DNA of 64,000 nt from Rhodospirillaceae bacterium (GTDB taxonomy: Bacteria > Pseudomonadota > Alphaproteobacteria > SMXQ01). Positions within the stretch are counted from its first letter, which is position 1. Every line of letters begins with the position of its first letter. Below, piece after piece: positions 1 through 64,000 of this stretch. The notes under the pieces are model-generated. The model made no database searches. It saw only the letters and a program-made list of their open reading frames with translations, and was not told where the DNA came from. The stretch is from contig CANJIM010000005.1 in the NCBI GenBank assembly GCA_947474495.1, positions 27 through 64,026 on the forward strand. The letters are read 5' to 3'. The position numbers and the translations under genes were made by a program.

Positions 1-1
1 G

Positions 2-823
2 TTCCTGCTGGGGCCCGATGCCAATCGACTGACCTTCCGCGTTCAGCAGATGTGCAATTGGCTGCAAGGGCTAGAGAGCTCGACCGATCCCGTGCATACC
101 ACCTTCTTGCATCGCCGCCCGCCGGGCATCGCCAGCCAGCGCTCGGGCGCCGACGTGGCCGCCGTCCGCGGCAACGAGGTGCCGGAGGTTTCGACCGAGC
201 CGACCAGCGTCGGCATGCGCATCTATGCGCTGCACAACGCACCGAACGGCAAAAAGTACCTGCGCGTGAACAACTATGTATATCCGACGGGTGCAACGCC
301 TTCGACTTCGGCGGGCGAGGGTGGCTATCAGGGCCGCTGGTACGTGCCGGTCGACGATTACAGCCACTTCCGCTTCGAGTTCTTCTTCAGCGGCGACAAG
401 CCGCTGGATAAGGAGCGTCTGCGCAAGAACCGCGCTGAAAACGTCGGTCCGGATTTGCGCCATGTCCGCCGCATGGAGAATCGCTACCTGCAGGACCGCC
501 AGCTGATGAAGACCGGTCACTTCACCGGCATGGGCATGCATTTCCCGACGCAGGACGCCTTCGCCATCGAGACCCAGGGGCCAATCCAGGATCGCACCCA
601 GGAAAATCTCGGATCGAGCGACGTGGTGATCGCCTCGGTGCGCAAGATTCTCTTCAAGGCGATCAAGCAGGTCCAGGACGGCAAAGAGGCGCCCGGTCTG
701 ATCCGTACGCCGGCCGACAACCCCTTTGCCGATTTCGTCTGCACCTCGGGCTATATCGAGGACAGCGAAGACGGTCCCAGCTTTTGCCGCCGCTTGCTCG
801 CCAGCAAGACGGCTGCCGAATAA
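2..823 (+). CDS. Rieske-type non-haem iron oxygenase, catalytic (C-terminal) domain; 5' end outside the window
   Basis: The reading frame is open from the window edge, with no stop before 823. It carries the mononuclear-iron motif NWLQGLESSTDPVHTTFLH (N-W-x4-E-x3-D-x2-H-x4-H), the same pattern as the second oxygenase alpha subunit at 47390-48643. Confidence 0.8.
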   Translation, partial: FLLGPDANRLTFRVQQMCNWLQGLESSTDPVHTTFLHRRPPGIASQRSGADVAAVRGNEVPEVSTEPTSVGMRIYALHNAPNGKKYLRVNNYVYPTGATPSTSAGEGGYQGRWYVPVDDYSHFRFEFFFSGDKPLDKERLRKNRAENVGPDLRHVRRMENRYLQDRQLMKTGHFTGMGMHFPTQDAFAIETQGPIQDRTQENLGSSDVVIASVRKILFKAIKQVQDGKEAPGLIRTPADNPFADFVCTSGYIEDSEDGPSFCRRLLASKTAAE

Positions 824-843
824 TTACTTCACGGAGGACGACC

Positions 844-1341
844 ATGAAAAATACGTCGGAAGAGACGATCAACGGTATCAGCCACAGCGGCTTCTATGTC
901 GAGGATCTTGATCGCACGATCGAGTTTTACACCAAGACGATCGGCGCCCGCCTGGCGTGGCGCAACGACAATTCGAAGTATCCGCTGATGAAGATGTACG
1001 TCGGCGATTTCGGCCTCTCGATCATCAAATGGCCGCCGGACGAGCCGCGCATCCGCATTCCGCATGCCATTCACTGGTCGTACCGTGTCGATCCGAAGCG
1101 CTGCGAAGAAACCATCGAATATATCCGCTCGCTCGGCATTCCGGTCGAAGGGCCGGTCGGCCACAAGCGCGAGCCCGGCATCCTCAATTGGTTCTTCCTC
1201 GATCCGGACAATTACCGCGTCGAGATCGAGGCCCGCTTCCCCGATCCTAAGGACGCGGAAGCCGTGCTCGAGCGCAACAAAGAGCATCGCAACGAAGAGA
1301 TGGGCCTGTACGGCGGCGACGCGCATCTGCGCAAGCTGTAA
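844..1341 (+). CDS. VOC (glyoxalase/bleomycin-resistance/extradiol dioxygenase) family protein
   Basis: ATG at 844 is preceded by GGAGGA. The N-terminus ISHSGFYVEDLDRTIEFYTKTIG is typical of the VOC beta-alpha-beta-beta-beta module. The upstream part of ORF 784-1341 overlaps the previous gene and lacks an RBS. Confidence 0.75.
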   Translation: MKNTSEETINGISHSGFYVEDLDRTIEFYTKTIGARLAWRNDNSKYPLMKMYVGDFGLSIIKWPPDEPRIRIPHAIHWSYRVDPKRCEETIEYIRSLGIPVEGPVGHKREPGILNWFFLDPDNYRVEIEARFPDPKDAEAVLERNKEHRNEEMGLYGGDAHLRKL

Positions 1342-1420
1342 GACGAGATCGCGCGGACCCCGGCGCAAGACCGGGGCCGCCCCTTCTATGGGATCAAGCT
1401 TCATGAAAATTGGGGGTTTT

Positions 1421-2569
1421 ATGTATAAAAATCTTTTCGCGAGCGTCGCCCTGGTGGCCGGCCTCGGCCTTTGCGCGGGCGCGTCTGCCGCGGATATTCC
1501 GAAGTCGACGCAGAAGTCGCTCGACGAGCTGAAGCTCGGCGCTGACGCGCTGAACGGCCTGGATGCCGAGCTGGCGGTGCCGCAGGCCTGGATCGACGGC
1601 GCGCGCGCCGAAAAGGAAGCGATCATCTCGGGCACTTGGGAGCCCAAGGAATTTCGCGATATGACCGCGCCGTTCCGCGAGCGCTATCCCTTCGTGAATC
1701 TGAAATACGAACGCTCCGGCACCGCCGGCCGCGGCATGCAGGTGCTGGTGGCGCTCGGCGAAGGCCGCGTCGTCGTCGACGTGGTCACCAGTCTGGCCGA
1801 TGCGGTGTTCGAATATATGGAAGCCAAGGCGCTCGCGCCTCTGCAAGAGCTGCCGACCTATAAAGCCATCGATGCGAAATATCGGGCGGCCGACGGCACC
1901 TGGATCAGCCACAAGCTGTCCTACCGCTGCATGGCCTACAACACCGATACAGTGAAGAAGGCGGACCTGCCGGCGACCTGGGAGGATCTCGTCAACAACC
2001 CACGTTGGGCCGGCGGCAAGCTGGCGCTGACCAACAATCCGAGCACCTGGCTGCTCGGCCTGTGGGGCGACAAGGGCGAGAAGTGGGGCGAGGAGTTCAC
2101 CAAGGCGCTATTTGAGAAGCTCAAGCCGCAGCGCCGCAAGGAAGGCCTGACGGCGCTGACCGGCCTGACCGTCGCCGGCGAGTTCGACATGAGCCTGCCG
2201 TCGCCGGAATGGGTCGCGGAGCGTTACGCCAAGAAGGGTGCGCCGCTCGGCTATCATTGCCCGAGCCCGGTGCCGATCACCGTCTCCGGCATCGCCATCA
2301 TCGACAAGAGCCCGCGCAAGAACGCGGCCCGCTTGTTTGTCAATTGGCTGGAAAGCAAAGAGGGCCAGATCGTGCAATATACGACGACCCTCGCCGTGCC
2401 GGTTCACAAGGACCTGCAGGACCCGCGCTTCGTGCCGTTCGCCGACACGATCGTTGGCAAGCCGGCCAACGTGCGCGACGATGCCTTGCTGCTCAGCGAT
2501 ACGAACAAGAAAATGGGCGATCTGTGGGACAGCTACTGGACCTCTGGCGTCGCTGGTACAAAGCCGTAA
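1421..2569 (+). CDS. Periplasmic solute-binding protein (ABC-type, PBP2 fold), orphan
   Basis: Signal peptide MYKNLFASVALVAGLGLCAGASAADIP. An alternative ATG lies at 1403. The long upstream extension of ORF 1064-2569 is Arg/Ser-rich shadow sequence. No permease or ATPase gene is adjacent. Confidence 0.7.
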   Translation: MYKNLFASVALVAGLGLCAGASAADIPKSTQKSLDELKLGADALNGLDAELAVPQAWIDGARAEKEAIISGTWEPKEFRDMTAPFRERYPFVNLKYERSGTAGRGMQVLVALGEGRVVVDVVTSLADAVFEYMEAKALAPLQELPTYKAIDAKYRAADGTWISHKLSYRCMAYNTDTVKKADLPATWEDLVNNPRWAGGKLALTNNPSTWLLGLWGDKGEKWGEEFTKALFEKLKPQRRKEGLTALTGLTVAGEFDMSLPSPEWVAERYAKKGAPLGYHCPSPVPITVSGIAIIDKSPRKNAARLFVNWLESKEGQIVQYTTTLAVPVHKDLQDPRFVPFADTIVGKPANVRDDALLLSDTNKKMGDLWDSYWTSGVAGTKP

Positions 2570-2598
2570 GAAACCAACCGCGTTTTCTATTATGATCC

Positions 2599-2629
2599 AC
2601 GGCGCCCGGATGGTTCATCCGGGCGCCGT
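2599..2629 (+). terminator. Perfect 13-bp stem hairpin between the SBP and LigB-like genes (weak terminator, attenuator or mRNA stabiliser)
   Basis: ACGGCGCCCGGAT-ggttc-ATCCGGGCGCCGT, followed only by CATTTG, so the U-tract is poor. Confidence 0.4.
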
Positions 2630-2649
2630 CATTTGCCGGGAGCCGAAAG

Positions 2650-3663
2650 TTGGCCAAGATCGTTTATGGGTTCGGATCGTCGCATGGGCCGCTGCTGTCG
2701 ACCCCGCCGGAAAAATGGGATCTACGCGCGGCGGATGACCGCCTGAGCCTGCGGCATCCCTACCGCAGCAAGATTTACACCTTTCCCGAGTTGGTCGAAG
2801 CGCGGCGCGGCGAGAAGGATTTCGTACAGGAATCGTCGCTCGAAGTTCGCCAGGAGCGTCATGCGCGCAACCAGAAGGCGCTCGACACGCTGGCCGCCAA
2901 GCTCGAGCAGGTGAACCCGGACATCGTCGTGGTGGTCGGCGACGATCAGCACGAATGGTTCTTCGACGACGTGCAGCCGTCCTTCACGGTCTATTGCGGC
3001 AAAGAGGTCATTAATACCAAGATCGACCAGGAGCGCATGAAGACCAAGAGCCCCGGCATCGCGCTCGCCATGTCGGCGAGCCAGCCGCCGGAGGATCAGA
3101 CCTATCCGGTGCCACAGAGCCTCGCCGAGCGGATCATTGAGCAGTCGATCCTCGACGAGTTCGACGTAGCCGCCTCGATGAAGCAGCGCGCCAATGAGAA
3201 GGGCGTCATCGGCATCGGCCACGCCGTCGGCTTCATCTACCGCCGTATCCTGAAGGACAAACCGATCCCGGTCATACCGATCCTGCTCAACACCTATTTC
3301 CCGCCCAACCAGCCGACTGCCAAGCGCTGCTTCGAGTTCGGCCAGTCGATCGGCCGCGCCATCACCAGTTGGGGCGAGGACAAGCGCGTCGCCATCTGCG
3401 CCTCAGGCGGCATCAGCCATTTCGTCATCGACGAGGATTTCGACCGCCGCATGCTGACGGCGATGCAGAACCGCGACACGGCGACGATCTTCGCCGAACC
3501 GCACAGCATGTTCCGCTCCGGCACCTCGGAGACGAAGAACTGGATCACCGTCGCCGGCATCCTCGCCGAGACGAGCCTGCGGATGAATTTGATCGATTAC
3601 GTGCCAGCCTGCCGCTCGGAAGGCGGCACCGGTTGCGGCATGGCCTTCGCCAGTTGGGAGTAA
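2650..3663 (+). CDS. Class III extradiol ring-cleavage dioxygenase, LigB family
   Basis: TTG start with GGGAG 8 nt upstream. The N-terminus AKIVYGFGSSHGP resembles the LigB/protocatechuate 4,5-dioxygenase beta-subunit start (G-x-x-SSH). Length is 337 aa. No LigA-like small subunit gene is seen. Confidence 0.7.
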   Translation: MAKIVYGFGSSHGPLLSTPPEKWDLRAADDRLSLRHPYRSKIYTFPELVEARRGEKDFVQESSLEVRQERHARNQKALDTLAAKLEQVNPDIVVVVGDDQHEWFFDDVQPSFTVYCGKEVINTKIDQERMKTKSPGIALAMSASQPPEDQTYPVPQSLAERIIEQSILDEFDVAASMKQRANEKGVIGIGHAVGFIYRRILKDKPIPVIPILLNTYFPPNQPTAKRCFEFGQSIGRAITSWGEDKRVAICASGGISHFVIDEDFDRRMLTAMQNRDTATIFAEPHSMFRSGTSETKNWITVAGILAETSLRMNLIDYVPACRSEGGTGCGMAFASWE

Positions 3664-3668
3664 GCCTT

Positions 3669-4664
3669 ATGAAATTGCAGCTCAGCGTCGCCATGGCGAA
3701 CAATCCGCGCACCCGCCCGATCATCGAGGGCAAGGTGAAGCCGGATGGTATCGAGTTCATCTGCTCCGAGCTGCATGCCTCCGAGCTGTTCTGGCGCCAG
3801 CTCAAGTTCGGCGATTTCGACGTGTCGGAAATGTCGATGTCGTCGCTGATGATGGCGGTGGCCGGCGGCGACGACCGTTGGGTCGCCATGCCGATCTTCA
3901 CCACACGCCGGATGTTCCAGGTCGGCGTGCTGGTGCGCAAGGATCGCGGCATCGACAAGCCCGCCGATCTCAAGGGCAAGAAGATGGGCGTGCCGGAGTA
4001 TCAGCAGACGGCGGCGCTGTGGACGCGCGGCTACCTGCAGCATGAATACGACGTGCATCCGCGCGACATGGAATTCTGGATGGAGCGTAACGACGACCAT
4101 AGCCAGGGGGCCGTGGTCGGCTTCACGCCGCCGAAAGACGTGAAGGTCAATTACATCCCGAACGACACCAACATGGGGCAGATGCTGCTCGACGGGAAGC
4201 TCGACGGCGCGCTGCGCTATCTCGCGGGCACCAACAACCTGGTCGATCGCTCATCGGTCGATCTCTACAAGCACCCCGATTTCAAAACAGTGTTCCCCGA
4301 TCCGCATGCCGAGGGCGTGCGTTTCTACGAGAAGACCGGGATTTATCCGATCAACCATTGCATGGTGGTCAAGCGCGAGATCGCCGACCGCCATCCGTGG
4401 GTCGTGCTCAACATCTTCAAGGCCTTCGTGAAGGCCAATGAGATCGCCGAAAAGGCGCGTAAGGAAGCGGTCGAGTACCACTTGGAGACGGGGCTGTTGC
4501 CAGCCAGCGCCCGCAAGGCACTGGCGACGCCGATCATCCAGCATGGCATTGCCGCCAACCGCAAAACGCTGGAGACCACGGCGCAATATTCCTTCGAGCA
4601 GGGGCTGACGCCCCGCCTCGTCAAGATCGAAGAGCTCTTCGCGCCGTCGACGATCGAACAGTAG
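3669..4664 (+). CDS. 4,5-dihydroxyphthalate decarboxylase-like (PhtD / NMT1-type binding-protein fold) protein
   Basis: ATG lies 5 nt after the LigB-like stop, with GGGAG upstream. The N-terminus MKLQLSVAMANNPRTRPIIEGKVKPDGIEF...FDVSEMSMSS matches my recollection of PhtD-type decarboxylases. No signal peptide. Confidence 0.55.
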   Translation: MKLQLSVAMANNPRTRPIIEGKVKPDGIEFICSELHASELFWRQLKFGDFDVSEMSMSSLMMAVAGGDDRWVAMPIFTTRRMFQVGVLVRKDRGIDKPADLKGKKMGVPEYQQTAALWTRGYLQHEYDVHPRDMEFWMERNDDHSQGAVVGFTPPKDVKVNYIPNDTNMGQMLLDGKLDGALRYLAGTNNLVDRSSVDLYKHPDFKTVFPDPHAEGVRFYEKTGIYPINHCMVVKREIADRHPWVVLNIFKAFVKANEIAEKARKEAVEYHLETGLLPASARKALATPIIQHGIAANRKTLETTAQYSFEQGLTPRLVKIEELFAPSTIEQ

Positions 4665-4681
4665 GGAATATCAAGGACCCC

Positions 4682-5059
4682 ATGGCTGACACGGACAACA
4701 ACCCAACGCCGGTGAAGCCGGGCGACATCCTCTGCCGTCTTGAGGAGATGACGGAAGCAGAGTCGCGCGTCTTCCTGCTTCAGTTCGACGATGGCGAGGA
4801 GGTCGAGTTCTTCATCGTGCGACGTGGCGGTGCTGTGCATGCCTATCTCAACAATTGCCCGCACGAGGACCGCTGGCTGCAATGGGAAGGCGACTCCTTC
4901 CTGACGCCGGAGGGTGGCACCATTCTGTGCCAGGCGCATGGCGCCACCTTCGACATCGAGAGCGGCCAGCCGCTCACCGGCCCGGCGCTCTATAGCGGTT
5001 GCTTGACGCGGGTGCCGATCGAGATCGCCGCTGGCGAGGTTCGTCTCGCCCCGCGCTAA
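4682..5059 (+). CDS. Small Rieske [2Fe-2S] domain protein
   Basis: C-P-H ... C-Q-A-H ligand pairs (CPHEDRW...ILCQAHGATF). 125 aa. Confidence 0.8.
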   Translation: MADTDNNPTPVKPGDILCRLEEMTEAESRVFLLQFDDGEEVEFFIVRRGGAVHAYLNNCPHEDRWLQWEGDSFLTPEGGTILCQAHGATFDIESGQPLTGPALYSGCLTRVPIEIAAGEVRLAPR

Positions 5060-5088
5060 GCCTCAACGTTCAGCCGTGCGGCTCTTCT

Positions 5089-6363
5089 TTAGACCGCATG
5101 CGTGACGGCAGCGGGAGCGGCTGATGGCCGCTCCAATTCGTGGCTGACCATATGGAGCCGGCGAATGAGTTCGCGGACGCCAGGCGAGACGGACGCGTCG
5201 GAGCGGGTCGTCACGCCGATGGCCCGTTCGGTGTCGGCCAGCCCGTCCACCCGCAGCGCCGCGAGAATGCCGAAATCCAAGTCGTAATGGACTTGCCCCG
5301 GGGATATCAGTGTCAGGTAATTGCTGTCGAGCAGCAGCGCCCGCGTCGCGCTGAGCGAGCTCGATTCGATGATCTTGCGCGGCGGCGTCACGTCATTCTT
5401 GAGGAACAGCGCCTCGAACAGATTGCGTGTCGGGGCGACGCGGCTCGGCGTGCTGCGGCAGGGCAGAACCCATGCATGATCGGCGACATCGCGCAAGGTC
5501 AGGGCGCTGCGCTTGACCAGCGGGTTGTGGACGCCGGCGACGATGGCAAGGGGCTCGCGGAACAGCACTTCCTCGGTCACGTCGGGAGCGGGGGCGGGGT
5601 TGCGCAGCGCGCCGACGATCACGTCGAGATCGCCGCAGCGCAGGGCCGATAGCAAGGTGCTGTAAGGGCCATCCACCATGGTGAATTCCAGATTGGGATA
5701 GCCGGAGGACATTTGCGCGATAGCGCGCGGCAAGATGTAGGTGCTGGATAGCGCCAGGGCGCCGACCATCACGCGGCCCGAGAGATTGCCCTGGACGGCG
5801 GCGAGGTCGCTATGGGCGAATCGCAGTTCGGCGAAGGCGAGCTTGGCATAACGCACCAGCACTTCGCCGCTGGCCGACAGGGAGATCCCGCTCGGGCGAT
5901 GCTCGACGAGCGGCTCGCCGACCAAGCCGCGCAGCTCGCGCAGAGCGTGCCACACGACCGATTGCGAATAGCCGGTATCTTGCGAGGCGTATTGCACGCT
6001 ACGCCGTTCTGCGACGCTCACCAGCGTCACCAGCTGCTGGCGTGTGATGCGGCGGTGCAGGCCGCGGATATTGTCCCTAACCGCCTGATCGCTCGCATTA
6101 CGCGCGATCTCGGTTTCGGCGGCGAGCAGCAGGTTCATGGCGCGCCGCACACGGCCGCAGAAAATGTCCCCGAGCTCGGTCAGCACCATGCCCTTGGAGC
6201 GCCGGTTGAACAAGACGACGCCGAGGCGTTCTTCGATCAGCTTGATGGCGTGGCTGACGGCGGGCTGGGTGAGATTGAGCGCGCGCGCCGCCTGGTTGGT
6301 GCTGCCGTAATCCGCAGCGGCGAGCAGCGCCCAAAAAGCACGGAATCTCAGCGTGTCATCCAT
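5089..6363 (-). CDS. LysR-family transcriptional regulator with two tandem N-terminal HTH modules
   Basis: HTH 1 (aa 5-64) includes STNQAARALNLTQPAVSHAIKLIEERLGVVLFNR. A second LysR-like HTH (aa 106-165) includes SVQYASQDTGYSQSVVWHALRELRGLVGEPLVEH. A LysR substrate-binding domain follows. Total length is 424 aa, against about 300 for a typical LysR. Confidence 0.8.
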   Translation of the reverse strand: MDDTLRFRAFWALLAAADYGSTNQAARALNLTQPAVSHAIKLIEERLGVVLFNRRSKGMVLTELGDIFCGRVRRAMNLLLAAETEIARNASDQAVRDNIRGLHRRITRQQLVTLVSVAERRSVQYASQDTGYSQSVVWHALRELRGLVGEPLVEHRPSGISLSASGEVLVRYAKLAFAELRFAHSDLAAVQGNLSGRVMVGALALSSTYILPRAIAQMSSGYPNLEFTMVDGPYSTLLSALRCGDLDVIVGALRNPAPAPDVTEEVLFREPLAIVAGVHNPLVKRSALTLRDVADHAWVLPCRSTPSRVAPTRNLFEALFLKNDVTPPRKIIESSSLSATRALLLDSNYLTLISPGQVHYDLDFGILAALRVDGLADTERAIGVTTRSDASVSPGVRELIRRLHMVSHELERPSAAPAAVTHAV

Positions 6364-6580
6364 TTGCGTTCGCGCGGACGGGAGCGCGGATACCGCGCGA
6401 CCATCCGATCGCCTCCCTGAAGAGCCCGCTGGACATATTCCGCAGGTCTTTTTTATAGAATCCTTGGAAGAATTTTTAACGCCGATGACCGAATAACGCC
6501 ATTTTTATTCCGTCTTTTAAGGGCTTTTCCGGACGATCTTTGATTCTCTTTATATATCGGCGCGGAAAATTAATATCTGG

Positions 6581-8428
6581 CTAGGTCGAGCGGTGCGGGT
6601 CGGTCAAGGGTTCGTGGAAATCCTGGACGGCTGCCGGTTGCGCCGTGGTGATGGCGTCGGTTTGGCGCTCGATCATGCGGTGCACGCGCGGCGTTTCGGC
6701 GCCCTTATGCAGCAGGCGCAGCTCCTCGCTGATCGTGGCATCGCCCTCGGTGATGCGGTTGTTGTGGCGGATGTAATCCAGCCATGTCGGCGTATGGTAA
6801 CGCTCGATCCATATCTCTGGATCGTTGAGATCGCGCAGCAGTGTCCAATTGCGCGCGCCGTCGCGTTTGCGAATGCGGCGGCGCTCGGCCATCACGCGCA
6901 GGAAGGTGACCAAGTCTTCCTCGCGAATCCTGTATTCGATGGTGATGACCACGGGACCGCTGCGTGGTTCGATATGTAGAGCGATCTCTGGTTCCTTGAA
7001 GCGATTCAATGGATCGAGTTTGAGGCCGGCGAGCTGGGGCAGCGGCAGCCAGAAGCCGAGCGTGAGATTGGTCAGCAGCACGGCGGCGGCGGCGCAGAGC
7101 GCGATGGGAATGCCGTGAAATTCCGCGACGAGGCCCCAGCACCAGCTGCCAAGCGCCATGCCGCCGAAGGCCGACATCTGGTAGAGCGATAGCGAGCGCG
7201 CCACGACCCAGCGCGGTGCCGACATCTGCACCGAGGTGTTGAACGTCGAGAGCGCAAGCACCCAGCCGGCGCCGGCGAACAGGAAGCCGGCCATGGTCAG
7301 CAGCAGGTAGGGGCTAAAAGCGGCAAGCAAGGTGGCGGCGGCGAAGAACAGGCAGGCGCAGCGCACGACGCCTTCGATCGAGAAGCGTTGGCGCAGCTTG
7401 TCGCTGGAGACGGCACCGCAAACCGCGCCGACACCGTAGGCACCGAGCAGCAGGCCGTAGCCCAAGGGACCGCTGGTGACGTGGTCGCGGGCGATCAAGG
7501 GCATCAGGGCCTGCACGGCGACGGCGGCGAAGCCGAAGATGGCGCTGCGCAGCATGATGACGCGCAGATGCGGCGACATGGAAACATAGCGGATGCCCGA
7601 TCCCATGGCGGTGGCGAGTGGTTCGGCCGGCAGCATTTGTGGCGGCCGGGTGGGCCTCCAGCGCGCGAGGACGAAGATCAGGCCGATGTAGCTCAGCGCG
7701 TTGAGCGCGAAGGCGAAAGCGGCGCCGACTGCCGCGACGATGGCGCCGCCGACGGCCGGGCCGACACTGCGTGCGATGTTGAAGCCCATACTGTTGAGCG
7801 CGACAGCGCTCGGCAGATCGCTACGCGGCACCATCTCGCCGACCGACGCCTGCCAGGCCGGGCCGTTGAAGGCGCTGCCGCAGCCGATCAGGAAGGTGAA
7901 CAGGATCAGCAGCCAGGGCGTGACGACACCGCCCCAGGTGACGGCGGCCAGCGCCACCGAAGCGACGAGCATGAAGCTCTGGGCCGTCAGCATGATTTTG
8001 CGGCGGTCGAGGGTATCGGCGAGCGCACCAGCCATCAGCGAGAACAACATGATGGGCGCAGTGACCGAAGCCTGGATCAGCGCCACCGTGTCGGCTTCCT
8101 TGGCAATCGAGGCCATCAGCCAAGCGGCGCCGACCGATTGGATCATGCCGCCGAAATTCGAGCCCATGCTGGCGAGCCAGACGGCGCGGAAGATCGGATG
8201 TTTGAGCGGCGCCAAGACGCTGCTTGGCGGGCCTTTCGGCTTATCGGCGGGGATGGCAACCACGGGCGGGGGCGTCTCGATCTGGCTCAAGGGGAGGGGA
8301 ATTCTCCCCTCGCGGCGGCCAGGGCGGCCGTGCGATGTCAGGAGGGGAACGCTTGAGGGCGCTACGGGTTCGCCGAGCCTATCAGTTAATGGCAACTGGC
8401 GAAAACCATGCCGGCCCTCCGGCGGCAT
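6581..8428 (-). CDS. MFS transporter (12-TM, EntS/MFS_3-like) with a soluble C-terminal domain of about 135 aa
   Basis: Hydrophobic core from about aa 75 to 470. The C-terminal segment VVITIEYRIREEDLVTFLRVMAERRRIRKRDGARNWTLLRDLNDPEIWIERYHTPTWLDYIRHN looks like a dimeric alpha/beta-barrel (ABM-like) domain. The start is uncertain because the N-terminal 70 aa are Pro/Arg-rich. Confidence 0.75.
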   Translation of the reverse strand: MPPEGRHGFRQLPLTDRLGEPVAPSSVPLLTSHGRPGRREGRIPLPLSQIETPPPVVAIPADKPKGPPSSVLAPLKHPIFRAVWLASMGSNFGGMIQSVGAAWLMASIAKEADTVALIQASVTAPIMLFSLMAGALADTLDRRKIMLTAQSFMLVASVALAAVTWGGVVTPWLLILFTFLIGCGSAFNGPAWQASVGEMVPRSDLPSAVALNSMGFNIARSVGPAVGGAIVAAVGAAFAFALNALSYIGLIFVLARWRPTRPPQMLPAEPLATAMGSGIRYVSMSPHLRVIMLRSAIFGFAAVAVQALMPLIARDHVTSGPLGYGLLLGAYGVGAVCGAVSSDKLRQRFSIEGVVRCACLFFAAATLLAAFSPYLLLTMAGFLFAGAGWVLALSTFNTSVQMSAPRWVVARSLSLYQMSAFGGMALGSWCWGLVAEFHGIPIALCAAAAVLLTNLTLGFWLPLPQLAGLKLDPLNRFKEPEIALHIEPRSGPVVITIEYRIREEDLVTFLRVMAERRRIRKRDGARNWTLLRDLNDPEIWIERYHTPTWLDYIRHNNRITEGDATISEELRLLHKGAETPRVHRMIERQTDAITTAQPAAVQDFHEPLTDPHRST

Positions 8429-8541
8429 ATTTACCGGTCGTCGGCGCTATAAATTTTCCATAAGTCCTTCGATCCAACTGGAAATTCGCCCTCCGCTGGA
8501 AGAAGTTGTCGGCCACGATTGCCTCCTAATCGAAGGACCTG

Positions 8542-9210
8542 ATGAGCATGGAAGACCCGATCACCACGCGCTTGCTGCGGCTCGACGCCTGCGCATTGTC
8601 CGACGCCTCCGACAAGCTCGGCATCACGGCCTGCGTGACAGGGCTGCTGCCCCTGTCCGCGGCGCGCAAGATCGCCGGCCGCGTCCACACGGTCAAACTG
8701 GTGAAAGCGGCGGACGCCCCGGCCACGTCTGGCGCGCCGGTGCATCTCGGCTCCAAGGCGATCATGGCCTGCCAGCCGGGTGAGATTATCGTCGTCGAGC
8801 AGAACACCGGCCTCGATGCCGGATCTTGGGGCGGCATTCTGTCGATGGGCGCGAAAGTGCGCGGTGTCGGCGGCGTGATCGCCAGCGGCCCGGTGCGCGA
8901 TATCGACGAGGCCAAGCAGATGGATTTCGCGGTCTACGCGCCGCGCACCACGGCGCGCACGGCGCGCGGCCGCGTCGTCGAAGCGGCGACCGATGGGCCG
9001 ATCACGGTGGGCGAGGTCACGGTCAATGCCGGCGATTACGTGCTGGCCGACGGCAGCGCTGTCGTCTTCGTCAGCGCGGCCAACGCGGAAAAAGTCGTCG
9101 GCGAGGCGGAGAAAATCGCCAAGCGCGAGGCCGTCATGGCCAAGGCGCTGATGGACGGCAAGCCGATCACCGAAGTGATGGGCGCCGACTACGAACATAT
9201 GCTGCGTTAA
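8542..9210 (+). CDS. RraA-fold protein (RraA / 4-hydroxy-4-methyl-2-oxoglutarate aldolase family), paralogue 1
   Basis: LDACALSDASDKLG ... GSWGGILSMGAKVRGVGGVIASGPVRDIDE. It carries the G-x20-RD signature typical of the family. Confidence 0.8.
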   Translation: MSMEDPITTRLLRLDACALSDASDKLGITACVTGLLPLSAARKIAGRVHTVKLVKAADAPATSGAPVHLGSKAIMACQPGEIIVVEQNTGLDAGSWGGILSMGAKVRGVGGVIASGPVRDIDEAKQMDFAVYAPRTTARTARGRVVEAATDGPITVGEVTVNAGDYVLADGSAVVFVSAANAEKVVGEAEKIAKREAVMAKALMDGKPITEVMGADYEHMLR

Positions 9211-9223
9211 GAACGGGGACATC

Positions 9224-9877
9224 ATGGACAAGAACGTCGAACGGGCCGCCAAGCTCGACACCGCCACGATCTCCGATGCGCTCGACCGCCTCGGTATCGT
9301 CGGCCAGTGCTATCTCATCAAGCCGCGCGATTCGAGTTTCCGCCTCGCCGGTCGCGCGTTCACCATCAAATACGGCCCGTCGCAGACGCCGTCCGGCACG
9401 GTGGGCGACTTTATCGACGACGTGCCGGAAGGCAGCGTCATCGTGCTCGACAACGGCGGACGCGACGACGTCACCGTGTGGGGTGACATCCTTACCGAAA
9501 TCGCCCATCGCCGAAAGATTGCCGGCACGGTCATCGATGGTATCTGTCGCGACGTCGCCCTCTGCATGAAGCTCGGCTATCCGGTCTATGCCAAGGATCA
9601 TTGGATGCGCACCGGCAAGGACCGCGTGCAGGTCGAAGGCACTAACGTCACCGTCACCATCGGCCGCGCCCGCGTCGCGCCGGGCGACCTGCTGCGCGGC
9701 GATGCCGACGGCGTGCTGGTGATTCCCAAGGAGCATGAAGAGAAGGTGCTGGCGGCCGCCGAGGAGATCGAGGCTGCCGAGGAAAAAATCCGCGCGGCGA
9801 TCCGCGGCGGCATGCGGCTCGACGAGGCCCGCAAGGTCAACAAGTACCATTCCCTGCAAACGCGCGAGAAGGCCTGA
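9224..9877 (+). CDS. RraA-fold protein, paralogue 2
   Basis: LDTATISDALDRLG ... VWGDILTEIAHRRKIAGTVIDGICRDV. Starts 13 nt after paralogue 1. Confidence 0.8.
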   Translation: MDKNVERAAKLDTATISDALDRLGIVGQCYLIKPRDSSFRLAGRAFTIKYGPSQTPSGTVGDFIDDVPEGSVIVLDNGGRDDVTVWGDILTEIAHRRKIAGTVIDGICRDVALCMKLGYPVYAKDHWMRTGKDRVQVEGTNVTVTIGRARVAPGDLLRGDADGVLVIPKEHEEKVLAAAEEIEAAEEKIRAAIRGGMRLDEARKVNKYHSLQTREKA

Positions 9878-9880
9878 ACC

Positions 9881-10546
9881 ATGCCCCTGAAAACAGTCGG
9901 CCCGACCGAAATCCTCGACTTCGAGCGTGTGGCCCCGGAGCTGGTCGCCAAGGCGGCTAAATTCGGCACCGCCACCTTGCATGAGGCGGCCGGCAAGATC
10001 GGCGCGCTGCCGTCGGCGATCAAGCCGATGGGCGCAGGTTTTCGCCTGTGCGGCCCGGCCTTCACCGTGCACGGCCCAGGCACCGACAATCTCTGGCTAC
10101 ACAGGGCCATCGCCGCGGCCAAGCCGGGCGACGTGCTGGTCGCCTATGTCAGCGGCGTCTATGAGGCGGGCTATTGGGGCGAGATCATGTCGACCGGTGC
10201 GCTGGCAGCCAAGCTCGGCGGTTTGGTGATCGACGGCTGCGTGCGCGACGGCGATCTGCTGCCGGGTCTCGGCTTTCCGGTCTTCGCGCGCGGCCTCTGC
10301 ATGCGCGGCACCGGCAAGGACTTCGGCGCCACGGGCTGGCTCAACGCGCCAGTGATGATGGGCGATATCATCGTGAAGCCGGGCGATCTTGTCGCCGGCG
10401 ACATCGACGGCGTCGTCGCCATCCCGCGCGCCCGCGTCGCCGACGTGATCGTAGCCTCGCGCGAACGCGAAGAGAAAGAGGCCGAGATCATGAAACAGCT
10501 GCGCCATGGCGCGAACACGCTCGATCTCTATGGCTGGAACCGCTGA
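9881..10546 (+). CDS. RraA-fold protein, paralogue 3
   Basis: FGTATLHEAAGKIG ... YWGEIMSTGALAAKLGGLVIDGCVRDGD. Starts 3 nt after paralogue 2. Confidence 0.8.
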   Translation: MPLKTVGPTEILDFERVAPELVAKAAKFGTATLHEAAGKIGALPSAIKPMGAGFRLCGPAFTVHGPGTDNLWLHRAIAAAKPGDVLVAYVSGVYEAGYWGEIMSTGALAAKLGGLVIDGCVRDGDLLPGLGFPVFARGLCMRGTGKDFGATGWLNAPVMMGDIIVKPGDLVAGDIDGVVAIPRARVADVIVASREREEKEAEIMKQLRHGANTLDLYGWNR

Positions 10547-10567
10547 TTGTATCTGCGGGCGTAAAAG

Positions 10568-10610
10568 AAACGGCGGGTTCTCCGAAAGGAAAACCCGCCG
10601 ATTTCGTTTT
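10568..10610. terminator. Bidirectional rho-independent terminator between convergent genes
   Basis: AAACGGCGGGTT-ctccgaaaggaa-AACCCGCCGATTTCGTTTT. An A-run lies upstream and a T-run downstream. Confidence 0.7.
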
Positions 10611-10627
10611 AGGCTAGATCGACCGAC

Positions 10628-11656
10628 CTACTCTGTGATCGCTTTGGCCTTCAGCACGGCGGCCGGCGGCGCGGCGTAGATCTGGTTGAGCAGGGTGATC
10701 ACTTCATCGCCTGTCATTGGATCAACCGGCAGCTGGGCCTTTTCGCCGTCGGCGATGAAGGCCTTGTCCGTCATCGTCTCGTCGAACGCTTTACGCAGGA
10801 TCGCCAGAACGTTGGCGGGCACCTGCTTAGAGACGATGTAGGGACGGCCGATTTCGCCGGCGCCGTTCAGCACGTTGAGCACCGCGCGGTCCTCGTCCGT
10901 CTTGGCGACGTCGTTGGCCCACGGCACGTCCTTCGGCGCATCCGGCGGCAGTTCCTTGGAGAGCTTGAGGATCGGCGTGATCAGCTTGTTGTTGCGCCAA
11001 TCGTCGGGGATCGACGTCCAGGAGCCGCAGTCGCCGTCCAATTCGCCGCGCTCGACCGCGAGGCGCTGCTCGGGCGAGCCTGGGAAGCCGGTGATGATCT
11101 TCATGTCGACGTTGAAGACGCGCTGCAGCGTGCGCTGGTTGACCCAGTTGGCGGCGCCGACGCCGGTGGTGCCGAAATTCCAGCCCTTGGTCTTCTGGAA
11201 TTCCTCGAATGTCTTGATGCCTTTGCTGCCTTTGCCGGCCCACAGGTAGCAAACGCGCTGGTCGCGCGCGATGTTTCCGACCCAGGCGTAGTCGAGGAAG
11301 TTCAGGCGTCCGACCTTCTCGTCGAGCATACCCTGGGTGATGAGGCCGGGATTGAAGGCGGTGATCGCCGTGCCGTCTTTCGGCGCCGGACCATCGAGCC
11401 AGCGCACGGCGGTGAGCGAACCGGCACCCGGCATGTTCTCGACGATGACGTTCGGCTTGCCGGGCAGATGATTGCCGAAATGGCGCGACAACAGGCGGGC
11501 ATAGGTATCGTAGCCGCCGCCCGGCGTGAAGCCGACGACCAAGCGCACCGTCTTACCCTGGTAGTAAGGGGCTTGGGCAAGGGCGCTCGGCGCGGTCAGC
11601 GCGGCGGAGGCGAGAAGCGCGAGCGCGGCGGCGCCGGCACGGACGGAGGGCTTCAT
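10628..11656 (-). CDS. Bug-family (TctC-like tripartite tricarboxylate transporter) periplasmic binding protein 1
   Basis: ATG at 11656 with GGGAGA upstream. Signal peptide MKPSVRAGAAALALLASAALTAPSALA. Bug hallmarks are GGGYDTYARL...H.PGKP..IVENMPGAGS and GFPGSPEQRLAVERGELDG. Confidence 0.8.
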   Translation of the reverse strand: MKPSVRAGAAALALLASAALTAPSALAQAPYYQGKTVRLVVGFTPGGGYDTYARLLSRHFGNHLPGKPNVIVENMPGAGSLTAVRWLDGPAPKDGTAITAFNPGLITQGMLDEKVGRLNFLDYAWVGNIARDQRVCYLWAGKGSKGIKTFEEFQKTKGWNFGTTGVGAANWVNQRTLQRVFNVDMKIITGFPGSPEQRLAVERGELDGDCGSWTSIPDDWRNNKLITPILKLSKELPPDAPKDVPWANDVAKTDEDRAVLNVLNGAGEIGRPYIVSKQVPANVLAILRKAFDETMTDKAFIADGEKAQLPVDPMTGDEVITLLNQIYAAPPAAVLKAKAITE

Positions 11657-11913
11657 TATAAATGGTCTCCCTGTTGATACGACCCTGTGAAACGAATGTT
11701 TGCCGGCCATGCGTGAAGGTGCGGACCGTTGCAAAAGCTTACGCGGTAAGGCTGGAGGGCCTGGACTGAGCCGAAGAAAGCGGTAGCGCAGCAAATGTTA
11801 ATGCAAAGCCGCAGGCCCTGCCAATCATCATGATGACACCCTGGCGAGGCGCCACCCGATGGGGGAACGGCGTCTGGTCGCGGTTTAGACCGAAAGCGGT
11901 ATGGCCACGGCCT

Positions 11914-13857
11914 TCAGGCCGCGCCGCTCTTGACGCGGAGCGCCAAGTCGATCGTGCGGATCAGGTCGTTCTCGCTGAAAGGCTTAGCGAGCTTCAAGAT
12001 TTGACGGCTCGCCCCTGCTGGCAATTCGCCGTAGCCGGTGGCCAGGATGACCGGCAGGGTGGGGCAGTCGCGCACCGCCGCGTCGGCGAGTTCGACGCCG
12101 GTCATCTGCGGCATGGCTTGATCGGTGATGAGCAGATCGATGGCCGGAAGCTCGCGGATCCTCTCGAGGGCTTCGGGGCCGGATGAGGCCTGTAGGACTG
12201 TATGGCCGAGCTCCTCAAGCATCTCGACGGTATTCATGAGCACCAGGGCGTCGTCGTCCACCGCCACGATCACCAGCGGTCGCGCGGTGGCGGGTGTCGC
12301 CGCGCTGGCGACGGGCTTTTCCGCGACGGCGGGGGCTACCGCGGCGGGCATCCATAGCTCCGCAACGGTGCCTTCGCCCTTGAGGCTTCTCAACACCAGC
12401 TTGCCGCCCGATTGCTCCGCCAGACCATGAATCATCGGCAAGCCGAGTCCCGTGCCTTTACCGACGCCTTTCGTCGTGAAGAAGGGTTCGATGGCGTGAT
12501 TGAGCGTCTCCTCATCCATGCCTTCGCCACTGTCGGCGACGGCGAGGCAGACATAGCGTCCGGGCGCCAAGCCGGAGGGATGCCCCTCGGTGATGGTTTG
12601 CGCATGGGCCGTGATCATCAGCAGGCCGCCCTTCGGCATGGCATCGCGGGCGTTGAGCGCGAGATTGAGCACGGCCATTTCAATTTGATTGGCGTCGGCT
12701 TGCACCGCCTCCAGGTTCGGCGGGAAACGGGTGTCGATAAAGATTTCCGGCCCGAGCGAACGTTTCAAAAGCTCGCTCATGCTCAGGATCAGTTCGCTCA
12801 GATCGATCGGCTTGAGATTGAGCTCCTGGCGGCGGGCGAAGGCCAGCATGCGTTGCGTCAAGGATGCGCCGCGGCGGGCGGCGAGCATTGCGTTGTCGAT
12901 CAAAGGCGTGATGCGGGGGTCGTCGGCCATGCGTTTGCGCGCCAGCTCCAAGCTGCCAAGCACCGCCATCAGGAGATTGTTGAAATCATGGGCGACGCCG
13001 CCGGTGAGCTGGCCGATGGCCTCCATCTTTTGTGACTGAAATAACGCTTCCCGCGCCGCGTCCAGTTCTTGCTGAATCTTCAGCCTGTCGCTGATATCTC
13101 GGGTGATCTTGGCGTAACCGATATGCACGCCCTCTTGGTAGATAGGGTCGATGACGATATGGGCCCAGAAGCGCGTGCCATCTTTGCGCAGGCGCCAGCC
13201 TTCGTGTTCGAAGCGGCCTTCGGTGAGCGCGGTCTTCAAAGCGCGCTCCGGATTGCCTTTGGCGCGATCCTCTTCCGTGTAGAAACGCGAGAAATGCTGA
13301 CCGATGATTTCTTCAGGCGCATAGCCCTTGATGCGCTGGGCGCCCTGGTTCCAGTTCGTCACCGAGCCTTCAGGGCTGACGAAGTAGATGGCATAATCGG
13401 TGACGCCCTGCACGAGCAGGCGGAATTTCTCCTCGCTCTGTTTGAGTTCGTCGTCGCGTTTTTTGCGATCGGTCAGATCGCGGGTGATCTTGGCGAAGCC
13501 GAGCAGCTCTCCAGACGAGCTACGGATCGGATCGATGACCACATGGGTCCAAAAGCGGGTGCCGTCTTTGCGCAAGCGCCAGCCTTCGCATTCGAACTTG
13601 CCCTCCCGCAAGGAGGTCTCGAGCGCACGCTGCGGCAGGCCGGCGGCGCGATCTTCTTCGGTGTAAAAGCGCGAGAAATGCTGGCCGATGATCTCGGAGG
13701 CCGTATAGCCCTTGAAGCGTTGCGCGCCGGGGTTCCAGCTTGCCACGAAGCCTTCGGGACTGAGCATGTAGAGCGCGTAATCGTGAATGGCTTCGACGAG
13801 CAGCCGATAGCGGCTTTCGTCTGTCGGCGGCGCAGCGCGGTCAACGATCTGCTGCAT
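11914..13857 (-). CDS. Hybrid sensor histidine kinase (PAS-PAS-HisKA-HATPase-REC)
   Basis: Two highly similar PAS units (both contain IIGQHFSRFYTEEDRA and EGWRLRKDGTRFW). H-box GGVAHDFNNLL, G-boxes DSGEGMD and GTGLGLPMI. C-terminal receiver (VDDDALVL...LLITDQAMPQMTG). Confidence 0.85.
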   Translation of the reverse strand: MQQIVDRAAPPTDESRYRLLVEAIHDYALYMLSPEGFVASWNPGAQRFKGYTASEIIGQHFSRFYTEEDRAAGLPQRALETSLREGKFECEGWRLRKDGTRFWTHVVIDPIRSSSGELLGFAKITRDLTDRKKRDDELKQSEEKFRLLVQGVTDYAIYFVSPEGSVTNWNQGAQRIKGYAPEEIIGQHFSRFYTEEDRAKGNPERALKTALTEGRFEHEGWRLRKDGTRFWAHIVIDPIYQEGVHIGYAKITRDISDRLKIQQELDAAREALFQSQKMEAIGQLTGGVAHDFNNLLMAVLGSLELARKRMADDPRITPLIDNAMLAARRGASLTQRMLAFARRQELNLKPIDLSELILSMSELLKRSLGPEIFIDTRFPPNLEAVQADANQIEMAVLNLALNARDAMPKGGLLMITAHAQTITEGHPSGLAPGRYVCLAVADSGEGMDEETLNHAIEPFFTTKGVGKGTGLGLPMIHGLAEQSGGKLVLRSLKGEGTVAELWMPAAVAPAVAEKPVASAATPATARPLVIVAVDDDALVLMNTVEMLEELGHTVLQASSGPEALERIRELPAIDLLITDQAMPQMTGVELADAAVRDCPTLPVILATGYGELPAGASRQILKLAKPFSENDLIRTIDLALRVKSGAA

Positions 13858-13958
13858 GGTTGTTCAAGGCTTTCTCTGCGCCGGTCTCGTCCCCCAGGAA
13901 CGAGATTCACGGTAAAACGTATAGATAACGCGGGTGATTCGCAAAAGTTCCGGGCGGC

Positions 13959-14984
13959 TCAGGCGTTTCTAACGGTTTGCCGCTTGATCGCCAGGGAGAC
14001 CAATTGTTGCAGCAGGTCGGCATAAGAGGTGCCGTCATGGAGGGCCGATTGGGCGAATTCCTGGCTTTGGGCGATCTCGGGGTTGGGATTGGCCTCGAGG
14101 AAATAGGGCACCCCCTCGCTCGAAAGGCGGTAATCGATGCGGGCATAGCCATCGAGATCGAGAATGCGACAGATGCGCTTGGCGCTGCGAATGATGGCGG
14201 CGCGCAATTCGGGCGTCAGGTCTTCCGCCGGCCCCTGCATGATGAGGCGCTTTTCCTGATAGTCCGGGTCATGCTTGACGCGCTCGGTGGCGATCGGCCG
14301 CTGGCCTTTGGCGAGATTGTCGAAACGCAATTCCCAGATCGGCAGCACGCGCAGCCGCTGGTTCCCCATGACGCCGACGTAAAGCTCGCGGCCCTCGATA
14401 TATTCCTCGGCGATGGCGTCGGTGCCGATGCGCTCGTGAATGAGCCGCACCCGCTCGGCGAGCTTATCGTCGCTGTCGACCACGGACGCTTGGGCGATGC
14501 CGACGGAGGCGTCGTTGCTGACGCTTTTGACGATCAGCGGCATCTTGAGCTTGGCGGGCCGCTTGACGGCGCGGCCCTGTTTGAACACGGCGAAATTGGG
14601 CGCCGGGATGCGATGATAGCTCAGCAGCTTCTTCGAGATATCCTTGCCGCGCGCCAGCATCATGCCGCGCGGATTGCAGCCCGTGTAAGGGATGCGTAGC
14701 AGTTCGAGATAGCTGGCGACATTCTGGTCATAGGCGGTGTCGCCGTGGAATTCTTCCAGCAGGTTGAACACCGCGTCGGGTTTCCACTCTTCGATGGCGT
14801 CGCGGATGGGCTTCAGCTCATCCTGCACGCCGAGCGGCCGCACTTCATGGCCGGCTTTGCGCAGCGTGGTCACCACGTCATATTCGGTCTTCCAGACGTA
14901 GCTTTCTTGTTCGCTGTAGCCTTTGATCGAGTCCGGGGGGACGAGATCCGGATGCATCAGCACCAGGACGCGGAGCCGCTTCAT
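13959..14984 (-). CDS. ATP-grasp ligase, D-alanine--D-alanine ligase-like family
   Basis: MKRLRVLVLMHPDLVPPD...; ATP-grasp core PLIVKSVSNDASVGI, EEYIEGRELYVGVMG, GYARIDYRL...PYFLEANPNP. The ATG at 14984 overlaps the upstream stop (ATGA). An alternative ATG lies at 14996. Confidence 0.8.
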   Translation of the reverse strand: MKRLRVLVLMHPDLVPPDSIKGYSEQESYVWKTEYDVVTTLRKAGHEVRPLGVQDELKPIRDAIEEWKPDAVFNLLEEFHGDTAYDQNVASYLELLRIPYTGCNPRGMMLARGKDISKKLLSYHRIPAPNFAVFKQGRAVKRPAKLKMPLIVKSVSNDASVGIAQASVVDSDDKLAERVRLIHERIGTDAIAEEYIEGRELYVGVMGNQRLRVLPIWELRFDNLAKGQRPIATERVKHDPDYQEKRLIMQGPAEDLTPELRAAIIRSAKRICRILDLDGYARIDYRLSSEGVPYFLEANPNPEIAQSQEFAQSALHDGTSYADLLQQLVSLAIKRQTVRNA

Positions 14985-16009
14985 AATGCGTACCATTGCC
15001 TCCGTGACGGCCTATAGAGCGCGTGCACCGTCTGGGCCGTCACCAGAACAGTGAGATCGTTCAGCAGCTGTTTCTTCGAACCGGGCGCGCGCAAATTCAT
15101 CTCCCGGCAACGCAGGATCATATCGTCCAAAATCGAATCAAGGGTTAACTGATATTCCCCGGTCCATTTCGAAACCACCGGGCGCACGTCGGCGCGGTGT
15201 TCGCGGATGAAGCTGGAGGCCGCCTTAGCGCGGGCATGGCGCGGCGAATTGGAGAATAGCCGCAGCAAATCCTTGTCGTAGGCTTTGGAGGGATCGAGGA
15301 GGTAGGTCGCCTGCTTTTTCGCGTAATGCTGGGCCAACGTACGGGTGATCGAGCTTGCCGGGTCGACACGCAGTTTGTCGCGTTTCTTGGGCCGTTCCTC
15401 GCCGACCTCGGCCATCAACGCCTCGACATATTCGAGTTTCTTGAGCGCGCCCCAGCCGGCATAACGCTTACGCCAACCTGAGCGCGGCTTGAGCCAGACG
15501 GCGAATGTTTCGGCGAAGTCTTCGTCAGGATGGCTCTGCGCGTACCAGAGGCGCAGATGCTCGACGTAATTCTTGCTCGCCGGATTGGGACGGTAATAGT
15601 TCGGATATCGTTTCGAAGCCGGTCCAAACGTCTTTTGCCATTCGCGGCGGCGGTGCAGTTGATAGGCTGTGCGGATGGCGTGGCCGGACTCATGCCGCAG
15701 GATCTGCATGCATTCGGCGCGGGTGCCGCCTTCGACGTCGATGATCATCTTGCGCTCGAGGCGCATCAGGCGGGGATGCGCCAGATAGAACGGAATGGCG
15801 ATACCCGGCGTATTGTCCGGGCTGAACCATTCATCGGAGATCCAGGCGTGCGGCTTGAAGCGGCCGAGGCCGCGCGCGGCCAATTCGTCGTGCAATTCCT
15901 GCAGGCAGTCTTCAAGCCAGGTGCCCTCAAGCGTGACCTTGAGGTCCTTGATGCGCAGTTGCAGTAATTGGCTTTCGGGCAAGGCAGCCCAGGGAAACCG
16001 GCGCGCCAT
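14981..16009 (-). CDS. Putative zinc metallopeptidase (HExxH) partnered with the ATP-grasp gene
   Basis: ATG at 16009 (MARRFPWAALPES). HESGH motif in CMQILRHESGHAIR, with the downstream acidic segment HPDEDFAETFAVW. The 153 aa upstream in ORF 14981-16468 are Pro/Ser/Arg-rich and overlap dps in antisense. Confidence 0.7.
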   Translation of the reverse strand: MARRFPWAALPESQLLQLRIKDLKVTLEGTWLEDCLQELHDELAARGLGRFKPHAWISDEWFSPDNTPGIAIPFYLAHPRLMRLERKMIIDVEGGTRAECMQILRHESGHAIRTAYQLHRRREWQKTFGPASKRYPNYYRPNPASKNYVEHLRLWYAQSHPDEDFAETFAVWLKPRSGWRKRYAGWGALKKLEYVEALMAEVGEERPKKRDKLRVDPASSITRTLAQHYAKKQATYLLDPSKAYDKDLLRLFSNSPRHARAKAASSFIREHRADVRPVVSKWTGEYQLTLDSILDDMILRCREMNLRAPGSKKQLLNDLTVLVTAQTVHALYRPSRRQWYAL

Positions 16010-16136
16010 AAAATATACGATCCGCGGCTGAGGAGGCGTTCTCGCAACGCCTCGAAGACGGCAAGGTAGCGGTCTTGCCGCGGAGGGTAAAGCGCCGGGG
16101 GACGGAGAGCGGGCCCCCCATCCCCAGCGGTCGGGC

Positions 16137-16616
16137 TCAGTCCGGCGAGAGGTTCGATTCCACCAGCCACAGCTGCTGGTCGATGCCGCGCGACATTTCG
16201 GTGAAGAGGTCAGCACTATCGAGGTCGCCGAAGTCGGTCGCCAGCGTGATGGCTTCACGCGCCGCTTCGCCGAAGGCGGCAAGGGCTTCGGAAACGGCGA
16301 ACAGATGCTTCTTGGTGTCGGCGATGCCGAGCGCATAGGGCACCAGATATGAGCGCTGGGCGGCGATCTGGATGGTCCCCTGGGCGGTGCCGCCGAGCGC
16401 GCCGGCCCGTTCGGCCAACATGTCGGAATAGTTTTCGACCTCGGTGGAGACCCGGTCGAACAGTTCATGGACGGCGATGAAGCCGGGGCCGCGCACGTTC
16501 CAGTGGGCTTGCTGGACTTGGCCGTGTAGGTCGATGGCGGCCGCGAGATGCTTGTTCAAAAGTTCGATCGCCTGAGCCCGAACGTTTTCGGACAGGGTGT
16601 TGTGATTGTGCTGCAT
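16137..16616 (-). CDS. dps: Dps (DNA starvation/stationary-phase protection, ferritin-like) protein
   Basis: MQHNHNTLSENVRAQAIELLNKHLAAAIDLHGQVQQAHWNVRGPGFIAVHELFD. This is the Dps ferroxidase-site H...H-E-x2-D pattern. 159 aa. Confidence 0.9.
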   Translation of the reverse strand: MQHNHNTLSENVRAQAIELLNKHLAAAIDLHGQVQQAHWNVRGPGFIAVHELFDRVSTEVENYSDMLAERAGALGGTAQGTIQIAAQRSYLVPYALGIADTKKHLFAVSEALAAFGEAAREAITLATDFGDLDSADLFTEMSRGIDQQLWLVESNLSPD

Positions 16617-16704
16617 GGGGGGAGGCTCCAGAAAAGGGTGACGGATGCCGGACCGCACTGCACTCCTGCCGGGGTTCCTTGTCAATTGCTGTGAAAATTA
16701 TCGC

Positions 16705-16742
16705 GCAAAAAGAAAGGGGCGCCCGTCAGGAACGGGCGCCCC
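16705..16742 (-). terminator. Rho-independent terminator downstream of Bug gene 2
   Basis: On the minus strand: GGGGCGCCCGT-tcctg-ACGGGCGCCCC followed by TTTCTTTTT. Confidence 0.7.
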
Positions 16743-16764
16743 ACAAATACGTGCTACGTAAGAA

Positions 16765-17844
16765 TCAGTTCGGCGTGCCGCGGTCGGGCAGCACCGCCTT
16801 CACCTTGTCCTTGAGATTCTGCGGCGCGCTCATCACGTCGTCGATGATCTTCTGGAGGGTGGCGCCATCCATCGGATTGATCTCGGCGTTCATCTTCTGC
16901 GCATCGGCGAGGAATTGCGGATCGGTCAAGGTCGCATCAAACGCCTTACGCAACGCCGCAACCCGCTCGGCAGGCACGCCTGGCGTGGTGCCGATCGGAC
17001 GGCCGACGGCGAAGGCGGAGCAGATGAAGCTGAGAACGGCCTTGTCGTTTTCGTTGGTGGCGAGCTCGCTGAGCAGCGGCACGGTGGGCAGGTCCTTTTC
17101 CTTGCGCACGCCGACTTGGGCGAGGATCGAGATCTGCTTGTCGCGCACCAGCTGCGGCGACGCCGACATCAAAGCCGAATAGGGATTGGCGCCGAAGCCG
17201 TTCACTTCCTGGCGTTCCATTGCGAGCTTCACTTCGGTGCCGCTCTTGTAGCCGTTGATGACTTTGAATTTCGTGCCGAGCACGTTGTTGTAGACGATCG
17301 GGATCCACGACGATGTATCGCCGGCGCCCGTGCCGCCCATCGTCGTCTCGTACTTCTTGGCGTCTTCCATCGTCTTGACCGGCGAGGTGTGCCACACGTA
17401 GGAGAGCACGTTCGAATCGCCGATATTGCCGATCCAGCCGAACGTGCGCAGGTCGGCCTTGAAGGTCGGTGTAAAGCCGAGCGATTGATCCATCGGCAGG
17501 GCCTGGCCGATCATGGTCAGATGCGTGCCGTCCTTCGGCGCGATCTCGCCCATGTAGTTGACGGCCTGCAAGCCGCCAGCGCCGGGCATGTTCTGCGGCA
17601 GCATCGAGGGATTGCCGGGGATGTGCTTGACGATGTGGTTGCCGATCAGCCGTGAATAGGTGTCGAAGCCGCCACCGGGCGCGGAGCGGATGATGAATTT
17701 CATCTGCTTGCCCTTGTAGAAGTCCTCGACCGACTGTTGGGCCTGAACGTTCGATACGCCGGCAACGAGGGCGAGCGCGGCGAGCATGGACAGGCGGGCG
17801 GCTTTAGCGACGGCAGGCTTGGTGGCGGGGGTGTGGGCGATCAC
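16765..17844 (-). CDS. Bug-family periplasmic binding protein 2
   Basis: GTG start with AAGGAGA 6 nt upstream. The signal peptide ends in VQAQQ. Mature N-terminus SVEDFYKGKQMKFIIRSAPGGGFDTYSRL; C-terminus KDKVKAVLPDRGTPN. Confidence 0.85.
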   Translation of the reverse strand: MIAHTPATKPAVAKAARLSMLAALALVAGVSNVQAQQSVEDFYKGKQMKFIIRSAPGGGFDTYSRLIGNHIVKHIPGNPSMLPQNMPGAGGLQAVNYMGEIAPKDGTHLTMIGQALPMDQSLGFTPTFKADLRTFGWIGNIGDSNVLSYVWHTSPVKTMEDAKKYETTMGGTGAGDTSSWIPIVYNNVLGTKFKVINGYKSGTEVKLAMERQEVNGFGANPYSALMSASPQLVRDKQISILAQVGVRKEKDLPTVPLLSELATNENDKAVLSFICSAFAVGRPIGTTPGVPAERVAALRKAFDATLTDPQFLADAQKMNAEINPMDGATLQKIIDDVMSAPQNLKDKVKAVLPDRGTPN

Positions 17845-18026
17845 GTAGCGTCTCCTTGTGGCGGCGGCGATCCGGCAAGCGCGTCATCTGCGCGAGCCGT
17901 GCCGCTGTGAATATGTCCGGCCGGTACTGTGGCCCGATTCGGGAATTTCTTCAAATATGCATGGGCCATGCCAAAGGGGGCGCCTGACGCACGGCCTCAC
18001 GATTGCCCGCCCAAAGGCCGGTTCTG

Positions 18027-19178
18027 TCAGGCCTTCTTCTTGGGGCAGGGGCTGAAATAGTCGCACATATCGCACTCAGCGCCATTCTCGTGCAGCGCCT
18101 CGAGGAAGGTTTGGTGGATCGACGGGGCTTCATCCTCGAATTCGACCTGATAGCCGCCTTCCTTGATGCTGGTGAAGCTGGCCTTCAAGTCGCCGGAGTT
18201 CTTCATTAGCGGCTTGTATTTCCAGTTGTTGCGGTGAATCGCGAGGTAGCGCACGCGCTCCGTGCCGCTATTAAAATGCTGGTGGAACCACTGGTCCGGC
18301 GGCACGACGATGGTGCCGGGCTTCCACTCGACACGCATCGGCGGCTGATCTTCTTTGCCCGGCTCCCACAGCAGCGAATAGCCCTTGCCGTTGAGGATGA
18401 TGAGATGCGCGCCCGGCCCGTGGCGGTGCGACTTTTTGTAGGAGCCGACGGGAAATTCCGAAACATGGGCGCCCATCGACTGACCGGCGAGGTTGAACTT
18501 CAGATTGGTGCTGTCCTTGCCGCGCGCGCTGTAGTCGTAGAGCTTGATCGAGCGCGCGTCGGGCACGAAGTTCGTCGTCATGAACAAGCGGCCCTGGATC
18601 TTGCCCTCGCCGGCGAAATAGTCGCCGCTGCCGTCGAAGCGGTCGGTGAAGACGTAGTCGTTGTTGAAGATGTAATCGACCGAGTGGAATAGGTTCATCA
18701 TGAAGCAGCAATTGGTCACGGCATAGAAGCGGGCGCCTTCGAGGCCGCTCGAATTGAAATGCTGATAGTTGGCGTTCATCGGAATGGCGAACAGGCTGCC
18801 CGGGCCCCATTCGAAGCTGTGCTTCTTGCCATCCTTCTGCCAAATCGTCGTCGCGCCATGGCCCTTGGTGACGTAGATCGTTTCCTCGTACATGTGTTTT
18901 TGCGGCTTGGTCTTGGCGCCCGGCGGAATCTCGCAGACGTAAGCGTCGTTCATGCCGCCGGTGCCTTCGAGGATGACGAAGGCGGCCGGCACGCCCTTCA
19001 GTTCCCAATGTTCGAGCGGCAGCTCGTCGATGTCGATGTAAAAGCCGCGATAGATCGGAATGCCTTGCGCGTTGAGCCAGACGTCGTAGGTGTCCTGCCG
19101 CTCGGGCAGGATCAACGGGTTCTTCTCGTTGTCATCGACGTCTTCGGGGGCGACAGTCTCAACTTGCAGGGTCGTCAT
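18027..19178 (-). CDS. Bicupin protein (gentisate-dioxygenase-like fold) with a C-terminal Cys motif
   Basis: ATG at 19178 (MTTLQVETVAPED). Two cupin modules (…PQKHMYEETIYVTKGHG… and …KKSHRHGPGAHLIILNGKG…PPDQWFHQHFN). C-terminal AECDMCDYFSPCPKKKA. Confidence 0.7.
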   Translation of the reverse strand: MTTLQVETVAPEDVDDNEKNPLILPERQDTYDVWLNAQGIPIYRGFYIDIDELPLEHWELKGVPAAFVILEGTGGMNDAYVCEIPPGAKTKPQKHMYEETIYVTKGHGATTIWQKDGKKHSFEWGPGSLFAIPMNANYQHFNSSGLEGARFYAVTNCCFMMNLFHSVDYIFNNDYVFTDRFDGSGDYFAGEGKIQGRLFMTTNFVPDARSIKLYDYSARGKDSTNLKFNLAGQSMGAHVSEFPVGSYKKSHRHGPGAHLIILNGKGYSLLWEPGKEDQPPMRVEWKPGTIVVPPDQWFHQHFNSGTERVRYLAIHRNNWKYKPLMKNSGDLKASFTSIKEGGYQVEFEDEAPSIHQTFLEALHENGAECDMCDYFSPCPKKKA

Positions 19179-19255
19179 GAGCAATTCCTCGAATGGGGTC
19201 TTACGCGGAGGCGGAGCGGGGCGTCCCCGCCAGGACGCCCCAAACAATACTTAAC

Positions 19256-20332
19256 TTAGTTCGGTTCGCCACGGTCGGGCATCACGGCTTTCACCTTGTC
19301 CTTGAGGGACTGCGGCGAGCTCATCACCTTGTCGACCATGGCTTGCAGGGTCACGCCGTCGATCGGCTTGATCTCCGCGCCGGCTTTCTCGGCGGCGGCC
19401 AGGAACACCGGGTCTTTGATGGTATCGAGGAACGCCTTGCGTAGCGCAGCAAGGCGCTCTGGCGGCACGCCCGGCGTCGTGCCGATCGGGCGGCCGACGG
19501 CCATCGCCGTGGAAATCCAGGTCAGGATATCCTTGCTGTCCTGATCGGTCGCCAGTTCGCTGAGCAGCGGCACGTCGGGCAGGTCCTTTTCGCGGGCGAT
19601 GCCGACCTGGGTGAGAATATAAAGCTGCTTGTTCTTCACCAGTTCGGGCGACGCGGCGGCGAGCGCGGCCCACGGGTTGGCGGCGTAGCCTTCGACTTCG
19701 CCGCGCTCCATGGCGAGCTTCACGTCGGCACCGCTCTTGTAGCCCTGGATCAGCTTGAACTTGGTGCCGAGCAACGTGTTGTAGATCACCGGCAGCCAAG
19801 TGGTGGCGCTGCCGGCGCCCGTCGCGCCGATCGTGGTCTCGCGTTTCTTGGCGTCGTCCATCGTCTTGGTCGGCGAGGTGTAATAGGTGTAGCTCAGGAT
19901 GTTCGAGTCGCCGAGATTGCCGACCCAGCCGAAGGTGCGCAAGTCGGCCTTGAAGCTCGGCGTCAGGCCGAGCGCCTGGTCCATCGCCAAAGCCTGGCTG
20001 ATCATCGTCAGCTGCGTGCCGTCCTTCGGCGCGATCTCACCCATGTAGTTGGCGGCGATGATGCCGCCGGCGCCGGGCATGTTCTGCGGCACGATGGTCG
20101 GCTGGCCGGGGATGTGGCGCGCGATGTGCGAGGCGATCAGGCGCGAGTAGAGATCGTAGCCGCCGCCGCCAGCCGAGCGGATGACAAAACGCATCTGCTT
20201 GCCCTTGTAGAAATCCTCGACGGACTGTTGAGCCTTGGCCGGCGCCGCAGCGCCGAGCGCGAGCGCCGCGGCGGCAATGGCGAGCAGGCCACCGGTCTTT
20301 TTTTGATTGCTGTTATGGGTGGTCGCGGTCAT
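19256..20332 (-). CDS. Bug-family periplasmic binding protein 3
   Basis: ATG with GGAGA upstream. Mature N-terminus AQQSVEDFYKGKQMRFVIRSAGGGGYDLYSRL and C-terminus KDKVKAVMPDRGEPN mark it as a close paralogue of Bug 2. Confidence 0.85.
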   Translation of the reverse strand: MTATTHNSNQKKTGGLLAIAAAALALGAAAPAKAQQSVEDFYKGKQMRFVIRSAGGGGYDLYSRLIASHIARHIPGQPTIVPQNMPGAGGIIAANYMGEIAPKDGTQLTMISQALAMDQALGLTPSFKADLRTFGWVGNLGDSNILSYTYYTSPTKTMDDAKKRETTIGATGAGSATTWLPVIYNTLLGTKFKLIQGYKSGADVKLAMERGEVEGYAANPWAALAAASPELVKNKQLYILTQVGIAREKDLPDVPLLSELATDQDSKDILTWISTAMAVGRPIGTTPGVPPERLAALRKAFLDTIKDPVFLAAAEKAGAEIKPIDGVTLQAMVDKVMSSPQSLKDKVKAVMPDRGEPN

Positions 20333-20402
20333 CAGGCGTCTCCAGTTGTTCGGCTGCCGGCGCCCCTGCGCTGGCTGGCCGTCGTTTGAAATCGGTCGAT
20401 TG

Positions 20403-21470
20403 TCAGGTCCTGTCCGGCATGACGGAGCGGACCTTGTCTTTGATCGCTTGCGGCGCGCCCAAGAGATCGTCGATCAGATGGGCAAGTTGGTCGCCGGTCA
20501 TCGGCTTGAGATCGGTACCGTTCTTTTGCGCGGCGGCGATGAAGGCGGGATCGACCATCGTCTCGTCGAACGCCTTGCGCAGCGCCGCAAGGCGGTCGGC
20601 GGGAATGCCGGGGCCGGCGCCGATCGGCTGGCCGACCGCGAAGCCCTTGCTGATGAAGCCGAGAATCGCCGCGGATTCGGCGTCGCGGGCGAAGTCGGTC
20701 AGCAGAGGAATTTGCGGCAGATCCTTCTCCTTCTCGAGGCCGATCTGCACGATGATGTTGATAAGGTTCTTGTGGACCAGTTCCGGCGAGGCGCCGATCA
20801 GCGAGCTCCAGGCGCTCGTGCCATAGCCTTCGACCTCGCCGCGTTCCATGGCGAGCCGCACATCGTTGCCGCTTTTGTAGCCGTTGATGACCTTGAACTG
20901 GGTACCGATCACCTTATTGAAGACTTGGGGCACCCAGGTGGTCGAACTGCCGGCGCCGGTGCCGCCCATCAGGGTCTCGCGTTTCTTGGCGTCTTCCATC
21001 GTCTTGGTCGGCGAGGTGTGCCAGATATAGGACAGCAGGTTCGACGCCCCCATGTTGCCGATCCAGCTGAAGCTGCGCAGGTCGGCCTTAAGGGAGGGCG
21101 TATAGCCGAGCGATTGATCCATCGGCAAAGCCTGGCCGAGCAGCGTCAGCACCGTGCCGTCGCGCGGCGCGATCTCAGCGACGTAATTGACCGAGGTGAT
21201 GCCGCCGGCGCCGGGCATGTTCTGCGGGATGATCGTCGGATTGCCGGGAATATGGCGGACGATATGGCTGGCGATCAATCGCGAGGCGAGATCATAGCCG
21301 CCGCCGGCTTCCGAGCGAATGATGAAGCGCAGTTGCTTGCCCTTATAGAAATCGGCGATCGCCTGCTGCGCCGCCGCCGGCTTGGCCGGCAAGGCCAATG
21401 CCGCCAGCGCGAGCGGCATGGCGATCAGGCAACGCGCCGCGGTACGGATGACGAGTGCTTGAGCGATCAC
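20403..21470 (-). CDS. Bug-family periplasmic binding protein 4
   Basis: GTG at 21470 is preferred (GGGGAGA 6 nt upstream; it begins VIAQ, parallel to Bug 2 MIAH). The tracked ORF starts at TTG 21488. AQQAIADFYKGKQLRFIIRSEAGGGYDL. Confidence 0.8.
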   Translation of the reverse strand: MIAQALVIRTAARCLIAMPLALAALALPAKPAAAQQAIADFYKGKQLRFIIRSEAGGGYDLASRLIASHIVRHIPGNPTIIPQNMPGAGGITSVNYVAEIAPRDGTVLTLLGQALPMDQSLGYTPSLKADLRSFSWIGNMGASNLLSYIWHTSPTKTMEDAKKRETLMGGTGAGSSTTWVPQVFNKVIGTQFKVINGYKSGNDVRLAMERGEVEGYGTSAWSSLIGASPELVHKNLINIIVQIGLEKEKDLPQIPLLTDFARDAESAAILGFISKGFAVGQPIGAGPGIPADRLAALRKAFDETMVDPAFIAAAQKNGTDLKPMTGDQLAHLIDDLLGAPQAIKDKVRSVMPDRT

Positions 21471-21779
21471 GTGACGTCTCCCCTGCAAAACAGCCCAGCG
21501 GCGCCGTGCTTGCGCCGCTGCCGATGAACGCGTTGTGACTAATCCCTAGCCTGCACTGTGAACCAATTTGGGACTTTTTCAAATTACGCAGGGGCCGGGC
21601 CAAGAAAAGTTCGCGATCAGAGGATGCCTGTGCCGCGTCATGAAACGTCGCCTATGAGATTCGGCATAGGCTTGTAAAACTCCCCTGATTCTTCGCGCAA
21701 AACATTCGCTATCGAAGCGGTCGGGCACGATCGGCTAAACTGCGCCAGACGGGTTCTATGGTCTGACGGCAGGGATGTA

Positions 21780-22181
21780 ATGCTTCATTTGCAAAAGCTC
21801 GTGCATTTCACCATTCCGGTAACGGACCTGGATCGGGCCGAAGCCTTCTATACGGGTCTCCTTGGGCTAACGCGGGTGCGGCGCAGCCCGCATATGTGCT
21901 TCTTGCGCTGTGGTGACGATCTTTTCGTCCTGACCCGTTCAGAAAAGCCCATCGACCCCAATCCGCCCGATCGCCATGAGATCCATACGGCCTTCCTGGC
22001 ACAGGGCGCGGCCTATGACGCGGCGTTGCAGACCCTGGCCGCGCACGGCGTGCGCGTCTTTCTCGAGGAGAATCGCGAGCGCGGCACCTTCCAAGGACGC
22101 AGTGCCTATTTCCACGATCCGGACGGCAATGTGCTCGAGCTCATCGACCTAACGAACGACCCGCTCGCCGAGATGGCATAA
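21780..22181 (+). CDS. VOC/glyoxalase-family protein
   Basis: LVHFTIPVTDLDRAEAFYTGLLGL ... HTAF ... YFHDPDGNVLELI. This is a typical VOC fold. 133 aa. Confidence 0.75.
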   Translation: MLHLQKLVHFTIPVTDLDRAEAFYTGLLGLTRVRRSPHMCFLRCGDDLFVLTRSEKPIDPNPPDRHEIHTAFLAQGAAYDAALQTLAAHGVRVFLEENRERGTFQGRSAYFHDPDGNVLELIDLTNDPLAEMA

Positions 22182-22184
22182 CAG

Positions 22185-23213
22185 CTATTCGGCGAAGAAG
22201 GCCTTGGCGCGTTCGCGCACGTCCGGCGGCGCGGTCAACGTCGCGTCGACCACGGCGGTCATCTCCTGCCAGCTCACCGGGCTGAGATCGACCTTCATGG
22301 CCTCGGTCTCCTTCAAGAATTCCGGATCTGTCAGCACGGCTTGGAAGGCGTCGCGCAGGGCTTTGAGGCGGTCGGCCGGCACGCCCGGCGTCGCGGTGAA
22401 GGGATAGCCGAGCTTCAAGCCAGCCAGCACGATGCCGACGACCTGGCGGTTCGCCGGATCGGCGATCAGTTCTTCCAGGCTCGGCACGCCGTTGAGGTCC
22501 GGCGGCTTTATGCCGCCATAGACGAGGACGTAAGCATCCTTGTTGGCGAGCCATTGCGGCTTGCTCGCCTTGACGCCGGACCAAGTGTGCGCACGGCCGA
22601 ACACCTCGCCGCGCTCCATGGCGAGGTCGAGCTGCGGCGAGCCCGGATAGCCTTCAATCACCTTGAATTTGGTGCCGAGAAATTCGTTGATCATGCGCGG
22701 GTAGCTCGAACCGATGCCGCCGGTGCCGACGCCGCCAACGATGATCTCCTGCTTCTTGGCGTCTTCGATGGAGGTCACGCCGGTGGTTTTCCACAGCAAC
22801 AGGATCTCCACGGTGTTGGAGATCGAGCCGATCCAGCCGAACTTGCTGGCGTCGTACTGCACGCCGTCGAGACCGACGGCCTGGCGACTGGGCAGCGTGT
22901 TCGACAAGAGGCCGATGTAGGTGCCGTCCTGCGGCGCCGCGCGATAGAGGTAATTGGCCATCACCAAGCCGGCGGCGCCGATCATGTTCTGCGGTACTAC
23001 GGTCGGCTTGCCGGGAATATGCTTGCCGAGATGGCGCGCCACCAAGCGCATCTGCAAATCGTTGCCGCCGCCGGCGCTGAGGCCGACGAGGGAATGCAGC
23101 GTCTTGCCCTTGTAGAACTGCTCGACCGACTGTGCTTGCGCGCTCGCGCAGAGGAACGACGCGGCGAGGCCGCCCAACAGGCTGCGGCGGATCAAATGAG
23201 CGACGGTCTTCAC
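22185..23213 (-). CDS. Bug-family periplasmic binding protein 5
   Basis: GTG start. Signal peptide ...FLCASAQAQ, then SVEQFYKGKTLHSLVGLSAGGGNDLQMRL...PQNMIGAAG. Confidence 0.8.
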   Translation of the reverse strand: MKTVAHLIRRSLLGGLAASFLCASAQAQSVEQFYKGKTLHSLVGLSAGGGNDLQMRLVARHLGKHIPGKPTVVPQNMIGAAGLVMANYLYRAAPQDGTYIGLLSNTLPSRQAVGLDGVQYDASKFGWIGSISNTVEILLLWKTTGVTSIEDAKKQEIIVGGVGTGGIGSSYPRMINEFLGTKFKVIEGYPGSPQLDLAMERGEVFGRAHTWSGVKASKPQWLANKDAYVLVYGGIKPPDLNGVPSLEELIADPANRQVVGIVLAGLKLGYPFTATPGVPADRLKALRDAFQAVLTDPEFLKETEAMKVDLSPVSWQEMTAVVDATLTAPPDVRERAKAFFAE

Positions 23214-23460
23214 GGGATGGTCCCCCTGCAGGTGAGCTGGATAAGTGAAACTATAGTTCCACCCGGCGGAATAATCCCTAAGCTACTGAACGATTGTGGA
23301 CTATGCGGCATCGGTGGATAATGCAAAAAATGTGCAGGCCGAGCGGCGAAATACTCATAGCCTGCGCCAGCGGCTCCTTTGCTATGCTGACGCAGCTTCT
23401 CAAAGTGCCGCCCCAGGCGCTTTGCCCGCGCATCGCTGAACGTCATCCCCGGAGGACGCC

Positions 23461-23931
23461 ATGTCGCAAGTCGTAGCCACGCATGATCTCGAGGCCAAGC
23501 ATCTCGCCGCCGAGGAGAAAAACCACGCCTATGCCTACGCCAAGCCGGACGGCCTTGCGACGGGCAAGGGCTTCGTCAATCTTGGCCGGAGCGACATCGT
23601 CAAGGGCATGGTTCAGATCGTCAAGAAGGATGGTGGCGAGAACAACCTGCACTATCACTCGCGCATGGACACGTTCTGGATGGTGCTGAAGGGACGGGTG
23701 CGTTTTTATGGTCCGGATGACGTCGTACTCGGCGAATTCGGCCCGCACGAAGGCACGATCACGCCGCGATTCTCGCGCTACTGGTTTGAAAACATTGGCG
23801 ATGGCGAGCTCGAACTACTGCAGGTCGCGGCCTATACAGAACCAGGCAAGGACGGTGGGCGCACCGATGCAAGCCCACAGAAATACGATATCGGCACGGC
23901 GCAGCGCTTCGACGCCGTGAAGAAAGCCTAG
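23461..23931 (+). CDS. Small monocupin protein
   Basis: GGAGGA RBS. Cupin motif NLHYHSRMDTFWMVLKGRVRFYG. 156 aa. Confidence 0.7.
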   Translation: MSQVVATHDLEAKHLAAEEKNHAYAYAKPDGLATGKGFVNLGRSDIVKGMVQIVKKDGGENNLHYHSRMDTFWMVLKGRVRFYGPDDVVLGEFGPHEGTITPRFSRYWFENIGDGELELLQVAAYTEPGKDGGRTDASPQKYDIGTAQRFDAVKKA

Positions 23932-23986
23932 GGTTTTACGTTTTACCGGCGCCGCGACGCGGCCGCCGTCAGCGAGGAGAATGCGC

Positions 23987-25057
23987 ATGGCCACCCAGAT
24001 CGACGAGAAGAAGCTCAATGTCGGCAAAATGGTCGAAACGACCGACGACGCCGAATTGATCAAGCTGATGGATTATCCCGACTCGACGGAGGAGGTCCCC
24101 CTCATCGACATCGGCGATTATCGCGCCGGCAAGCCGGGCGCGGCCGACAAGGTCGCCGCCGATCTGCGTCACGCGACAGAAACGGTCGGATTCTTCTACT
24201 TGAAGAATCATGGCATCCCGCAAGAGATGATCGACCGCATGTTCGCCCAGGCGCAGCGCTTTTTCGACTTGCCGCTCGCCGAGAAGATGAAGGTGCCGCG
24301 CGTCGACAACACCGGTTACGTGCAGATCAAGGAACCGCCCCATTCGGCCAACAGCTCGATCATCAAGAACGTCAAGCCGGCGCTGAATGAATCCTTCATC
24401 ATCAACCGCGAGCGCACGCCGGACGATCCGGCGGTGATCGCCAAGAAGCCGTTTTGCGGCATGAACAATTGGCCGGAAAACCTGCCGGGCTTCCGCGAAA
24501 CGCTGCTTGAGTACCATGCCGCCATCGAGAAGCTCGGCAAGTCGATGCTGCCGCTGTGGGCGCGCTCGGTCGGCATGCCGGATAATTTCTTCGACGGTCT
24601 GTTCAATGAGCCGCATTGTAATTTGCGCCTCGCGCACTATCCGCCGCAGACGGAAGTCGGCAATGGCCAGTACGGCATCCCGCCGCATACCGACAACTGC
24701 CTGACGACGTTCCTCGCCCAGGCCAATGTGCCCGGCCTTGCCGTGCAGATGCCGTCGGGCCATTGGAAGGTCGCCGAAATCGTCCCCGGCACGCTGCTGG
24801 TCAATACCGGCAACCTGATGGTCCGCTGGACCAACGGCCGCTACAAATCGACCAAGCATCGCGTGATCAATCTGTCGGGTCTCGAGCGCTATTCGATCCC
24901 GGTCTTCTTCGGCCCCGACTTCGACGCCATGATCGACGTGATGGACAGCTGTATCACGCCGGACAATCCCAAGCAGTTCGAGCCGATGACCTATATGGAC
25001 CTGCGCCTGTGGTACTACGGCTATCACAAGGGCAAGGGCGAAGCCTACAACGCCTAA
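23987..25057 (+). CDS. 2-oxoglutarate/Fe(II)-dependent oxygenase (isopenicillin-N-synthase-like family) 1
   Basis: GAGGAGA lies 6 nt before the ATG at 23987 (the tracked ORF starts at 23981). H-x-D in GIPPHTDNC, distal His in STKHRVIN, and R-x-S in ERYSIPVFF. Confidence 0.85.
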   Translation: MATQIDEKKLNVGKMVETTDDAELIKLMDYPDSTEEVPLIDIGDYRAGKPGAADKVAADLRHATETVGFFYLKNHGIPQEMIDRMFAQAQRFFDLPLAEKMKVPRVDNTGYVQIKEPPHSANSSIIKNVKPALNESFIINRERTPDDPAVIAKKPFCGMNNWPENLPGFRETLLEYHAAIEKLGKSMLPLWARSVGMPDNFFDGLFNEPHCNLRLAHYPPQTEVGNGQYGIPPHTDNCLTTFLAQANVPGLAVQMPSGHWKVAEIVPGTLLVNTGNLMVRWTNGRYKSTKHRVINLSGLERYSIPVFFGPDFDAMIDVMDSCITPDNPKQFEPMTYMDLRLWYYGYHKGKGEAYNA

Positions 25058-25067
25058 TCTATCAGCA

Positions 25068-25100
25068 GCGCCGGATCGGCTCGCCGATCCGGCGTTTTTG
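25068..25100 (+). terminator. Rho-independent terminator
   Basis: GCGCCGGATCGG-ctcg-CCGATCCGGCG followed by TTTTT. Confidence 0.75.
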
Positions 25101-25132
25101 TATCTGCGATATGTGAGATATCAGGGGGCGAT

Positions 25133-26404
25133 ATGCCTAAGACGACCGTGAAGCGTGCGATCTATGCGGCAATCGGCTTGGCGCTATGCGGCGCCGCGGC
25201 CGAGGCCCAGACGCCCGAGCAGTTCTACAAGGGCCGCCAAGTCGACATGTTCATCGGCTCGGAGCCGTCCGGCGGCTACGACGCCTATGCCCGCATCGTC
25301 GGTCAGTTCTACGCCCGCCATATTCCCGGCAATCCGACGATGGTCTATCGCAACATGCCGGGCGCCAGCGGTCTTGTCATGGCGGCCTCGCTCTACAACA
25401 AGGCGCCGCGCGACGGCTCGGCTGTCGCCATCCTGCATAACACCATCGTCATCGAGCCTTTGATGGGCCGCAAGGTCGCGTTCGAGCCGGAGAAGTTTTC
25501 CTGGATCGGCAGCGCCAACCAGCTCACCAGCATCTGCATCGTGTCGGACAAATCGCCGGTGCAGACCATGAAGGAAGCGCAGCAGAAGCAGGTGCTGATC
25601 GGCGCCTCCGGTTCGACCAGCTCCAGCACCTACATGGTCGGCGCCTTCCTCAACACGCTGGCCGACGCCAAATTCAAGATCATCCGCGGCTACCCCTCGG
25701 TGCCGTCCGTCATGCTCGCCATGGAGCGCGGCGAGGTCGACGGGCTGTGCGGGATCGGCTGGGACACGGTGCTGACGACGGCGCAGCAGAAGCTCGACGA
25801 CAAGTCGATCCGCGTGCTGGTACAGGTCAACGTCGAGCCGATCGACGATCTCAAGGGCGTCGCCGCCGCCGTCGATCTTGCCAAGTCGCCGGCCGACCGC
25901 GAGGTGATGGATTTCCTGATCTCGCGCCAGTATATCGGCCGTCCGTTCGGCGCCCCGCCGGACATTCCGAAGGACCGCCTGGCGGCGCTGCGCAAAGCCT
26001 TCGACGACACGATGACAGACCCGGCCTTCGTCGCCGAAGCCAAGCGCCTGCAGTTGGAAGCCAACTGGATTCCGGGCGACAAGGTGCAGGCCCATGTCGC
26101 CAAAATGATCGCCACGCCGCAGGCGATTCAAGACCGCGCCAACGAGGCGAGCCTGCTGAAAGACGGCGTCGTGCAGGCCACCCTGAAATGGATCACGGTC
26201 AAGGACACCAAACTCACGGCCGACGCGAAGGGCGGCAGCGTCGCTTTCACCGACGGCGGCAAAGCGGTGAGCGCCGCGCTCGAAGGCGCCAAGATCACGC
26301 TGGCCGGTGAAGAGGCCAAGACGAGCGATCTCAAGGCGGGCCTCACGTGCGACGTGGTCTATCTCGGCAACAAGGATGCCGCCCAGTCAGTGACCTGCCG
26401 CTAA
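25133..26404 (+). CDS. Bug-family periplasmic binding protein 6, with a C-terminal extension of about 95 aa
   Basis: Signal peptide, then AQTPEQFYKGRQVDMFIGSEPSGGYDAYARI...NMPGASG. The Bug core ends near aa 330. The extra sequence is LLKDGVVQATLKWITVKDTKLTADAKGG...LTCDVVYLGNKDAAQSVTCR. Confidence 0.8.
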   Translation: MPKTTVKRAIYAAIGLALCGAAAEAQTPEQFYKGRQVDMFIGSEPSGGYDAYARIVGQFYARHIPGNPTMVYRNMPGASGLVMAASLYNKAPRDGSAVAILHNTIVIEPLMGRKVAFEPEKFSWIGSANQLTSICIVSDKSPVQTMKEAQQKQVLIGASGSTSSSTYMVGAFLNTLADAKFKIIRGYPSVPSVMLAMERGEVDGLCGIGWDTVLTTAQQKLDDKSIRVLVQVNVEPIDDLKGVAAAVDLAKSPADREVMDFLISRQYIGRPFGAPPDIPKDRLAALRKAFDDTMTDPAFVAEAKRLQLEANWIPGDKVQAHVAKMIATPQAIQDRANEASLLKDGVVQATLKWITVKDTKLTADAKGGSVAFTDGGKAVSAALEGAKITLAGEEAKTSDLKAGLTCDVVYLGNKDAAQSVTCR

Positions 26405-26421
26405 TCGACCCTTGCGGATAT

Positions 26422-26468
26422 GAAAAGGCCCGAGCCCGTTTAAATATTTGGGGTTCGGGCCTTTTTTA
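26422..26468. terminator. Bidirectional rho-independent terminator between convergent genes
   Basis: GAAAAGGCCCGAGCCC-gtttaaatattt-GGGGTTCGGGCCTTTTTT (one G-U pair). Confidence 0.7.
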
Positions 26469-26485
26469 TTTGAACGCGACGGCGA

Positions 26486-27466
26486 TCAATATTCGCCTTC
26501 GCCGAAGGCCGGCCAGCTCTTGCGGTACTGCGCCAGGGTGTTCTCGCCGGCGATCATGGGCGGGTGGTCGTTGCCGTAGTCCTCGGTGCCGGGCACAGGC
26601 GCGACGATGGCGTCGTAGTCCGGGTTGGTGAAGAAGGGCATGGAATAGCGGTTGTCGCCGTCGCGGTTGATGACGCGGTGCGGCGTTGCGACGAAGCGGC
26701 CGTTGGTCCAGGTCTCCATGGCGCGGCCGAGATTGACGATGAAGCTGCCCGCAACGGGGCGCGCCTGCACCCATTCCTTTTCTTTGTTGAGCACTTCGAG
26801 GCCGCCGACATCGTCTTGCAGGATGATGGTCAGCTCGCCGGAATCGGTATGGGCGCGGACGCCGATCTCGCTCTCGTCGGTCGCCTTGTGGCGCGGGTAA
26901 TGCAAGATGCGCAGCATCGACAGAGACTTCTTGTGGCGCGCGTCGAAATAGCTGTCGTCCAGGCCGAGGCCGCGCGCGAAAGCGCGCATCAGCTCCATGC
27001 TGAGGCCTTCCATCGCGGCATAATACTCGAGCATGACGGTGCGCAATTCCGGCTGTTCTTTCGGCCAGAGATTGGGCGCGTGCAGCGGCTTGCCGGACTT
27101 CACGTCGGGGTCGTCGGCGCCGAGTTCGCGCTGAATCTGGAAGCCTTCCTGGCCGCGCGCCTTCTTGGTCTTGTCGACGCCGATGGCGCCGAACGGCCGA
27201 TAGCCGCGAAAGGCTTGCGACTTGGTCATGACCACGTCCATCTTCGCCTCCGTCGGCAGGGCGAAAAACTCTTCGGTGACGCGCATCATGCGCTGCTGGA
27301 TATCCTCCGGCACGCGATGGTTGGTCACGTAAAAAAAGCCGACGCGCTCGCAGGCATCGATTAGGGCGGCGTCCATCGCGCGTCGCGCCGGCGTGTCGCC
27401 GCCGAAGATCGGGGCAATGTCGACGAGCGGGATTTCCGTGAAGGACAGGCGGCGGCTGATGAACAT
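26486..27466 (-). CDS. 2-oxoglutarate/Fe(II)-dependent oxygenase (isopenicillin-N-synthase-like family) 2
   Basis: H-x-D in VRAHTDSGE, distal His in ATPHRVIN, R-x-S in NRYSMPFF. 326 aa. Confidence 0.85.
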   Translation of the reverse strand: MFISRRLSFTEIPLVDIAPIFGGDTPARRAMDAALIDACERVGFFYVTNHRVPEDIQQRMMRVTEEFFALPTEAKMDVVMTKSQAFRGYRPFGAIGVDKTKKARGQEGFQIQRELGADDPDVKSGKPLHAPNLWPKEQPELRTVMLEYYAAMEGLSMELMRAFARGLGLDDSYFDARHKKSLSMLRILHYPRHKATDESEIGVRAHTDSGELTIILQDDVGGLEVLNKEKEWVQARPVAGSFIVNLGRAMETWTNGRFVATPHRVINRDGDNRYSMPFFTNPDYDAIVAPVPGTEDYGNDHPPMIAGENTLAQYRKSWPAFGEGEY

Positions 27467-27585
27467 GGCGGCCTCGACAAACCCAGGGGGAAGCCGATTT
27501 TAGGCGGGCCCGCCGCCGACGCCCATGCTTTTCGCGAAAAAGCCCCCGTTTTTCTCTAAGGCTGGGCCGCTTGTCGAAACGCTGC

Positions 27586-28443
27586 TCAAGCGGAGCGCTT
27601 GCGCCAAGCTTCGATCGGCCGCCAGAGGGCGGCGGCGAGCGGCAGCAGCAGCGTAATCCCCAGCACGATCCAAGCCGGGCGTGGGCCCGCCATGGTGGTC
27701 AGGTTGGCCTGCAGCACCAAGCTCGCGTCAATGCCGGTGAAGATCGCGTAATAAGCCCATTCGCCGGCGACGGTGATGAGGGCGGCGGCGACCGCGAGCA
27801 GGATCAGCGCCCACAGCGTCGTCACGCTCTTGCGGCTGAGAAACTCTTCCCAAACGCGATAGAGCATCAGCCAGGTGAACAGACCGGCCATGATCGTCGG
27901 CTCGGACACATTCAGTTTCGTCTGCATGAAGAAATGCACCACGGCAATCAGGCCGATGGGATAAGCGAGGCGGTGCAGCTTCTTCCAGCGCTTGCCGCCG
28001 AGCCGGCGCACCATGCCGTCGGTCGAGGTGGCGGCGAGCAGCGCGAGGCCGATGAGCCCGACGAAGCCGATGGTCAGGTAATAGCGCAGCAGGATTTCCG
28101 AGGCGACCTTGGCGAGATTGAACATCTCGTCGGCCATGTAGCCGACCAGATGAATGGCGATGTAGCAGAACGAGGCGACGCCGATGATACGGCGCACCGA
28201 GACCAGCTTGTGCGCTTTCAGCACTTGGCGCAGCGGCGTGATCAACAAGCTGACGAACAGCAAGCGGATCGACCAATCGCCGCTGCGATGGATGATCTCG
28301 GTGATCGGCTTGGCGCCGAGCATATGCTGCGCGAAGTCGACCGCGGTGATCAGGCCGGGCAGCATGACGAGCAGCAGCACCAGGCCCTTCAGAATAGGAA
28401 TGGTGCGGTCGGGGCGGGCCAGGGTGTCGTCTGCTGTTGTCAT
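27586..28443 (-). CDS. MsrQ/YedZ-like ferric-reductase-domain haem-b membrane protein, orphan
   Basis: RRIIGVASFCYIAIHLVGY and WKKLHRLAYPIGLIAVVHFF are YedZ-type His pairs. About 2 extra C-terminal TM helices. In-frame ATGs lie at 28443, 28455 and 28473. No msrP is adjacent. Confidence 0.65.
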   Translation of the reverse strand: MTTADDTLARPDRTIPILKGLVLLLVMLPGLITAVDFAQHMLGAKPITEIIHRSGDWSIRLLFVSLLITPLRQVLKAHKLVSVRRIIGVASFCYIAIHLVGYMADEMFNLAKVASEILLRYYLTIGFVGLIGLALLAATSTDGMVRRLGGKRWKKLHRLAYPIGLIAVVHFFMQTKLNVSEPTIMAGLFTWLMLYRVWEEFLSRKSVTTLWALILLAVAAALITVAGEWAYYAIFTGIDASLVLQANLTTMAGPRPAWIVLGITLLLPLAAALWRPIEAWRKRSA

Positions 28444-28448
28444 GGCTC

Positions 28449-28477
28449 TCAACATAAAGATGATTTTCAACATAAAG
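28449..28477. repeat. 11-bp perfect direct repeat TCAACATAAAG x2 (18-bp period) overlapping the candidate start codons of the MsrQ-like gene
   Basis: Copies at 28449-28459 and 28467-28477 are identical. On the minus strand each copy contains TTT ATG TTG A. Confidence 0.8.
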
Positions 28478-28751
28478 CCTGGGCCTGCCCGGGCAAATCA
28501 AAAGCCGTTCAGGGCCGTTTCGGAACGCCGCGGGCGGATGCCGGCAGCCAGCTTCTCGTTCGCTGCCCGGCGGCAAAGGTTACGCGAAGGCGAGTTTGCC
28601 GCGAATCACTCGCAAAACCATCCCTTCGTCGGTCATTCGAAGGGCATAGGTACAGTCTTAATGATGGGGGACAAAACTTAGGCTTAGCAGATATTGCCGC
28701 GAGGAGGAGGCATGGTCCGGGCACTGATTTCCCCAGAGCCCAGGAGCTCAC

Positions 28752-30440
28752 ATGTCCTCGTTCCAACGTTTGTCGATCCGCAACCAGTTGATCGCTGCAT
28801 TTTCTCTGTTGAGCGTTCTTATCGTCGCGCTTGGCGGCATCGCCGTCAGCCGCATCAATGCGATGGACGAGATCGCCGCGGAACTGACTGACAAGTGGTT
28901 GCCCAGCGTCCGCGAAGGCGGCGCACTTCAAGCCGATGCCGCAACCTATCGCGCAGCCGTTTTGCGTCACCTTTTGAACAGCGATGAAAAGGCAATGTCT
29001 GCAGCGGATGATGAGCGCGCCAAGGCGGCGGGCGATATCGCAAAAGCTGGGGCGGTTTTTGAAAAGCTGATTTCGTCGCCGGAGGAACGCGCGTTGTACG
29101 AGACTTTCGCCAATGCTTGGCAGTCCTACACGCGCCAAATCGAGGCCGTCATCGAGGTATCCCGCAAGGGGGATAAAGCCGGTGCCTTGGCCTTGAATAA
29201 CGCTCAAGCCTTGCCGGTTTATTTTACCGCATATAAGGCCTTGGCGCAGATGATCGAGCTCGACAACGTGGGCGCGACTGATGCCGATCGGCGCAGCGAA
29301 CAGATCATCGCCTTGGCGATGCAGCTTTTCGGCGGCGCTATCGTGATCGCCCTGCTGCTGGCTGTTGGATTGACGATCCTGATCGTGCGTAGCGTCGGCC
29401 AGGGCATCGCCTCTGTGGTCAAGCCGATGCAGGCCTTGTCACAGGGTGATCTTGACGTCGAGATCCCGTCGCGCGGCGAGAAGACCGAGATCGGCACCAT
29501 CGCCGACGCGGTCCAGCTCTTCAAGGATGCCTTGATCGAGAAGAAGCGCCTCGACGAAGCGTCCGCGCTCGATAGCGAAACGAAGATCAAGCGGGCGCAG
29601 AAGCTCGAGCTATTGACGCGCAACTTCGAGGACAAGGTCGGCGCTCTCGTGCAGTCCCTCACCTCGGCCTCGACCGAGCTCGAGGCCACTGCGCAGTCGA
29701 TGTCCGGCACGGCGGGCGAGACCAACAGCCAGGCGCTGGCCGTCGCCGCCTCGGCCGAACAGACCTCGGCCAACGTGCAGACCGTGGCGACCGCCACCGA
29801 GGAACTGTCTTCGTCGATTCAAGAGATCGGCCGTCAGGTCGAAGGCTCCAGCCGCCACGCGGCGCAGGCCGTGCAAGAGGCCAAGCGGACCGATGAGACC
29901 GTGCAGGCGCTGGCGCTCAGCGCCCAGAAGATCGGCGACGTCGTCAGCTTGATCACTGACATCGCCGCCCAGACCAACCTGCTGGCGCTCAATGCCACCA
30001 TCGAGGCGGCGCGCGCCGGCGAGGCCGGTAAGGGCTTCGCGGTCGTCGCCTCCGAGGTGAAGAATTTGGCCAATCAGACGGCAAAGGCGACTGAAGATAT
30101 CGGCACCCAGGTCGCGCAGATTCAGGCGACGACCCGCGATGCCGTGGCGGCGATCAAGACGATCGCGGCGACCATCGAGGAGATGAGCCAGACGACGTCG
30201 GCCATCGCCGCTGCGGTCGAGCAGCAGGGCGCTGCGACTCAGGAGATCGCCCACAACGTTCAGCAGGCCGCCCAGGGCACGCAGGAAGTCACCAGCAACA
30301 TCGGGCAGGTCAAGGATGCCGCGACCACGACCGGCGCGTCGGCCGACCAGGTGCTGAGCGCCGCCGGCGAATTGGCCCGACACTCGTCCGACCTGCGCCG
30401 CGAAGTCAGCGATTATATCGATGGCGTCAAGGCGGCTTGA
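28752..30440 (+). CDS. Methyl-accepting chemotaxis protein (4-helix-bundle sensor, TM, HAMP, signalling domain)
   Basis: AGGAG RBS. Two TM segments, and a HAMP-like segment after the second TM helix ([19 protein letters not shown]). The signalling hairpin [35 protein letters not shown] is highly conserved. Confidence 0.9.
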
Positions 30441-30442
30441 TC

Positions 30443-30880
30443 ATGAGCAACAAGCTTTTGCGTCTGTGCTACTTCAGCGCGTCTCGCTTGACCAGCACAT
30501 GGGACGTCACCTGCCTTGTCGAGCAATGCCGGTTGCACAATATGCTATCGGGCCTCACCGGCATTCTCCTCTATGAGGACAATACCTTCATGCAGATCCT
30601 CGAAGGAGAGCCGGAGGTTGTCGAGGCGGTCTTCCGCAAGATTCAGAATGACCCGCGGCATCGCTACGTGACGGAATTGCACACGGTCGAAGCCGATAGT
30701 CGTCTGCTCGGCGAATGGCCGATGGCCTTCATGAGCCGCAAGGAGTTTTCGCGGGTCGGGATTTCGCCGAATAAGGAGATGCTGGCCGCCCTGCAGACGT
30801 CGTATCGCGAAGCCGGCAACAACGAGTTGCAGAAGGTTCTTTCGAGCTTCTTTCTCGATATCAAGCAGGTCGTGAATTAA
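30443..30880 (+). CDS. Short BLUF-domain (blue-light FAD sensor) protein
   Basis: LLRLCYFS (photoactive Tyr), NTFMQILEG (Gln) and GEWPMAF (Trp-x-Met). The ATG lies 2 nt after the MCP stop, and the alternative TTG at 30437 overlaps it. Confidence 0.8.
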   Translation: MSNKLLRLCYFSASRLTSTWDVTCLVEQCRLHNMLSGLTGILLYEDNTFMQILEGEPEVVEAVFRKIQNDPRHRYVTELHTVEADSRLLGEWPMAFMSRKEFSRVGISPNKEMLAALQTSYREAGNNELQKVLSSFFLDIKQVVN

Positions 30881-30898
30881 GCATTCCCATAACCATCG

Positions 30899-31369
30899 TT
30901 AGGTCAGGGGCTTGGCATGGCTATGGCCATGTTTGCTGCCGTGGCCGTGCTTATGCTGGCTTTGCACCAGCTCCGTGCCGATCAAGTGCAGTTTGCCGTG
31001 GCGGACACCGGTTTCAGCGATGGTGGCCTCGGCGAAGCTCCGCAGGCTTTCGGTTTCGCCGTTGAGGACGACGACCTCCATGCAATTCTCGTGATCGAGA
31101 TGCACATGTAGCGTCGAGAGCACGTAAGAATGGTGGTCATGCTGCGCTTCGGTCAGGCGGCTGGCCAGCTCTCGTTGATGATGATTGTAGACATATGACA
31201 GGCAGCCGACCGAATGGGCGGCGCCGCCTTGCTTTTCCTGATCGCGCTCCAGGCGTTCGCGCAGCAGGTCGCGGATCGCTTCGGAACGGTTCGCGTATCC
31301 TTTGCGGTGCATATAGGCGTCGAACTTCACCAGAAGATCGTCGTCGAGGGAAATGCTGACCCGTTCCAT
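30899..31369 (-). CDS. nikR: NikR-type nickel-responsive ribbon-helix-helix regulator with a His-rich tail
   Basis: RHH N-terminus MERVSISLDDDLLVKFDAYM...RSEAIRDLLR. C-terminal ACT-like domain with HDHH...TLHVHLDHENCMEVV metal ligands. Tail QHKHGHGSKHGHSH. Confidence 0.8.
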   Translation of the reverse strand: MERVSISLDDDLLVKFDAYMHRKGYANRSEAIRDLLRERLERDQEKQGGAAHSVGCLSYVYNHHQRELASRLTEAQHDHHSYVLSTLHVHLDHENCMEVVVLNGETESLRSFAEATIAETGVRHGKLHLIGTELVQSQHKHGHGSKHGHSHAKPLT

Positions 31370-31441
31370 GCTGTCCGTCCTCTGTCGATGGGTGCGCCCA
31401 TCTTAGGCGAAGCCGGGCTTCAGGGAAATCGGCGGCTGCGC

Positions 31442-32806
31442 TCACAGGCGCGGTAAAAACATTGCCACTCTCGTGCCGGCGCCGGGAGCGGACTCGAGGA
31501 CAAGAAAACCCTTCGACTGGCGGGCGAAACCTTGCGCCATAGATAGGCCCAGGCCAGGGCCGCTGCCGACAGGCTTGGTCGTGAAGAACGGTTCGCAAGC
31601 GCGGATGCGAACTTCGTCGCTCATGCCGGGGCCGTTGTCGGAAACCGTGAGGCGTACGAAAGCGCCGGGCCGGCCATCGGGATTCAGGGATTTTGCGGCG
31701 TCTTCCGTCAAGGTTACATTGCTTGCGGCGAGCGTGATGCCGGCTGCGCCCGGCGCCGCGGCTTCCACGGCATTGGCCGCCAGTTCGGCAAGCGCTGCCA
31801 TCAATTGACGTCCATCGGCGTCGATCGCGCCGCAATCGTCCGAGATATCGAGTGCGATCTTGGCTGATTTCCCGTGCAAGGCGGAAATCATGGCGCTCAC
31901 GTTCTGCAGGACAGGTCCGATCTCAAGCCTACCCGGTTCAAGGAACTGCCTGCCGGAATAGGCCAGCATCCCGTTTGTCAAATTGCTGCCTTGATGGAAG
32001 GCATCCATCATCATGACAAGTGATTTTTGCAGCTTGGCGTCTGCGCTGCTTTGAAGATTTTCAGTGAGCAGGATCAATCCCGTGAAAAGATTATTGAACT
32101 CGTGAGCGATGCCGCCGGTCAGGCGCGTCAATGATTGATCCGCGCGCTGGCGCACGGCGACCGATTCGGCATAGGCCCGCGCTTGCTCGGCGCTTTGGCG
32201 TTGGCGGATTTCTTCGTTCAACTGGCGAGCGAGCTGGCGTAATTCGATCTCGTCGGCGGCGATATGCGCGAGCTCCATCAGAATCGATGCTTCGCGAGGA
32301 CCGATATCGGCGCGCGGCTTGTTGTCGATGGCGCAGACCGTGCCCAGGGCATAGCCGTCGTGAGTGACGATCGGCGCGCCGGCATAGAAGCGGATATGTG
32401 GTGCGCCGGTAACGAGCGGATTGCCGCGAAAGCGCACGTCGGTCGCGGCATCGGGGACGATCAATACTGCGTCGGGCTTCAAGATGGCGTGGGCGCAAAA
32501 GGCCCAATCGCGCGGCGTTTGGCTGGCCTCGAGCCCGGCCTTGGCCTTAAACCATTGCCGCTCTCCGTCGATCAGGGAGACGAGCGTGATGGGCGTGCCG
32601 ATCAACTGGGCCGCGATGCGCGTGAGGCGGTCGAACGCCGCTTCGGGGGGTGTGTCGAGAATGTCGGCGCGGCGCAGCGCAGCGAGACGCTCGGCCTCGT
32701 TCTTAGGCAGCGGGGCGGGTAGGTAATCGGAGGGGAGGAAGGACATGACGGCGTGACTCATCAAAATGTCGGGCATTGTCGTCCCGCGCCGATGAGCATC
32801 GGTCAC
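31442..32806 (-). CDS. GAF-domain sensor histidine kinase
   Basis: GAF region (ITLVSLIDGERQWFKAKAGL...RFYAGAPI). H-box GGIAHEFNNLFTGL. ATPase boxes DNGPGMS and GSGPGLGLSM. The start is uncertain (in-frame ATGs at 32806, 32776, 32761 and 32746). Confidence 0.8.
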   Translation of the reverse strand: MTDAHRRGTTMPDILMSHAVMSFLPSDYLPAPLPKNEAERLAALRRADILDTPPEAAFDRLTRIAAQLIGTPITLVSLIDGERQWFKAKAGLEASQTPRDWAFCAHAILKPDAVLIVPDAATDVRFRGNPLVTGAPHIRFYAGAPIVTHDGYALGTVCAIDNKPRADIGPREASILMELAHIAADEIELRQLARQLNEEIRQRQSAEQARAYAESVAVRQRADQSLTRLTGGIAHEFNNLFTGLILLTENLQSSADAKLQKSLVMMMDAFHQGSNLTNGMLAYSGRQFLEPGRLEIGPVLQNVSAMISALHGKSAKIALDISDDCGAIDADGRQLMAALAELAANAVEAAAPGAAGITLAASNVTLTEDAAKSLNPDGRPGAFVRLTVSDNGPGMSDEVRIRACEPFFTTKPVGSGPGLGLSMAQGFARQSKGFLVLESAPGAGTRVAMFLPRL

Positions 32807-32846
32807 GCTTTACGGCCTCTGGAAAGGCCGGCGAAATTTCAAGGCG

Positions 32847-33164
32847 CTATGGTTTGCGCTTGGTCGCTTCGCTGGCATCGCGCGCGCGTTGCGCATCGCG
32901 ATCACTCTGCATCCTGCTGCGCTGCTCGATCTGGCGTTGCTGCTGTTGCAGGCGAAGCTCGTTCTGATTCTGCAACTGCTGCTCGCGGGCATCCTGGCTG
33001 CGCTGCAGGCGCTTGCTCTCCAGGTCGCGGTTGAGCTGATCCTGGCGCTGCTCCTGCGCAGTCTGCGCAAAGCCGAGCACCGGAATGGCCATGACGCCCG
33101 CCGCGATCGCGAGAATGGCGGCTATGCGGACAAGATCTGGGCTGCGTTTGTTCATGCTGGTCAT
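32847..33164 (-). CDS. Small exported Gln/Arg-rich coiled-coil protein (hypothetical)
   Basis: Hydrophobic signal/anchor segment IAAILAIAAGVMAIPVLGFA, then QTAQEQRQDQLNRDLESKRLQRSQDAREQQLQNQNELRLQQQQRQIEQRSR. The start is ambiguous (33176 TTG, 33164 ATG or 33155 ATG). Confidence 0.5.
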   Translation of the reverse strand: MTSMNKRSPDLVRIAAILAIAAGVMAIPVLGFAQTAQEQRQDQLNRDLESKRLQRSQDAREQQLQNQNELRLQQQQRQIEQRSRMQSDRDAQRARDASEATKRKP

Positions 33165-33468
33165 ATGGCCTTTCAATTTCGGCCTTAGTAAGGCGGCGCG
33201 GCGTTATTTATATCAACGCTAACGCGCGCTGTGGCGTTCCGCCTTGCCGGCAAACGGCGATGGCCGGAGGCTCTCTATACAAAATGTTATATACTTAGGG
33301 ATGCAGTTTCGAGCATCACCTACTTTCAGTTATGTCAATGAAATCAGTGATATTAGACATTTTTTAATAGGTTAAAAGTCATATTCAGGTGGCGCGATCG
33401 AGGATGTTCGATGCGCATTTCCCCCACCCCTCGCAGGCAGCGCCTGCGTGACCTCAAGGAAAACTTCA

Positions 33469-33744
33469 ATGAATAAGACGCTGATCGCCGCCTCTCTGTT
33501 CGCGGCCTTTGTTAGCCTTTCCCTGGCCGCTCCGAGCAAGGCCGATATCGCCAACTGCGTCGAGGAAGTGACTGTCGTTGAAAATGAGATCGGCGGCGCG
33601 ACTCCGGGCGATCTGAAGGAAAAGGCTTGGCAGAAGCACTCTGCGGCCGGCAAAGCGATCGTCGCTAAGAATGAAGAGCTGTGCTTTTCCCTGCTGAATG
33701 ACGCGCGTCTCGCGCTGAACGATGGGCAAGGTCGTTCTGAGTAA
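33469..33744 (+). CDS. Small secreted protein (hypothetical, 91 aa)
   Basis: AAGGAAA RBS 7 nt before the ATG. Signal peptide MNKTLIAASLFAAFVSLSLAAPSKA. Two Cys in the mature part. Confidence 0.55.
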   Translation: MNKTLIAASLFAAFVSLSLAAPSKADIANCVEEVTVVENEIGGATPGDLKEKAWQKHSAAGKAIVAKNEELCFSLLNDARLALNDGQGRSE

Positions 33745-33761
33745 CAGCGGCGCAGCCACTG

Positions 33762-33800
33762 AAAAAAGAAACGGCTCCCGCATGGGAGCCGTTTCCGTTT
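33762..33800. terminator. Bidirectional rho-independent terminator
   Basis: AAAAAAGAAACGGCTCCC-gcat-GGGAGCCGTTTCCGTTTC. Confidence 0.75.
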
Positions 33801-33821
33801 CAGAGTATCTGGCAGAGAAGC

Positions 33822-35303
33822 TTAGACGCTCTTGCCCCAGCCTTCGAGCAGGTGGCCGAACTTCTGGCGGGCTTCCTTGGACTGCGCTTCCGACGGCATG
33901 TTGACCTTCGGGAACTGGTCGCGCCAGTGGAACGGACGGCACGCGTCGATGATGGCGCGGCTGTTCGTGAAGTCGCCACGCTCGCGCTGTTCCGGCGTGA
34001 TGCGCGGATCGAGCGGCGTGGACCAGGCGTTGTGCACGATGTCGATCGAGGTCGCCGGATCCGAACGGGTGACCACCGCCCACATCAGCTGCTCGAGGTT
34101 CGACACGTCGATGTCGTCGTCGACGACGAAGACATACTTGCCGGCGTAAGCGCCGACGTGGCATTGGCAAGCGATGTGGCCGACCTGGCGGGCGTGGCCC
34201 GGATAGCGCTGCTTGATCGAGACGGCGACAAGCATGCGCGCCGTGCCGACTTCATGCGCCCAGACGTTGGTGACGTCGGGGACGCCGGCCGCCTGGATCG
34301 ACTGCTTGAGCAGGGCCGAACGGGCGACGGCGCGGTAGCGGGCCAGCTCGTCGGGCGGACGCTGCGGAGGGCAGCCGAGGATGATCGGGTCGTTGCGGTG
34401 ATAGATCGCCTCGACGTGCAGCACGGGCTCCGGACGCATGTCCGACGCGTAGTAACCGGTCCATTCGCCGAACGGACCTTCGTCCATCAGCTCCTTCGGA
34501 TCGATCCAGCCTTCGAGGACGATTTCGGCGTCCTTGGGGAACGGCAGGCCGGTGATCTTGCCCTTCACGCATTCGATCGGCTTCTTGTAGAGGCCGCCGA
34601 GGATGTCGTACTCGCTGATGCCGTACGGCACTTCCTGCGACGAGAGCAGGAACATCATCGGGCTGCCGCCGACGACGATGCAGGCGGGCATCCGCTCGCC
34701 GCGTTCGGCGTACTTGTCGCGATGGATACGGCCGTGCTTGCCCGGCGAGATGTAGAAGCCGATTTTGTTCTTGGTCTGGATCATGCAGCGGTAGGTGCCG
34801 CAGTTGACCCACTTCTCATCGGGATCCATCGTCACGTTGTACGAGCCGGTGCCGAGATAGCGCCCGCCGTCTTCCTCGTGCCACTTCGGCGTCGGGAAGA
34901 TGTTCAGGTCGACGTCGTCGCCCGTCAGGATGTTTTCGAAGATCGGGCCGGTCTCGACGATCTTGTGCGGGATCGGCTTGTTTTCCGGATTGCGATAGAC
35001 CTTCAGGAAGGCCTCGCTCAGATCCAGGCGGTTCAGGCCGGTCGGGAAGCCGAGCGTCATGTTCGCACGCTGGGCGCCGAAGAAGTTGGTCAGAACGCGG
35101 AAGCCCTTCTTAATGCCGGGCACTTCGTCGAACAGGCCGCAAGGCGCCGGATCGGTGTGATGGAGCATCTCCGTCACCATGCCGATCTCGCGTTCCCAGT
35201 TCAGGCCATTGATGTATTTCATTTCGCCGAGCTTGTCCGCTTCGGCGATCCAGCCGCGCAGATCCTGGTAGGCGAATTGATGCTTCAGATTGTCATCAGC
35301 CAT
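33822..35303 (-). CDS. UbiD-family (prFMN-dependent) reversible decarboxylase
   Basis: 493 aa. UbiD-type blocks DGGRYLGTGS, GPFGEWTGYY and ARMLVAVSIKQRYPGHARQV. GGGAGAG RBS. Confidence 0.85.
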   Translation of the reverse strand: MADDNLKHQFAYQDLRGWIAEADKLGEMKYINGLNWEREIGMVTEMLHHTDPAPCGLFDEVPGIKKGFRVLTNFFGAQRANMTLGFPTGLNRLDLSEAFLKVYRNPENKPIPHKIVETGPIFENILTGDDVDLNIFPTPKWHEEDGGRYLGTGSYNVTMDPDEKWVNCGTYRCMIQTKNKIGFYISPGKHGRIHRDKYAERGERMPACIVVGGSPMMFLLSSQEVPYGISEYDILGGLYKKPIECVKGKITGLPFPKDAEIVLEGWIDPKELMDEGPFGEWTGYYASDMRPEPVLHVEAIYHRNDPIILGCPPQRPPDELARYRAVARSALLKQSIQAAGVPDVTNVWAHEVGTARMLVAVSIKQRYPGHARQVGHIACQCHVGAYAGKYVFVVDDDIDVSNLEQLMWAVVTRSDPATSIDIVHNAWSTPLDPRITPEQRERGDFTNSRAIIDACRPFHWRDQFPKVNMPSEAQSKEARQKFGHLLEGWGKSV

Positions 35304-35368
35304 AGGTCTCTCCCTGATGGGGGCTTTAAGCGTTTAAATGGATCGTCGTGTTCATCGTCGCGGACGGC

Positions 35369-35905
35369 CTAACGGTTCGCCGCCGCGCGCTGCGGCGGAT
35401 CGATCCGGTTGAGGTCGTGGTCGCGAAGATTCCTAAGCATGCGCACCAGCGCATCCCGGAATTGCTGAGCGTCCCGCGAGGCGAAGCCATCGAGCAGGAT
35501 GCGTTCGTAATCTTTGTAGAACACCGGCTGGTTTTGCAGCGCAAGCTTGCGGCCTTTTGCCGTCAGGCTCACCTGTACCGAGCGGGCGTCTTCTGCATCG
35601 CGCTGGCGGCGAATCAGGCCGTTGTCGCCCATGCGGTCCAGCAGGCGCGACAGGGTGGAGATTTCGGCGCCGGTCAGCCGCGCCAGCTCCTTCACCGAGG
35701 CGCTGTCGCGTGACATCAGGCGAAACAGCACGCGCACGCCCTCGATGGTCAGGCCGTAAGCCCGAGCGCGCTTTTTCGCCGCGCCATCCACCAAATTGAG
35801 GATCTCGTGCATGACGAAGGGGATACTGCGCTCGGACTCGTCGATCGGCCGGTCGTCGTCAACCGACGAAGCGCGCGAGGCGGAGAGGCGAGCGGTATCG
35901 GCCAT
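35369..35905 (-). CDS. MarR-family transcriptional regulator
   Basis: Winged-helix core VRVLFRLMSRDSASVKELARLTGAEISTLSRLLDRMGDNGLIRRQRDAEDARSVQVSLTAKG. The start was chosen at MADTARL; the tracked ORF extends to 36013. Confidence 0.8.
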   Translation of the reverse strand: MADTARLSASRASSVDDDRPIDESERSIPFVMHEILNLVDGAAKKRARAYGLTIEGVRVLFRLMSRDSASVKELARLTGAEISTLSRLLDRMGDNGLIRRQRDAEDARSVQVSLTAKGRKLALQNQPVFYKDYERILLDGFASRDAQQFRDALVRMLRNLRDHDLNRIDPPQRAAANR

Positions 35906-36095
35906 GAAATCGGTCGCTGCAAGGTTGGAGAGCGGCGGGTCTTGAAGGCCCGGTTTTGCCGTGGCGCGGACTCTGCCGGGATTTAGTTGCAAACGCAACA
36001 ATTGATTTTGCAAATATTGCGGCGCAGCACGGCGGCCGAGTCATCTACAAGAGTCTGTGGATAAATCCGGGGCGGGTTGCAACAGCCAGCGCGGC

Positions 36096-36863
36096 CTAGA
36101 AAACCGCCGTCCGGATCATGTTGAGCCCGATCACGATCAAGGCGATGAGCAGCACCTTGCGGAAGACCTCTTCGTTGACATGCTGGCGGATATATTGGCC
36201 GGCGAACATGCCGAGGATCACGGGAATGGCAGCGAGCAGCGCCGGCACGATGTGTTCGGCCCGGAAGGTGCCGTCGATCACGTAGAACATGCCGGTCGGC
36301 ACCACGCCCAGCAGGTACACCAGCCCGATGGTGCCGATGAACTCTTCCTTTTTCACCTGCAGGGCGACCAGGAACATGATAATCGCCGGGCCGATGAACA
36401 GGGTCAGGCCGCCGAAGAAGCCGCCGGTCAAGCCGATCAGCACGCTCATCCAGGTCTCGTGGCGCGGCGGCACGGTCAGCTTGGGATTGAACAGGTTAAC
36501 CGACGAGAAGAAGGCGACCGTGGCGCCGACGATGCCGGTCAGCCACATGGGGTCGATGGCGACCAGGGTTTTGCTGCCGAACCAGGCGCCGACGATCACC
36601 GCCAGCATCATCGGCCAGAACCGCTTGAACGCCTGGACGAAATAGCCGCCGCGGAAGGCCTGCCAGATGTTGGTGACCAGCACCGAGACATAGAGGATGG
36701 CGATGGTGTCGCGCAGCGACACGGCGGTCGAGAGCAGCGGCAAGGCCAGCATGGGCAGGCCGACGCCGATCATGCCTTTCACCAATCCGCCGGCGAGCAA
36801 GGCGCCGAAGCAGACGAGAATGGCGATGGTGCCGATTTCTGTGCCGGAGACGGTCAGCGACAT
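36096..36863 (-). CDS. TauE/SafE-family (DUF81) anion exporter membrane protein
   Basis: 255 aa, 7-8 TM. LLAGGLVKGMIGVGLPMLALPLL and GLTGGFFGGLTLFIGPAI are the repeated G-rich motifs typical of the family. Confidence 0.75.
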   Translation of the reverse strand: MSLTVSGTEIGTIAILVCFGALLAGGLVKGMIGVGLPMLALPLLSTAVSLRDTIAILYVSVLVTNIWQAFRGGYFVQAFKRFWPMMLAVIVGAWFGSKTLVAIDPMWLTGIVGATVAFFSSVNLFNPKLTVPPRHETWMSVLIGLTGGFFGGLTLFIGPAIIMFLVALQVKKEEFIGTIGLVYLLGVVPTGMFYVIDGTFRAEHIVPALLAAIPVILGMFAGQYIRQHVNEEVFRKVLLIALIVIGLNMIRTAVF

Positions 36864-36984
36864 GATGCGGGGGACTCATAAGGTGGGGGGATGACGGGGT
36901 ACTCCCGCGATCAGGGGCAGGTCAAGCCCTGCGCGGGGCCATATCCCGAGATGACCCTGCTGCGATAAGGGGTTTATGCGGCGG

Positions 36985-37025
36985 CTATGAATTTTTCTCC
37001 GTTTCGCCAGTCACCTATGAATTTT
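36985..37025. repeat. Direct repeat CTATGAATTTT x2 (30-bp period) upstream of the ferredoxin reductase gene
   Basis: Copies at 36985-36995 and 37015-37025 are identical 11-mers in an otherwise GC-rich spacer, 116-156 bp before the GTG at 37141. Confidence 0.6.
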
Positions 37026-37140
37026 CCACGCGAACCATGTGATGCGAGACGCGTGACGGCATTGCCGCTGTCATGCTAACCACATCGGCATGTTTGGCGG
37101 TCCTGACTGCCTGGATTATTGCGAGCGATAGGGGATTTGA

Positions 37141-38388
37141 GTGGCTGAGCAAGCGGACATCGTTATCGTTGGTGCAGGGCAAGCGGGCGGCCGCGCGGCG
37201 CAGGCCGCGCGCCATGCGCCTTTCGCGGGACGCATCGTGCTGATCGGCGATGAGGCACAGCCGCCGTACGAGCGCCCGCCTTTGTCGAAGGACGTGTTGA
37301 CTGGCGCGACGCCCATCGAAAAGACCTATCTCGGCCCGCTCGAGCAATATGAAGAGTTCAAGATCGATCTGTGGACCGGCACGCGCGCCGAGAAACTCGA
37401 TCCTGCCGCGCATAAATTGACGCTGTCGGGCAAGCATGGCGGCGAAATCACCTACAAGAAGCTGCTGATCGTCACCGGCGGCCGCGTCCGCCATCTGCCG
37501 ACCAAGGGCGCCGATCTGTTCGGCGTGCATTACATCCGCACCATCGACGACAGCCTGGCGCTGAAGCCCAAGCTTGTGGCCGGCGCCAAAGTTGTGGTGA
37601 TCGGTGGCGGCTTCATCGGCCTGGAGACCGCCGCGAGCGCCAAGAAACTCGGCTGCGAGGTGACGATTCTCGAGATGCAGCCGACGCTGCTCGGCCGCGT
37701 CTGCGACAAATGGGTCGGCGATTGGTACGTCGGGCTGCATCGCAAGAACGGCGCGACTGTCATCACCCAGGCGGTGATCGATAGCATCGAGGGTGACGGC
37801 AAGGTCACCGGCGTGCGGCTCGGCGACGGTACCGTGCTGCCGGCCGACATCGTGGTGGTCGGCATCGGCATCATCCCCAACGTCGAATTGGCGACCGATG
37901 CCGGCATCGCCGCCAGCAACGGCATCACGGTCGATGAATTCGGCCATACCAGCGCCGCCGATGTTTATGCCGCCGGTGACGTTGCCAACATCCCCGTCCA
38001 CGTGCATGGCATTCAAGCGCGCCTGGAAACCTGGGCGAACGCGCAAAACGGCGGCATCGCGGTGGCGGGAAATATGGTTGCCGAGTTGAAGGGCGAGGCG
38101 CCCAAACCGTTCATGGACACGCCGTGGTTCTGGTCGGATCAGTATGACGTGAACCTGCAGATCGTCGGCGTGCCGACCGGCTGGGACATGGTGGTCACGC
38201 GCGGAAATCCCGATTCGGGCAAGTTCATGCTGTTCTACTTGCACGGCGGCAAGGTGGTCGCGATCAATCTCTTCAACATGGGCCGTGAAGCCCGTTTCGC
38301 GAAGCAGATCGTGCAGGCCGGGAAAGTGCTGGCCGAAGCCGATCTGGCGAACGAAGCCGTGAAGATGGCGGACCTCGCGAAAGCCTGA
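37141..38388 (+). CDS. FAD-dependent ferredoxin--NAD(P)+ reductase (putidaredoxin/Rieske-ferredoxin reductase type)
   Basis: GTG start with AGGGGA upstream. FAD fold IVIVGAGQAGG, NAD fold VVVIGGGFIGLETA, and YAAGDVA. Confidence 0.85.
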   Translation: MAEQADIVIVGAGQAGGRAAQAARHAPFAGRIVLIGDEAQPPYERPPLSKDVLTGATPIEKTYLGPLEQYEEFKIDLWTGTRAEKLDPAAHKLTLSGKHGGEITYKKLLIVTGGRVRHLPTKGADLFGVHYIRTIDDSLALKPKLVAGAKVVVIGGGFIGLETAASAKKLGCEVTILEMQPTLLGRVCDKWVGDWYVGLHRKNGATVITQAVIDSIEGDGKVTGVRLGDGTVLPADIVVVGIGIIPNVELATDAGIAASNGITVDEFGHTSAADVYAAGDVANIPVHVHGIQARLETWANAQNGGIAVAGNMVAELKGEAPKPFMDTPWFWSDQYDVNLQIVGVPTGWDMVVTRGNPDSGKFMLFYLHGGKVVAINLFNMGREARFAKQIVQAGKVLAEADLANEAVKMADLAKA

Positions 38389-38529
38389 TTCAGCGGTCTT
38401 CGCAGGCTTGTCGTCGCTGACTTGATGTTCATGCGTGGACAATCCCGTACGCTTAAACCCTATTATCAGGGCCATAACCGGTCGCTATAACCGGTTCTTT
38501 CGTTTTCAGGGATCAAGGGGACAAGACCA

Positions 38530-40359
38530 ATGGCGACCCGCAACAAGAAATCGTCCGAAGGCAAGCTGGCCCATGCCGATCGTCCGGCGAAGCTCAGCAG
38601 CAATCGCCGCATGGGGTGGAATTCCGACGCCATCGCCGAATTCGCCCAGCGCCTCGATCTGAAATACATGAGCTTGGTGCCGGGCGCGAGCTATCGCGGC
38701 TTCCATGACTCGATCGTCAATTACCTCGGCAACACCAATCCGCAGATGGTCATCTGCATGCACGAGGAACATTCGGTCGCCATCGCCCACGGTTATGCCA
38801 AGGTCACCGAAAAGCCGATGTTTGTCAGCGTGCACAGCAACGTCGGCCTGATGCATGCCAGCATGGCGATCTTCAATGCTTGGTGCGACCGCGTGCCGAT
38901 GATCATCTTCGGCGCCACGGGCCCGGTCGATGCCGACCAGCGCCGGCCGTGGATCGACTGGATCCACACCGCGCGCGATCAGGGCGCTCTGATCCGCGAC
39001 TTCACCAAATGGGACGACCAGCCGGGCTCGGTGCCCGCCACCATCGAAGCCATTGCCCGCGCGCGCCAGATCACCCTGACCGCGCCGAACGGCCCGACCT
39101 ACATCAACCTCGATGCCGGCCTGCAGGAAGGCAAGCTGACGGGCGAGGTCGAATTCCCCGACATGTCGCGCTATGAGCCGGCTGCGCCGCCGGCCCCGCC
39201 GGCCGACAGCATCGCCGCAGCCGCCGATCTTCTCGTCAAGGCGAAGAAGCCGGTGTTCCTGTGCGGCCGCGTCTCGCGTAGCCAAGAAGACTGGGACAAG
39301 CGCGTCGAGCTGGCCGAGGCGATGGGCGCCGTGGTGCTCACCGACATGCACAATTCCTCGGCCTTCCCGACCGAGCATCCGCTGCACGTCGTCGAGGGCC
39401 GCTTCCGTCCGGCTGACGCCACCAAGCAGGTCATCGAGGCCGCCGACGTGATCCTCGCTTACGACTGGCTCGATCTCGCCGGCTTCCTGACGCAATGCAC
39501 CGGCTCGCCCAACGTCAAGGCGAAGGTCATCAACTGCTCGGTCGATATGTATATCCATCGTGGCTGGAGCATGGATTACCAGGCGCTGCCGGCCGCCGAT
39601 CTCTTCATGCTGTCACCGCCCGACGCGGTGACCGGCCCGTTGCTCGCCGCCATCGACAAGAAGACCAAGGGCGCGCGCTTCAAGACGCCGAAGATGAAGA
39701 TCAAGCTGGCCAAGCCGCCGGCGCCGCCCAAGAAGGGCGCCAAGGACGGCATGAGTCTGCGCGAGATGGCGAGCTGCGTCACCGAGGCGCTGGCCGGCAA
39801 GCCGGTGTCCTACGCCCGCGTGTCGCTCGGCTGGCCGGGCTTCGCCAGCAAGTTCACCGGCCCGATGGATTACTACGGCCATGACGGCGGCGGCGGCGTC
39901 GGCTCCGGCCCGGGCATCGCCATCGGCATCGCGCTCGCCCTGATGGGGTCGGGCCGCATTCCGGTCGCCATCGTCGGCGACGGTGACTTCATGATGGGCA
40001 GCAATGCCCTGTGGACCGCCGCGCGCTTCAAGATCCCGTTGTTGATGGTCGTCGCCAACAATCGCTCCTACTACAACGACGAGACCCACCAGGAGCGGAT
40101 GGCCATCGTTCGCGGCCGCCCGGTGGAGAACAAGTGGATCGGCCAGCGCCTCGACGATCCGGCCGTCGACCTGGCCAAGATCGCGGAGGCCCAGGGCATC
40201 GATTCGGAAGGTCCGATCTGGGAGCTGAAGGACTTGCCGGCGGCGCTTGCCCGTGGCGTCAAGGCGGTCCAGGCCGGCAAGCCCTATGTCATCGATGTCC
40301 GTATCGATCCGGGCTATGCCGAGATCAACATGACCACGGCGAGCCGCAAGAAGGGCTGA
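38530..40359 (+). CDS. Thiamine-diphosphate-dependent enzyme (acetolactate-synthase-like superfamily)
   Basis: The N-terminal PYR domain with the HEEHSVAIAHGYA catalytic-Glu region. TPP-binding motif GDGDFMMGSNALWTAARFKIPLLMVVANN. A possible later start lies at 38611 (MGWNSD). Confidence 0.8.
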   Translation: MATRNKKSSEGKLAHADRPAKLSSNRRMGWNSDAIAEFAQRLDLKYMSLVPGASYRGFHDSIVNYLGNTNPQMVICMHEEHSVAIAHGYAKVTEKPMFVSVHSNVGLMHASMAIFNAWCDRVPMIIFGATGPVDADQRRPWIDWIHTARDQGALIRDFTKWDDQPGSVPATIEAIARARQITLTAPNGPTYINLDAGLQEGKLTGEVEFPDMSRYEPAAPPAPPADSIAAAADLLVKAKKPVFLCGRVSRSQEDWDKRVELAEAMGAVVLTDMHNSSAFPTEHPLHVVEGRFRPADATKQVIEAADVILAYDWLDLAGFLTQCTGSPNVKAKVINCSVDMYIHRGWSMDYQALPAADLFMLSPPDAVTGPLLAAIDKKTKGARFKTPKMKIKLAKPPAPPKKGAKDGMSLREMASCVTEALAGKPVSYARVSLGWPGFASKFTGPMDYYGHDGGGGVGSGPGIAIGIALALMGSGRIPVAIVGDGDFMMGSNALWTAARFKIPLLMVVANNRSYYNDETHQERMAIVRGRPVENKWIGQRLDDPAVDLAKIAEAQGIDSEGPIWELKDLPAALARGVKAVQAGKPYVIDVRIDPGYAEINMTTASRKKG

Positions 40360-40382
40360 GTTCCCGCCGCCCAAGACCGATC

Positions 40383-40420
40383 GGGCCGGGTCCGCGATGG
40401 CGGGCCCGGCCCTTTTCTTT
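40383..40420 (+). terminator. Rho-independent terminator after the TPP-enzyme gene
   Basis: GGGCCGGGTCCGC-gatg-GCGGGCCCGGCCC followed by TTTTCTTT (one mismatch in the stem). Confidence 0.7.
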
Positions 40421-40584
40421 GGCGGCGGCGGTTAAAGCCTTTTTGGCCCGTTTCATTGAGCTTATTGCAGGGAATCGCCGTTGCCCGCGTTTGGGCGAGC
40501 GTTTAGGATGCGCCCCTTGCCGATAGCCCCCTGCGCGTTGCCGGGCCGTTCCCGCCTTGACGGGTTTGGGGCTAAATGCAAAGG

Positions 40585-40606
40585 TATCTAATCATTAGAT
40601 ATCAAT
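40585..40606. promoter_or_regulatory. Operator candidate S1: a 17-bp perfect palindrome TATCTAAT-C-ATTAGATA overlapping TTAGATATCAAT
   Basis: The perfect palindrome is read directly from the sequence. The site shares the 12-mer ATTAGATATCAA with S2 (48783-48794). Its centre is about 135 bp upstream of the Rieske-ferredoxin ATG. Confidence 0.6.
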
Positions 40607-40734
40607 CAAACTAGGGCGCTGGGGGCTCGCGGCTTGTTAGGTCGCGCTGTTTTGGCGTCGGGGGATCGGCTCATCGGAGCCGGCATGACCATGATGGCCG
40701 CCCGGGACGGGCGCCGCAGGAGAGAGAACGTTTT

Positions 40735-41046
40735 ATGGCCCAAGAGCACCGCGTAGCGAAAGTCGGCGACATCGAGGCGGAGTCCGGCAAGCATTTCAAG
40801 ATCGGCGACCTCGAAATCGCCGTATGGAATAACGAAGGCAAGTTCTACGCGACCGACGCGATCTGCACCCACGCATGGGTGTCGCTGATCGACGGCTATG
40901 TCGAGGACGGCTGCGTCGAGTGCCCGCTGCATGCGGGGCGCTTCGAGTTGGCCACCGGCAAGGCGCAGGGCGCGCCGGTGTTCGTCGATCTCAAGACCTA
41001 CCCGCTACGCATCGACGGCGACGATATCGTGATCGAGACGCCGTAA
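40735..41046 (+). CDS. Rieske-type [2Fe-2S] ferredoxin component
   Basis: CTHAWVSL...CVECPLHAGRF (C-x-H ... C-x2-H). 103 aa. AGGAGAGAG RBS. Confidence 0.85.
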   Translation: MAQEHRVAKVGDIEAESGKHFKIGDLEIAVWNNEGKFYATDAICTHAWVSLIDGYVEDGCVECPLHAGRFELATGKAQGAPVFVDLKTYPLRIDGDDIVIETP

Positions 41047-41076
41047 GGCGCCACACTCAACCGCAGGGAGGCGGCA

Positions 41077-41670
41077 ATGAGCGATAAGGCGGCCAATCAA
41101 GCTAAAAAGGGCGGCGCGAAAATTCCGCGCATTCCGTTCGAGGACTTCGAGCCGGGCTTGAAAGAGTCTTTGCGCCCGAAGGTCGAGCGCCTGGGCTATT
41201 GCGGCGAGATCTGGCAGATCGGCGCCAATGTGCCGAAGTCGATGCTGTCCTTCTGCAACATCACCGAAGACCTGAAAGACGAAATACCGATGAAGATCGT
41301 CGAGCTCGTCGCGCTCACGGTCGCCGGCGTGATGGACAACACCTACGAGCGCAATCAGCACGAGAACCTTGCCGACAAGCTTGGCTACGGGCGCGACTGG
41401 ATCGCCGCCGTGAATGCGCTGAAGGCCGACGAGGCCGAGGCGCTGTCGCCCGATGAGCGCAAGATTCAGAAGTTCGTCATTGCCGCGATTTATCGCCGTG
41501 GCCAGGATTGCGGCAAGCTGTTCGACGACGTCGTCGAGGCGGTCGGCCCCAAGAGCGCGACCGGCATCCTGCTGTCGATCGGTCGTTGCGTGCAGCATGC
41601 CATTTTCCGCAACGTGCTCGAGCTTGAGCCGCCGGTGAAGTCGATCTTCGAAAAGGGCCAGGCGGCATGA
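41077..41670 (+). CDS. AhpD-like / carboxymuconolactone-decarboxylase-superfamily protein, paralogue A
   Basis: All-helical 197-aa protein with a VALTVAGVMDNTYERNQHENL block. GGGAGG RBS. The family assignment is tentative. Confidence 0.55.
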   Translation: MSDKAANQAKKGGAKIPRIPFEDFEPGLKESLRPKVERLGYCGEIWQIGANVPKSMLSFCNITEDLKDEIPMKIVELVALTVAGVMDNTYERNQHENLADKLGYGRDWIAAVNALKADEAEALSPDERKIQKFVIAAIYRRGQDCGKLFDDVVEAVGPKSATGILLSIGRCVQHAIFRNVLELEPPVKSIFEKGQAA

Positions 41671-42230
41671 GCGACGTCAAAGGTACAGAGCATCTCGTTC
41701 CGCGCATCGCGTTCGAGGACATCGAGCCGAAGCTGAAGGAGCTGTTCCGTCCGCGTGTCGAGCGGCTCGGCTATCTCGGCGAGTTCTTTCGAGTCATGTC
41801 GGCGCAGCCCGAGACCATGCTCGGCTATTTCACCATCACCGAGAGTTTGAAGAAGGCGCTGCCGGACAACTTCACCGAGATCATCTCGCTGTCGATCTCC
41901 AGCCGCCTCGGCAATCTCTACGAGCAGTATCAGAACGAGCAGCTGAGCCGCAAACTCGGTTTCTCCGACGAGTGGATCCGCGAAGCCCTCGAAGGGCAGG
42001 GCGCTAGCCAGCTGTTCGACGCCAAGGAAAAGGCCGTGCAGGACTACGCTATCGCCGCGGCGCTGCGCTCGGGCCGCGACGTCGAAGCCGAGTTCGAAGC
42101 CTTGGTCAAGGCCGTCGGTCCCGAGCAGGCCATTGCCGTCGTCTGGCTCGTCATCCGCACGGTGTCGCACGCCATCATCAGCAACACGCTGCAGCTGGCT
42201 TCGCCGGTCAAATCGATTTTCGCCGTATAA
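41667..42230 (+). CDS. AhpD-like / CMD-superfamily protein, paralogue B
   Basis: ATGA overlap with paralogue A. It aligns with A along its full length (PRI.FED.EP.LKE..RP.VERLGY.GE ... SPVKSIFA). The equivalent block reads LYEQYQNEQL. Confidence 0.55.
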   Translation: MSDVKGTEHLVPRIAFEDIEPKLKELFRPRVERLGYLGEFFRVMSAQPETMLGYFTITESLKKALPDNFTEIISLSISSRLGNLYEQYQNEQLSRKLGFSDEWIREALEGQGASQLFDAKEKAVQDYAIAAALRSGRDVEAEFEALVKAVGPEQAIAVVWLVIRTVSHAIISNTLQLASPVKSIFAV

Positions 42231-42255
42231 TCAGAAGAAATCTCCAGGAGCCATC

Positions 42256-43263
42256 ATGTCCACGCACGATATCGTCATTCCCGACACCTTTCTGTGGATC
42301 AGCGAAGCCGACGTCTGCTCGCTGATCGACTTGAAGGACAGCATCACGGCCCTGGAAAAGGGCCTGATCATGGAAGCGAATGGCGAAGCCATCAACATGA
42401 CCAAGACGCAGACCGTGTGGAAGAGCGGCAGCCTGAACGTGACAGGCGCCCAGTTCACCGGCGCCGGCCTGGTCGGCGCGAAGGTCTGGTCGAACGCCAA
42501 CCTCGGCGCTGCGCCGCTCATCATCCTGCACGGCTCGGAAGACGGCCAGATCCGTTCGATCATCGAAGCTTTCGCGCTCGGCCAGATGCGCACCGCCGCC
42601 CTGTCGTCGGTCGCCACCAAATGGCTGGCGGATGAGAAGGCCGACGAGATGACCATGATCGGTTCGGGCCATCAGGCCCTGCCGCAGGTCTCCGCCGTCA
42701 TGTCCGTGCGCCCGATCAAGCGCGTGCGCGTGTGGAGCCGCACCCCGGCCAACCGCGCCGCCTTCGTCGCCGACATCAAGAAGGCCTATCCCAAGATCGA
42801 AGTTGTCGATTGCGCCTCGCCGGAAGAAGCGGTGAAGAATTCGCCGATCATCACGACCTTCACGCGCGCCAAAGAGCCCTATATTTTCGCCGACATGCTG
42901 GCGAAGGGCGCCCATATCAACGCCGGCGGCGCGATCATCCCGACCAACAAGGAAATCGACACCAGCGTGCTGATGCGCTGCGACAAGATCATTTGCGACA
43001 ATCTTGCGCAGGTCCAGAAGGGCGCCAAGGAACTGATCGATTATGTGGCGGCCGGCGGCAGCTGGGACAAGGTCAAACCGATTTGTGATCTTGTGAAAGA
43101 GCAAAAACCCCGCCCGGCCGGCGCGGACCTCACTATATATAAGTTCATGGGTATGGGGCTGGCGGACATGGCGTCCGCCGTCGAAGTCTACCAGCGAGCC
43201 GTGGCCAAGAAGGTGGGAACAGACTACCCCCACCCGAAACGCTCGCAGCCGAAACTGCTGTAA
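42256..43263 (+). CDS. Ornithine cyclodeaminase / mu-crystallin family NAD(P)-dependent enzyme
   Basis: ATG at 42256 with GGAG upstream. Rossmann motif MTMIGSGHQA. Family-typical RTAALSSVATKWLA. Confidence 0.75.
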   Translation: MSTHDIVIPDTFLWISEADVCSLIDLKDSITALEKGLIMEANGEAINMTKTQTVWKSGSLNVTGAQFTGAGLVGAKVWSNANLGAAPLIILHGSEDGQIRSIIEAFALGQMRTAALSSVATKWLADEKADEMTMIGSGHQALPQVSAVMSVRPIKRVRVWSRTPANRAAFVADIKKAYPKIEVVDCASPEEAVKNSPIITTFTRAKEPYIFADMLAKGAHINAGGAIIPTNKEIDTSVLMRCDKIICDNLAQVQKGAKELIDYVAAGGSWDKVKPICDLVKEQKPRPAGADLTIYKFMGMGLADMASAVEVYQRAVAKKVGTDYPHPKRSQPKLL

Positions 43264-43289
43264 TCTCTCTCGACGAGACGGAGGAACAA

Positions 43290-44429
43290 ATGCCGTTCGA
43301 TTTTGAACAGAAATTTAAGATGGTGGATGCCTCGGGCCGCCAGACGCCTGACGTCCACACCTGGAAGGACCATTCGATGGACCTCTGGGCGCCGCTCATC
43401 ATCCGCAAGGAAGAGATCGACGCCGAGGTCGAGCGGTTGGCCGCTCTGCCGCGCCCGAACAACGGCGTGCGCCGCACCCAGTTCGTGCATCCGCAGTGCG
43501 AAGAAGGCCTCAAGAGCTTCGCGCCGGGTATCGGCCTGTCGCTCGATGTCCTGTTGCCGGGCGAGCGCACCCAGCGCGTCCGTACCAACTCGTCGATCGT
43601 CAACTTCCCGATCAAAGGCGCCGGCTCGATGATCGTCGGCGACAAGCGCTTCGAGTTCGGCCAGTACGACGTGCTCACCACGCCGTCGATGGCGGTGCAC
43701 GAGTACATCAACGACACCAAAGAGATTCAGGTGCGTCTGCGCTACGACAACGCGCCGCTGCTCGAGCGCCTGAAGATCCATTGGCTCGACGAGAATCCGC
43801 CGGAGCACACCACCGACGTGCATGACGCCAAAGCGGAATACGAGGCCAAAGGCAAGGAATTGCCGCAGAGCCCCTATGGCACCTTCCAGCTTACCGAAGA
43901 CGGCGCCTGGATGATGCCCTACGAGAAGCTCATCAACCCCGAGCCGATCTCGATCACGCCGCACCAGTGGCCGTGGAAGAAGGTCAAGACCGAGCTCGAC
44001 AAGCTTGCCGATCTCGGCGCGAGCTATAAGGGCCGTCGTCTATACCTGCTGTGGGACCCGGCGACGGGCCGCACCAACGGCACCAACCCGAACTTCTTCT
44101 CGGCCATCACGATCCGTCCGCAAGGCATCGTCGATCGCCCGCATCGCCATGCTTCGGCCGCCATCAACTACTACTTCGGCGGCGAGGGCCATTCGGTGGT
44201 GCAGGGCCAGCGGCTCGACTGGAAGGCCGGCGACCTGATGTTCTCGGCGCCAGGCTGGGCGATCCACAACCACGCGACCGACGTCGGCCCCGTGTACGAG
44301 ATGACCATTCAGGACATGCCCTTCTGCATCAACACCGACGCGCTGCTGTGGCAGGAAGACCTTAAGGGTCCGATCTCGCTCCTCGGCTCGCACGCCGGCT
44401 TCGAAACCAACCGCACCAAGGTGGCCTAA
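43290..44429 (+). CDS. Bicupin dioxygenase-like protein (gentisate 1,2-dioxygenase-like)
   Basis: GGAGGA RBS. 379 aa with two cupin barrels (…ERTQRVRTNSSIVNFPIKGAG… and …RPHRHASAAINYYFGGEGHS…). Confidence 0.7.
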   Translation: MPFDFEQKFKMVDASGRQTPDVHTWKDHSMDLWAPLIIRKEEIDAEVERLAALPRPNNGVRRTQFVHPQCEEGLKSFAPGIGLSLDVLLPGERTQRVRTNSSIVNFPIKGAGSMIVGDKRFEFGQYDVLTTPSMAVHEYINDTKEIQVRLRYDNAPLLERLKIHWLDENPPEHTTDVHDAKAEYEAKGKELPQSPYGTFQLTEDGAWMMPYEKLINPEPISITPHQWPWKKVKTELDKLADLGASYKGRRLYLLWDPATGRTNGTNPNFFSAITIRPQGIVDRPHRHASAAINYYFGGEGHSVVQGQRLDWKAGDLMFSAPGWAIHNHATDVGPVYEMTIQDMPFCINTDALLWQEDLKGPISLLGSHAGFETNRTKVA

Positions 44430-44430
44430 C

Positions 44431-45363
44431 GTGATTAAGCTGAAGAAGAATTTTCTGCGCGGCTCTTACCCGCCCGCCGTTACCCCGTTCAAGAACGGCA
44501 AGGTGGATTACGCCAAGTTCGAGGAAGTCGTCGACTACATGATCGTCAACGGCAGCCATGGCGTGCTCATCACCGGCACGACCGGCGAGCCGTCGACGCT
44601 GACCAGCGATGAGCGCAAGCAGCTCTACAAGATCGCCGTCGACGTCACCGCGAAGCGCGTGCCCGTCGTCGCCGCCACCGGCTCGCAGTCGGAAGCGGAA
44701 ACGATGGACCTGAGCTATGCCGCCGAAAAGGCCGGCGTCGATTCTCTGCTCGTCGTCACGCCGTACTACGTCCGTCCGCCGCAGCGCGGCCTGGTCGAGT
44801 ACTACGTGCAGATCGGCAAGAAGATCGACCTGCCGCTGATGATCTATCACATTCCCGGCCGCACGGCCGTGAGCGTGACCCTCGACACCGTCGAGCAGAT
44901 CATGAACCGCACCGAAAACCTCGTCGGCATCAAGCACGCGGTGAACGACATGGGCTTCGTCACCCACGCGCTCGACCGCTTCGGCTTCGACTTCCGCGTG
45001 TTCGTCGGCCTCGAAGACCTCAGCTTCCCGATGCTCTGCATCGGCGCCTGCGGCCTGATGAACGCCGTCGGCAACATCGCGCCGCGCAAGGTCGCCGACC
45101 TCTATGAGCAGACGGTCGCCGGCAACATCGAGAAGGCCCGTAAGATCCACTACGAGCTGACCGAGTTGAACGAGTCGGTGTTCTACGACACCAACCCGAT
45201 CGCGATTAAGTACATGATGATGAAGATGGGCGTTCTCGAGAAGAACGAGCATCGCCTGCCGATGATGTCGGCGACCGCCGAAGTGGCCGCGCGACTGGAC
45301 GGCGTCATGAAGCGCGCCGGCTTGACCGGCAACGGCAAGAAGGCGAAAAAGAAAGCGGCTTAA
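44431..45363 (+). CDS. Dihydrodipicolinate-synthase/N-acetylneuraminate-lyase family class I aldolase
   Basis: GTG lies 1 nt after the previous stop, with AAGGTGG upstream. GTTGEPSTLT, IYHIPGRT and the Schiff-base Lys in VGIKHAVND. Lys-rich tail. Confidence 0.85.
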   Translation: MIKLKKNFLRGSYPPAVTPFKNGKVDYAKFEEVVDYMIVNGSHGVLITGTTGEPSTLTSDERKQLYKIAVDVTAKRVPVVAATGSQSEAETMDLSYAAEKAGVDSLLVVTPYYVRPPQRGLVEYYVQIGKKIDLPLMIYHIPGRTAVSVTLDTVEQIMNRTENLVGIKHAVNDMGFVTHALDRFGFDFRVFVGLEDLSFPMLCIGACGLMNAVGNIAPRKVADLYEQTVAGNIEKARKIHYELTELNESVFYDTNPIAIKYMMMKMGVLEKNEHRLPMMSATAEVAARLDGVMKRAGLTGNGKKAKKKAA

Positions 45364-45387
45364 GCGCGTCTTTTTCTGCAGAACCGA

Positions 45388-45421
45388 AGCCCGGCGGAGA
45401 GATCCGCCGGGCTTTTTCTTT
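45388..45421 (+). terminator. Rho-independent terminator ending the 40735-45363 operon
   Basis: AGCCCGGCGG-agagat-CCGCCGGGCT followed by TTTTCTTT. Confidence 0.8.
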
Positions 45422-45603
45422 GCGCAGAGAGAGACTTCATGCGTCGCCGCGCATTGATGGATATTTCGGATAGATCGGCTGACCAAGCCGCCGGGCATGG
45501 AACCAATTCCTAACCGAAATCGTTAGTTGTCAGTTAGTCTGGAATAATGCTGAAACGCGCTGCTGTTCTCGTGATTCGCGCCTTGTAGACCGAGCGAGAT
45601 GGC

Positions 45604-46824
45604 ATGACGCTGCAGGATGCACCCATGCCGTTCGCCTCAAATGAACAGCTAAATAGTCCCTCGATGCCAGCGCAGCAGCGTAGCTCGGCGCGCGGCCATT
45701 TGGCTGTGCTCGACGACGAAGCGATGTTTTGCGAATTTGTCGGTGAAGCGGCAGATATTTGCGGCTACGACGCCTTTTTTACAACGCGACCGGATGCGTT
45801 CTTCCAGCATATCGAACGCCATCCCGCGGCGGTGATCGTGCTCGATCTGCTCATGCCGGGGATGGATGGAATGCAGGCCTTGCGCCGTCTCGCCGAAGAA
45901 GGCGTGAAAGCGTGCATATTGCTCGCCAGCGGCGCCGACGGTCAGGTGCTCGATAACGCGATATGTCTGGGCCGCGAGCATGGGTTGAACATGACCGGCA
46001 TCATCCGCAAGCCGATCGATCTTGACGCTTTGCGCGAGCTGCTCGAAAGCCAGGTGCAAGTCGTTAGTCCAGTGATTCAGGCGCATCTCGAAGCCGCTTT
46101 GTCGGGCGACGAGTTGAAGTTGCATTACCAACCCATTTTGGATCTCCGCACGGGTCGTCCAGTCGGTGTCGAAGCCCTGGTGCGTTGGCATCACCCGCAA
46201 CTTGGCCTGGTAATGCCTTCGGCCTTTGTGCCGCTGGCTGAGCAAGGTGGTCTGATTGGCGCCTTAACCGATTGGGCGTTGGCGGAGGCGGTGACGCAGA
46301 ATGCCGCTTGGCGGAGCGCGGGCACTATGTTGAAGATCGCTGTCAACGTCTCCAATGCCAGCGCCCCCGACCCCGGCTTGCCCGAACGGCTCGAGCGCAT
46401 GTGTAGCGACGCAGGACTGCCGCCCTCCGCCATTGCGCTCGAGCTGACTGAAAGCGTGGCGACCGGAGATCCGGCCCGCGCCATGGAATTATTCGTTCGT
46501 CTGCGCTCCAAGGGTTTCGATCTGTCGATCGACGATTTCGGCACGGGCTATTCGTCGCTCGCCCAGTTGCAGCGATTGCCGTTCACGTCGCTCAAGATCG
46601 ACCGCTCTTTCGTATCGTCGGTTCTATCGTCCGACGCCAGCGCCTCGATCGTGCTGGCAATTATCTCCCTTGCTCATGCCCTCGGCCTAACATGTATTGC
46701 CGAAGGCGTCGAATCGGCGGAGACATTGCTGTTTCTCAAAGAGAACGGCTGTGATTGCGCCCAGGGCTATCACATTGCCCGGCCCATGCCGGCCACGGAC
46801 ATTCCCGCCTTCTGCCGGGCATAA
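45604..46824 (+). CDS. Response-regulator receiver + EAL domain protein (putative c-di-GMP phosphodiesterase)
   Basis: REC (LAVLDDEAMF...VIVLDLLMPGMDG...RKP). EAL domain (EALVRW, ELTE, DDFGTGYSS, KIDRSF). Confidence 0.85.
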   Translation: MTLQDAPMPFASNEQLNSPSMPAQQRSSARGHLAVLDDEAMFCEFVGEAADICGYDAFFTTRPDAFFQHIERHPAAVIVLDLLMPGMDGMQALRRLAEEGVKACILLASGADGQVLDNAICLGREHGLNMTGIIRKPIDLDALRELLESQVQVVSPVIQAHLEAALSGDELKLHYQPILDLRTGRPVGVEALVRWHHPQLGLVMPSAFVPLAEQGGLIGALTDWALAEAVTQNAAWRSAGTMLKIAVNVSNASAPDPGLPERLERMCSDAGLPPSAIALELTESVATGDPARAMELFVRLRSKGFDLSIDDFGTGYSSLAQLQRLPFTSLKIDRSFVSSVLSSDASASIVLAIISLAHALGLTCIAEGVESAETLLFLKENGCDCAQGYHIARPMPATDIPAFCRA

Positions 46825-46860
46825 AAAAACCCGGCGAGGTGAAGCGCCGGGTTTTTTTGT
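46824..46860. terminator. Bidirectional rho-independent terminator
   Basis: AAAAAAACCCGGCG-aggtgaag-CGCCGGGTTTTTTT between convergent genes. Confidence 0.8.
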
Positions 46861-46871
46861 TTCGCTCTTTT

Positions 46872-47387
46872 TTAAAGCGGGTAGACGATCGTAGCCGGCA
46901 CCATTTCCGAATCATAGACGCAGAGACGCTCTTTCAGTTTCAACGCGCCGCCTTGGCGCGTGAAAATGTCCATGTAGCGGCCGGCGTTGAGAATCTTGGT
47001 GTATTCGCCGGGCAGCGTCTCCAGCACCTGATAGTTCGCTTCGGCCCGTACCGTGTCGCCCCCCGTCGCGTCATGGGCCACGCTGCGGATGCGCGTGTTG
47101 GTGATGAAATGGCGCAGGTAGCGCTTGCGGTAGACCGTCGTCTTGGTGACGCCGACGACACGGTCGGTCAGGCCGCCATGGCCCTCGGCGTAAATCACCG
47201 CGAGCGGCAGGTTCTGTTCGAGGTTCTCGCGCGGCAGCACCTTGTAGATGCAGTCCGGCGTGAAGAAGCCGATCCAGTCGTTCAAATCGCCGTCGTCGAG
47301 GCAATCGGCATAGGCGGTATTGAATTCATCGATCTCAGCGCGGAGCGCGGCAAGGTCTTCGGCGCGGAGCTTGGTGGTCGTGGTCAT
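46872..47387 (-). CDS. Aromatic-ring-hydroxylating oxygenase beta (small, NTF2-like) subunit
   Basis: DEFNTAYADCLDDGDLNDWIGFFTPDCIYKV...RHFITNTRI...GRYMD is typical of the small subunit. The ATG lies 2 nt after the alpha stop; the alternative TTG at 47393 overlaps it. Confidence 0.85.
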   Translation of the reverse strand: MTTTTKLRAEDLAALRAEIDEFNTAYADCLDDGDLNDWIGFFTPDCIYKVLPRENLEQNLPLAVIYAEGHGGLTDRVVGVTKTTVYRKRYLRHFITNTRIRSVAHDATGGDTVRAEANYQVLETLPGEYTKILNAGRYMDIFTRQGGALKLKERLCVYDSEMVPATIVYPL

Positions 47388-47389
47388 GT

Positions 47390-48643
47390 TCAAAGCCCCA
47401 TCACTTTGCGGTAGCCGTCATAGAAGGCGCGAATCGCCGTTTCGGTGACCATATGGTCGGTATCCTCGACGCCGCGCCCACCCATCTCGACCACCGCGTC
47501 GCTGGCGGCATATTTCGAGATGCCGGCCTGGATCGCTTCCATCACTTCCGAATCGTCGGCCGAGACATAGCCAGCCGGGCCCATCAGATTGGCCTGGCGC
47601 AAGCGCTTCTGCGTCATTTCCTCGGACTCGTCGGCGAAACCGAAGTAGGTCCAGTGAAGTTCGAACTCTTCCGGGCCGACGAGATGAATCTGGCGCATCG
47701 CCAGCGTGTTGGACTGCTGCTGCACCATCAGGTTCGGCCAGATGGTCTGCATCACCACGGTTGCTTCGCCAGGGAATTCTTTTTCCGGCTGTAGCATCAG
47801 AGGATTGGCGAGGGTGAAACTCGCCTGGTTCTGACGGATGTCGGCGGTTGTGTCGTCGGCCTTCTTCTCGCCGCGCTGCGAGACCAGCACGGAATGCAGG
47901 CCGAGCTTCTCGTCCATCTGCACCTTCGACGGGTTGTCGGCGCGGAACAGGCTGAAGGAGACGAGGAACACATGCAGCAGGGAGGCGTGGTAGGGGTCCT
48001 TGATATTCTCGAACACCAGCTTCCAATTGCAGCGGATGCGTTGGCGCTGATAGCCGAGCACCTTCAACGGACGGCCGCTGAAAACACGGTCGAACCAGCC
48101 GACCATCTTGGGACCGATATATTCCTCGAACGACGGCATGGAATGATCGAAGCTGGCGAAGATCACGCCGTGGCGCGTCGCCACTTTCAGCTTCTGCAGG
48201 CCGTTCGCCTTCATGTCGAAGTCGCCCGGCATGCCGCCCTGCTTTTGCAGACCGCGGCGGAAGGGCACGGCGGTGGTCTCGCCCTTCAGATTGTAAGTCC
48301 ACTGATGGTAGGGGCAGATGAATTCGGTTTTGCCAGAGCCGTGCATGTCGTAGCAGAACTGCACGCCGCGATGGGCGCAGCGATTGACCACGACCTGCAC
48401 CTGACCGTCCTCGTCGCGCATGAAGATCACAGGCTTGTCGCCGACCTTGGTCTGGCGGAAGTCGCCAGGCTTCGGAATTTCGCATTCAAGGCCAATGTAA
48501 TTGTAGCTGGCGCCGCCGAACACCATCTCCTGCTCGCGCTTGTAAATCTCCGGCGAGGAATAGACCCAATAGGGCACCCGCGACGGGCCTTCCTTCGGCC
48601 ATTTGAGATTGAGCAAATTGTCGGTCTGTACGGCGGTGGCCAT
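47390..48643 (-). CDS. Rieske non-haem iron oxygenase alpha (large) subunit
   Basis: Rieske CAHRGVQFC...CPYHQWTY. Iron site NWKLVFENIKDPYHASLLH. The ATG at 48643 has CAGGGA 8 nt upstream; the tracked ORF starts at 48652. Confidence 0.9.
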   Translation of the reverse strand: MATAVQTDNLLNLKWPKEGPSRVPYWVYSSPEIYKREQEMVFGGASYNYIGLECEIPKPGDFRQTKVGDKPVIFMRDEDGQVQVVVNRCAHRGVQFCYDMHGSGKTEFICPYHQWTYNLKGETTAVPFRRGLQKQGGMPGDFDMKANGLQKLKVATRHGVIFASFDHSMPSFEEYIGPKMVGWFDRVFSGRPLKVLGYQRQRIRCNWKLVFENIKDPYHASLLHVFLVSFSLFRADNPSKVQMDEKLGLHSVLVSQRGEKKADDTTADIRQNQASFTLANPLMLQPEKEFPGEATVVMQTIWPNLMVQQQSNTLAMRQIHLVGPEEFELHWTYFGFADESEEMTQKRLRQANLMGPAGYVSADDSEVMEAIQAGISKYAASDAVVEMGGRGVEDTDHMVTETAIRAFYDGYRKVMGL

Positions 48644-48780
48644 CGGTCGCATCCCTGTTCTGTATGCCGGTAGCTGCGGCGGGTGTCCGGAGACGCTGGG
48701 GCGACGATGGGCTTTTGGCCGGACATCGCGGGAGTTGATCCCGTCATTCGTCCCGCAGCGTGAGTGGCTCTCCTGAACAA

Positions 48781-48795
48781 AGATTAGATATCAAA
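48781..48795. promoter_or_regulatory. Operator candidate S2: AGATTAGATATCAAA
   Basis: It contains the same 12-mer ATTAGATATCAA as S1. Its centre is about 147 bp upstream of the oxygenase alpha start, in the divergent spacer. Confidence 0.55.
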
Positions 48796-48969
48796 TTAAA
48801 TTCGCCGGAGCAAGCGGAACGGCTCTGCCAGCAGCATTTGTGACCTGCAGTTTCTTCAGCGTGACCAGGTTTGCGTGATTTTTTTGCGGATGCGCAATGC
48901 AGCAGTTATGCGCAGCTAATTTGAGTGTCGGAAAAAATCCGGCTTGGGCGGGCGAAAAAGCCGTGCCTA

Positions 48970-48985
48970 TGATTAGACATCTAAC
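48970..48985. promoter_or_regulatory. Operator candidate S3: TGATTAGACATCTAAC
   Basis: TTAGACATCTAA matches the palindrome TTAGATATCTAA at 11 of 12 positions. Its centre is about 147 bp upstream of the TAXI-TRAP SBP ATG. Confidence 0.55.
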
Positions 48986-49124
48986 GGCTGGCGGAGGTGG
49001 GGATCATTACCCGCCCGGCAATCGACCAGCCGACGGGGAGAGACGTTCCAGAAGATCGCCATAACGGATCGATCCGCGCCGCAGAACGTCGGCGCGAACA
49101 GAAATCGACAGGAAGGACTGGGAG

Positions 49125-50123
49125 ATGCGGAAGATCGCTTTAGCATGCGCGGCCGTTGCCGGCATGACCTTCGCAATGATGTCGGGCGCCGTTCAGGCGC
49201 AGCCCTATCAGATCTCGCTGGCCGGCGCGAGCCCGGGCGGTTTGTGGTCGAACATCGGCATCGGCATGGATCAGGTGATGAAGGCCGCCTATCCCGGCTC
49301 GACCGTCACCTATCAGACCACCGGCGGCGGCTTCGCCAACGCCATCCTCTTGCAGCAGAAAAAGGTGCCGATCGGCATTATCCACAATGTGGAGCTGAGG
49401 ATGGCGCAGAACGGCGTCGATCCTTTCAAAGCGCCGATCACGGAGATTCGTCCGCTCGCTTATCTTTACGATTGGTCGCCGTTTCAGCTCCTCCTGACCA
49501 AGGACTTCGCCGACAAGTACGGGATCAAGACGTTCGAGGATCTGATCGTCAAGAAGGCGCCGGTGCGCATGGTACTCAACCGCCGCGGCAACGTCGCCCA
49601 TGACGTCGCCATCAGCATGCTGAAGGTCAACGGCGCCAGCCTTGACGACATCAAGGCCTGGGGGGGCAACGTCGTGCTCGCTGGCTCGGAAGAGCAGAGC
49701 GACTTGATGAAGGACCGCCGCGTCGACATGATCTTCAACAGCCTGTTCGTCGGCATCCGCTCGCTCGTCGAAGTTGGCACGTCAGTCAACGTCGTCATGT
49801 TGCCGGTCGGCAAGGAGACCGTCGACAAGGTCGGCAAGGAGATGGGCACGGATCCCTATGTTATTAAGGCCAACTCCTACCCGTTCCAGCCAAGCGATGT
49901 CCCGACGCTGACCATGGGCGCCTTCGTCGCGGCCAACAAAGACATGCCGGACGCGCAGGCTCAGGCAATCACCAAGGCTCTCATCGAGAAGATCGACGCC
50001 ATGCGCGCCGTGCATCCGTCGATGAAGGAATTGACGCCGCAGCTGCTGCCCAGTCTGGCCGGCAATTTCCCCTACCATCCCGGTGCCATCGCAGCCTACA
50101 AGGCGGCCGGCTTGATGAAGTGA
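49125..50123 (+). CDS. TAXI-family TRAP transporter solute-binding protein
   Basis: Signal peptide MRKIALACAAVAGMTFAMMSGAVQA. ISLAGASPGGLWSNIGIGM and YQTTGGGFANAILL are typical of the TAXI/immunogenic-protein family. Confidence 0.8.
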   Translation: MRKIALACAAVAGMTFAMMSGAVQAQPYQISLAGASPGGLWSNIGIGMDQVMKAAYPGSTVTYQTTGGGFANAILLQQKKVPIGIIHNVELRMAQNGVDPFKAPITEIRPLAYLYDWSPFQLLLTKDFADKYGIKTFEDLIVKKAPVRMVLNRRGNVAHDVAISMLKVNGASLDDIKAWGGNVVLAGSEEQSDLMKDRRVDMIFNSLFVGIRSLVEVGTSVNVVMLPVGKETVDKVGKEMGTDPYVIKANSYPFQPSDVPTLTMGAFVAANKDMPDAQAQAITKALIEKIDAMRAVHPSMKELTPQLLPSLAGNFPYHPGAIAAYKAAGLMK

Positions 50124-50160
50124 GTCGAGCCTAGTCTATTCGTCAGTCGGAGTTCGTTCA

Positions 50161-51999
50161 GTGTCCGTCGCGGAAGTTCTGTTCAGCACCGGCATGCAGC
50201 GCCAGCTTTCGCCGGCGATGGATGCTGCGGTTAAACCGGTCGGTGTGGCGATCACCTGCGGGGTGATCTATTCCACGGTCATCGCCACGCCCGACCTGTT
50301 CGCCATGACGACGATCTTCCTGTCGGCGGTGCTGGCGCTCTGCTTCCTCACCATCACGCCGACGTCGAAGGAAGCCGATCGCATCCATCCGATCGATTGG
50401 CTGTTGGCGACGGCGTCGGTGGCGGTCGGCATCTTCTTCGCCATGAATACGAAGATGCTGATCGAGCGCATCGCCCTGTTCGACGATCTGTCGACGCAGG
50501 AGATGATTTTCGGAAGTCTGCTGCTGTTCCTGGTGGTAGAAATTTCGCGGCGCGCGACCGGCCTTGGCCTCACTGTGCTGGTACTGATGTTTTTCGCCTA
50601 TAACCTATGGGGCCATGTCCTGCCCGGCGCCATGGGCCACGGCTATATCTCCTACGGCCATTTCCTCGACCTCATCGCTTTTACCACCGACGGCATCTTC
50701 GGCGGACCGCTGCGCGTTGCGGCGACCTACGCCTTCCTCTTCGTGCTGTTCGGCGCTGTGCTCAACAAGGCCAAGGGTGGCGAGTTCTTCTTCGATATTG
50801 CCTCGGCCATGACCGGCCGCGCCGTCGGCGGCCCAGCCAAGATCGCCGTGGTCTCATCCGGCCTCTATGGCACCATCTCGGGCAATCCGGTGGCCGACGT
50901 GGTGACCACCGGCGCCGTGACCATTCCGGTGATGAAGCGCCTCGGCTATCCCGCCGCGCTCGCCGGCGGCATCGAGGTCGCGGCCTCGACCGGCGGCAGC
51001 TTGGCGCCGCCAGTGATGGGCTCTGCCGCTTTCATCATGGCGGAATACACCAGCATTCCCTATGCCGACATCGCCATTGCGGCGACCCTGCCGGCCTTCC
51101 TTTATTACCTCGGCGTCTACGCCCAAGTGCATCTCTACGCCGCCAAGCACAAGCTGCGCGGCCTGGAGGACGAAGTGCTGCCGAAGGTGCTGCCGACGCT
51201 GTTGCGCGGTTGGGTTTTCATCGTGCCGCTGGTGGTGCTCGTCGTCTTCATCATTCTCGGCTATTCCGCCAACCTGACGGCGATCGGCGCGACCATTGCC
51301 GTTTTCCTGATGACGCTGTTCGACAAGCGCACGCGGCTCGGCGTGATTGCCATTTATGACGTGCTGGCGGAGGCGGCGCTCCGCATGGTGCCGGTGGCCG
51401 GCGCTTGCGCCGCGGCCGGGCTTATCGTTGGCGCACTCAGCATGACAGGGCTCTCGGTGAAATTCGTCGACGTCATCACGCTGCTGACCGGCGACAGCCT
51501 GTTCCTCACCCTACTTGTTACCGCGCTGCTCACGCTGCTGCTCGGCCTCGGCTTGCCGACCTCGAGCTCTTACATCCTGGCCGCCGTGCTGATCGCGCCA
51601 GTGTTGACCAGGCTCGGCCTCTCGGTGATGGCCGCGCATATGTTCATTCTCTATTACGCCGTGCTGTCGGCGCTGACGCCGCCGGTCGCAGTGGCGGGCT
51701 ATGCCGCGGCGGCCATCGCGCAGGCCAATCCGCTGACGATCTCGGTGCTGGCCTGCCGCATGTCGATCGTCGCTTTTATCGCGCCCTTCAGCTTCGCCTA
51801 TGGCGAGTCGCTGTTGCTGGTCGGTGAATGGTACGTGATCCTCGCCACTTTGATCTCCGCGTCGCTCGGCGTGATCCTGTTGGCGGTTGGGTTGGAAGGC
51901 TATTTCCGCCAGCCGTTGAACAGGCCCTTGCGCGCGCTGGCCGCTATAGCCGGCTTGGTGTTCCTAGCGCCGGCGGCGTTCTACTCGATTTTCGATTAA
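50161..51999 (+). CDS. TRAP transporter fused permease (TAXI-type small+large membrane component)
   Basis: 612 aa, highly hydrophobic throughout. It directly follows the TAXI SBP. GTG start, uncertain. Confidence 0.8.
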   Translation: MSVAEVLFSTGMQRQLSPAMDAAVKPVGVAITCGVIYSTVIATPDLFAMTTIFLSAVLALCFLTITPTSKEADRIHPIDWLLATASVAVGIFFAMNTKMLIERIALFDDLSTQEMIFGSLLLFLVVEISRRATGLGLTVLVLMFFAYNLWGHVLPGAMGHGYISYGHFLDLIAFTTDGIFGGPLRVAATYAFLFVLFGAVLNKAKGGEFFFDIASAMTGRAVGGPAKIAVVSSGLYGTISGNPVADVVTTGAVTIPVMKRLGYPAALAGGIEVAASTGGSLAPPVMGSAAFIMAEYTSIPYADIAIAATLPAFLYYLGVYAQVHLYAAKHKLRGLEDEVLPKVLPTLLRGWVFIVPLVVLVVFIILGYSANLTAIGATIAVFLMTLFDKRTRLGVIAIYDVLAEAALRMVPVAGACAAAGLIVGALSMTGLSVKFVDVITLLTGDSLFLTLLVTALLTLLLGLGLPTSSSYILAAVLIAPVLTRLGLSVMAAHMFILYYAVLSALTPPVAVAGYAAAAIAQANPLTISVLACRMSIVAFIAPFSFAYGESLLLVGEWYVILATLISASLGVILLAVGLEGYFRQPLNRPLRALAAIAGLVFLAPAAFYSIFD

Positions 52000-53075
52000 T
52001 CGCGCAGCTTCAGCGTCCGCATCGTCCACAACAGGCAGGCGAGCAAGACGACGGCGGCGGCCTGATGCAGGGCGCCGAGCGATACGGGGACGGCGGTGAT
52101 CAGCGTGGCGATCCCGAGTGTCGGTTGGATCACGGCCATGGCGAGCAGCGCGCCCGTCGCCTGTTTGGCGGCGCGCGGCGGCGCCTTGCTCCGGGCATAG
52201 AGCGCGAAGGCAATCAGCGACACCGCCGTCGTCACCGCAAGCCAGCGGTGGTTGAACTGCACCGCGGGAATGTTCTCGAACAGGTTGTGCCAGAACGGCG
52301 AGAGGGTGGCGTAACCCTCCGGCACGAAGCGGCCGTCCATCAGGGGGAACGTGTTGTAGGTCAGGCCAGCATCGAGCCCGGCGACGAAGCCGCCGCTGGC
52401 AATGGTGACCACCAGCAACAGCGCCAGCGGATGGGCGAGCGCGCGCAAGCGGCGCGCGTCATTGGAAAAGCCGCCGTCGATGGCCGTCCAGCCGTCGTTG
52501 GGGCGCAGGCGGGCGAGCGCCAGCCACAAGAGCCAGCCGAACACGGCGAGCGCCAGGAGAAGATGCGCGGTCAGACGATAGGGACTGACGCGCGGATCGT
52601 TGACCAGGCCGCTTTTCACCATGAACCAGCCGAGCGCGCCCTGGGCGCCGCCGAGGACGAACAGCACGGCGACTTGACCGAGCAACTTGCCGCGCAGCCA
52701 GCCCTTGAGGAAAAAGACGAGGGCCGGCAGGGCGAAGACGAGGCCGATCAGCCGGCCCCAGAGGCGATGGATATATTCGAGCCAGAAGATGCCTTTGAAG
52801 TCGGCCAGGGTCATGCCGGCGTTGACCTTCTGGTACTCGGGATACTGGCGGTACTTGTCGAACAGCTCCTGCCAATGGGCTTGGTTGAGCGGCGGCAGGG
52901 CGCCCATCAGGGGCTGCCATTCGACGATCGAGAGGCCCGATTCGGTCAGCCGGGTCACGCCGCCGATCACCACCATGACGAAGACCATGGCCGCCGATAG
53001 GGCGAGCCAGGCGCCGATCAGGCGGTCCGGGGCAGGGATGGGATTGGGGGCGGTGAGGGACGCGGTGGCGGACAT
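51996..53075 (-). CDS. ctaA: Haem A synthase (COX15/CtaA)
   Basis: ATG at 53075 (MSATASL). VTRLTESGLSIVEWQPLMG...HWQELFDKYRQYPEY...EYIHRLWGR are COX15 hallmarks. Confidence 0.85.
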   Translation of the reverse strand: MSATASLTAPNPIPAPDRLIGAWLALSAAMVFVMVVIGGVTRLTESGLSIVEWQPLMGALPPLNQAHWQELFDKYRQYPEYQKVNAGMTLADFKGIFWLEYIHRLWGRLIGLVFALPALVFFLKGWLRGKLLGQVAVLFVLGGAQGALGWFMVKSGLVNDPRVSPYRLTAHLLLALAVFGWLLWLALARLRPNDGWTAIDGGFSNDARRLRALAHPLALLLVVTIASGGFVAGLDAGLTYNTFPLMDGRFVPEGYATLSPFWHNLFENIPAVQFNHRWLAVTTAVSLIAFALYARSKAPPRAAKQATGALLAMAVIQPTLGIATLITAVPVSLGALHQAAAVVLLACLLWTMRTLKLRD

Positions 53076-53209
53076 ATGGGCACCTGACGCGGCTGACGGG
53101 GGCGGGGCAGATATGCGCGTCGGAGACCCCAGATGCAAGGATTGCCAAGCCAAATCGAGCATAATAACAAAATATTATTGTAGTATATTCTATTTCACAG
53201 CGCGGGCCG

Positions 53210-53237
53210 TTGACTTTGAGGTCTTGCTGGTCATAAT
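53210..53237 (+). promoter_or_regulatory. Sigma70-like promoter candidate for the siroheme-reductase gene
   Basis: TTGACT, a 16-nt spacer, then CATAAT, ending 48 nt before the ATG at 53285. An AT-rich inverted repeat ATAATA-N6-TATTAT (53161-53178) lies upstream. Confidence 0.45.
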
Positions 53238-53284
53238 GCGCGCCAGTTGAGCGCCCCTTCATCCGGGGGCGAGGGAGATTCCGC

Positions 53285-55453
53285 ATGTCCGAGACCTTCG
53301 ATCTGGCTGCCGCCGCGCGCAGCCGGCAAGCCCCGCCCTCATTCGACGAAGCCAACGGCCTCGAGCCCTTGGCGCGCGTCACCGACGCCGATGAGTTCCG
53401 CGCCGCCTATGCCAAGGTAAAGTCGGGCGAATGGGACGCCACCAAATGGCAGGGCTTCCGCCTGCGCTTCGGCCTTTACGGCCAGCTGCAGCCCAACGTC
53501 CACATGCTGCGTATCAAGATACCGGGCGGTCTGCTGCCGTTCGATTGGGCGCGCACCGTCGCCGAGGCCAACCGCAAGTTTGCCGGCGCCAAGATCCACG
53601 TCTCGACGCGCCAGGACCTGCAGATCTATTTCATCAAGCCGGACGACGCGCCGGACCTGCTGCAGTTCCTCTATGAGCGCGGCCTGACCTCGCGCGAGGC
53701 CTGCGGCAATACGCTGCGCAACATGACCTCCTGCCAGCTCGCCGGCATCTGCCCGCGCGAGCATGTCGACGCCGGAAAGGTCGCCGACCGCCTGGCGCTG
53801 AGCTGGATCCGCCATCCGCTGGTTCAGCATATGCCGCGCAAGTTCAAGATCACCGTGTCGGGCTGCGAGACCGATTGCGCCTCGTCGTCGATTCATGATC
53901 TCGGCCTCGTCGCCGTGCGCGACGCACAGGGCCGTGCCGGCTTCAAGGCCTATGCTGGTGGCGGCACCGGCGGCATCGCCGTGCCGGCCTCGCTGGTCGC
54001 CGATTTCGTCGAAGAGAAAGACCTGCCCGCCGTGGTCGAGGCTTTGGTGCGCATCCATCAGCGCTATTCCAACCGCCGCAATCGCAATCAGGCGCGCATC
54101 AAGTTCGTCAACAAGCGCTTCGGGGCCGCGAAGTTCCGTGCCCTGTTCGAGGAAGAATTCGCCCGCACCAAGACGATGCCGCAGCGCCCGTGGCAGCCGC
54201 TCGAGTGGCGCCAGGGCGAGAACGCCCCGGAGCCGACGTCGCCCGGCGGCGTCGTGCATCAGCATGACGGCAATTTCTCGGTCGTGGCCAAGCCGGAGCT
54301 TGGTCTGCTGACGTCCGACGAGATGGACCAGTTCGTCGCCATCGCCGAACAGAACGGCGCGACGCGCCTGCGCACCACGCGCGACCAGAACCTCGTCATC
54401 GAAGGCCTCAAGCAGGGCGTCGTCGAGAAGGTCGTCGCCGCCGTGCGCGCCCTCGGCTTCGGCATCGAGAATCATGCGGGCGATGTCGCCAACGTCATCG
54501 CCTGCCCAGGCACCACGACCTGCGGCATCGGCATTACCACTTCGCAGACCTTCGGTCTCGAAGTGCAGGAACTGGCCACCAACTACAAGGCCAAGCCGAA
54601 CCTCAACATCAAGATCTCCGGCTGCCAGAACGGCTGCGGCCTGCATCACGTGGCGGACTTTGGCTTCCGCGGCATGGGCAAGAAGATCGGTTCGCGCAAC
54701 GCGCCGCATTACCAGATCTATGTCGGCGGCGAAGAGCGCAAGAACGGCCATCTCGGCCTGTTGGGTCCGGTCGTGCCGGCCCGCCTCGCCAAGCGCGCGC
54801 TTGAGCTGTTGCTCGACGGCTATGCCGCCGGCAAGCAGGGCGACGAAAGCGTGCGCGACTGGTCTCTGCGTCTCGGCAAGGACGGTATCCGCGCCTTGAT
54901 CGAGCCGGTCGAGCGCGAAGTCGATCCGGCGAACGAAGGCCTGTTCTTCGACTTCGGCGAAGACTGGGAATTCATGCCGCCGGCCGGCCGCACCGCCGAA
55001 TGCGCCGCCGCCACGGCGGACGATGACGTGCAGAAGGATCTGGCCGACGACGCGCTGATCTCGACCGACCGCGCGCTCGCCGCCGGGCAGAGTGATCGCG
55101 CCCGCGAATTCGCCGACCTCGGCTTCCGTTACTCGGCCCAGCGCTTGCGCATTCGCGCCATGATGCCGGGCGCCGAGGACGATACCGAGGATATGGCGAT
55201 CAGCGGCGTGCGCACCGCCTATGCCGGCGACGCCGAGGTGATCGGCGCGCTCGACGGCTACCTGGCGACGCGCGCCAAATTGAGCACGAAGGACGGCCAA
55301 GTGGACGCCCTGCGCGAGGCGCTCGCCCTGTGGCAGGACACCGTCGAGGACGTCATCGCCAAGCCGGCCGCCGCAGCAGGCTTTGCCGGCTTCGGGTCTG
55401 GCCTCGACGATTCGGCCGGCAGCTCCGTTCTCGACATGATCAAGGGCAAGTAG
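53285..55453 (+). CDS. Nitrite/sulfite-reductase-family sirohaem/[4Fe-4S] protein, 722 aa, with a C-terminal extension
   Basis: C-terminal half: ACPGTTTCG...GCQNGCG (C-x5-C...C-x3-C). The N-terminal half has the same pattern: SCQLAGIC...GCETDC. About 150 extra C-terminal residues. Confidence 0.8.
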   Translation: MSETFDLAAAARSRQAPPSFDEANGLEPLARVTDADEFRAAYAKVKSGEWDATKWQGFRLRFGLYGQLQPNVHMLRIKIPGGLLPFDWARTVAEANRKFAGAKIHVSTRQDLQIYFIKPDDAPDLLQFLYERGLTSREACGNTLRNMTSCQLAGICPREHVDAGKVADRLALSWIRHPLVQHMPRKFKITVSGCETDCASSSIHDLGLVAVRDAQGRAGFKAYAGGGTGGIAVPASLVADFVEEKDLPAVVEALVRIHQRYSNRRNRNQARIKFVNKRFGAAKFRALFEEEFARTKTMPQRPWQPLEWRQGENAPEPTSPGGVVHQHDGNFSVVAKPELGLLTSDEMDQFVAIAEQNGATRLRTTRDQNLVIEGLKQGVVEKVVAAVRALGFGIENHAGDVANVIACPGTTTCGIGITTSQTFGLEVQELATNYKAKPNLNIKISGCQNGCGLHHVADFGFRGMGKKIGSRNAPHYQIYVGGEERKNGHLGLLGPVVPARLAKRALELLLDGYAAGKQGDESVRDWSLRLGKDGIRALIEPVEREVDPANEGLFFDFGEDWEFMPPAGRTAECAAATADDDVQKDLADDALISTDRALAAGQSDRAREFADLGFRYSAQRLRIRAMMPGAEDDTEDMAISGVRTAYAGDAEVIGALDGYLATRAKLSTKDGQVDALREALALWQDTVEDVIAKPAAAAGFAGFGSGLDDSAGSSVLDMIKGK

Positions 55454-55508
55454 CGCCGTTTGATCCGGGCTGGCCGATCTAGGCCAGCCACCCCATATGC
55501 TGTAAATA

Positions 55509-55557
55509 GGGCGCGCCGGCAGTCATGCGTGACTGGCCCGGCGCGCCCCTTCTTTCA
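55509..55557 (+). terminator. Long bulged hairpin + T-rich tract between the reductase and flavoprotein genes (terminator or attenuator candidate)
   Basis: GGGCGCGCCGGCAGTCA-tgcg-TGACTG(gc)CCGGCGCGCCC followed by CTTCTTTC. 17 paired positions with a 2-nt bulge. Confidence 0.5.
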
Positions 55558-55589
55558 CAGAAGCTCTTTCACAAAAGCCGCTTGCCGTC

Positions 55590-58500
55590 ATGACCCAGTC
55601 CGCCGCGCCCCTGAACCTCTCTCACGGCCTCGCCTTCGCCGATCTTTATGCGCGGGATGGCTTGGTGAAGCTCGACGGCGCCTTCGTCGCGCATCTGCAG
55701 ACGGCGGACGTCGAGCTGTTCAACCGCCTGATGGCGGCGCGAGCCACGCCGGGTGCGGTCGAGGACAAGGACGAATCGGCGCTGATCATCGATCTCGCGC
55801 CGCATCTGGAAGACTTCCTCAGCGGCCTGTTCGGCATCCAGGACGAATTGCGCGCGCTGGCTGGCAAGCATGACGCGCTGGCGCCGCTCTACGAAGTGAA
55901 GCGGCTGTTCGTGCAGCGCCGCGCCGTGAAGCGATTCAAGCCTGATGAATTGGCGGCGCTCGACATTGCGCCGATCGAAGCGGCGCTGATCGCCAAACTG
56001 GGCGTGCCGATCACCGAAGAGACATTCGCCAACGCCGTGCTCGTTTGGCAGAACGACGAGGCCGCGAACAAAGAGGCGCTCGATCTCGCCGAAGCGTTCG
56101 CCGCCTGGGCGACGCTGCATTCGGTCGGCCAGGCTCGCTTCGCCGCTGGCGTGCTGTTCAAGGTGCCGAAGAAGCTCGACTTCCAGCATCTCGTGCCGGT
56201 CGAGACCGAGCAGCGCGACGGCGTGACGATGATCCGCCTGTCGCCGCACCATTGGCGTCAGCGCCAGGGCTTTGCGCTGACCGACAGCGGCATGGACCTC
56301 AAGGCCGCGCTCGATCAGGCCAACTACTGCATCTTCTGCCATAACCAGGGCAAGGATTCCTGCTCGAAGGGCCTGAAGGACCGCAAGACCGGCGCCTATC
56401 AGAAGAGCCCGTTCGGCGTGACCTTGGCCGGCTGTCCGCTCGAAGAGAAAATCTCCGAGATGAACAGCCTCAAATCGGCGGGCCATACGCTCGGCGCGCT
56501 CGCCGTCGTCGTGATCGACAATCCGATGACGGCCGGCACCGGCCATCGCATCTGCAACGATTGCATGAAGTCCTGCATCTATCAGAAGCAGGAGCCGGTC
56601 AATATCCCGCAGGTTGAGACGCGCACGCTGAAAGACGTGCTGGCGCTGCCCTGGGGCTTCGAGCTTTACAGCCTGCTGACGCGCTGGAATCCGCTCAACA
56701 TCCATCGGCCGCTGCCGAAGGTCGATGCCGGCTACAAGGTGCTGGTCGTCGGCCTGGGACCTGCCGGCTACACGCTCGCCCATCATTTGATGAACGATGG
56801 CCACACGGTCGTCGCCGTCGACGGCTTGAAGATCGAGCCCTTGCCGCAGGATATCTCCGGCGTGGCGCTCGACGGTTCGCGCGTGCCGTTCAAGCCGATT
56901 CGCGACATCGCCGAACTGACCGAGCCCTTGGGCGATCGCGCCATGGCCGGTTTCGGCGGCGTCGCCGAATACGGCATCACCGTGCGCTGGGACAAGAACT
57001 TCCTCAAGATCGTGCGCCTGCTGTTGGAGCGCCGCGCCAGCTTCGCCATGTTCGGCGGCGTCCGCTTCGGCGGCACCTTGACCATCGAGTCGGCCTTGGC
57101 GCGCGGCTTCGACCATATCGCGCTCTGCGCCGGCGCAGGCCGTCCGACCTTCATCGAAATGCCGAACGCGCTGGCGCGCGGCGTGCGGCAGGCGTCCGAC
57201 TTCCTGATGGGCTTGCAGCTCACCGGCGCGGCCAAGCCGGGCTCGCTCGCCAATCTGCAAGTGCGATTGCCGGTCGTCGTCATCGGCGGCGGCCTCACCG
57301 CCATCGACACGGCCACCGAATCGCTCGCCTACTACCCGGTGCAGGTCGAGAAGTTCCTGCTGCGCTACGAGACCCTTGTCGCCGAGCGCGGCGAGGCGAA
57401 GGTGCGCGCCGCCTGGAATCCGGAAGATACGATCATCGCCGACGAATTCCTCGCACACGCACGCGCCATTCGCGCCGAGCGTGAAGCGGCTGCGAAAGAG
57501 AAGCGCGAAGCGAACCTGATCAAGCTGCTGCGCTCCTGGGGCGGCGCGACGCTGGCCTATCGCCGTTGGATGACCGACAGCCCGAGCTACACGCTGAACC
57601 ACGAGGAAGTGGAAAAGGCGATGGAAGAGGGCATCGATTTCGCTGAGGGCTTGAGCCCGGTCGAGATCGAGGTCGACGAGTTCGGCCATGCCCGCGCCAT
57701 CACCTGCGCCCGTATGGAAGCGGGCGACGACGGCCGCCTGGTGGATAGCGGCAAGACCGTGCAGTTGCCGGCCAAGAGCGTGCTGATCGCCGCCGGCACC
57801 CAGCCCAACACCGTGTTGGCGCGCGAAGACGCTGCCCACATGACGCTCGACGGCAAGTATTTCCGCGCTCTCGATGAAGACGGCAACCCGGCGACGCCGG
57901 AGAAGCTCGCCAAGCCCGAACAAGTGCGCGTGCTGACCGCCATCGAGCCGGACGGCCGTGCCGTGAGCTTCTTCGGCGATCTGCATCCGTCCTTCGCCGG
58001 CAATGTCGTTAAGGCCATGGGCAGCGCCAAGCAGGGCTATCCGGTGGTCAGCCGCGTGCTCGCCAAGCGGGCGCCGACCGCCGTGAAACCGGCCGATCTC
58101 GTCGCCGACATGAACCGCGCCCTGCGCGCCACGGTCCATGCGGTCAATCGCCTGACGCCGACGATCATCGAGGTGGTTATCCATGCGCCGCTCGCCGCCA
58201 AGAATTTCGAGCCGGGCCAGTTCTACCGCCTGCAGAATTTCGAGAGCCTGGCGCCGCGCATTGACGGCACGATCCTGAATATGGAAGGCCTGGCGCTGAC
58301 CGGCGCCTGGGTCAACCGCGACAAGGGCCTGATCTCCGTCATCGCTTTGGAGATGGGCGGCTCATCTGATCTTTGCGCCTCGCTCAAGATCGGCGAGCCG
58401 GTGATCCTGATGGGTCCGACGGGCTCGGCGACCGAGACGCCGGCGGGCGAGACCGTGCTGCTGGTCGGCGGCGGCCTTGGCAACGCCGTGCTGTTCTCGA

Positions 58501-59105
58501 TCGGCCAGGCGCTGCGCGCCGCCGGTTCGAAGGTGCTCTACTTCGCCGGGTACAAGAAGCTGATCGACCGCTACAAGGTCGAGCAGATCGAAGCGGCGGC
58601 CGATGTGGTGATCTGGTGCTCGGACGAAGGTCCCGGCTTCGAGCCGACGCGGCCGCAGGACAAGCGCTTCGTCGGCAATATCGTCGAGGCGATGGTCTCT
58701 TATGGCTCGGGCGCGCTCGGCAACATCCCGATCAAGCTCGACCGCGTCAACCGCATCATCGCCATTGGCTCGGACGGCATGATGGCGGCCGTCGGCCGTT
58801 CGCGCCACACGGTGCTGAAGCCTTATCTGCGCCCCGATCATCAAGCCTTCGGCAGCATCAACTCGCCGATGCAGTGCATGATGAAGGAAATCTGCGCCCA
58901 GTGTTTGCAGACTCATACCGACCCGATCACCGGAAAGAGCCATGTTGTCTTCACCTGCTACAACCAGGATCAGCGGCTCGACGTGGTGGATTTCCGATCT
59001 TTGCGCGAACGTCTGGGGCAAAATCGCGCGCAGGAGAAACTGACGGCGCAATGGATTGACCGCTGCCTGAAGCGCCTCAATCTGCGCGCCACGGCCGCTG
59101 AATAA
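55590..59105 (+). CDS. 1171-aa iron-sulfur flavoprotein: unknown N-domain + GltD/NfnB-like module + PyrK/NfnA-like module
   Basis: Cys clusters CIFCHNQGKDSC...GCPLEE and CNDCMKSC. Dinucleotide folds VLVVGLGPAGY and VVVIGGGLTAID. FNR-like module (FEPGQFYRLQNFE, VLLVGGGLGNAV). PyrK-type 2Fe-2S motif C-x5-C-x2-C...C (CMMKEICAQC...FTCYN). Confidence 0.75.
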   Translation: MTQSAAPLNLSHGLAFADLYARDGLVKLDGAFVAHLQTADVELFNRLMAARATPGAVEDKDESALIIDLAPHLEDFLSGLFGIQDELRALAGKHDALAPLYEVKRLFVQRRAVKRFKPDELAALDIAPIEAALIAKLGVPITEETFANAVLVWQNDEAANKEALDLAEAFAAWATLHSVGQARFAAGVLFKVPKKLDFQHLVPVETEQRDGVTMIRLSPHHWRQRQGFALTDSGMDLKAALDQANYCIFCHNQGKDSCSKGLKDRKTGAYQKSPFGVTLAGCPLEEKISEMNSLKSAGHTLGALAVVVIDNPMTAGTGHRICNDCMKSCIYQKQEPVNIPQVETRTLKDVLALPWGFELYSLLTRWNPLNIHRPLPKVDAGYKVLVVGLGPAGYTLAHHLMNDGHTVVAVDGLKIEPLPQDISGVALDGSRVPFKPIRDIAELTEPLGDRAMAGFGGVAEYGITVRWDKNFLKIVRLLLERRASFAMFGGVRFGGTLTIESALARGFDHIALCAGAGRPTFIEMPNALARGVRQASDFLMGLQLTGAAKPGSLANLQVRLPVVVIGGGLTAIDTATESLAYYPVQVEKFLLRYETLVAERGEAKVRAAWNPEDTIIADEFLAHARAIRAEREAAAKEKREANLIKLLRSWGGATLAYRRWMTDSPSYTLNHEEVEKAMEEGIDFAEGLSPVEIEVDEFGHARAITCARMEAGDDGRLVDSGKTVQLPAKSVLIAAGTQPNTVLAREDAAHMTLDGKYFRALDEDGNPATPEKLAKPEQVRVLTAIEPDGRAVSFFGDLHPSFAGNVVKAMGSAKQGYPVVSRVLAKRAPTAVKPADLVADMNRALRATVHAVNRLTPTIIEVVIHAPLAAKNFEPGQFYRLQNFESLAPRIDGTILNMEGLALTGAWVNRDKGLISVIALEMGGSSDLCASLKIGEPVILMGPTGSATETPAGETVLLVGGGLGNAVLFSIGQALRAAGSKVLYFAGYKKLIDRYKVEQIEAAADVVIWCSDEGPGFEPTRPQDKRFVGNIVEAMVSYGSGALGNIPIKLDRVNRIIAIGSDGMMAAVGRSRHTVLKPYLRPDHQAFGSINSPMQCMMKEICAQCLQTHTDPITGKSHVVFTCYNQDQRLDVVDFRSLRERLGQNRAQEKLTAQWIDRCLKRLNLRATAAE

Positions 59106-59124
59106 GCGCCGGCCGAATAGCCTG

Positions 59125-59571
59125 ATGTCCGCCGAATCCCGCGCCCAGATCACTGCTGACATCGTCGCCCGCACGGGAATCGACGAGGCGATGATCGAGC
59201 GCTTGGTGCGGGGCTTTTACGCCAAGGTGCAAGAGGACGATCTCATCGGGCCAGTGTTCGCCGCGCGCATCAAAGACTGGGAACCGCATCTCCAGCGCAT
59301 GTTCGCCTTCTGGTCGTCGGTCGCGCTGCTCAACGGCCGCTATAGCGGCACGCCGATGCCCATCCATATGAAGCTGCCGGTCGATGCGGCGCATTTCGAC
59401 CGCTGGCTGATGGTGTTCGAGGCGACGGCGCGCGAGCTTTGCCCACCGGCTGCCGCCGATCATTTCCTCGAGCGGGCGCGCAATATCGCCAATAGCCTGG
59501 AGATGGGCGTGGCCATGGGGCAGGGCGTAGCCCTGCGCAAAGGCGAGCGCTTCTATCGGACGGAGAGTTGA
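59125..59571 (+). CDS. Group III truncated haemoglobin
   Basis: IDEAMIERLVRGFYAKVQEDDLIGPVFAARIKDWEPHLQRMFAFWSSVALLNGRYSGTPMPIHMKL...HFDRWL matches the trHb-III pattern as I recall it. Confidence 0.75.
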   Translation: MSAESRAQITADIVARTGIDEAMIERLVRGFYAKVQEDDLIGPVFAARIKDWEPHLQRMFAFWSSVALLNGRYSGTPMPIHMKLPVDAAHFDRWLMVFEATARELCPPAAADHFLERARNIANSLEMGVAMGQGVALRKGERFYRTES

Positions 59572-59575
59572 GGGC

Positions 59576-59983
59576 TTACGACCGCGCGTAGCGGGCGGCG
59601 GCGCCGCGTTCGATGCCGGCGGCGACGAGCCGCTCCACGTCGAGGCGGTGGCGCATCAATTCGAGAACGCGCAATTCTTCCTGGCTGGCTTCCTGGTCGA
59701 CGGCGACGACTTCCACCGCGAAGGCGTAAGCCGTCTCGCGCAGATGCTTCGGCAGATGCTTCTTCACTTCTTTCAGTGCGCCTTCGAGGCCGTCGTCATC
59801 TTCCATCAGCTTGGCGAAGGACTTGGTCGCCTTGGGCAGGCGCTCGATGTCGAAGTCGGCGAAAATCGGCGCCAGGCGCACGATCTCGCCGATGGTGGCC
59901 ATTTCCGCGTCCGTCATATTGCCGTCGGCCGCCGAGACCAGCAGCATGGAATAGATCAGCGCGTCGTGATGCTCGATGCTCAT
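59576..59983 (-). CDS. TerB-like (tellurite-resistance TerB fold) protein
   Basis: 135 aa. LLVSAADGNMTDAEMATIGEIV ... AVEVVAVDQEASQEELRVLELM is the two-repeat TerB-type pattern. Confidence 0.6.
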   Translation of the reverse strand: MSIEHHDALIYSMLLVSAADGNMTDAEMATIGEIVRLAPIFADFDIERLPKATKSFAKLMEDDDGLEGALKEVKKHLPKHLRETAYAFAVEVVAVDQEASQEELRVLELMRHRLDVERLVAAGIERGAAARYARS

Positions 59984-60043
59984 GGGAATCCTCGAGGGGG
60001 AAGGGATCGCCGGGGGAAATTCTTGTCGGATGACTGTAGCGCG

Positions 60044-62869
60044 TTAAGCCGGCTTCGTCGGGTTGGAAACGCCGGAACTTGCGAAAAAGTTCCTAATCTC
60101 CGTCACGGCATCCGCTAACCCGAGGCGCTGCACGGCGACGCCGGGCGGGAACGCCGCGGCGAGCCGGCTCGGCAGCGCCGAATCGAGCATGACGAAGACG
60201 CCATGGTCGCCGGCGCGGCGGATCAGACGCCCGTATGCCTGCTTGAGCTTGAGGCGCGCCAGCGTCTCGTCCCAGGTCTTGCCGCCGAACACTTGGCGGC
60301 GCGCCTTGTGAAGAATGTCGGGGCGCGGCCAGGGCACGCGGTCGAACACGATCAGGCGCAGGGCGCTGCCCGGCACGTCGACGCCGTCGCGTACCGCATC
60401 GGTGCCGAGCAGGCAGCTGTCTTCCTCGGCACGAAAGATGTCGACCAGGGTGCCGGTGTCGAGCCCGTCGATATGCTGGGCGAGCAGGGTGATGTCGGCT
60501 TCTTCGAGCGCTGGTGCGATGCGGCTATGCACGTCGCGCAGCCGCGCGATCGAGGTGAAGAGCCCGAGCGCGCCGCCACCCGAGGCGAGGAACAGGCTGC
60601 GATAGGCGCTCGCCACGGCGGCGGGATTGGCTTTCGCCACGTCGGTGACGACAAGCACGCGCGTGCAGGCGGGATAGTCGAACGGCGAGGGCACGGCGAT
60701 ATGGGTCGCCGGGCTCGGCAGATGGCGCGCGCCGCTGCGCGCTTCGGCGCTGCGCCAATCGTCTGTCGCCATGTCGGGCCCCGAATCGCGCAAGGTCGCC
60801 GAGGTGATCAGCGCGCCATGGGACGGTTCAAGCACGTTGCGCGCGAAGGGCACCGAGGGATCGACCCAATGGCGGTGCAGGCCGACGTCGACCTCGCGCC
60901 CGTCCATGCGCTCGACCGAGAACCAGTCGGCGAAATCGGGCGGCGCGTCGTCATCGACAGTCGCCAGCATGGAGCGCCAGGCGGCCAGCGGAATGGCGGC
61001 GCGCCGTTCGAGACTTTTCAGCGCGCCTTCGATGCGCTGGCGCGTCGCGGTATCCAATTCATCGGCCTTCTCGTCGAGCATGCGCGCGAGTTTGGCGCCG
61101 AGCTTGGCGATCGGCGTTTGCAGGCTTTGCAGTGCCTCGTCGAGCACCCGGGCCGCGTCGGCGAGGCCGCCGATTAGCGGCGTCTTTTCGGCTTCGAGGC
61201 TGTAGCCGGCTTCGGCGTCCGGCGCGCGGGCGAGCACTTGCTGGCGGATGAAGCCGAGGAACACTTCCGTCGCGCCGCGCGGCACGCCGGATAGCGCCTG
61301 GTCTTCGCCGAGCCGCTTCTGCCAACCGTCGCCCGGCAGCACCCGGGCCGCCTTCAAGGCCGAGGTCAGTAGGTCTTCGGCTTCGCCGTCGCCGGCGAAC
61401 AGATCGCCGATACGCTTTTGCAGGCCTCTGGCACGCGAGGGACGACCGGTCGTCGTCTCGGCGCCGAGCAGCCAGCGGCGCAATTCGGCCGTCTCGCGGC
61501 CGCCGAGATGGGCGGCGAAGGCGCTATCGGCGGCATCGAACAGATGATGGCCTTCGTCGAACACGTAGCGCGTCGGCACGTTGGCGTCGTCGAGCCCGGC
61601 GAGCGCCGCTTGCGCCATCACCAGTGCATGGTTGGCGACGACGATGTCGGCATGGCGGGCCCGCCGCACGGTTTTTTCAATGAAGCATTTGCGCCAGTGA
61701 TCGCAGGCGGCATAGATGCATTCGCCGCGCCGGTCGGCGAGCCCCAGCGTCGGCGCATAGCCGAGCAGTTGCGCCAGCCAGGAGGGGAAATCACCGCCGA
61801 CCATGTCGCCGTCGCGCGTCGCCCGCGCCCAGCGCGCCATCAGCGCGGTCGCCACCGTCTCGCGCGGCGTCACTGCAGCGCGGTTCACCTGCTCTTCGAG
61901 ATTGAGCAGGCAGAGATAATTCTCGCGGCCTTTACGGATGACCACGCGCGCGGCTTTCTCGGCGGGATCGGGATGCAGGCGGTCAAGCTCGGCATCCAAT
62001 TGCCGTTGCAGATTGCGCGTGTAGGTGCTGAGCCAGACGGCGCCCTTGTTCTTCTCGGCCCACAGGCTGGCGGGCGCGATATAGCCCAGCGTCTTGCCGG
62101 TGCCGGTGCCGGCTTCGGCGAGCACGACGCGTGGATCGCCCGCCGCATCGCGCGGCGCGAAAGCCGCCGCGGCGGCGGCGGCATAGTCGGATTGCTGGGT
62201 GCGGGCTTCTCTGGTGTGGCCGACGAGATCGACCAGCCGCTCGCGCGCTTCGTCGGGATCGACCGCCAAGGTGCCGGGCGGCGCGGGCGGCGGTTCGTCC
62301 TGCCATTCGCGCAGCTTCGTCCAGACGCGGAGTGGCGACAGGCTGGTGACGCCAGGAATGGGCGCATCCGCCGTCGACGCGAGGGTGTTCAAGGCCGCCA
62401 TGCATTCGGGGCCCCAGGCCCAGCCGGCGCGGGTCATGACGCGGGCGGTTTCGGCGGCTTCGCGCAAGGGCTCGCCGTCGAGCTTGGCCAGCTTGTCGAG
62501 CAGCGCCCCGGCGGCGGCTTGCAGGGCTTCGGCCTCGGCCAGCAGGCCGGTGGCGACGGTGAGGCCGAGCGCTTCGGCGAGCCCGCGCGGCGTCGGCAGG
62601 CAGAATTTGGCCGGGCAGACGAAGGCGTAAAGCTCCAGCAGGTCGCGCGCCGGGAAGACCGGCACGTTCAGTCGCCGGGCGATGGCCGGAGCATGGCAGA
62701 GCAGCGGTGGGGCGTTCTCGAACAGGCTGCCATCCCGCGATTTATGCAGGCCGAGATGGCGCGCCATCTCGCGCGGCGGCATTTCGACGATCTCGCCGTC
62801 AGCGGTAATCGCTACCGCCCGGCTGATGCCGGCGACCAGGACGGGGGCGAAAGAGGCCGTCATCTTCAT
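60044..62869 (-). CDS. ATP-dependent DNA helicase, DinG/Rad3 (XPD-like) family, with an N-terminal extension of about 230 aa
   Basis: Walker A AEAGTGTGKTLGY. DEAH-type box VFDEGHHL. Cys-containing insert GECIYAACDHWRKCF. C-terminal helicase_C_2-like region (LGLFTS...GVDVPG...VPWP). Confidence 0.8.
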   Translation of the reverse strand: MKMTASFAPVLVAGISRAVAITADGEIVEMPPREMARHLGLHKSRDGSLFENAPPLLCHAPAIARRLNVPVFPARDLLELYAFVCPAKFCLPTPRGLAEALGLTVATGLLAEAEALQAAAGALLDKLAKLDGEPLREAAETARVMTRAGWAWGPECMAALNTLASTADAPIPGVTSLSPLRVWTKLREWQDEPPPAPPGTLAVDPDEARERLVDLVGHTREARTQQSDYAAAAAAAFAPRDAAGDPRVVLAEAGTGTGKTLGYIAPASLWAEKNKGAVWLSTYTRNLQRQLDAELDRLHPDPAEKAARVVIRKGRENYLCLLNLEEQVNRAAVTPRETVATALMARWARATRDGDMVGGDFPSWLAQLLGYAPTLGLADRRGECIYAACDHWRKCFIEKTVRRARHADIVVANHALVMAQAALAGLDDANVPTRYVFDEGHHLFDAADSAFAAHLGGRETAELRRWLLGAETTTGRPSRARGLQKRIGDLFAGDGEAEDLLTSALKAARVLPGDGWQKRLGEDQALSGVPRGATEVFLGFIRQQVLARAPDAEAGYSLEAEKTPLIGGLADAARVLDEALQSLQTPIAKLGAKLARMLDEKADELDTATRQRIEGALKSLERRAAIPLAAWRSMLATVDDDAPPDFADWFSVERMDGREVDVGLHRHWVDPSVPFARNVLEPSHGALITSATLRDSGPDMATDDWRSAEARSGARHLPSPATHIAVPSPFDYPACTRVLVVTDVAKANPAAVASAYRSLFLASGGGALGLFTSIARLRDVHSRIAPALEEADITLLAQHIDGLDTGTLVDIFRAEEDSCLLGTDAVRDGVDVPGSALRLIVFDRVPWPRPDILHKARRQVFGGKTWDETLARLKLKQAYGRLIRRAGDHGVFVMLDSALPSRLAAAFPPGVAVQRLGLADAVTEIRNFFASSGVSNPTKPA

Positions 62870-63108
62870 TGAGGTGGGTTCATTGAGGTGGGCTTGTTCA
62901 TGGTTTACCCCAATGTAAGGGCTGAGCCGTCGGTCGGCCAGAAAAAGTGCCGCTCGCCGAAAGATCCTAAAATGCTGCCGATTAACCTGGCGTTGGGAAA
63001 GCGCGACGGATCATCCGGCGCCGACCGTATAATCTTCAAGTCGTCCCATGCGGGACGCTCAGTATGCACGAAGCGCCCTTGGGAGCGCTCAATTGCCGGA
63101 GCCGTTCG

Positions 63109-64000
63109 ATGCGATTGATCGCCGTCCCTCTGCTGCGTTCCATCATGGTCGCCCTGCTGCTGCTGGGAGCGACGCTGCAGGCTGCGCAAGCTCTGGAACC
63201 CGCCGACGCGCGCCATCTTCTGGCGCGCACCGGCTTCGGCGCGACGGCGGAGGAAGCCGCCGGTCTGGCACCGCTGACCCGCGCCCAAGCCGTCGATAAA
63301 ATTCTGGATGGCGTCCGCACCACGGCGATGACGCCGGGACCCGCTTGGCTCGAGGACAAGAAGCCGCCGTTTCCTGCGCTCGGCCAGTTGAACGCCGAAG
63401 ACCGCGCGGCGCAGCAGAAGCGGACCAACGAGCATGTCCAGCAGATCAAGGCCTGGTGGTATGACGAGATGCTCGCCACGCCGTCGCCTTTCACCGAACG
63501 CATGACGCTGTTCTGGCACAACCATTTCACCTCGTCGCTGCGCAAGACACGCTCGCCGGTGCTGCACTACCGCCAGAACGCCCTGCTGCGGCGCGAGAGT
63601 CTCGGTAATTTCGCCACCCTGCTGCGCGAGGTGTCGCGCGATCCGGTGATGCTCGATTATCTCGACAATCGCCTCAACCGTTGGGAAAAGCCCAATGAGA
63701 ACTTCGCCCGCGAACTGCTCGAACTGTTCACGCTCGGCGAAGGCCATTACACCGAGCAGGACATCAAGAACGCGGCACGCGCCTTCACCGGCTGGACGAC
63801 GACGCCCGACCGCGCCCGTTTTATCGACAATGTCAAAATTCACGATCCGGACAGCAAGACCTTCCTCGACCGCAATGGCCGCTTCGATGGCGACGACATT
63901 CTGAAGATCATCCTGCAGCAGCCGCGCACCGCCGAATTCATCACCGAGAAGCTGTGGCGCGAATTCGTCTCGCCGACGCCCGACGCGGCGGAGGTCAAGC
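63109..64000 (+). CDS. DUF1800-family exported protein, 3' end outside the window
   Basis: It is absent from the ORF track because it has no stop codon inside the window. My translation from the ATG at 63109 reads MRLIAVPLLRSIMVALLLLGATLQAAQA...LLARTGFGAT...MTLFWHNHFTSS...ELLELFTLGEGHYTEQDIKNAARAFTGW, which are typical DUF1800 blocks. Confidence 0.75.
   Translation, partial: MRLIAVPLLRSIMVALLLLGATLQAAQALEPADARHLLARTGFGATAEEAAGLAPLTRAQAVDKILDGVRTTAMTPGPAWLEDKKPPFPALGQLNAEDRAAQQKRTNEHVQQIKAWWYDEMLATPSPFTERMTLFWHNHFTSSLRKTRSPVLHYRQNALLRRESLGNFATLLREVSRDPVMLDYLDNRLNRWEKPNENFARELLELFTLGEGHYTEQDIKNAARAFTGWTTTPDRARFIDNVKIHDPDSKTFLDRNGRFDGDDILKIILQQPRTAEFITEKLWREFVSPTPDAAEVK

Follow-up and report, generated by a model that had tools for sequence, protein, structure and literature searches.

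Short BLUF proteins signal by light-dependent binding to other proteins, and their partners are usually encoded next door, as in PixD-PixE, PapB-PapA and BluF-BluR; such neighboring partners are a PATAN-REC protein, an EAL enzyme and a MerR-type repressor. BlsA in Acinetobacter binds a transcription regulator that is encoded elsewhere, and to our knowledge neither BlsA nor BlrB has an adjacent partner gene. For most short BLUF proteins we know of no signaling partner. Furthermore, we are aware of no demonstrated input of a flavin-BLUF protein to a chemoreceptor and of no dedicated receptor identified for the tactic responses to blue light in flagellated bacteria that are not phototrophic.

Pairs of a soluble sensor and an MCP are known or predicted, i.e., CetB-CetA and PYP with adjacent chemoreceptors (PMC9664959). 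For PYP, the adjacent chemoreceptors, found in Leptospira and others, are sensor-less (PMC9664959), and PYP-MCP fusions exist (PMC12826048). In Spongiibacter nanhainus CSC3.9 a short BLUF gene (I6N98_15960) borders on a che/motAB cluster, and deleting this BLUF gene altered the swimming-plate migration and the che gene expression in blue light (PMC8805636). The preliminary description of the locus reported here knew of no MCP partner of a BLUF protein, and within the full-text literature searched this holds, as neither a BLUF-MCP partner pair nor such an operon was found; a preprint on Achromatium asserts the existence of BLUF-containing MCPs (10.64898/2026.03.30.715255).

The locus is contained in a window of 64,000 nucleotides, this being the whole stretch of DNA that was analyzed. 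Its gene limits were taken from the list of open reading frames and from direct reading of the bases:

27586..28473, minus strand: ferric-reductase-like membrane protein, left border of a variable slot (Pfam)
28595..28751, plus strand: conserved 5' leader with the putative promoter of the MCP-BLUF operon (75-77% identity in relatives)
28752..30440, plus strand: MCP1, a 562-aa transmembrane chemoreceptor, ATG at 28752 and TGA at 30438-30440 (Pfam)
30438..30445, plus strand: junction TGA-TC-ATG, i.e., MCP stop codon, 2 nt and BLUF start codon (direct base reading)
30443..30880, plus strand: short BLUF protein of 145 aa, ATG at 30443 and TAA at 30878-30880 (PF04940)
30899..31369, minus strand: NikR, right border of the slot, convergent with BLUF (Pfam)

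The stop codons of NikR and BLUF are 18 nt apart. Like CetB-CetA of Campylobacter jejuni, PYP with its chemoreceptor and sensory rhodopsin-Htr, the locus has the gene of a small cofactor-binding sensor beside an MCP gene, and the proposed logic is the same, the sensor binding the transducer and the transducer controlling CheA. However, the transducers of these systems are without a sensor domain of their own, whereas MCP1 has one, a full 4HB domain in the periplasm, and CetAB and PYP-MCP pairing recurs across taxa, whereas MCP1-BLUF is confined to one genus. With S. nanhainus the locus shares the genomic linkage of a short BLUF protein to chemotaxis genes, but there the BLUF gene precedes a whole che cluster and here it follows a single MCP gene; moreover, S. 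nanhainus is a gammaproteobacterium with an unrelated BLUF lineage, and the work on it describes an effect on expression and names no partner (PMC8805636).

The preliminary description of a full-length transmembrane MCP followed, 2 nt past its TGA, by the BLUF ATG agrees with both the open reading frames and the bases. The BLUF protein is indeed short, but counted from ATG 30443 it has 145 aa and not the 146 aa given before. An alternative TTG start is present as well, at position 30437, where it overlaps the MCP stop codon and would give 147 aa, but it is probably unused, since the close relative L123 has TAA-TC-ATG without the TTG and the N-termini of homologues align on the ATG. This arrangement suggests that MCP1 and BLUF are co-transcribed as a two-gene operon and that translation of BLUF is probably coupled to that of the MCP. 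Neither the operon nor its leader matched an Rfam family, and a scan for promoter and terminator consensus sequences was uninformative, showing no confident sigma-70 consensus.

MCP1 consists of its own periplasmic sensor domain of the 4HB type (4HB_MCP_1/TarH; residues 7–184, nt 28770–29303, 1.4e-22), a HAMP domain (residues 210–261, nt 29379–29534) and an MCPsignal domain (residues 365–525, nt 29844–30326, 7.6e-33), all assigned by Pfam, and hydrophobic segments at about residues 13–33 and 189–213, read from the translation, account for two transmembrane segments. It therefore combines an MCPsignal domain with hairpin tip, a HAMP domain, two transmembrane segments and a periplasmic ligand-binding domain, as expected for an MCP; CheA and CheW, looked for in the same genome as a further mark, were not found in this 96%-complete metagenome-assembled genome (MAG). 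The sequence of the hairpin tip equals that of the paralogues, and in trees MCP1 falls in a genus-specific MCP1/MCP2 clade. A clade-specific insertion in the cytoplasmic domain was considered as a docking site for BLUF, and comparison with the paralogues revealed none. The gene is under purifying selection (dN/dS 0.125 between this genome and L123).

For the BLUF protein, PF04940 matches residues 5–95 (nt 30455–30727) with 2e-23 and 82.7 bits over profile positions 1–92, the curated cut-off being 25 bits. The photocycle residues noted before are in place in the motifs LCYFS (Tyr10), FMQILEG (Gln51) and EWPMAF (Trp92, Met94), and we take them to correspond to Y21, Q63, W104 and M106 of AppA. 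Together with Asn33, which corresponds to the flavin-contacting residue of BLUF domains, they are invariant in 9 of 9 aligned relatives and align with BlsA and BlrB. The AF2 model (pLDDT 80, pTM 0.76) has strands at residues 5–14, 39–45, 48–55, 73–84 and 95–98 and helices at 19–36 and 57–69, i.e., a beta-alpha-beta-beta-alpha-beta-beta ferredoxin-like fold, followed by two C-terminal helices (residues 110–124 and 127–137, nt 30770–30853) in a region that is conserved within the clade. The top Foldseek matches of the model are all BLUF structures, with TePixD, PixD, BlrB and BlsA at E ~1e-10, and phmmer against solved structures returned BlsA (6w6z, 4e-15) and BlrB (2byc, 4e-13) at about 30% identity. 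On the basis of sequence and model, the 145-aa protein is a genuine candidate for a short BLUF photoreceptor, and it is predicted to bind flavin. Its clade is very narrow, with one other 50%-identity cluster at E<1e-30 among 1.8 billion representatives, and the gene is under purifying selection (dN/dS 0.18 between this genome and L123).

In its architecture the protein resembles PixD-PixE (Synechocystis), PapB-PapA (Rhodopseudomonas palustris) and BluF/YcgF-BluR (E. coli): it is a BLUF protein of about 145 aa with two C-terminal helices, Tyr, Gln, Trp and Met are conserved and a signaling protein is encoded in the same operon. Unlike in these three systems, the neighbor is a transmembrane MCP that is dispensable in one lineage. 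BlsA of Acinetobacter baumannii and BlrB of Rhodobacter sphaeroides, the closest solved relatives by sequence, have the same short-BLUF architecture, but here the BLUF gene shares an operon with a chemoreceptor.

Within the genus the adjacency of MCP1 and BLUF was found in seven lineages (this genome, L125, L123, the P0004 contig, L003, G004 and L008). The 2-nt stop-TC-ATG junction is kept in five of six, namely this genome, L125, L123 (with TAA), L008 and G004, and in L003 a spacer of 32 nt takes its place. The BLUF protein of G004 is only 53% identical to the one described here, yet the stop-2nt-start junction is kept. Judged from these comparisons, the adjacency within the genus is more than chance. 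The slot occurs in five states among the congeners, i.e., MCP-BLUF, MCP-BLUF-MCP, BLUF alone, MCP alone and neither. In L008 the BLUF gene is sandwiched by two MCP genes of the same clade. G001 was considered as a case of MCP1 without BLUF and rejected, as in the tree its MCP is orthologous to MCP2, the downstream MCP of L008; thus, MCP1 and BLUF are both absent there and MCP2 is kept. G002 has an MCP1 orthologue directly upstream of cheW in a che operon and no BLUF of the same clade. In the G005/L005 lineage MCP1 was cleanly deleted from its start codon to the last ~20 codons, and no gene of the MCP1/MCP2 clade is found in G005 (best match 48% identical). The leader is kept in the MCP-deleted L005, L006 and G005/L011, where it now lies directly before BLUF, suggesting that it was retained to drive BLUF after loss of the MCP, and the BLUF gene is under purifying selection despite this loss (dN/dS 0.11, L005 versus G005). 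By gene content, the two genes are thus separable, as each can be lost without the other within the genus.

The ferric-reductase-like gene is present in all congeners, with or without MCP and BLUF. NikR is 83–98% identical in all relatives checked (G001–G005, L003, L005, L008), whether they have BLUF or not, and is therefore not BLUF-dependent; as the same identity is found in the BLUF-less G002 and G003, it was rejected as a partner nominated by gene order. A GAF kinase was rejected likewise, being 66–76% identical in G002 and G003 as in the BLUF carriers. A second short BLUF protein of the genus has no signaling neighbor, showing that short BLUF proteins here can work without an adjacent partner.

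Beyond the genus 158 BLUF loci were compared, and in no case does a co-directional MCP gene lie adjacent to BLUF. Of these loci, 78 are phylogenetically diverse (±6 kb), and they are without an adjacent MCP gene. Among 80 alphaproteobacterial BLUF loci (±4 kb) an MCP was found in 4 and CheA in 2, none co-directional and adjacent, and these frequencies are about the chance rate. The synteny proposed as a check fails beyond the genus: the operon is conserved among congeners, but is absent from the 158 loci beyond them. Gene neighborhoods thus indicate that the MCP-BLUF pairing is not a general BLUF pattern. Fusions were searched among the 150 best of 10,836 BLUF representatives, the ten longest of which (at least 378 aa) are photoactivated cyclases, BLUF-EAL proteins and multi-BLUF proteins with no MCPsignal domain and hence no BLUF-MCP fusion. 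A word-index search for BLUF proteins of 280–890 aa with the BLUF part of a BLUF and MCP chimeric query found nothing.

The preliminary description mentioned that there are no che genes in the window, which is correct and understates the case. In the whole source assembly, a MAG of 127 contigs that has an estimated completeness of 96% and is not closed, no CheA, CheW, CheB, CheR, FlhA, FlgE, FlgH or FliP and no CheW-like domain was found, and there was no che-specific match even at E 1e-3. CheW, CheA and FlhA, as well as CheB and CheR, are present in each of the five congeners. On contig C17 of this genome (41.4–45.1 kb) three remnants lie in the same order as on G002:C1 (193–259 kb), while the ~59 kb between them in G002, including FlhA, FlgE, FlgH and FliP, are absent, and an open reading frame on C17 fuses the first ~50 FlgB codons to the C-terminal half of a hybrid kinase. 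At the che locus, C56 runs 1.5 kb into non-che genes beyond the synteny break, and C109 has only a 52-nt MCP remnant at the flank; MCP remnants are found on both C109 and C24. The assembly is thus without cheW, cheA, cheY, cheB, cheR and the flagellar supercluster, and scars of deletion mark their places. Four intact MCP genes, i.e., MCP1 and three other full-length ones, remain together with BLUF. Between this genome and L125 dS is only 0.016. The CheA output proposed for a BLUF-MCP complex is not supported for this organism, as neither CheA nor the flagellum is encoded in the assembly; light-steered swimming is very unlikely here because the assembly is without the chemotaxis kinase and flagellar genes.

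As the main reading, to which we assign a probability of roughly 0.4, we propose that in motile relatives the chemoreceptor array receives light input from BLUF, which is orphaned here. The two-gene operon, restricted to one genus, would have its promoter ahead of the MCP gene, with BLUF translation coupled to MCP termination. The BLUF protein, a short stand-alone protein predicted to sense blue light by a flavin, would bind a protein in a light-dependent manner, and in motile members of the genus its docking site might be the cytoplasmic part of the array. The prime candidate would be MCP1, and other MCPs are possible targets because the signaling tips are nearly identical. Such contact would bias the control of CheA in blue light and might result in a photophobic or phototactic response. 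In this genome the chemotaxis route is dead; as the che and flagellar genes are missing, the pair would be an orphaned intact remnant, or BLUF kept only an MCP-independent role. We counted in favor of light input to the array the junction conserved from this genome to G004 and the adjacency in seven lineages, the L008 arrangement and the joint absence in G001, the leader kept after MCP loss, purifying selection on both genes, the precedents of short BLUF proteins, S. nanhainus, CetB-CetA and PYP, the che genes of all five congeners and the G002 orthologue upstream of cheW. Counted against it were the selection on BLUF after MCP1 deletion, the missing linkage at 158 loci outside the genus, the lack of fusions among the proteins searched, the 4HB sensor of MCP1 and its lack of a docking segment, the state of this genome and the second short BLUF protein, which has no signaling neighbor. 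What had been suggested as light input to the MCP thus keeps its candidate photoreceptor, its operon and the conservation among congeners, but it is genus-limited, its genes are separable, the MCP has a 4HB sensor and no CheA or flagellum is found here. The rival reading is that BLUF would be an independent photoreceptor that merely shares the MCP1 promoter and binds, depending on light, a partner encoded elsewhere, e.g., a transcription regulator, MCP1 then being an ordinary chemoreceptor for periplasmic ligands. This is a reasonable possibility that we hold tentatively. It would account for a BLUF gene that persists under selection in a genome without any MCP1/MCP2-clade gene, for the BLUF-less MCP1 orthologue in the che operon of G002, for the 0/158 other loci, for the 4HB sensor, for the intact state of BLUF and MCP in this genome, where che and flagellar genes are missing, and for the second short BLUF protein without signaling neighbors; BlsA and BlrB, as far as we know without adjacent partners, would be parallels. 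However, it leaves the conservation of the 2-nt coupling across the genus, the BLUF gene between two MCPs in L008 and the joint loss in G001 unaccounted for, the partners of characterized short BLUF proteins are mostly neighbors, and gene order nominates no other partner, NikR and the GAF kinase being found in every congener, with or without BLUF.

The missing che and flagellar genes might be read in two other ways. They might be lacking from the bin only, owing to MAG incompleteness or strain heterogeneity, in which case the organism would be motile and the BLUF-MCP-CheA model unchanged. The 127 contigs, the completeness of 96% and the che-locus flanks ending near contig ends (C109, C56) are compatible with this, but the remnants with the lost flagellar stretch lie within a single contig, which also carries the FlgB-hybrid kinase fusion, C56 continues in non-che genes, C109 keeps a mere MCP remnant and no che-specific match appeared, making such a gap quite improbable. 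Alternatively, the MCP-BLUF module might have an output without CheA, which could explain its intact retention in a che-less and flagella-less genome with three other MCPs. Four intact MCP genes and BLUF in an assembly without a CheW-like domain, as well as the purifying selection on both genes against L123, speak for this. However, the loss of che may be recent, given the small dS to L125, the MCP remnants on C109 and C24 indicate decay under way, the dN/dS values against L123 mostly reflect the time before the loss, the MAG is not closed, and we know of no CheA-independent MCP output in the group, so that such an output is highly unlikely. That MCP1-BLUF represents the first BLUF:MCP photoreceptor-transducer pair, and that its intact retention in this che-less genome reflects an output other than CheA, is likewise highly unlikely.

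The conserved and probably translationally coupled MCP-BLUF operon offers a concrete pair that can be tested cheaply, and the natural variants (MCP-BLUF, BLUF only, MCP only, neither and the che-less genome) form a ready comparative panel. The same variants are a warning that gene order alone over-predicts partnership. If light input to the array is true, the classes of coupling between a soluble photoreceptor and an MCP, so far SR-Htr, PYP-MCP and CBCR-MCP, would be joined by a fourth; if not, the locus would be an example of a photoreceptor gene that is carried along by the promoter of a chemoreceptor gene. The genus carrying the MCP-BLUF operon consists of freshwater bacteria.

MCP1, a 4HB-HAMP-MCP chemoreceptor gene, is followed by a gene for a short BLUF photoreceptor with its ATG two bases past the MCP1 stop codon. 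Read from the bases, the two open reading frames are:

28752-30440, + strand: MCP1, ATG 28752 to TGA 30438-30440, 562 aa
30443-30880, + strand: BLUF, ATG 30443 to TAA 30878-30880, 145 aa

This arrangement, including the photocycle residues, had been proposed in the preliminary description and is borne out by the open reading frames, Pfam, the alignment, the AF2 model and Foldseek; the BLUF length of 146 aa given there is one residue too many. The alternative TTG start is present at 30437 but is probably unused, since the close relative L123, a retrieved locus, has TAA-TC-ATG and no TTG at this position and the N-termini of the homologues all align on the ATG. The 145-aa protein contains a complete BLUF domain (Pfam, 2e-23), in which Tyr10, Asn33, Gln51, Trp92 and Met94 do not vary across nine relatives. 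Its AF2 model (pLDDT 80, pTM 0.76) shows a beta-alpha-beta-beta-alpha-beta-beta core with two C-terminal helices, and the top Foldseek matches are all BLUF structures (TePixD, BlrB, BlsA and PACs; E ~1e-10); BlsA (6w6z, 4e-15) and BlrB (2byc) are nearest in sequence among solved structures. MCP1 comprises 4HB_MCP_1 (residues 7-184), HAMP (210-261) and MCPsignal (365-525) and thus, per Pfam, has a periplasmic sensor of its own. Comparison with its paralogues revealed no extra cytoplasmic segment.

The clade of this BLUF protein is, as judged from sequence searches, very narrow. A word-index search returned only eight clusters at 90% identity, and when 1.8 billion representatives were searched exhaustively with HMMER, 10,836 BLUF proteins were recovered but just one other cluster at E<1e-30. 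All members come from a single alphaproteobacterial genus of freshwater MAGs, one of which is labelled 'Rhizobium sp. Q54' at NCBI. Outside the genus, none of 78 diverse BLUF loci (±6 kb) has an adjoining MCP; one has an MCP at 4 kb, and CheB/CheR-like genes lie no more than 6 kb away in two. Among 80 BLUF loci (±4 kb) out of 400 evenly drawn alphaproteobacterial genomes, an MCP lies within 4 kb in four and CheA in two, none being both co-directional and adjacent. With che-related genes taken as ~1% of all genes and about eight genes per flank, we roughly estimate that ~8% of loci would have such a neighbour by chance, which is about what was observed; therefore the suggested synteny of BLUF directly downstream of MCP genes does not hold as a general rule (0/78 and 0/80), and the pairing is specific to one lineage. 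Furthermore, no fusion was found: MCPsignal is lacking in the ten longest (at least 378 aa) of the best 150 of the 10,836 BLUF representatives, and a word-index search for BLUF proteins of 280-890 aa with a BLUF+MCP chimeric query gave no match. Isolated linkages near the chance rate are L225 (G068:C5:370182-378454), where a 320-aa open frame with BLUF lies tail-to-tail with an MCP, and L175 and L199, with 2.5-3 kb between CheA and the BLUF gene. In Alteromonas sp. 5E99-2 (L035 6001-7920) a CheB-like + CheR-like coding sequence directly follows a short BLUF gene, possibly another link of BLUF to a methylation module.

Within the genus, the site between the ferric-reductase-like gene (27586-28473, - strand) and nikR (30899-31369, - strand) occurs in five states.

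States of the variable site (L, retrieved loci; G, congener genomes; MCP2, a second MCP of the same genus-specific clade)
MCP1-BLUF: this genome, L125, L123, P0004 contig, L003, G004
MCP1-BLUF-MCP2: L008
BLUF alone: G005 (= L011), L005-L007
MCP2 alone, with a terminator of hairpin and T-run after it (identified by eye): G001
Empty: G002, G003

The MCP of G001 clusters with the downstream MCP of L008 (tree support 100/100). The TGA/TAA-TC-ATG junction is retained in this genome, L125, L123, L008 and G004, in the last despite a BLUF of only 53% identity; in L003 the spacer is 32 nt and contains a GAGGAA motif. No hairpin/T-run terminator is present between MCP1 and BLUF of the window; the structure 3' of the stand-alone MCP2 of G001 (L119 6699-6783) is a long GC-rich hairpin with a T-run resembling an intrinsic terminator. 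The NikR and GAF-HisKA-HATPase pair (window 30899-32806) lies beside the site in the relatives checked, with or without MCP or BLUF, and is therefore independent of the BLUF gene; in G001, the exception, NikR alone was detected within the retrieved stretch. NikR is strongly conserved (dN/dS 0.02-0.1).

The BLUF-only lineage retains the operon leader (window 28595-28730), has ATT in place of the MCP start codon and then jumps to the final ~20 MCP codons (window ~30376-30436) and BLUF, a clean deletion of MCP1. Between two genomes sharing this scar BLUF has a dN/dS of 0.11 (dN 0.021, dS 0.18), showing that it has been under selection since MCP1 was lost. G005 encodes CheA, CheW and FlhA and no MCP1/MCP2-clade gene (best match 48% identical). 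The usefulness of BLUF therefore does not depend on MCP1. BLUF could act on other MCPs, which is conceivable since their signalling tips are almost identical to that of MCP1, or on something outside chemotaxis. A second short BLUF gene (G000:C10:43773-44045; L001 1492-1905; 137 aa, 25% identical to the first), conserved in G002-G005, lies beside a LigB-type dioxygenase; two ORFs that match nothing in Pfam are its other neighbours, and no signalling gene adjoins it.

In G002, which has no BLUF of this clade, an MCP1 orthologue (71% identity along the full length) lies directly upstream of cheW in the operon REC-LuxR, MCP612, MCP561, CheW, CheA-REC, CheY, CheB, CheR, CheZ-like. MCP1 is thus a regular component of the chemotaxis pathway. 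CheW, CheA, CheB and CheR are present in 5/5 congeners and FlhA in every one. In the 2.99-Mb assembly studied here, 96% complete, four MCP genes are full-length and two more are remnants. A CheW-like domain and FlhA are absent from it, as are, even when thresholds are relaxed, CheA, CheB and CheR; the congener operon cheW-cheA-cheY-cheB-cheR-cheZ-like with its two MCPs is missing. Its left and right flanks in G002 correspond to contigs C109, where only a 52-nt MCP fragment (150-201) is left, and C56 (20594-22062), which continues 1.5 kb further into unrelated genes. Moreover, C17 carries three remnants at 41.4-45.1 kb (41463-45063) in the order of G002:C1 193-259 kb:

C17 remnant 1: CtrA-like gene
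C17 remnant 2: 0.5-kb segment with its G002 match at ~233.5 kb
C17 remnant 3: ORF 43774-45063, first ~50 residues FlgB-like, in frame with the C-terminal half (HisKA-HATPase-REC) of a hybrid kinase of ~900 aa

Nothing in the assembly corresponds to the ~59 kb of G002 between them (FlhA, FlgE, FlgH, FliP and others), and the C17 region resembles a scar left by deletion of the flagellar supercluster. That the che and flagellar genes are just unbinned is very unlikely, since the scars at the che locus and on the single contig C17 read as true deletions; motility was probably lost. MCP1 and BLUF are both intact, and their dN/dS against L123 (dS 0.27) is 0.125 and 0.18, values mostly spanning time before this loss. 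The other MCP remnant, a C-terminal fragment, lies at C24:12629-12835.

We tentatively favor, at a probability of about 0.4, that in motile congeners BLUF would pass light information to the chemoreceptor array, and that in this genome it is an orphan. A functional link of BLUF and MCP is favored by the conserved, probable translational coupling, by the position of the L008 BLUF between two MCPs, by the joint absence of MCP1 and BLUF from G001 and, by analogy, by PixD, PapB and BluF, whose partner genes adjoin them. In Spongiibacter, a short BLUF beside che/mot genes is tied to motility in blue light (PMC8805636), a further analogy in favor. Against it stand the survival of BLUF without MCP1, the absence of the pairing from the loci sampled outside the genus, the lack of fusions among the proteins searched, the sensor that MCP1 itself carries, the second short BLUF without signalling neighbour and the missing CheA. 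A BLUF partner unrelated to chemotaxis, the operon serving co-expression only, is a serious possibility at less than even odds; an output of the pair independent of CheA is hardly likely at all.

MCP1 differs from CetA and PYP-linked chemoreceptors (PMC9664959) by its own periplasmic sensor. A full-text literature search found no description of a BLUF-MCP partner pair; a preprint (10.64898/2026.03.30.715255) asserts BLUF-containing MCPs for Achromatium. The components all belong to known families; what is new is the kind of candidate partner, seen in a narrow lineage. Another remaining MCP of this genome (G000:C19:20669-22675, 668 aa) continues past the signalling domain in a C-terminal extension of ~100 aa starting RRRKPRYNI, which looks like a candidate PilZ-type c-di-GMP-binding motif.

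What the first reader, a model, noticed from the sequence alone, without database searches (positions are those of the whole stretch)
37141..51999. Orphan 15-kb catabolic supercluster: split three-component Rieske system, bicupin, and an unusual lower pathway
A complete three-component oxygenase is present but scattered. The reductase is at 37141, the Rieske ferredoxin at 40735, and the alpha/beta oxygenase at 46872-48643 on the opposite strand. From memory, the alpha subunit resembles the salicylate-5-hydroxylase (NagG) / anthranilate-type subfamily. Together with a gentisate-dioxygenase-like bicupin this suggests hydroxylation of a substituted benzoate followed by ring cleavage. The expected maleylpyruvate isomerase and hydrolase are absent. 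In their place the locus encodes a TPP enzyme, two AhpD/CMD-like paralogues, an ornithine-cyclodeaminase/mu-crystallin-family enzyme (imine or amine chemistry) and a DapA-like class I aldolase. A TAXI-TRAP importer for an anionic substrate is also present. An amino- or N-heterocyclic aromatic acid is a reasonable guess for the substrate, but this enzyme set does not match any pathway I know.
Basis: inference. Interest (0 to 1): 0.68.

Follow-up and report, generated by a model that had tools for sequence, protein, structure and literature searches.

The report
Uncharacterised aromatic-acid breakdown gene cluster
This is a real, conserved set of genes in an uncultured freshwater or soil bacterium that most likely imports an aromatic acid, opens its ring and splits it into pyruvate and a small aldehyde; its middle steps use enzyme families not known in this role, but the pathway type is familiar.

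Summary
Every gene named is at its stated coordinates and intact. Synteny extends the unit upstream to 33822, adding UbiD decarboxylase, MarR and a TauE permease; it ends at 51999.

The oxygenase alpha subunit is 52% identical to salicylate 5-hydroxylase NagG. The bicupin is a domain-swapped, distant relative of gentisate/salicylate dioxygenases. It keeps the 3-His iron site but lacks four residues reported as conserved in all of them. The two unnamed paralogues have an AhpD/CMD fold without the CxxC motif.

OCD, bicupin and the DapA-like enzyme form a conserved core in Alphaproteobacteria, Binatia, Ralstonia, Paraburkholderia, Cupriavidus and probably Achromobacter. Natural OCD-bicupin fusions exist. 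In Ralstonia, Cupriavidus and two MAGs the DapA-like gene is replaced by HpaH, usually with HpaI (plus succinate-semialdehyde dehydrogenase in Ralstonia).

I therefore infer that the lower pathway runs through a seven-carbon diacid to pyruvate and a succinate-semialdehyde-type aldehyde, not through nitrogen chemistry. A shared GATTAGAYATC box upstream of two units suggests co-regulation.

The substrate is unknown, and I found no characterised orthologue. This is a new variant of a known kind, of moderate interest.

The parts
33767..33796 (-). Intrinsic terminator after UbiD; end of the TauE-MarR-UbiD unit
   Evidence: 13-bp stem followed by a T run. Nucleotide homology to related MAG loci begins at about 33760-33860.
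33822..35303 (-). UbiD-family (prFMN) aromatic-acid decarboxylase
   Evidence: Pfam UbiD, UbiD_C and UbiD_N. Best solved relative is 7pda, 366 bits, which is phenazine-1-carboxylate decarboxylase PhdA (PMC10850782). It is 75-99% identical and syntenic in all related alphaproteobacterial loci that reach it. A second UbiD clade sits in UbiD-MarR-bicupin-DapA operons elsewhere.
35369..35905 (-). MarR-family regulator
   Evidence: Pfam MarR. Called as 178 aa on identical contigs. A MarR gene also flanks the core in L059, L054 and L061.
36096..36863 (-). TauE/SafE (TSUP) family anion permease
   Evidence: Pfam TauE, 103 bits. Syntenic at 44-96% identity in the alphaproteobacterial group. Its role, whether uptake or export of a small anion, was not determined.
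37141..38388 (+). Ferredoxin-NAD(P)+ reductase of the Rieske oxygenase
   Evidence: Pyr_redox_2 plus Reductase_C. NCBIfam HcaD 343 bits and AndAa 337 bits, both below cut-off.
38530..40359 (+). TPP-dependent enzyme (benzoylformate-decarboxylase-like); accessory, role unknown
   Evidence: Three TPP domains. NCBIfam PRK08327 224 bits. Best solved relatives are benzoylformate decarboxylases. Present only in the closest relatives, L010 and L035, with 36-39% homologues in L053 and L056.
40383..40412 (+). Intrinsic terminator after the FdR-TPP unit
   Evidence: 13-bp stem with 12 GC pairs, then a T run.
40583..40603 (.). Inverted pair of the GATTAGAYATC box, about 135 bp upstream of the ferredoxin gene; candidate operator
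   Evidence: All 4 matches (up to 1 mismatch) in the 64-kb window lie here and upstream of alpha; 0.92 expected by chance. The same position is conserved in L007, L008, L009, L011 and L049. One copy lies upstream of alpha in the distant locus L059.
40735..41046 (+). Rieske-type [2Fe-2S] ferredoxin
   Evidence: Pfam Rieske. NCBIfam AndAb 91 bits. The CxH and CxxH motifs are visible in the translation.
41077..41670 (+). X1: AhpD/CMD-fold protein without the CxxC motif
   Evidence: No Pfam hit. Profile versus PDB 3lvy gives E 0.0025, with N-x-Y-E aligned to the C-x-x-C region. Homologues carry PF02627. AlphaFold pLDDT 92.9; Foldseek hits 3lvy, 6e8l and 6ohi at TM 0.73-0.83.
41667..42230 (+). X2: paralogue of X1 (40% identical), overlapping its stop codon; probable partner subunit
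   Evidence: Alignment A2. The tandem pair is conserved in the alphaproteobacterial group. Ralstonia and Paraburkholderia have a single copy.
42256..43263 (+). OCD/mu-crystallin-family NAD(P) oxidoreductase
   Evidence: Pfam 160 bits. No NCBIfam equivalog cut-off is reached. Next to the bicupin in 29 of 49 well-flanked loci. Fused to the bicupin in P0362 and P0432.
43290..44429 (+). Domain-swapped bicupin, probable Fe(II) ring-cleaving dioxygenase
   Evidence: Only gentisate, salicylate and 5-nitrosalicylate dioxygenases match in the PDB. His285, His287, His326 and His328 are invariant in the C-terminal cupin. The N-terminal cupin has lost its His residues. Residues reported as conserved in all gentisate dioxygenases (Gln108, Arg127, Trp172, Asp174) are Thr274, Asn293, Glu337 and Thr339 here.
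44431..45363 (+). DHDPS-family class I aldolase, inferred hydratase-aldolase of the lower pathway
   Evidence: Pfam DHDPS 246 bits. TIGR02313 'HpaI-NOT-DapA' 294 bits is the best hit; dapA 270 bits is above its 206 cut-off. T44/T45, Y107, Y133, R138 and K161 of E. coli DapA are conserved. Immediately downstream of the bicupin in 28 of 49 loci and replaced by HpaH (usually with HpaI) in L087, L089, L056 and L060.
45386..45415 (+). Intrinsic terminator after the Fd-X1-X2-OCD-bicupin-DapA operon
   Evidence: Perfect 12-13 bp stem, then a T run.
45604..46824 (+). Response-regulator/EAL (c-di-GMP phosphodiesterase) gene; probable passenger, not part of the pathway
   Evidence: Pfam Response_reg plus EAL. 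Lowest third-position GC in the block, 0.69 against 0.80-0.92. Present only in the closest relatives, at 64-81% identity.
46872..47393 (-). Rieske oxygenase beta subunit
   Evidence: Pfam Ring_hydroxyl_B and SnoaL_4. NCBIfam AndAd 112 bits.
47390..48643 (-). Rieske oxygenase alpha subunit, NagG/AndAc/TphA2 clade
   Evidence: Pfam Rieske plus Ring_hydroxyl_A. 7c8z NagG 464 bits, 52% identity; TphA2 331 bits. AndAc model 446 bits, below its 750 cut-off. The Rieske motifs and the DPYHxxxxH iron motif are intact in the alignment.
48782..48981 (.). Two further GATTAGAYATC boxes (48782-48792 and 48971-48981) in the divergent alpha/TAXI promoter region
49125..50123 (+). TAXI-type TRAP substrate-binding protein
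   Evidence: Pfam NMT1_3, 132 bits. A TAXI/TRAP pair is adjacent in most alphaproteobacterial relatives, but identity and orientation vary, and L009 has none.
50161..51999 (+). Fused TRAP membrane component
   Evidence: Pfam DctM, 262 bits, in a 612-aa protein.

Best explanation
The block 33822-51999 is one MarR-controlled catabolic locus for an anionic aromatic acid. The substrate most likely carries a carboxyl group with an adjacent hydroxyl at the ring-opening stage.

Proposed order of steps:
1. Uptake by the TAXI-TRAP system.
2. Hydroxylation by the three-component NagG-like Rieske oxygenase (alpha/beta, Rieske ferredoxin, reductase).
3. Where the substrate carries an extra carboxyl, its removal by the UbiD decarboxylase.
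4. Oxygen-dependent ring fission by the domain-swapped 3-His bicupin, giving a 2-oxo-dienedioate-type seven-carbon product.
5. One two-electron NAD(P)H reduction of that product by the OCD-family enzyme. The family's usual chemistry is hydride transfer to the carbon next to the carboxylate.
6. Isomerisation and/or decarboxylation by the Cys-less AhpD/CMD-fold pair X1/X2, giving a 2-oxohept-ene-1,7-dioate-type compound.
7. Hydration and aldol cleavage by the DHDPS-like enzyme, giving pyruvate and a succinate-semialdehyde-type aldehyde.

Shown here: the gene families, their conservation as a unit, the OCD-bicupin fusion, the replacement of the DapA-like gene by HpaH/HpaI, and the shared promoter motif.

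Inferred: every reaction, the order of the UbiD step, the site of the OCD reduction, the role of X1/X2, and the substrate. A salicylate-type compound, or a carboxylated salicylate such as a hydroxybenzenedicarboxylate, fits the redox bookkeeping best.
For: One unit:
- The order UbiD-MarR-TauE / FdR-(TPP)-Fd-X1-X2-OCD-bicupin-DapA / beta-alpha / TRAP recurs in 29 related MAG loci, down to about 67% bicupin identity.
- Smaller versions recur in other phyla: MarR-X-OCD-bicupin-DapA in L054, MarR / alpha-beta-OCD-bicupin-DapA-ALDH in L059, and UbiD-MarR-bicupin-DapA in L061.
- Of 49 loci with at least 6 kb on both sides, 28 have the DapA-like gene, 29 OCD, 20 the oxygenase and 21 a UbiD.

OCD and bicupin act together:
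- Two independent cluster representatives are OCD-bicupin fusion proteins. In P0362 the OCD part is 44% identical to the window's OCD over its whole length.

Lower pathway:
- In Ralstonia (L087) the order is X-OCD-bicupin-HpaH-HpaI-SSADH.
- In Cupriavidus necator N-1 (L089) the cluster is FdR-SnoaL-HpaH-HpaI-LysR-Fd-FAH-OCD-bicupin-beta-alpha.
- HpaH scores 451 and 446 bits against a 351.5 cut-off. HpaI scores 389 and 402 against 368.8. The Ralstonia SSADH scores 714 against 646.
- Paraburkholderia keeps bicupin-DapA-like (64% identical)-X-OCD.
- The DapA-like protein's best model is TIGR02313, the DapA variant that NCBI records as standing in for HpaI.
- It keeps Arg138, which binds the distal carboxylate in DapA (the role of Arg138 is from my own knowledge).

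Redox bookkeeping (my own arithmetic): a salicylate-type ring (C7H6O3) plus O2 gives C7H6O5. The HpaH substrate is C7H8O5. The difference is exactly one two-electron reduction, and the core holds exactly one NAD(P) oxidoreductase.

X1/X2: in Cupriavidus an HpaG-like FAH-family isomerase/decarboxylase is present where X is absent.

Co-regulation: all four GATTAGAYATC boxes in 64 kb lie upstream of the Fd operon and of alpha/TAXI. The positions are conserved in five related species, and one copy lies upstream of alpha in the distant locus L059.

Oxygenase: a complete set with intact motifs, 52% identical to NagG.
Against: - No enzyme here has been assayed, and the substrate is unknown.
- OCD-family enzymes are known for imine and amino-acid chemistry, not for reducing ring-fission products. 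The proposed step has no precedent.
- The bicupin lacks Gln108, Arg127, Trp172 and Asp174. These are reported as conserved in all gentisate/salicylate dioxygenases, and changing Arg127 abolished activity (PMC11264262). It may bind a different kind of substrate, or catalyse something other than salicylate-type cleavage.
- The alpha subunit's nearest characterised relative makes gentisate. The gentisate fission product would need two reductions to reach the HpaH/HpaI substrates.
- The UbiD's closest solved relatives act on N-heteroaromatic acids.
- The window itself has no aldehyde dehydrogenase.
- The roles of TPP and TauE are unexplained.
- FdR-TPP and TauE-MarR-UbiD lack the shared box.
Confidence: 0.45

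Rival explanations
1. A variant gentisate pathway. The oxygenase is a true salicylate 5-hydroxylase and the bicupin a gentisate 1,2-dioxygenase. OCD, X1/X2 and the DapA-like enzyme are a new way of disposing of maleylpyruvate, for example by reduction followed by aldol or retro-Claisen cleavage, in place of the isomerase and FAH hydrolase.
For: - The alpha subunit is 52% identical to NagG, its best characterised relative.
- The only solved relatives of the bicupin are gentisate, salicylate and 5-nitrosalicylate dioxygenases.
- MarR regulators commonly respond to salicylate-like ligands (own knowledge).
- No maleylpyruvate isomerase or hydrolase is encoded, so something else must take that role.
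Against: - Maleylpyruvate (C7H6O6) needs four reducing equivalents to reach the HpaI substrate (C7H10O6), and the core has only one oxidoreductase.
- The bicupin lacks four of the residues reported as conserved in all gentisate dioxygenases. It scores 61 bits against a cut-off of 442 for the gentisate dioxygenase model.
- Compact operons without any hydroxylase also exist.
- This reading gives the UbiD no role.
Confidence: 0.2
2. A nitrogen-containing substrate. An aminosalicylate-type or N-heteroaromatic acid is cleaved to a product carrying an alpha-imino acid end. OCD reduces the imine. The DapA-like enzyme then runs the dihydrodipicolinate synthase reaction backwards, giving pyruvate and aspartate semialdehyde.
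For: - All characterised OCD-family members act on alpha-imino or alpha-amino acids (NCBIfam list, PDB list).
- The DapA-like protein keeps every DHDPS catalytic residue, including Arg138, and passes the dapA model cut-off.
- The UbiD's closest solved relatives decarboxylate phenazine-1-carboxylate and pyrrole-2-carboxylate.
- Paralogous bicupin loci in the same genomes carry an amine oxidase and an isochorismatase-type hydrolase.
Against: - In Ralstonia and Cupriavidus the DapA-like enzyme is replaced by HpaH and HpaI scoring above their family cut-offs. In Ralstonia a succinate-semialdehyde dehydrogenase that passes its subfamily cut-off follows. These act on nitrogen-free C7 diacids.
- No deaminase, amidase or aminotransferase is conserved in the core.
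- A ring nitrogen would interrupt the seven-carbon chain that HpaH/HpaI need (my own reasoning).
Confidence: 0.15
3. The cluster is a version of the dipicolinate (dip) catabolic cluster. The oxygenase makes 3-hydroxydipicolinate, the bicupin opens the pyridine ring, and OCD and the DapA-like enzyme handle dipicolinate-like intermediates.
For: - Dipicolinate is a C7 dicarboxylate that is hydroxylated by an O2-dependent multicomponent monooxygenase, and the functions of the other dip genes are unknown (PMC11472048).
- The OCD and DHDPS families both handle (tetrahydro)dipicolinate-like molecules (own knowledge).
- Achromobacter, a known dipicolinate degrader, has a conserved GntR-linked cluster of Rieske oxygenase, FAH, OCD, cupin and NTF2 (10.1101/2025.07.18.665491).
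Against: - The window's regulator is MarR, not the GntR/FadR-type DipR.
- The related Cupriavidus necator N-1 locus shows no enrichment of the DipR box GTATAC, and none of the ORFs scanned with Pfam there is a GntR gene; the ORFs at its two edges were listed but not scanned.
- From my memory of the abstract of the dipD paper (not held here), DipD has no similarity to known oxygenases, whereas this alpha subunit is a plain NagG relative.
- Cleaving 3-hydroxydipicolinate next to the nitrogen would give C2 plus C5 fragments, not a C7 diacid (my own reasoning).
Confidence: 0.05
4. The genes are neighbours by chance or belong to several unrelated pathways. For example, the oxygenase, the bicupin operon and the UbiD unit each serve a different substrate.
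For: - There are six separate transcription units on both strands, with strong terminators between them.
- TPP, RR-EAL and the TRAP system vary among close relatives.
- The FdR-TPP and TauE-MarR-UbiD units lack the shared box.
Against: - The order is conserved across 29 loci, and the oxygenase, UbiD and OCD are repeatedly and independently linked to the bicupin in other phyla.
- The ferredoxin gene heads the bicupin operon, while its oxygenase and reductase lie in other units, so the units depend on each other.
- A shared operator-like box lies upstream of the Fd operon and of alpha/TAXI.
Confidence: 0.05

Closest known systems
Salicylate 5-hydroxylase NagGH with NagAa/NagAb (Ralstonia sp. U2) and anthranilate 1,2-dioxygenase AndAcAdAbAa
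   Same: Three-component Rieske oxygenase with alpha and beta subunits, a Rieske-type ferredoxin and a glutathione-reductase-type reductase. The alpha subunit is 52% identical to NagG. All four components give their best or near-best NCBIfam hits to the And proteins.
   Different: Every And model score is far below its cut-off, for example 446 against 750 for alpha. The genes are split over three transcription units. The downstream genes are not those of the gentisate or catechol pathways. The substrate and the position hydroxylated are unknown.
Gentisate / salicylate 1,2-dioxygenases (e.g. PDB 3bu7, 2d40, 2phd)
   Same: Bicupin with a 3-His iron motif (HRH...H) and the second-shell His162 equivalent (H328). 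These are the only solved relatives.
   Different: The domain order is reversed: the iron-binding cupin is C-terminal. The other cupin has lost its His residues. Gln108, Arg127, Trp172 and Asp174 are replaced by invariant Thr, Asn, Glu and Thr. The match is only 67-79 bits. The family is small, with 64 clusters at E<=1e-30 among 1.84 billion representatives.
Lower homoprotocatechuate pathway: HpaG, HpaH and HpaI plus succinate-semialdehyde dehydrogenase
   Same: In Ralstonia and Cupriavidus relatives, HpaH and HpaI scoring above their family cut-offs follow the bicupin. Ralstonia adds SSADH and Cupriavidus has an HpaG-like protein. The window's DapA-like enzyme best matches the DapA variant that NCBI records as replacing HpaI.
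   Different: The window has no HpaH, HpaI or aldehyde dehydrogenase. The route from the ring to the C7 enedioate uses a cupin dioxygenase, an OCD-family enzyme and an AhpD-fold protein in place of HpaD, HpaE, HpaF and HpaG.
PhdI / PhdJ / PhdK of phenanthrene degradation in Nocardioides sp. KP7 (recalled from memory, not tested here)
   Same: A gentisate-dioxygenase-like enzyme opens an ortho-hydroxy aromatic acid. A DHDPS/NAL-family hydratase-aldolase then releases pyruvate and a carboxy-aldehyde, which an aldehyde dehydrogenase oxidises.
   Different: That system has no OCD or AhpD-fold partner. The window's aldolase is closer to true DHDPS than to anything else in the PDB. I could not obtain the PhdJ or NahE sequences to compare.
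Achromobacter conserved Rieske oxygenase cluster (bioRxiv 10.1101/2025.07.18.665491)
   Same: The paper lists the four oxygenase genes plus an FAH-family protein, an OCD-family protein, a cupin protein and an NTF2 protein as neighbours, and reports the oxygenase cluster in 16 genomes. This is the same gene set as in Cupriavidus necator N-1.
   Different: It is regulated by a GntR-family protein. It has only been modelled in silico, as an 'HcaA1'-type dioxygenase, and no substrate or pathway was shown. I could not compare sequences.

Membership tests
Rieske non-haem iron oxygenase, NagG/AndAc/TphA2 clade (three-component) | Alpha subunit with a Rieske CxH...CxxH motif and a mononuclear-iron His-His-Asp catalytic domain | tested here: met
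   Pfam Rieske plus Ring_hydroxyl_A. CAHRG / CPYHQW and DPYHASLLH align with NagG.
Rieske non-haem iron oxygenase, NagG/AndAc/TphA2 clade (three-component) | Beta subunit, Rieske-type ferredoxin and FAD reductase all present | tested here: met
   The genes lie in three different transcription units.
Rieske non-haem iron oxygenase, NagG/AndAc/TphA2 clade (three-component) | Orthology to a characterised enzyme (score above the NCBIfam equivalog cut-off) | tested here: not met
   AndAc 446 against 750, AndAd 112 against 230, AndAb 91 against 150, AndAa 337 against 650. 52% identity to NagG.
Rieske non-haem iron oxygenase, NagG/AndAc/TphA2 clade (three-component) | Salicylate 5-hydroxylase or anthranilate dioxygenase activity | not testable with these tools
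   Needs an enzyme assay.
Gentisate / salicylate 1,2-dioxygenase | Bicupin with a 3-His Fe(II) site | tested here: met
   H285, H287 and H326 are invariant and align with the iron ligands. The site is in the C-terminal cupin, not the N-terminal one.
Gentisate / salicylate 1,2-dioxygenase | Active-site residues Gln108, Arg127, His162, Trp172 and Asp174, reported as conserved in all members | tested here: not met
   Only His162 (H328) is kept. The others are T274, N293, E337 and T339, all invariant within this family. The residue list comes from PMC11264262.
Gentisate / salicylate 1,2-dioxygenase | Score above the curated family cut-off | tested here: not met
   TIGR02272 61 bits against 442. 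The 5-aminosalicylate dioxygenase model scores 74 against 650.
AhpD / carboxymuconolactone decarboxylase superfamily (X1, X2) | All-helical AhpD-like fold | tested here: met
   Model pLDDT 92.9. Foldseek TM 0.73-0.83 to 3lvy, 6e8l, 6ohi and 2prr.
AhpD / carboxymuconolactone decarboxylase superfamily (X1, X2) | CxxC redox motif of AhpD-type peroxidases | tested here: not met
   The motif position reads N-x-Y-E-x-x-Q-H in X1 and in the family consensus; Asn88, Tyr90, Glu91 and Gln94 are invariant in A2, and the His is Asn in the X2 clade. Peroxidase or thiol-redox activity is therefore unlikely.
Ornithine cyclodeaminase / mu-crystallin | Family domain with a Rossmann NAD(P) site | tested here: met
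   PF02423 160 bits over 302 residues. A GSGHQA motif is visible in the translation.
Ornithine cyclodeaminase / mu-crystallin | Orthology to a characterised member (cyclodeaminase, ketimine or iminosuccinate reductase, alanine dehydrogenase) | tested here: not met
   The best NCBIfam score is 148 against 417. All 14 models are far below their cut-offs.
4-hydroxy-tetrahydrodipicolinate synthase (DapA) | Catalytic Lys161, Tyr133, Thr44, Tyr107 and Arg138 | tested here: met
4-hydroxy-tetrahydrodipicolinate synthase (DapA) | Curated model cut-off | tested here: met
   TIGR00674 270 bits against 206. However, TIGR02313 'HpaI-NOT-DapA' scores higher (294) while staying below its own 397 cut-off.
4-hydroxy-tetrahydrodipicolinate synthase (DapA) | A role in lysine biosynthesis | tested here: inconclusive
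   The context argues against it. The gene lies 1 bp after the bicupin's stop codon in a catabolic operon, is linked to the bicupin in 28 of 49 loci, and is replaced by HpaH (usually with HpaI) in four lineages. Whether a housekeeping dapA exists elsewhere in this genome is not visible in the window.
UbiD (prFMN) decarboxylase | Three UbiD domains | tested here: met
   The best solved relative is PhdA, 366 bits. No UbiX gene is in the window.
TAXI-TRAP transporter | TAXI binding protein plus a fused DctQM-type membrane protein | tested here: met
   NMT1_3 132 bits. DctM 262 bits in a 612-aa protein.
dip (dipicolinate) cluster of Alcaligenes faecalis JQ135 | GntR/FadR regulator DipR with GTATAC operators | tested here: not met
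   The window has MarR and a different box. The related Cupriavidus locus shows no GTATAC enrichment, and no GntR gene among the ORFs scanned with Pfam; its edge ORFs were not scanned.
dip (dipicolinate) cluster of Alcaligenes faecalis JQ135 | Orthology to DipA-DipM | not testable with these tools
   The sequences and the describing paper are not held.

The most novel reading that the evidence does not exclude
The core X1X2-OCD-bicupin-DapA encodes a previously undescribed 'reductive' ring-fission route. A remodelled, domain-swapped cupin dioxygenase opens an ortho-hydroxy aromatic acid. An OCD/mu-crystallin enzyme, sometimes fused to it, acts in a new role as the reductase of the ring-fission product. 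A Cys-less AhpD-fold protein acts as isomerase or decarboxylase. The route feeds the homoprotocatechuate-type hydratase/aldolase step. It would be widespread in uncultured soil and freshwater bacteria and also present in Ralstonia solanacearum, Paraburkholderia, Cupriavidus and Achromobacter.
Probability: 0.3. Interest if true: 0.7.

Novelty: new variant of a known kind. Interest (0 to 1): 0.55.

Why it matters
If the proposed scheme is right, it adds a new way for aerobic bacteria to take an aromatic acid from ring opening to central metabolism. It would also give new catalytic roles to two large families that are poorly understood outside amino-acid and peroxide chemistry: OCD/mu-crystallin and AhpD/CMD.

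The module is not a curiosity of one uncultured organism. It recurs in many soil and lake Alphaproteobacteria and Binatia. It also occurs in culturable, genetically tractable bacteria, including the plant pathogen Ralstonia solanacearum and the opportunist genus Achromobacter, so it can be tested directly.

It also exposes annotation errors. Automatic pipelines will name these genes 'gentisate 1,2-dioxygenase', 'ornithine cyclodeaminase' and '4-hydroxy-tetrahydrodipicolinate synthase'. The context suggests that none of these is their function.

Tried and rejected
- Megablast of 8 kb of the cluster against plasmids gave only short hits in Rieske and EAL genes. No close relative on a plasmid was found.
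- Single-sequence AlphaFold of X1 was unusable at pLDDT 42. I repeated it with a 44-sequence alignment.
- Dipicolinate (dip) cluster. I read the DipR paper. It does not give the gene functions. The dipD paper and the 1962 pathway paper are not held. The regulator type and operator do not match, so I kept this only as a low-probability rival.
- Phenazine-1-carboxylate degradation, prompted by the UbiD/PhdA match. The Mycobacterium phenazine cluster uses extradiol and naphthalene-type dioxygenases and has no OCD, cupin or DHDPS genes. Rejected as an orthologue.
- Sulfonate catabolism, prompted by TauE, a TPP enzyme resembling Xsc and a nearby sulfite/nitrite reductase. The Xsc models score 96-97 bits against cut-offs of 620-676, and the reductase is syntenic in only one relative. 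Rejected.
- Hydroxyproline or pipecolate catabolism (OCD plus a DHDPS-like deaminase). This does not explain the oxygenase, the bicupin or the HpaH/HpaI replacement. Rejected.
- Six of the ten literature searches found nothing describing this module. A further search gave only the in-silico Achromobacter preprint.
- The paralogous bicupin loci in the same genomes have different neighbours: a Crp regulator, an amine oxidase and an isochorismatase. They gave no clue to the substrate.
- A CTATGAATTTT direct repeat upstream of FdR is not conserved in relatives, so I did not count it as an operator.

Full report
**1. The observation**

All are intact ORFs with the high third-position GC of real genes in this 62% GC sequence.

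Pfam and NCBIfam give the following:
- a glutathione-reductase-type ferredoxin reductase (37141-38388)
- a three-domain TPP enzyme (38530-40359)
- a Rieske ferredoxin (40735-41046)
- an OCD/mu-crystallin protein (42256-43263)
- a cupin protein (43290-44429)
- a DHDPS-family protein (44431-45363)
- Rieske oxygenase beta and alpha subunits on the minus strand (46872-47393 and 47390-48643)
- a TAXI binding protein and a fused TRAP permease (49125-51999)

The recalled NagG resemblance is right. The best solved relative of the alpha subunit is salicylate 5-hydroxylase NagG, at 464 bits and 52% identity. Terephthalate dioxygenase TphA2 follows at 331 bits. The AndAc model scores 446 bits but stays below its cut-off of 750.

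No GST-type isomerase or FAH-type hydrolase lies in the block.

**2. The two unnamed paralogues**

X1 (41077-41670) and X2 (41667-42230) give no Pfam hit of their own. They are 40% identical to each other, and their reading frames overlap by four bases.

Three results place them in the AhpD/CMD superfamily:
- A profile of the family matches the CMD-family structure 3lvy at E 0.0025.
- Many homologues carry PF02627.
- An AlphaFold model built on 44 sequences (pLDDT 92.9) superposes on CMD, AhpD and Bmp8 structures at TM 0.73-0.83.

The CxxC motif of the redox members is replaced. In X1 and the family consensus it reads N-x-Y-E-x-x-Q-H, and the Asn, Tyr, Glu and Gln are invariant.

**3. The bicupin**

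It matches only gentisate, salicylate and 5-nitrosalicylate dioxygenases in the PDB, and only weakly. The two cupins are in the reverse order: its C-terminal cupin aligns with their N-terminal catalytic cupin.

The three iron-binding His residues and the second-shell His (H285, H287, H326, H328) are invariant. The N-terminal cupin has lost its His residues.

Gln108, Arg127, Trp172 and Asp174 are described as conserved in all gentisate dioxygenases, and changing Arg127 abolished activity (PMC11264262). Here they are invariant Thr274, Asn293, Glu337 and Thr339.

It is therefore a relative of these enzymes but not a member in the strict sense, and its pocket is remodelled. The clade is small. Only 64 clusters reach E<=1e-30 among 1.84 billion representatives, and classical gentisate dioxygenases appear only as weak two-segment hits.

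**4. Extent and organisation**

Identical or near-identical copies occur on 16 metagenome contigs. A scan of one genome per species returned 80 loci, all from MAGs: Alphaproteobacteria, Binatia, 'delta proteobacteria', Bryobacterales and others.

In 29 alphaproteobacterial loci the order is UbiD-MarR-TauE / FdR-(TPP)-Fd-X1-X2-OCD-bicupin-DapA / beta-alpha / TRAP. This holds down to about 67% bicupin identity.

Nucleotide homology to the nearest species (86-89%) starts at about 33.8 kb, which is the end of the UbiD gene. It continues through the TRAP genes and, in most of these relatives, through the adjacent CtaA gene to about 53-54 kb. CtaA is a cytochrome oxidase assembly gene and has no evident link to the pathway. 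The other flanking genes are also unrelated: a chemoreceptor, BLUF, NikR and a histidine kinase upstream, and a sulfite/nitrite reductase downstream. I therefore place the unit at 33822-51999, not 37141-51999, and it has a regulator.

Strong terminators follow UbiD, TPP and DapA. That gives six transcription units.

The TPP gene is found only in the closest relatives, in L010 and L035, and as 36-39% homologues in L053 and L056. The RR-EAL gene is found only in the closest relatives and has the lowest third-position GC in the block. I treat TPP as accessory and RR-EAL as a passenger. The TRAP genes differ in identity and orientation even among close relatives.

**5. The conserved core and what it implies**

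Outside the alphaproteobacterial group, smaller versions recur:
- MarR-X-OCD-bicupin-DapA, as a compact operon between unrelated genes (L054)
- MarR / alpha-beta-OCD-bicupin-DapA, followed by a luciferase-like monooxygenase, an aldehyde dehydrogenase and a class II aldolase (L059 and five sister loci)
- UbiD-MarR-bicupin-DapA, with a different UbiD clade (L061 and five others)

Among 49 loci with at least 6 kb on each side, the DapA-like gene accompanies the bicupin in 28, OCD in 29, the oxygenase in 20, a UbiD in 21 and X in 17.

Two independent cluster representatives are single polypeptides with OCD at the N-terminus and the bicupin at the C-terminus. In P0362 the OCD part is 44% identical to the window's OCD over its whole length. 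This argues that the two enzymes act on consecutive intermediates.

**6. Cultured relatives give the key clue**

A protein search of plasmids and secondary replicons found the bicupin at 52% identity in Ralstonia solanacearum, 50% in Paraburkholderia and 42% in Cupriavidus necator N-1.

- Ralstonia: two-component flavin monooxygenase, NTF2, X, OCD, bicupin, HpaH, HpaI, succinate-semialdehyde dehydrogenase, a second aldehyde dehydrogenase.
- Paraburkholderia: bicupin, DapA-like (64% identical, annotated there as 2,4-dihydroxyhept-2-ene-1,7-dioate aldolase), X, OCD.
- Cupriavidus: FdR, SnoaL-like, HpaH, HpaI, LysR, Fd, an HpaG-like FAH protein, OCD, bicupin, beta, alpha, an ABC transporter, an aldehyde dehydrogenase.

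HpaH and HpaI in both organisms, and the Ralstonia SSADH, score above the curated cut-offs. HpaH, with or without HpaI, also replaces the DapA-like gene in two MAG lineages, L056 and L060.

The window's DapA-like protein scores best against TIGR02313, the DapA variant that NCBI records as replacing HpaI. It keeps all DHDPS catalytic residues, including Arg138.

I conclude that the DapA-like enzyme does the job of HpaH plus HpaI: hydration and aldol cleavage of a 2-oxohept-ene-1,7-dioate-type compound to pyruvate and a succinate-semialdehyde-type aldehyde. This is an inference from non-orthologous replacement, not a measurement.

**7. Proposed mechanism**

Shown:
- the gene families
- their linkage
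- the fusion
- the replacement

Inferred:
1. An anionic aromatic acid is imported by the TAXI-TRAP system.
2. It is hydroxylated by the NagG-like oxygenase and, where it carries an extra carboxyl, decarboxylated by UbiD.
3. The bicupin opens the ring.
4. OCD performs one two-electron reduction.
5. X1/X2 isomerise and/or decarboxylate. In Cupriavidus, which has no X, an HpaG-like isomerase/decarboxylase is present in the cluster.
6. The DapA-like enzyme releases pyruvate and the aldehyde.

The redox count favours a salicylate-type ring at the cleavage step. C7H6O3 plus O2 gives C7H6O5, and the HpaH substrate is C7H8O5, so exactly one reduction is needed. The core has exactly one NAD(P) oxidoreductase.

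A chemically economical version is hydride transfer to C2 of the 2-oxo-dienedioate, followed by a proton shift to the 2-hydroxy-2,4-dienedioate. This is speculation.

Gentisate would need two reductions. A carboxylated salicylate (a hydroxybenzenedicarboxylate) would also fit, and it would give roles to UbiD, to a decarboxylase-type X and to a dicarboxylate importer.

The pairing of a gentisate-dioxygenase-like enzyme with a DHDPS-family hydratase-aldolase has a precedent in PhdI/PhdJ of phenanthrene degradation. I recall this from memory and could not test it.

**8. Regulation**

All four matches (up to one mismatch) to GATTAGAYATC in the 64-kb window fall in cluster promoters. An inverted pair lies about 135 bp upstream of the ferredoxin gene, and two copies lie in the divergent alpha/TAXI region. 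Chance would give 0.92 matches anywhere in the window.

The positions are conserved in five related species. One copy lies between MarR and alpha in the distant locus L059.

This suggests a common operator, plausibly for MarR, covering the Fd-DapA operon, alpha/beta and the transporter. The FdR-TPP and TauE-MarR-UbiD units lack it. Co-induction remains untested.

**9. Rivals**

- A variant gentisate pathway is the main alternative. The NagG similarity supports it. The redox count and the missing gentisate-dioxygenase residues argue against it.
It fits the usual chemistry of the OCD and DHDPS families and the UbiD's similarity to PhdA and HudA. It conflicts with the HpaH/HpaI/SSADH replacement and with the absence of any conserved deaminase.
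- A link to the dipicolinate dip cluster was attractive but lacks support. The regulator and operator differ, and the describing paper is not held.

**10. Novelty and verdict**

I found no characterised orthologue in the literature held.

The only paper touching the module is an in-silico preprint. It lists Rieske oxygenase, FAH, OCD, cupin and NTF2 genes as neighbours in Achromobacter and assigns no function.

The locus is an aromatic-acid catabolic cluster of a familiar overall type, with an uncharacterised middle section. The verdict is a new variant of a known kind, of moderate interest, and testable in cultured carriers.

Noticed in passing
window 45604-46824: A response-regulator/EAL (c-di-GMP phosphodiesterase) gene is inserted between the DapA-like gene and the oxygenase beta subunit. 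It has the lowest third-position GC in the block (0.69) and is present only in the closest relatives, at 64-81% identity. It looks like a recent insertion.
   Followed up: partly
P0362 (687 aa) and P0432 (534 aa): These are natural single-chain OCD-bicupin fusion proteins. Their genomic context could not be fetched because they came from the representative search.
   Followed up: partly
L030, L033, L036-L048 (e.g. L036 9050-15835; L041 4790-15740): The same MAGs carry a second bicupin paralogue (62-69% identical) in a different context: a Crp-family regulator, a flavin amine oxidase and an isochorismatase-type hydrolase. In L041 an OCD paralogue, TauE, an acyl-CoA dehydrogenase and a CoA-transferase lie within 7 kb. 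This may be a separate pathway, possibly handling a nitrogen-containing substrate.
   Followed up: partly
window 49125-51999 compared with L007, L011, L049, L009: The transporter next to the cluster is swapped among close relatives. L008 shares the window's TAXI-TRAP at 88-90% identity. L007, L011 and L049 have a 54-59% identical pair on the other strand. L009 has none.
   Followed up: no
window 36985-37025 and about 37075-37090: A CTATGAATTTT direct repeat (two copies, 30 bp apart) lies upstream of FdR. It is specific to this strain. A CATGCTAACCAC element nearby is conserved in L007, L011 and L013 and may be a promoter or operator element for the FdR-TPP unit.
   Followed up: partly
L087 5425-9916 (Ralstonia solanacearum CP049788.1): Upstream of the Ralstonia core lie a MarR gene, a short gene annotated 'homogentisate 1,2-dioxygenase' with no NCBIfam hit, a BKACE-family gene, an HsaA-like two-component flavin monooxygenase with its reductase, and an NTF2 protein. 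This suggests that a different hydroxylase feeds the same core in that organism.
   Followed up: partly
window 53285-59105: Downstream of the cluster lie a 722-aa nitrite/sulfite reductase-family protein and a 1171-aa protein with a pyridine-nucleotide disulfide oxidoreductase domain. The reductase is syntenic in only one relative (L009), so it is probably unrelated to the cluster.
   Followed up: no
window 26486-31369: Upstream neighbours include a 2OG-Fe(II) oxygenase, a ferric-reductase-like membrane protein, a chemoreceptor immediately followed by a BLUF blue-light sensor, and a NikR homologue. None is syntenic with the cluster in the relatives examined.
   Followed up: no

What the first reader, a model, noticed from the sequence alone, without database searches (positions are those of the whole stretch)
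40585..48985. Shared AT-rich palindromic operator upstream of three transcription units of the supercluster
Three sites share the core GATTAGA(T/C)ATC(A/T)AA, with palindromic consensus TTAGATATCTAA. S1 is at 40585-40606. It is embedded in a perfect 17-bp palindrome TATCTAAT-C-ATTAGATA, which gives three half-sites. S2 is at 48781-48795 and S3 at 48970-48985. S1 and S2 share an identical 12-mer (ATTAGATATCAA), which is improbable by chance in about 65% GC DNA. The site centres lie about 135, 147 and 147 bp upstream of the first start codons of the ferredoxin operon, the oxygenase alpha/beta genes and the TAXI-TRAP genes respectively. This implies a single dimeric HTH regulator controlling all three units. 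No obvious cognate regulator gene lies inside the cluster (only a REC-EAL gene). The reductase and TPP-enzyme promoters lack the motif.
Basis: seen in the sequence. Interest (0 to 1): 0.62.

Follow-up and report, generated by a model that had tools for sequence, protein, structure and literature searches.

The report
Shared MarR-type operator of a catabolic regulon
The three AT-rich sites are real, conserved binding sites of the kind recognised by MarR-family repressors. They tie an uncharacterised aromatic-degradation gene cluster, plus one or two unlinked genes, into a single regulon whose likely regulator is encoded elsewhere in the genome.

Summary
S1 (40585-40606), S2 (48784-48795) and S3 (48973-48984) exist as described, and a window match of this quality was never reached in 100 shuffles.

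Genome-wide (2.99 Mb, 63.5% GC), ATTAGAYATC occurs four times. Three are S1-S3. The fourth is a perfect TTAGATATCTAA about 50 bp upstream of an unlinked 63%-identical paralogue of the cluster's bicupin dioxygenase.

The unit is a 12-mer, TTAG-N4-CTAA. It is conserved upstream of the ferredoxin operon, the oxygenase operon and the second bicupin across about ten genera of the same uncultured alphaproteobacterial family. It always sits 12-23 nt after a CTTGAC-like -35 hexamer, which is a repressor position.

This is the operator class of the MarR-family proteins MepR (GTTAG-N4-CTAAC) and SlyA (TTAGCAAGCTAA).

The MarR gene beside the cluster carries a different conserved palindrome and is probably not the binder. 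The best candidate is a MarR on contig C23:
- Its orthologue in deltaproteobacterial MAGs is divergent from the same oxygenase-bicupin operon, with TTAGATATC sites in the shared spacer.
- Its orthologue is adjacent to the module in an outgroup alphaproteobacterium.
- In most sister genera its own promoter carries two such 12-mers.

This is an ordinary mechanism governing a new regulon. No binding or transcript data exist.

The parts
40580..40591 (.). S1-left 12-mer AAAGGTATCTAA (degenerate copy; AAAGATATCTAA in sister species)
40595..40606 (.). S1-right 12-mer TTAGATATCAAT; the two S1 copies are 15 bp apart centre to centre
40585..40601 (.). Perfect 17-bp palindrome TATCTAAT-C-ATTAGATA, formed by the inner arms of the two S1 12-mers
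40557..40562 (+). TTGACG, a -35-like hexamer 17 nt before S1-left. It is inferred only from its fixed position across genera
   Evidence: not found by the strict E. coli-type scan
40383..40412 (+). Terminator-like hairpin after the TPP-enzyme gene; makes the ferredoxin operon its own transcription unit
40735..45363 (+). Target unit 1: Rieske ferredoxin, two unknown about 190-aa proteins, OCD/mu-crystallin, bicupin, DHDPS-family
48784..48795 (.). S2 12-mer TTAGATATCAAA (TTTGATATCTAA on the gene strand). TTTGATATCTA is invariant in 14 of 16 orthologous oxygenase promoters
48808..48813 (-). TTGCTC, a -35-like hexamer 12 nt before S2. This would place a TGaTATCTA extended -10 inside the operator (inferred)
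   Evidence: not found by the strict scan
46872..48652 (-). Target unit 2: Rieske oxygenase alpha (47390-48652) and beta (46872-47393)
48973..48984 (.). S3 12-mer TTAGACATCTAA with both arms perfect. It is present only where the TAXI genes are divergent, in this genome and G004
48944..48972 (+). TTGGGC-N17-CTATGA, a promoter-like pair ending 1 nt before S3 (inferred)
   Evidence: read from the sequence, not detected
49125..51999 (+). Target unit 3: TAXI-type solute-binding protein and fused DctQM permease
35369..36013 (-). Cluster-linked MarR gene (true start probably the ATG near 35902), syntenic with the cluster in the genera where that flank could be read. It is a rival, less likely binder
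35987..36013 (-). 27-bp palindrome TTGCAAAATCAA-TTG-TTGCGTTTGCAA upstream of the cluster MarR. It has the same two 12-mers plus 3 bp layout as S1 but different arms (TTGC/GCAA)

Best explanation
S1, S2 and S3, together with a fourth site on contig C32 (3318-3329, upstream of a second bicupin dioxygenase gene), are operators of one MarR-family winged-helix dimer. The unit is the 12-bp palindrome TTAG-N4-CTAA with AT-rich flanks. One dimer binds per 12-mer. S1 has two abutting 12-mers, and many orthologous promoters have two copies 21 bp apart. Each site lies 12-23 nt downstream of a CTTGAC-like -35 hexamer, so it covers the -10 region and transcription start and the protein acts as a repressor. 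By analogy with other catabolic MarR proteins, a substrate or pathway intermediate, probably an aromatic acid, releases it. That would switch on the ferredoxin/ring-cleavage operon, the Rieske oxygenase genes, the TAXI-TRAP transporter and the unlinked bicupin together. The most likely regulator is not the MarR next to the cluster. It is the 166-aa MarR encoded at contig C23:16192-16692, upstream of two class II aldolase genes. Shown here: the motif, its rarity, its conservation and fixed promoter position, the match to known MarR operators, and the linkage of C23-type MarR orthologues to the motif and to the operon in other lineages. Inferred: binding, repression, the inducer and the exact transcription starts.
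For: Rarity. ATTAGAYATC occurs 4 times in 2.99 Mb, and all four lie in these promoters. TTAG-N4-CTAA occurs 6 times. A PWM built from all family sites ranks C32, S2 and S3 as 1-3 and S1 as 7. In 8 relatives the pattern is roughly 3-25 times rarer than its reversed control.

Functional coherence. The fourth site precedes a 63%-identical paralogue of the cluster bicupin.

Conservation. The whole cluster is syntenic across the family. The 12-mer is retained upstream of the ferredoxin operon, the oxygenase alpha gene and bicupin-2 in about ten genera, while the surrounding spacer diverges.

Position. The offset from TTGnnn/TTGACA hexamers is fixed.

Known class. The MepR operator is GTTAG-N4-CTAAC, and the crystallised oligo contains TTAGATATCTAA; it covers the -10 and TSS, and the mepA operator has two abutting sites (PMC3936728). 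The SlyA consensus is TTAGCAAGCTAA (PMC5797941).

Regulator.
- In seven deltaproteobacterial MAG loci a MarR gene is divergent from the RHOa-RHOb-OCD-bicupin-DHDPS operon. The spacer reads CTTGACG-N20-TAAGAATACTTAGATATCTTTGCATTAGATATC, which shares 17 nt with the alphaproteobacterial ferredoxin promoters.
- That MarR is 56% identical (E 8e-51) to the C23 MarR and 26% identical to the cluster MarR.
- The C23-type MarRs form one clade (support 90/89), separate from the cluster type (99/99).
- The C23-type gene is present in all but two sampled family genomes, and it sits next to the module in outgroup G034.
- Its own promoter carries TTGGAATTCTAA-N19-TT(A/C/T)GCAAGCTAA in most of the sister genera sampled.
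Against: The strict sigma-70 scan finds no promoter at any site, so the -35/-10 assignments rest on cross-genus alignment alone. In this genus the C23 MarR promoter has only a degenerate element (CCTTAGGCTTCGATATATCC), so autoregulation here is unproven. The genome has about 12 MarR paralogues, and DNA specificity cannot be read from sequence. In oxygenase promoters the invariant TTTGATATCTA could owe part of its conservation to RNA polymerase rather than to the regulator.
Confidence: 0.68

Rival explanations
1. The MarR encoded beside the cluster (35369-36013, in the TauE-MarR-UbiD unit) is the protein that binds the TTAG-N4-CTAA sites.
For: It is syntenic with the cluster in the genera where that flank could be read. 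It is a bona fide MarR with weak similarity to SlyA structures. Its upstream palindrome has the same layout as S1, two 12-mers plus 3 bp.
Against: Its own conserved upstream element has arms TTGC/GCAA, not TTAG/CTAA, and no TTAG-type site is found near it in any genus. The MarR that sits divergent to the operon in delta MAGs is only 26% identical to it and falls in another clade. Genus g3 keeps half-sites without this MarR in the locus.
Confidence: 0.13
2. The shared sequence is mainly a promoter element (an extended -10 TGnTATCTA and AT-rich discriminator) of a common promoter type, not a regulator-binding site.
For: In oxygenase promoters TTTGATATCTA lies exactly where an extended -10 would be, 12 nt after a TTGnnn hexamer, and it is invariant.
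Against: The register relative to the -35 differs between promoters: 12, 17-18 and 23 nt. At bicupin-2 promoters the centre varies while the palindromic arms TTAG/CTAA are kept, and sites often come in pairs 21 bp apart. The same arms recur in the promoter of a MarR gene. The motif is absent from the rest of the genome's promoters.
Confidence: 0.07
3. A Crp/Fnr-family (CprK-like) ligand-sensing regulator binds the sites, read as a 5-N4-5 box ATTAG-N4-CTAAT.
For: The geometry equals an FNR box. A Crp/Fnr gene is divergent from a bicupin copy in four genomes.
Against: Those same promoters carry a canonical TTGAT-N4-ATCAA box that accounts for the Crp/Fnr gene. No -10-like element lies at the class II distance from S1 or S2 (read). 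The linked regulator in delta MAGs and in G034 is a MarR.
Confidence: 0.05
4. The matches are chance matches or copies of a small repeat or mobile element.
For: The spacers are AT-rich in a GC-rich genome.
Against: 0 of 100 shuffles reach the observed count. Only 4 copies exist, all in promoters of one pathway. The sites are positionally conserved in orthologous spacers of many genera.
Confidence: 0.01

Closest known systems
MepR operators of Staphylococcus aureus mepR/mepA (MarR family; PMC3936728)
   Same: It is an inverted repeat (G)TTAG-N4-CTAA(C), and the palindromised crystallisation DNA contains the exact consensus found here, TTAGATATCTAA. The sites cover the -10 and transcription start. 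One promoter has two abutting sites. AT-rich flanks are needed for wing contacts.
   Different: MepR is a local autoregulated repressor of an adjacent efflux pump in a Firmicute. Here at least four dispersed promoters of a catabolic pathway are involved. The candidate regulator is unlinked in this genome and shares only family-level similarity with MepR (E about 3e-6).
SlyA/RovA high-affinity site TTAGCAAGCTAA (PMC5797941, PMC6401476)
   Same: The 12-bp geometry and arms are the same. Sites in sister genera (TTAGAAAGCTAA; TTCGCAAGCTAA and TTAGCATGCTAA in the MarR promoter) differ from the SlyA consensus by only 1-2 bases. SlyA-type proteins respond to aromatic carboxylates.
   Different: SlyA is a pleiotropic counter-silencer in Enterobacteriaceae that binds many degenerate sites. 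Here the site set is small and specific, and the positions indicate plain repression.
Aromatic-acid catabolic MarR repressors (HpaR, CouR, PcaV, HcaR)
   Same: A MarR dimer represses ring-hydroxylation, ring-cleavage and transport genes from operators that overlap the promoters, and is released by a pathway substrate or CoA ester. The C23 MarR hits CouR, PcaV and HpaR structures.
   Different: Those regulators are normally encoded next to their targets and have other operator sequences. Here the pathway (AhpD-like, OCD-family, bicupin, DapA-like) is uncharacterised and the inducer is unknown.
UrtR subfamily (HucR, PecS, MftR) operators T-N2-CT-N8-AG-N2-A (PMC11602129)
   Same: The 17-bp palindrome in S1 (TATCT-N7-AGATA) superficially resembles this consensus.
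   Different: The spacing is one base short (N7, not N8). The pattern is absent from S2, S3 and the C32 site. The candidate MarR was not examined for the UrtR N-terminal helix signature. Rejected as the relevant class.

Membership tests
MarR-family operator of the MepR/SlyA type | 12-bp inverted repeat TTAG-N4-CTAA | tested here: met
   The C32 site and S3 have perfect arms, S2 has one arm mismatch and S1-right has two. In 35 family sites (70 with reverse complements) G4/C9 are kept in 69 of 70 and T1, T2/A11, A12 in 64-65 of 70.
MarR-family operator of the MepR/SlyA type | AT-rich flanks for minor-groove wing insertion; high affinity needs about 22 bp | tested here: inconclusive
   The flanks are AT-rich at S2 (AAAGA...ATTAAA), at S1 and at the g10 oxygenase sites (AATAC...GTATT). 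They are mixed at S3 and at the C32 site.
MarR-family operator of the MepR/SlyA type | Operator overlaps the -35/-10/TSS of the repressed promoter | tested here: inconclusive
MarR-family operator of the MepR/SlyA type | A cognate MarR gene linked to the sites, usually divergent and autoregulated | tested here: met
   This is met by comparison, not in this genome. The gene is divergent in delta MAGs and adjacent in G034. The motif lies in its own promoter in most sister genera. In this genome the gene is on another contig with only a degenerate upstream element.
MarR-family operator of the MepR/SlyA type | Direct binding by the MarR dimer and release by a small ligand | not testable with these tools
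   This needs EMSA, footprinting or ITC with purified protein.
MarR family (candidate regulator C23:16192-16692) | Winged-helix MarR domain, about 150-170 aa | tested here: met
   PF12802 1.5e-13 and PF01047 2.7e-12. The best PDB relatives are MarR-family structures.
FNR/FixK box (second element of the bicupin-2 promoter) | TTGAT-N4-ATCAA centred about 41 bp before the start | tested here: inconclusive
   A perfect TTGATCCAGATCAA lies at C32:3297-3310, and it is conserved in g1 and g9. There are only 7 copies in the genome, 5 of them intergenic. A Crp/Fnr gene is adjacent in 4 genomes. The TSS is unknown.

The most novel reading that the evidence does not exclude
The C23-type MarR and its TTAG-N4-CTAA operators form a regulator-operator module that has travelled with an unrecognised aromatic ring-cleavage pathway (AhpD-like, OCD-family, bicupin, DapA-like) between Alphaproteobacteria and deltaproteobacterial lineages. 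In this family it has become a trans-acting regulator of a dispersed regulon. Within that regulon, a second bicupin isoenzyme carries both the MarR operator and an FNR/FixK box. That arrangement would let the cell switch to a low-oxygen version of an oxygen-dependent ring-cleaving enzyme. The MarR's ligand would then directly reveal the unknown substrate of the pathway.
Probability: 0.3. Interest if true: 0.55.

Novelty: new member of a known kind. Interest (0 to 1): 0.38.

Why it matters
The cluster is an orphan catabolic pathway in uncultured Alphaproteobacteria, and its substrate is unknown. A defined operator and a named candidate repressor give three things: an experimental handle, a regulon map and a possible biosensor.

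The handle is practical even without a culture. Express the MarR, find the compound that releases it from a 25-bp DNA, and the pathway inducer is identified.

The regulon map links an unlinked bicupin paralogue, and possibly a LigB dioxygenase, to the pathway.

The regulatory logic itself (a MarR repressor on a TTAG-N4-CTAA palindrome) is textbook.

Tried and rejected
- **UrtR consensus.** The UrtR (HucR/PecS) consensus was compared with the S1 palindrome. The spacing is wrong, and the pattern is absent from the other sites.
- **Cluster MarR.** It was examined as the regulator. Its promoter carries a different palindrome, and no TTAG-type site lies near TauE, MarR or the reductase gene in any genus.
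- **Other TTAG-N4-CTAA hits in the genome.** C1:21725 lies between convergent genes. C19:12204 lies before a 98-aa gene. C27:25635 is at a gene start. None is next to a regulator.
- **Half-site near another MarR.** The ATTAGATA half-site near the C26 MarR is a chance match; that promoter has its own TTCAATATTGAA palindrome.
- **C23:19707.** TTCGATATCTAT lies inside a coding region.
- **Promoter scans.** Strict sigma-70 scans found nothing at S1-S3 or at the C32 site.
- **Leader RNA.** No Rfam family matches in 36000-53000. The ferredoxin-operon leader folds no better than shuffles, z = +0.83, so there is no support for a riboswitch or attenuator despite a terminator-like hairpin at 40628-40646.
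- **Neighbours of bicupin-2 in other genera.** These are Na/H exchangers, proteins without Pfam hits, and Crp/Fnr genes. They gave no candidate other than the FNR-type factor.


Full report
**What is in the sequence**

The three sites are present as reported.
- S1 is TATCTAATCATTAGATATCAAT at 40585-40606, and it contains a perfect 17-bp palindrome at 40585-40601.
- S2 is GATTAGATATCAAA at 48782-48795.
- S3 is GATTAGACATCTAA at 48971-48984.

A search of the window with ATTAGAYATCWAA, allowing one mismatch, finds only these sites. The expected count is 0.03, and 0 of 100 shuffles reach the observed number.

The window is part of contig C5 of a 2.99-Mb, 127-contig, 63.5% GC genome. Related records are titled as uncultured Alphaproteobacteria MAGs.

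**Genome-wide rarity and a fourth site**

In the whole genome, ATTAGATATCAA occurs twice (S1 and S2) and ATTAGAYATC four times.

It lies about 50 bp upstream of the ATG at C32:3373. That gene encodes a 379-388-aa bicupin that is 63% identical to the bicupin inside the cluster at window 43290-44429. An unlinked paralogue of a cluster enzyme carrying the best copy of the motif is independent evidence that the motif marks one functional regulon.

Further scans give the same picture:
- With up to two mismatches to the consensus there are 13 hits in the genome. All hits with 0-1 mismatch belong to the regulon.
- The arm pattern TTAG-N4-CTAA occurs six times.
- In eight related genomes this pattern is roughly 3-25 times rarer than its non-complemented reverse control.

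**Genes**

- 37141-38388: ferredoxin reductase.
- 38530-40359: TPP enzyme, followed by a terminator-like hairpin at 40383-40412.
- 40735-45363: Rieske ferredoxin, two proteins of about 190 aa without Pfam hits, an OCD/mu-crystallin protein, the bicupin and a DHDPS-family protein.
- 45604-46824: REC-EAL protein.
- 46872-48652 (minus strand): Rieske oxygenase beta and alpha.
- 49125-51999: TAXI-TRAP transporter.
- 33822-36863 (minus strand, upstream of the cluster): a TauE, MarR and UbiD unit.

**Phylogenetic footprinting**

The bicupin is found in 32 of 101 relatives. That covers nearly every genome of the family, and most have two copies.

Twenty 20-kb loci show that the whole arrangement is syntenic across about ten genera: UbiD-MarR-TauE | Red-(TPP)-Fd-UnkA-UnkB-OCD-bicupin-DHDPS | RHOb-RHOa, then TAXI/DctM, CtaA and SiR.

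In these loci the 12-mer recurs at the same places while the surrounding spacer diverges.
- Upstream of the ferredoxin operon it reads, for example, TAAGAAGTCTAA in genus g10.
- Upstream of oxygenase alpha, TTTGATATCTA is invariant in 14 of 16 promoters.
- Upstream of the second bicupin it reads TTAGAAAGCTAA, TTAGAAGTCTAA, TTAGATACCTAA or TTAGGTATCTAA, often as two copies 21 bp apart.

A frequency matrix was built from 35 sites, counted with their reverse complements. G4/C9 are kept in 69 of 70, T1, T2/A11, A12 in 64-65 of 70, A3/T10 in 58 of 70, and the centre is A/T-rich. So the conserved unit is TTAG-N4-CTAA.

In sister species S1 is two full copies, AAAGATATCTAA-TCA-TTAGATATCAAT. This genome has one substitution in the left copy.

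No site occurs at the reductase, TPP, TauE or MarR promoters in any genus. S3 exists only in this genome and in G004, the two where the TAXI genes are divergent from the oxygenase genes.

**Position in the promoters**

Sequences aligned on the 12-mer show a CTTGAC-like hexamer at a fixed distance:
- 12 nt before the oxygenase site. This makes TGaTATCTA an extended -10 lying inside the operator.
- 17-18 nt before the ferredoxin-operon site.
- 23 nt before S3, with CTATGA as a possible -10.

At the C32 promoter the site lies between a perfect FNR/FixK-type box (TTGATCCAGATCAA, C32:3297-3310) and the expected -10.

These are repressor positions. They are inferred, for two reasons.

**Which kind of protein**

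The motif is a known operator class.
- MepR, a MarR-family repressor, binds GTTAG-N4-CTAAC. The palindromised 26-mer used for its crystal structure and binding studies, TATTTAGTTAGATATCTAACTAAATA, contains the exact consensus found here. The mepR operator covers the -10 and the transcription start, and the mepA operator has two abutting sites (PMC3936728).
- The SlyA consensus is TTAGCAAGCTAA (PMC5797941).
- SlyA-type proteins are released by aromatic carboxylates (PMC6401476).

The UrtR consensus (T-N2-CT-N8-AG-N2-A; PMC11602129) does not fit.

**Which MarR**

The genome has about 12 MarR-family genes.

The cluster-linked gene (35369-36013) is preceded in every genus by a different palindrome, TTGCAAAATCAA-TTG-TTGCGTTTGCAA (window 35987-36013). 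This element has the same layout as S1, two 12-mers plus 3 bp, but its arms are TTGC/GCAA. It probably autoregulates the MarR-UbiD unit through that element. Its annotated TTG start lies inside the element, so the true start is a downstream ATG.

A wider search with a bicupin alignment returned the best 80 of 462 loci. In seven deltaproteobacterial MAG loci a MarR gene is divergent from an RHOa-RHOb-OCD-bicupin-DHDPS operon. The spacer reads CTTGACG-N20-TAAGAATACTTAGATATCTTTGCATTAGATATC. The stretch TTAGATATCTTTGCATT is identical to the ferredoxin-operon promoter of two sister species of this genome.

The evidence that links this delta MarR to the MarR on contig C23 is as follows.
- It is 54-58% identical (E 8e-51) to the MarR at C23:16192-16692 and only 26% identical to the cluster MarR.
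- In a maximum-likelihood tree the C23-type proteins form one clade (support 90/89). The clade includes the delta MAGs and outgroups G034 and G031, and it is separate from the cluster-type clade (99/99) and from the other paralogues.
- The C23-type gene is present in all but two sampled family genomes. In outgroup G034 it lies immediately after the oxygenase beta gene of the module.
- In most of the sister genera sampled its promoter carries TTGGAATTCTAA-N19-TT(A/C/T)GCAAGCTAA. That is the same motif class and almost the SlyA consensus.
- In G012 and G023 a further site, TTAGTATTCTAA, precedes an operon 7-12 kb from this MarR.

In this genus the upstream element of the C23 gene is conserved but degenerate (CCTTAGGCTTCGATATATCC), so autoregulation here is uncertain.

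**Possible fifth target**

The identical 12-mer TTAGTATTCTAA lies at C10:43678-43689. It sits about 50 nt upstream of a LigB-family extradiol dioxygenase gene and is divergent from a BLUF gene. The same arrangement is seen in G003.

**Rivals**

- The cluster MarR as the binder is possible but disfavoured, at about 0.13.
- A purely promoter-element reading fails. The register to the -35 differs between promoters, the arms rather than the centre are conserved at bicupin-2, and the same arms recur in a MarR promoter.
- A Crp/Fnr-type reader is unnecessary, because those promoters have their own canonical FNR box.
- Chance and a repeat element are excluded.

**Verdict**

This is a well-supported operator of a MarR-type repressor. 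It defines a regulon of four, perhaps five, promoters for an uncharacterised aromatic catabolic pathway, and a specific trans-encoded regulator can be proposed.

The mechanism is ordinary. The value is practical, as a route to the inducer and so to the substrate of an orphan pathway. Binding, repression and the ligand remain untested.

Noticed in passing
contig C32:3297-3310 (L001 3297-3310): A perfect FNR/FixK-type box, TTGATCCAGATCAA, lies 7 nt upstream of the TTAGATATCTAA site of the second bicupin gene. It is conserved in genera g1 and g9. A Crp/Fnr gene is divergent from a bicupin copy in G002, G003, G013 and G020. This suggests oxygen-dependent control of one of two ring-cleavage isoenzymes. 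The genome has only 7 such boxes.
   Followed up: partly
window 35987-36013 (minus strand): A 27-bp palindrome, TTGCAAAATCAA-TTG-TTGCGTTTGCAA, lies upstream of the cluster MarR and is conserved in all genera. It is probably that MarR's own operator. The listed TTG start (36013) lies inside it, so the real start is a downstream ATG (about 35902).
   Followed up: partly
contig C10:43678-43689 (L186 3678-3689): TTAGTATTCTAA lies about 50 nt upstream of a LigB-family extradiol dioxygenase gene and is divergent from a BLUF photoreceptor gene. The identical 12-mer precedes catabolic genes in G003, G012 (twice) and G023. It may be a fifth regulon member.
   Followed up: partly
window 36985-37030: A direct repeat, CTATGAATTTTTC ... 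CTATGAATTTTCC, lies in the TauE/reductase divergent spacer. A CATGCTAACCAC block about 50 nt before the reductase start is conserved in several genera. Both are possible control elements of the reductase/TPP unit.
   Followed up: no
window 40628-40655: A terminator-like hairpin plus CTGTTTTGG lies in the roughly 130-nt leader of the ferredoxin operon, and GTTTTGGCGTCG is conserved within the genus. The leader folds no better than shuffles (z = +0.83) and has no Rfam match.
   Followed up: yes
window 45604-46824: The REC-EAL gene is present only in this genus (duplicated in G002 and G004), inserted between the DHDPS-family and oxygenase beta genes. It lies outside the conserved cluster and has no TTAG site.
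   Followed up: partly
contig C23:16750-19521 (L152 4750-7521): The candidate regulator gene is followed by two class II aldolase/adducin-family genes and a 398-aa gene without Pfam hits. Homologous aldolase-II genes (27-30% identity) sit in the deltaproteobacterial version of the cluster.
   Followed up: partly
L040-L046 (genera g8 and g10), between TauE and the reductase gene: About 1 kb is inserted here relative to this genome. It appears to hold one extra gene that is absent from this genus, while the TPP-enzyme gene is absent from g10. The periphery of the cluster is therefore variable.
   Followed up: no
contig C26:7895-8353 and upstream: Another MarR gene is followed by a second TauE-like gene and a pirin gene. 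Its promoter has a 12-bp palindrome, TTCAATATTGAA, with the same 4-N4-4 geometry and different arms.
   Followed up: no
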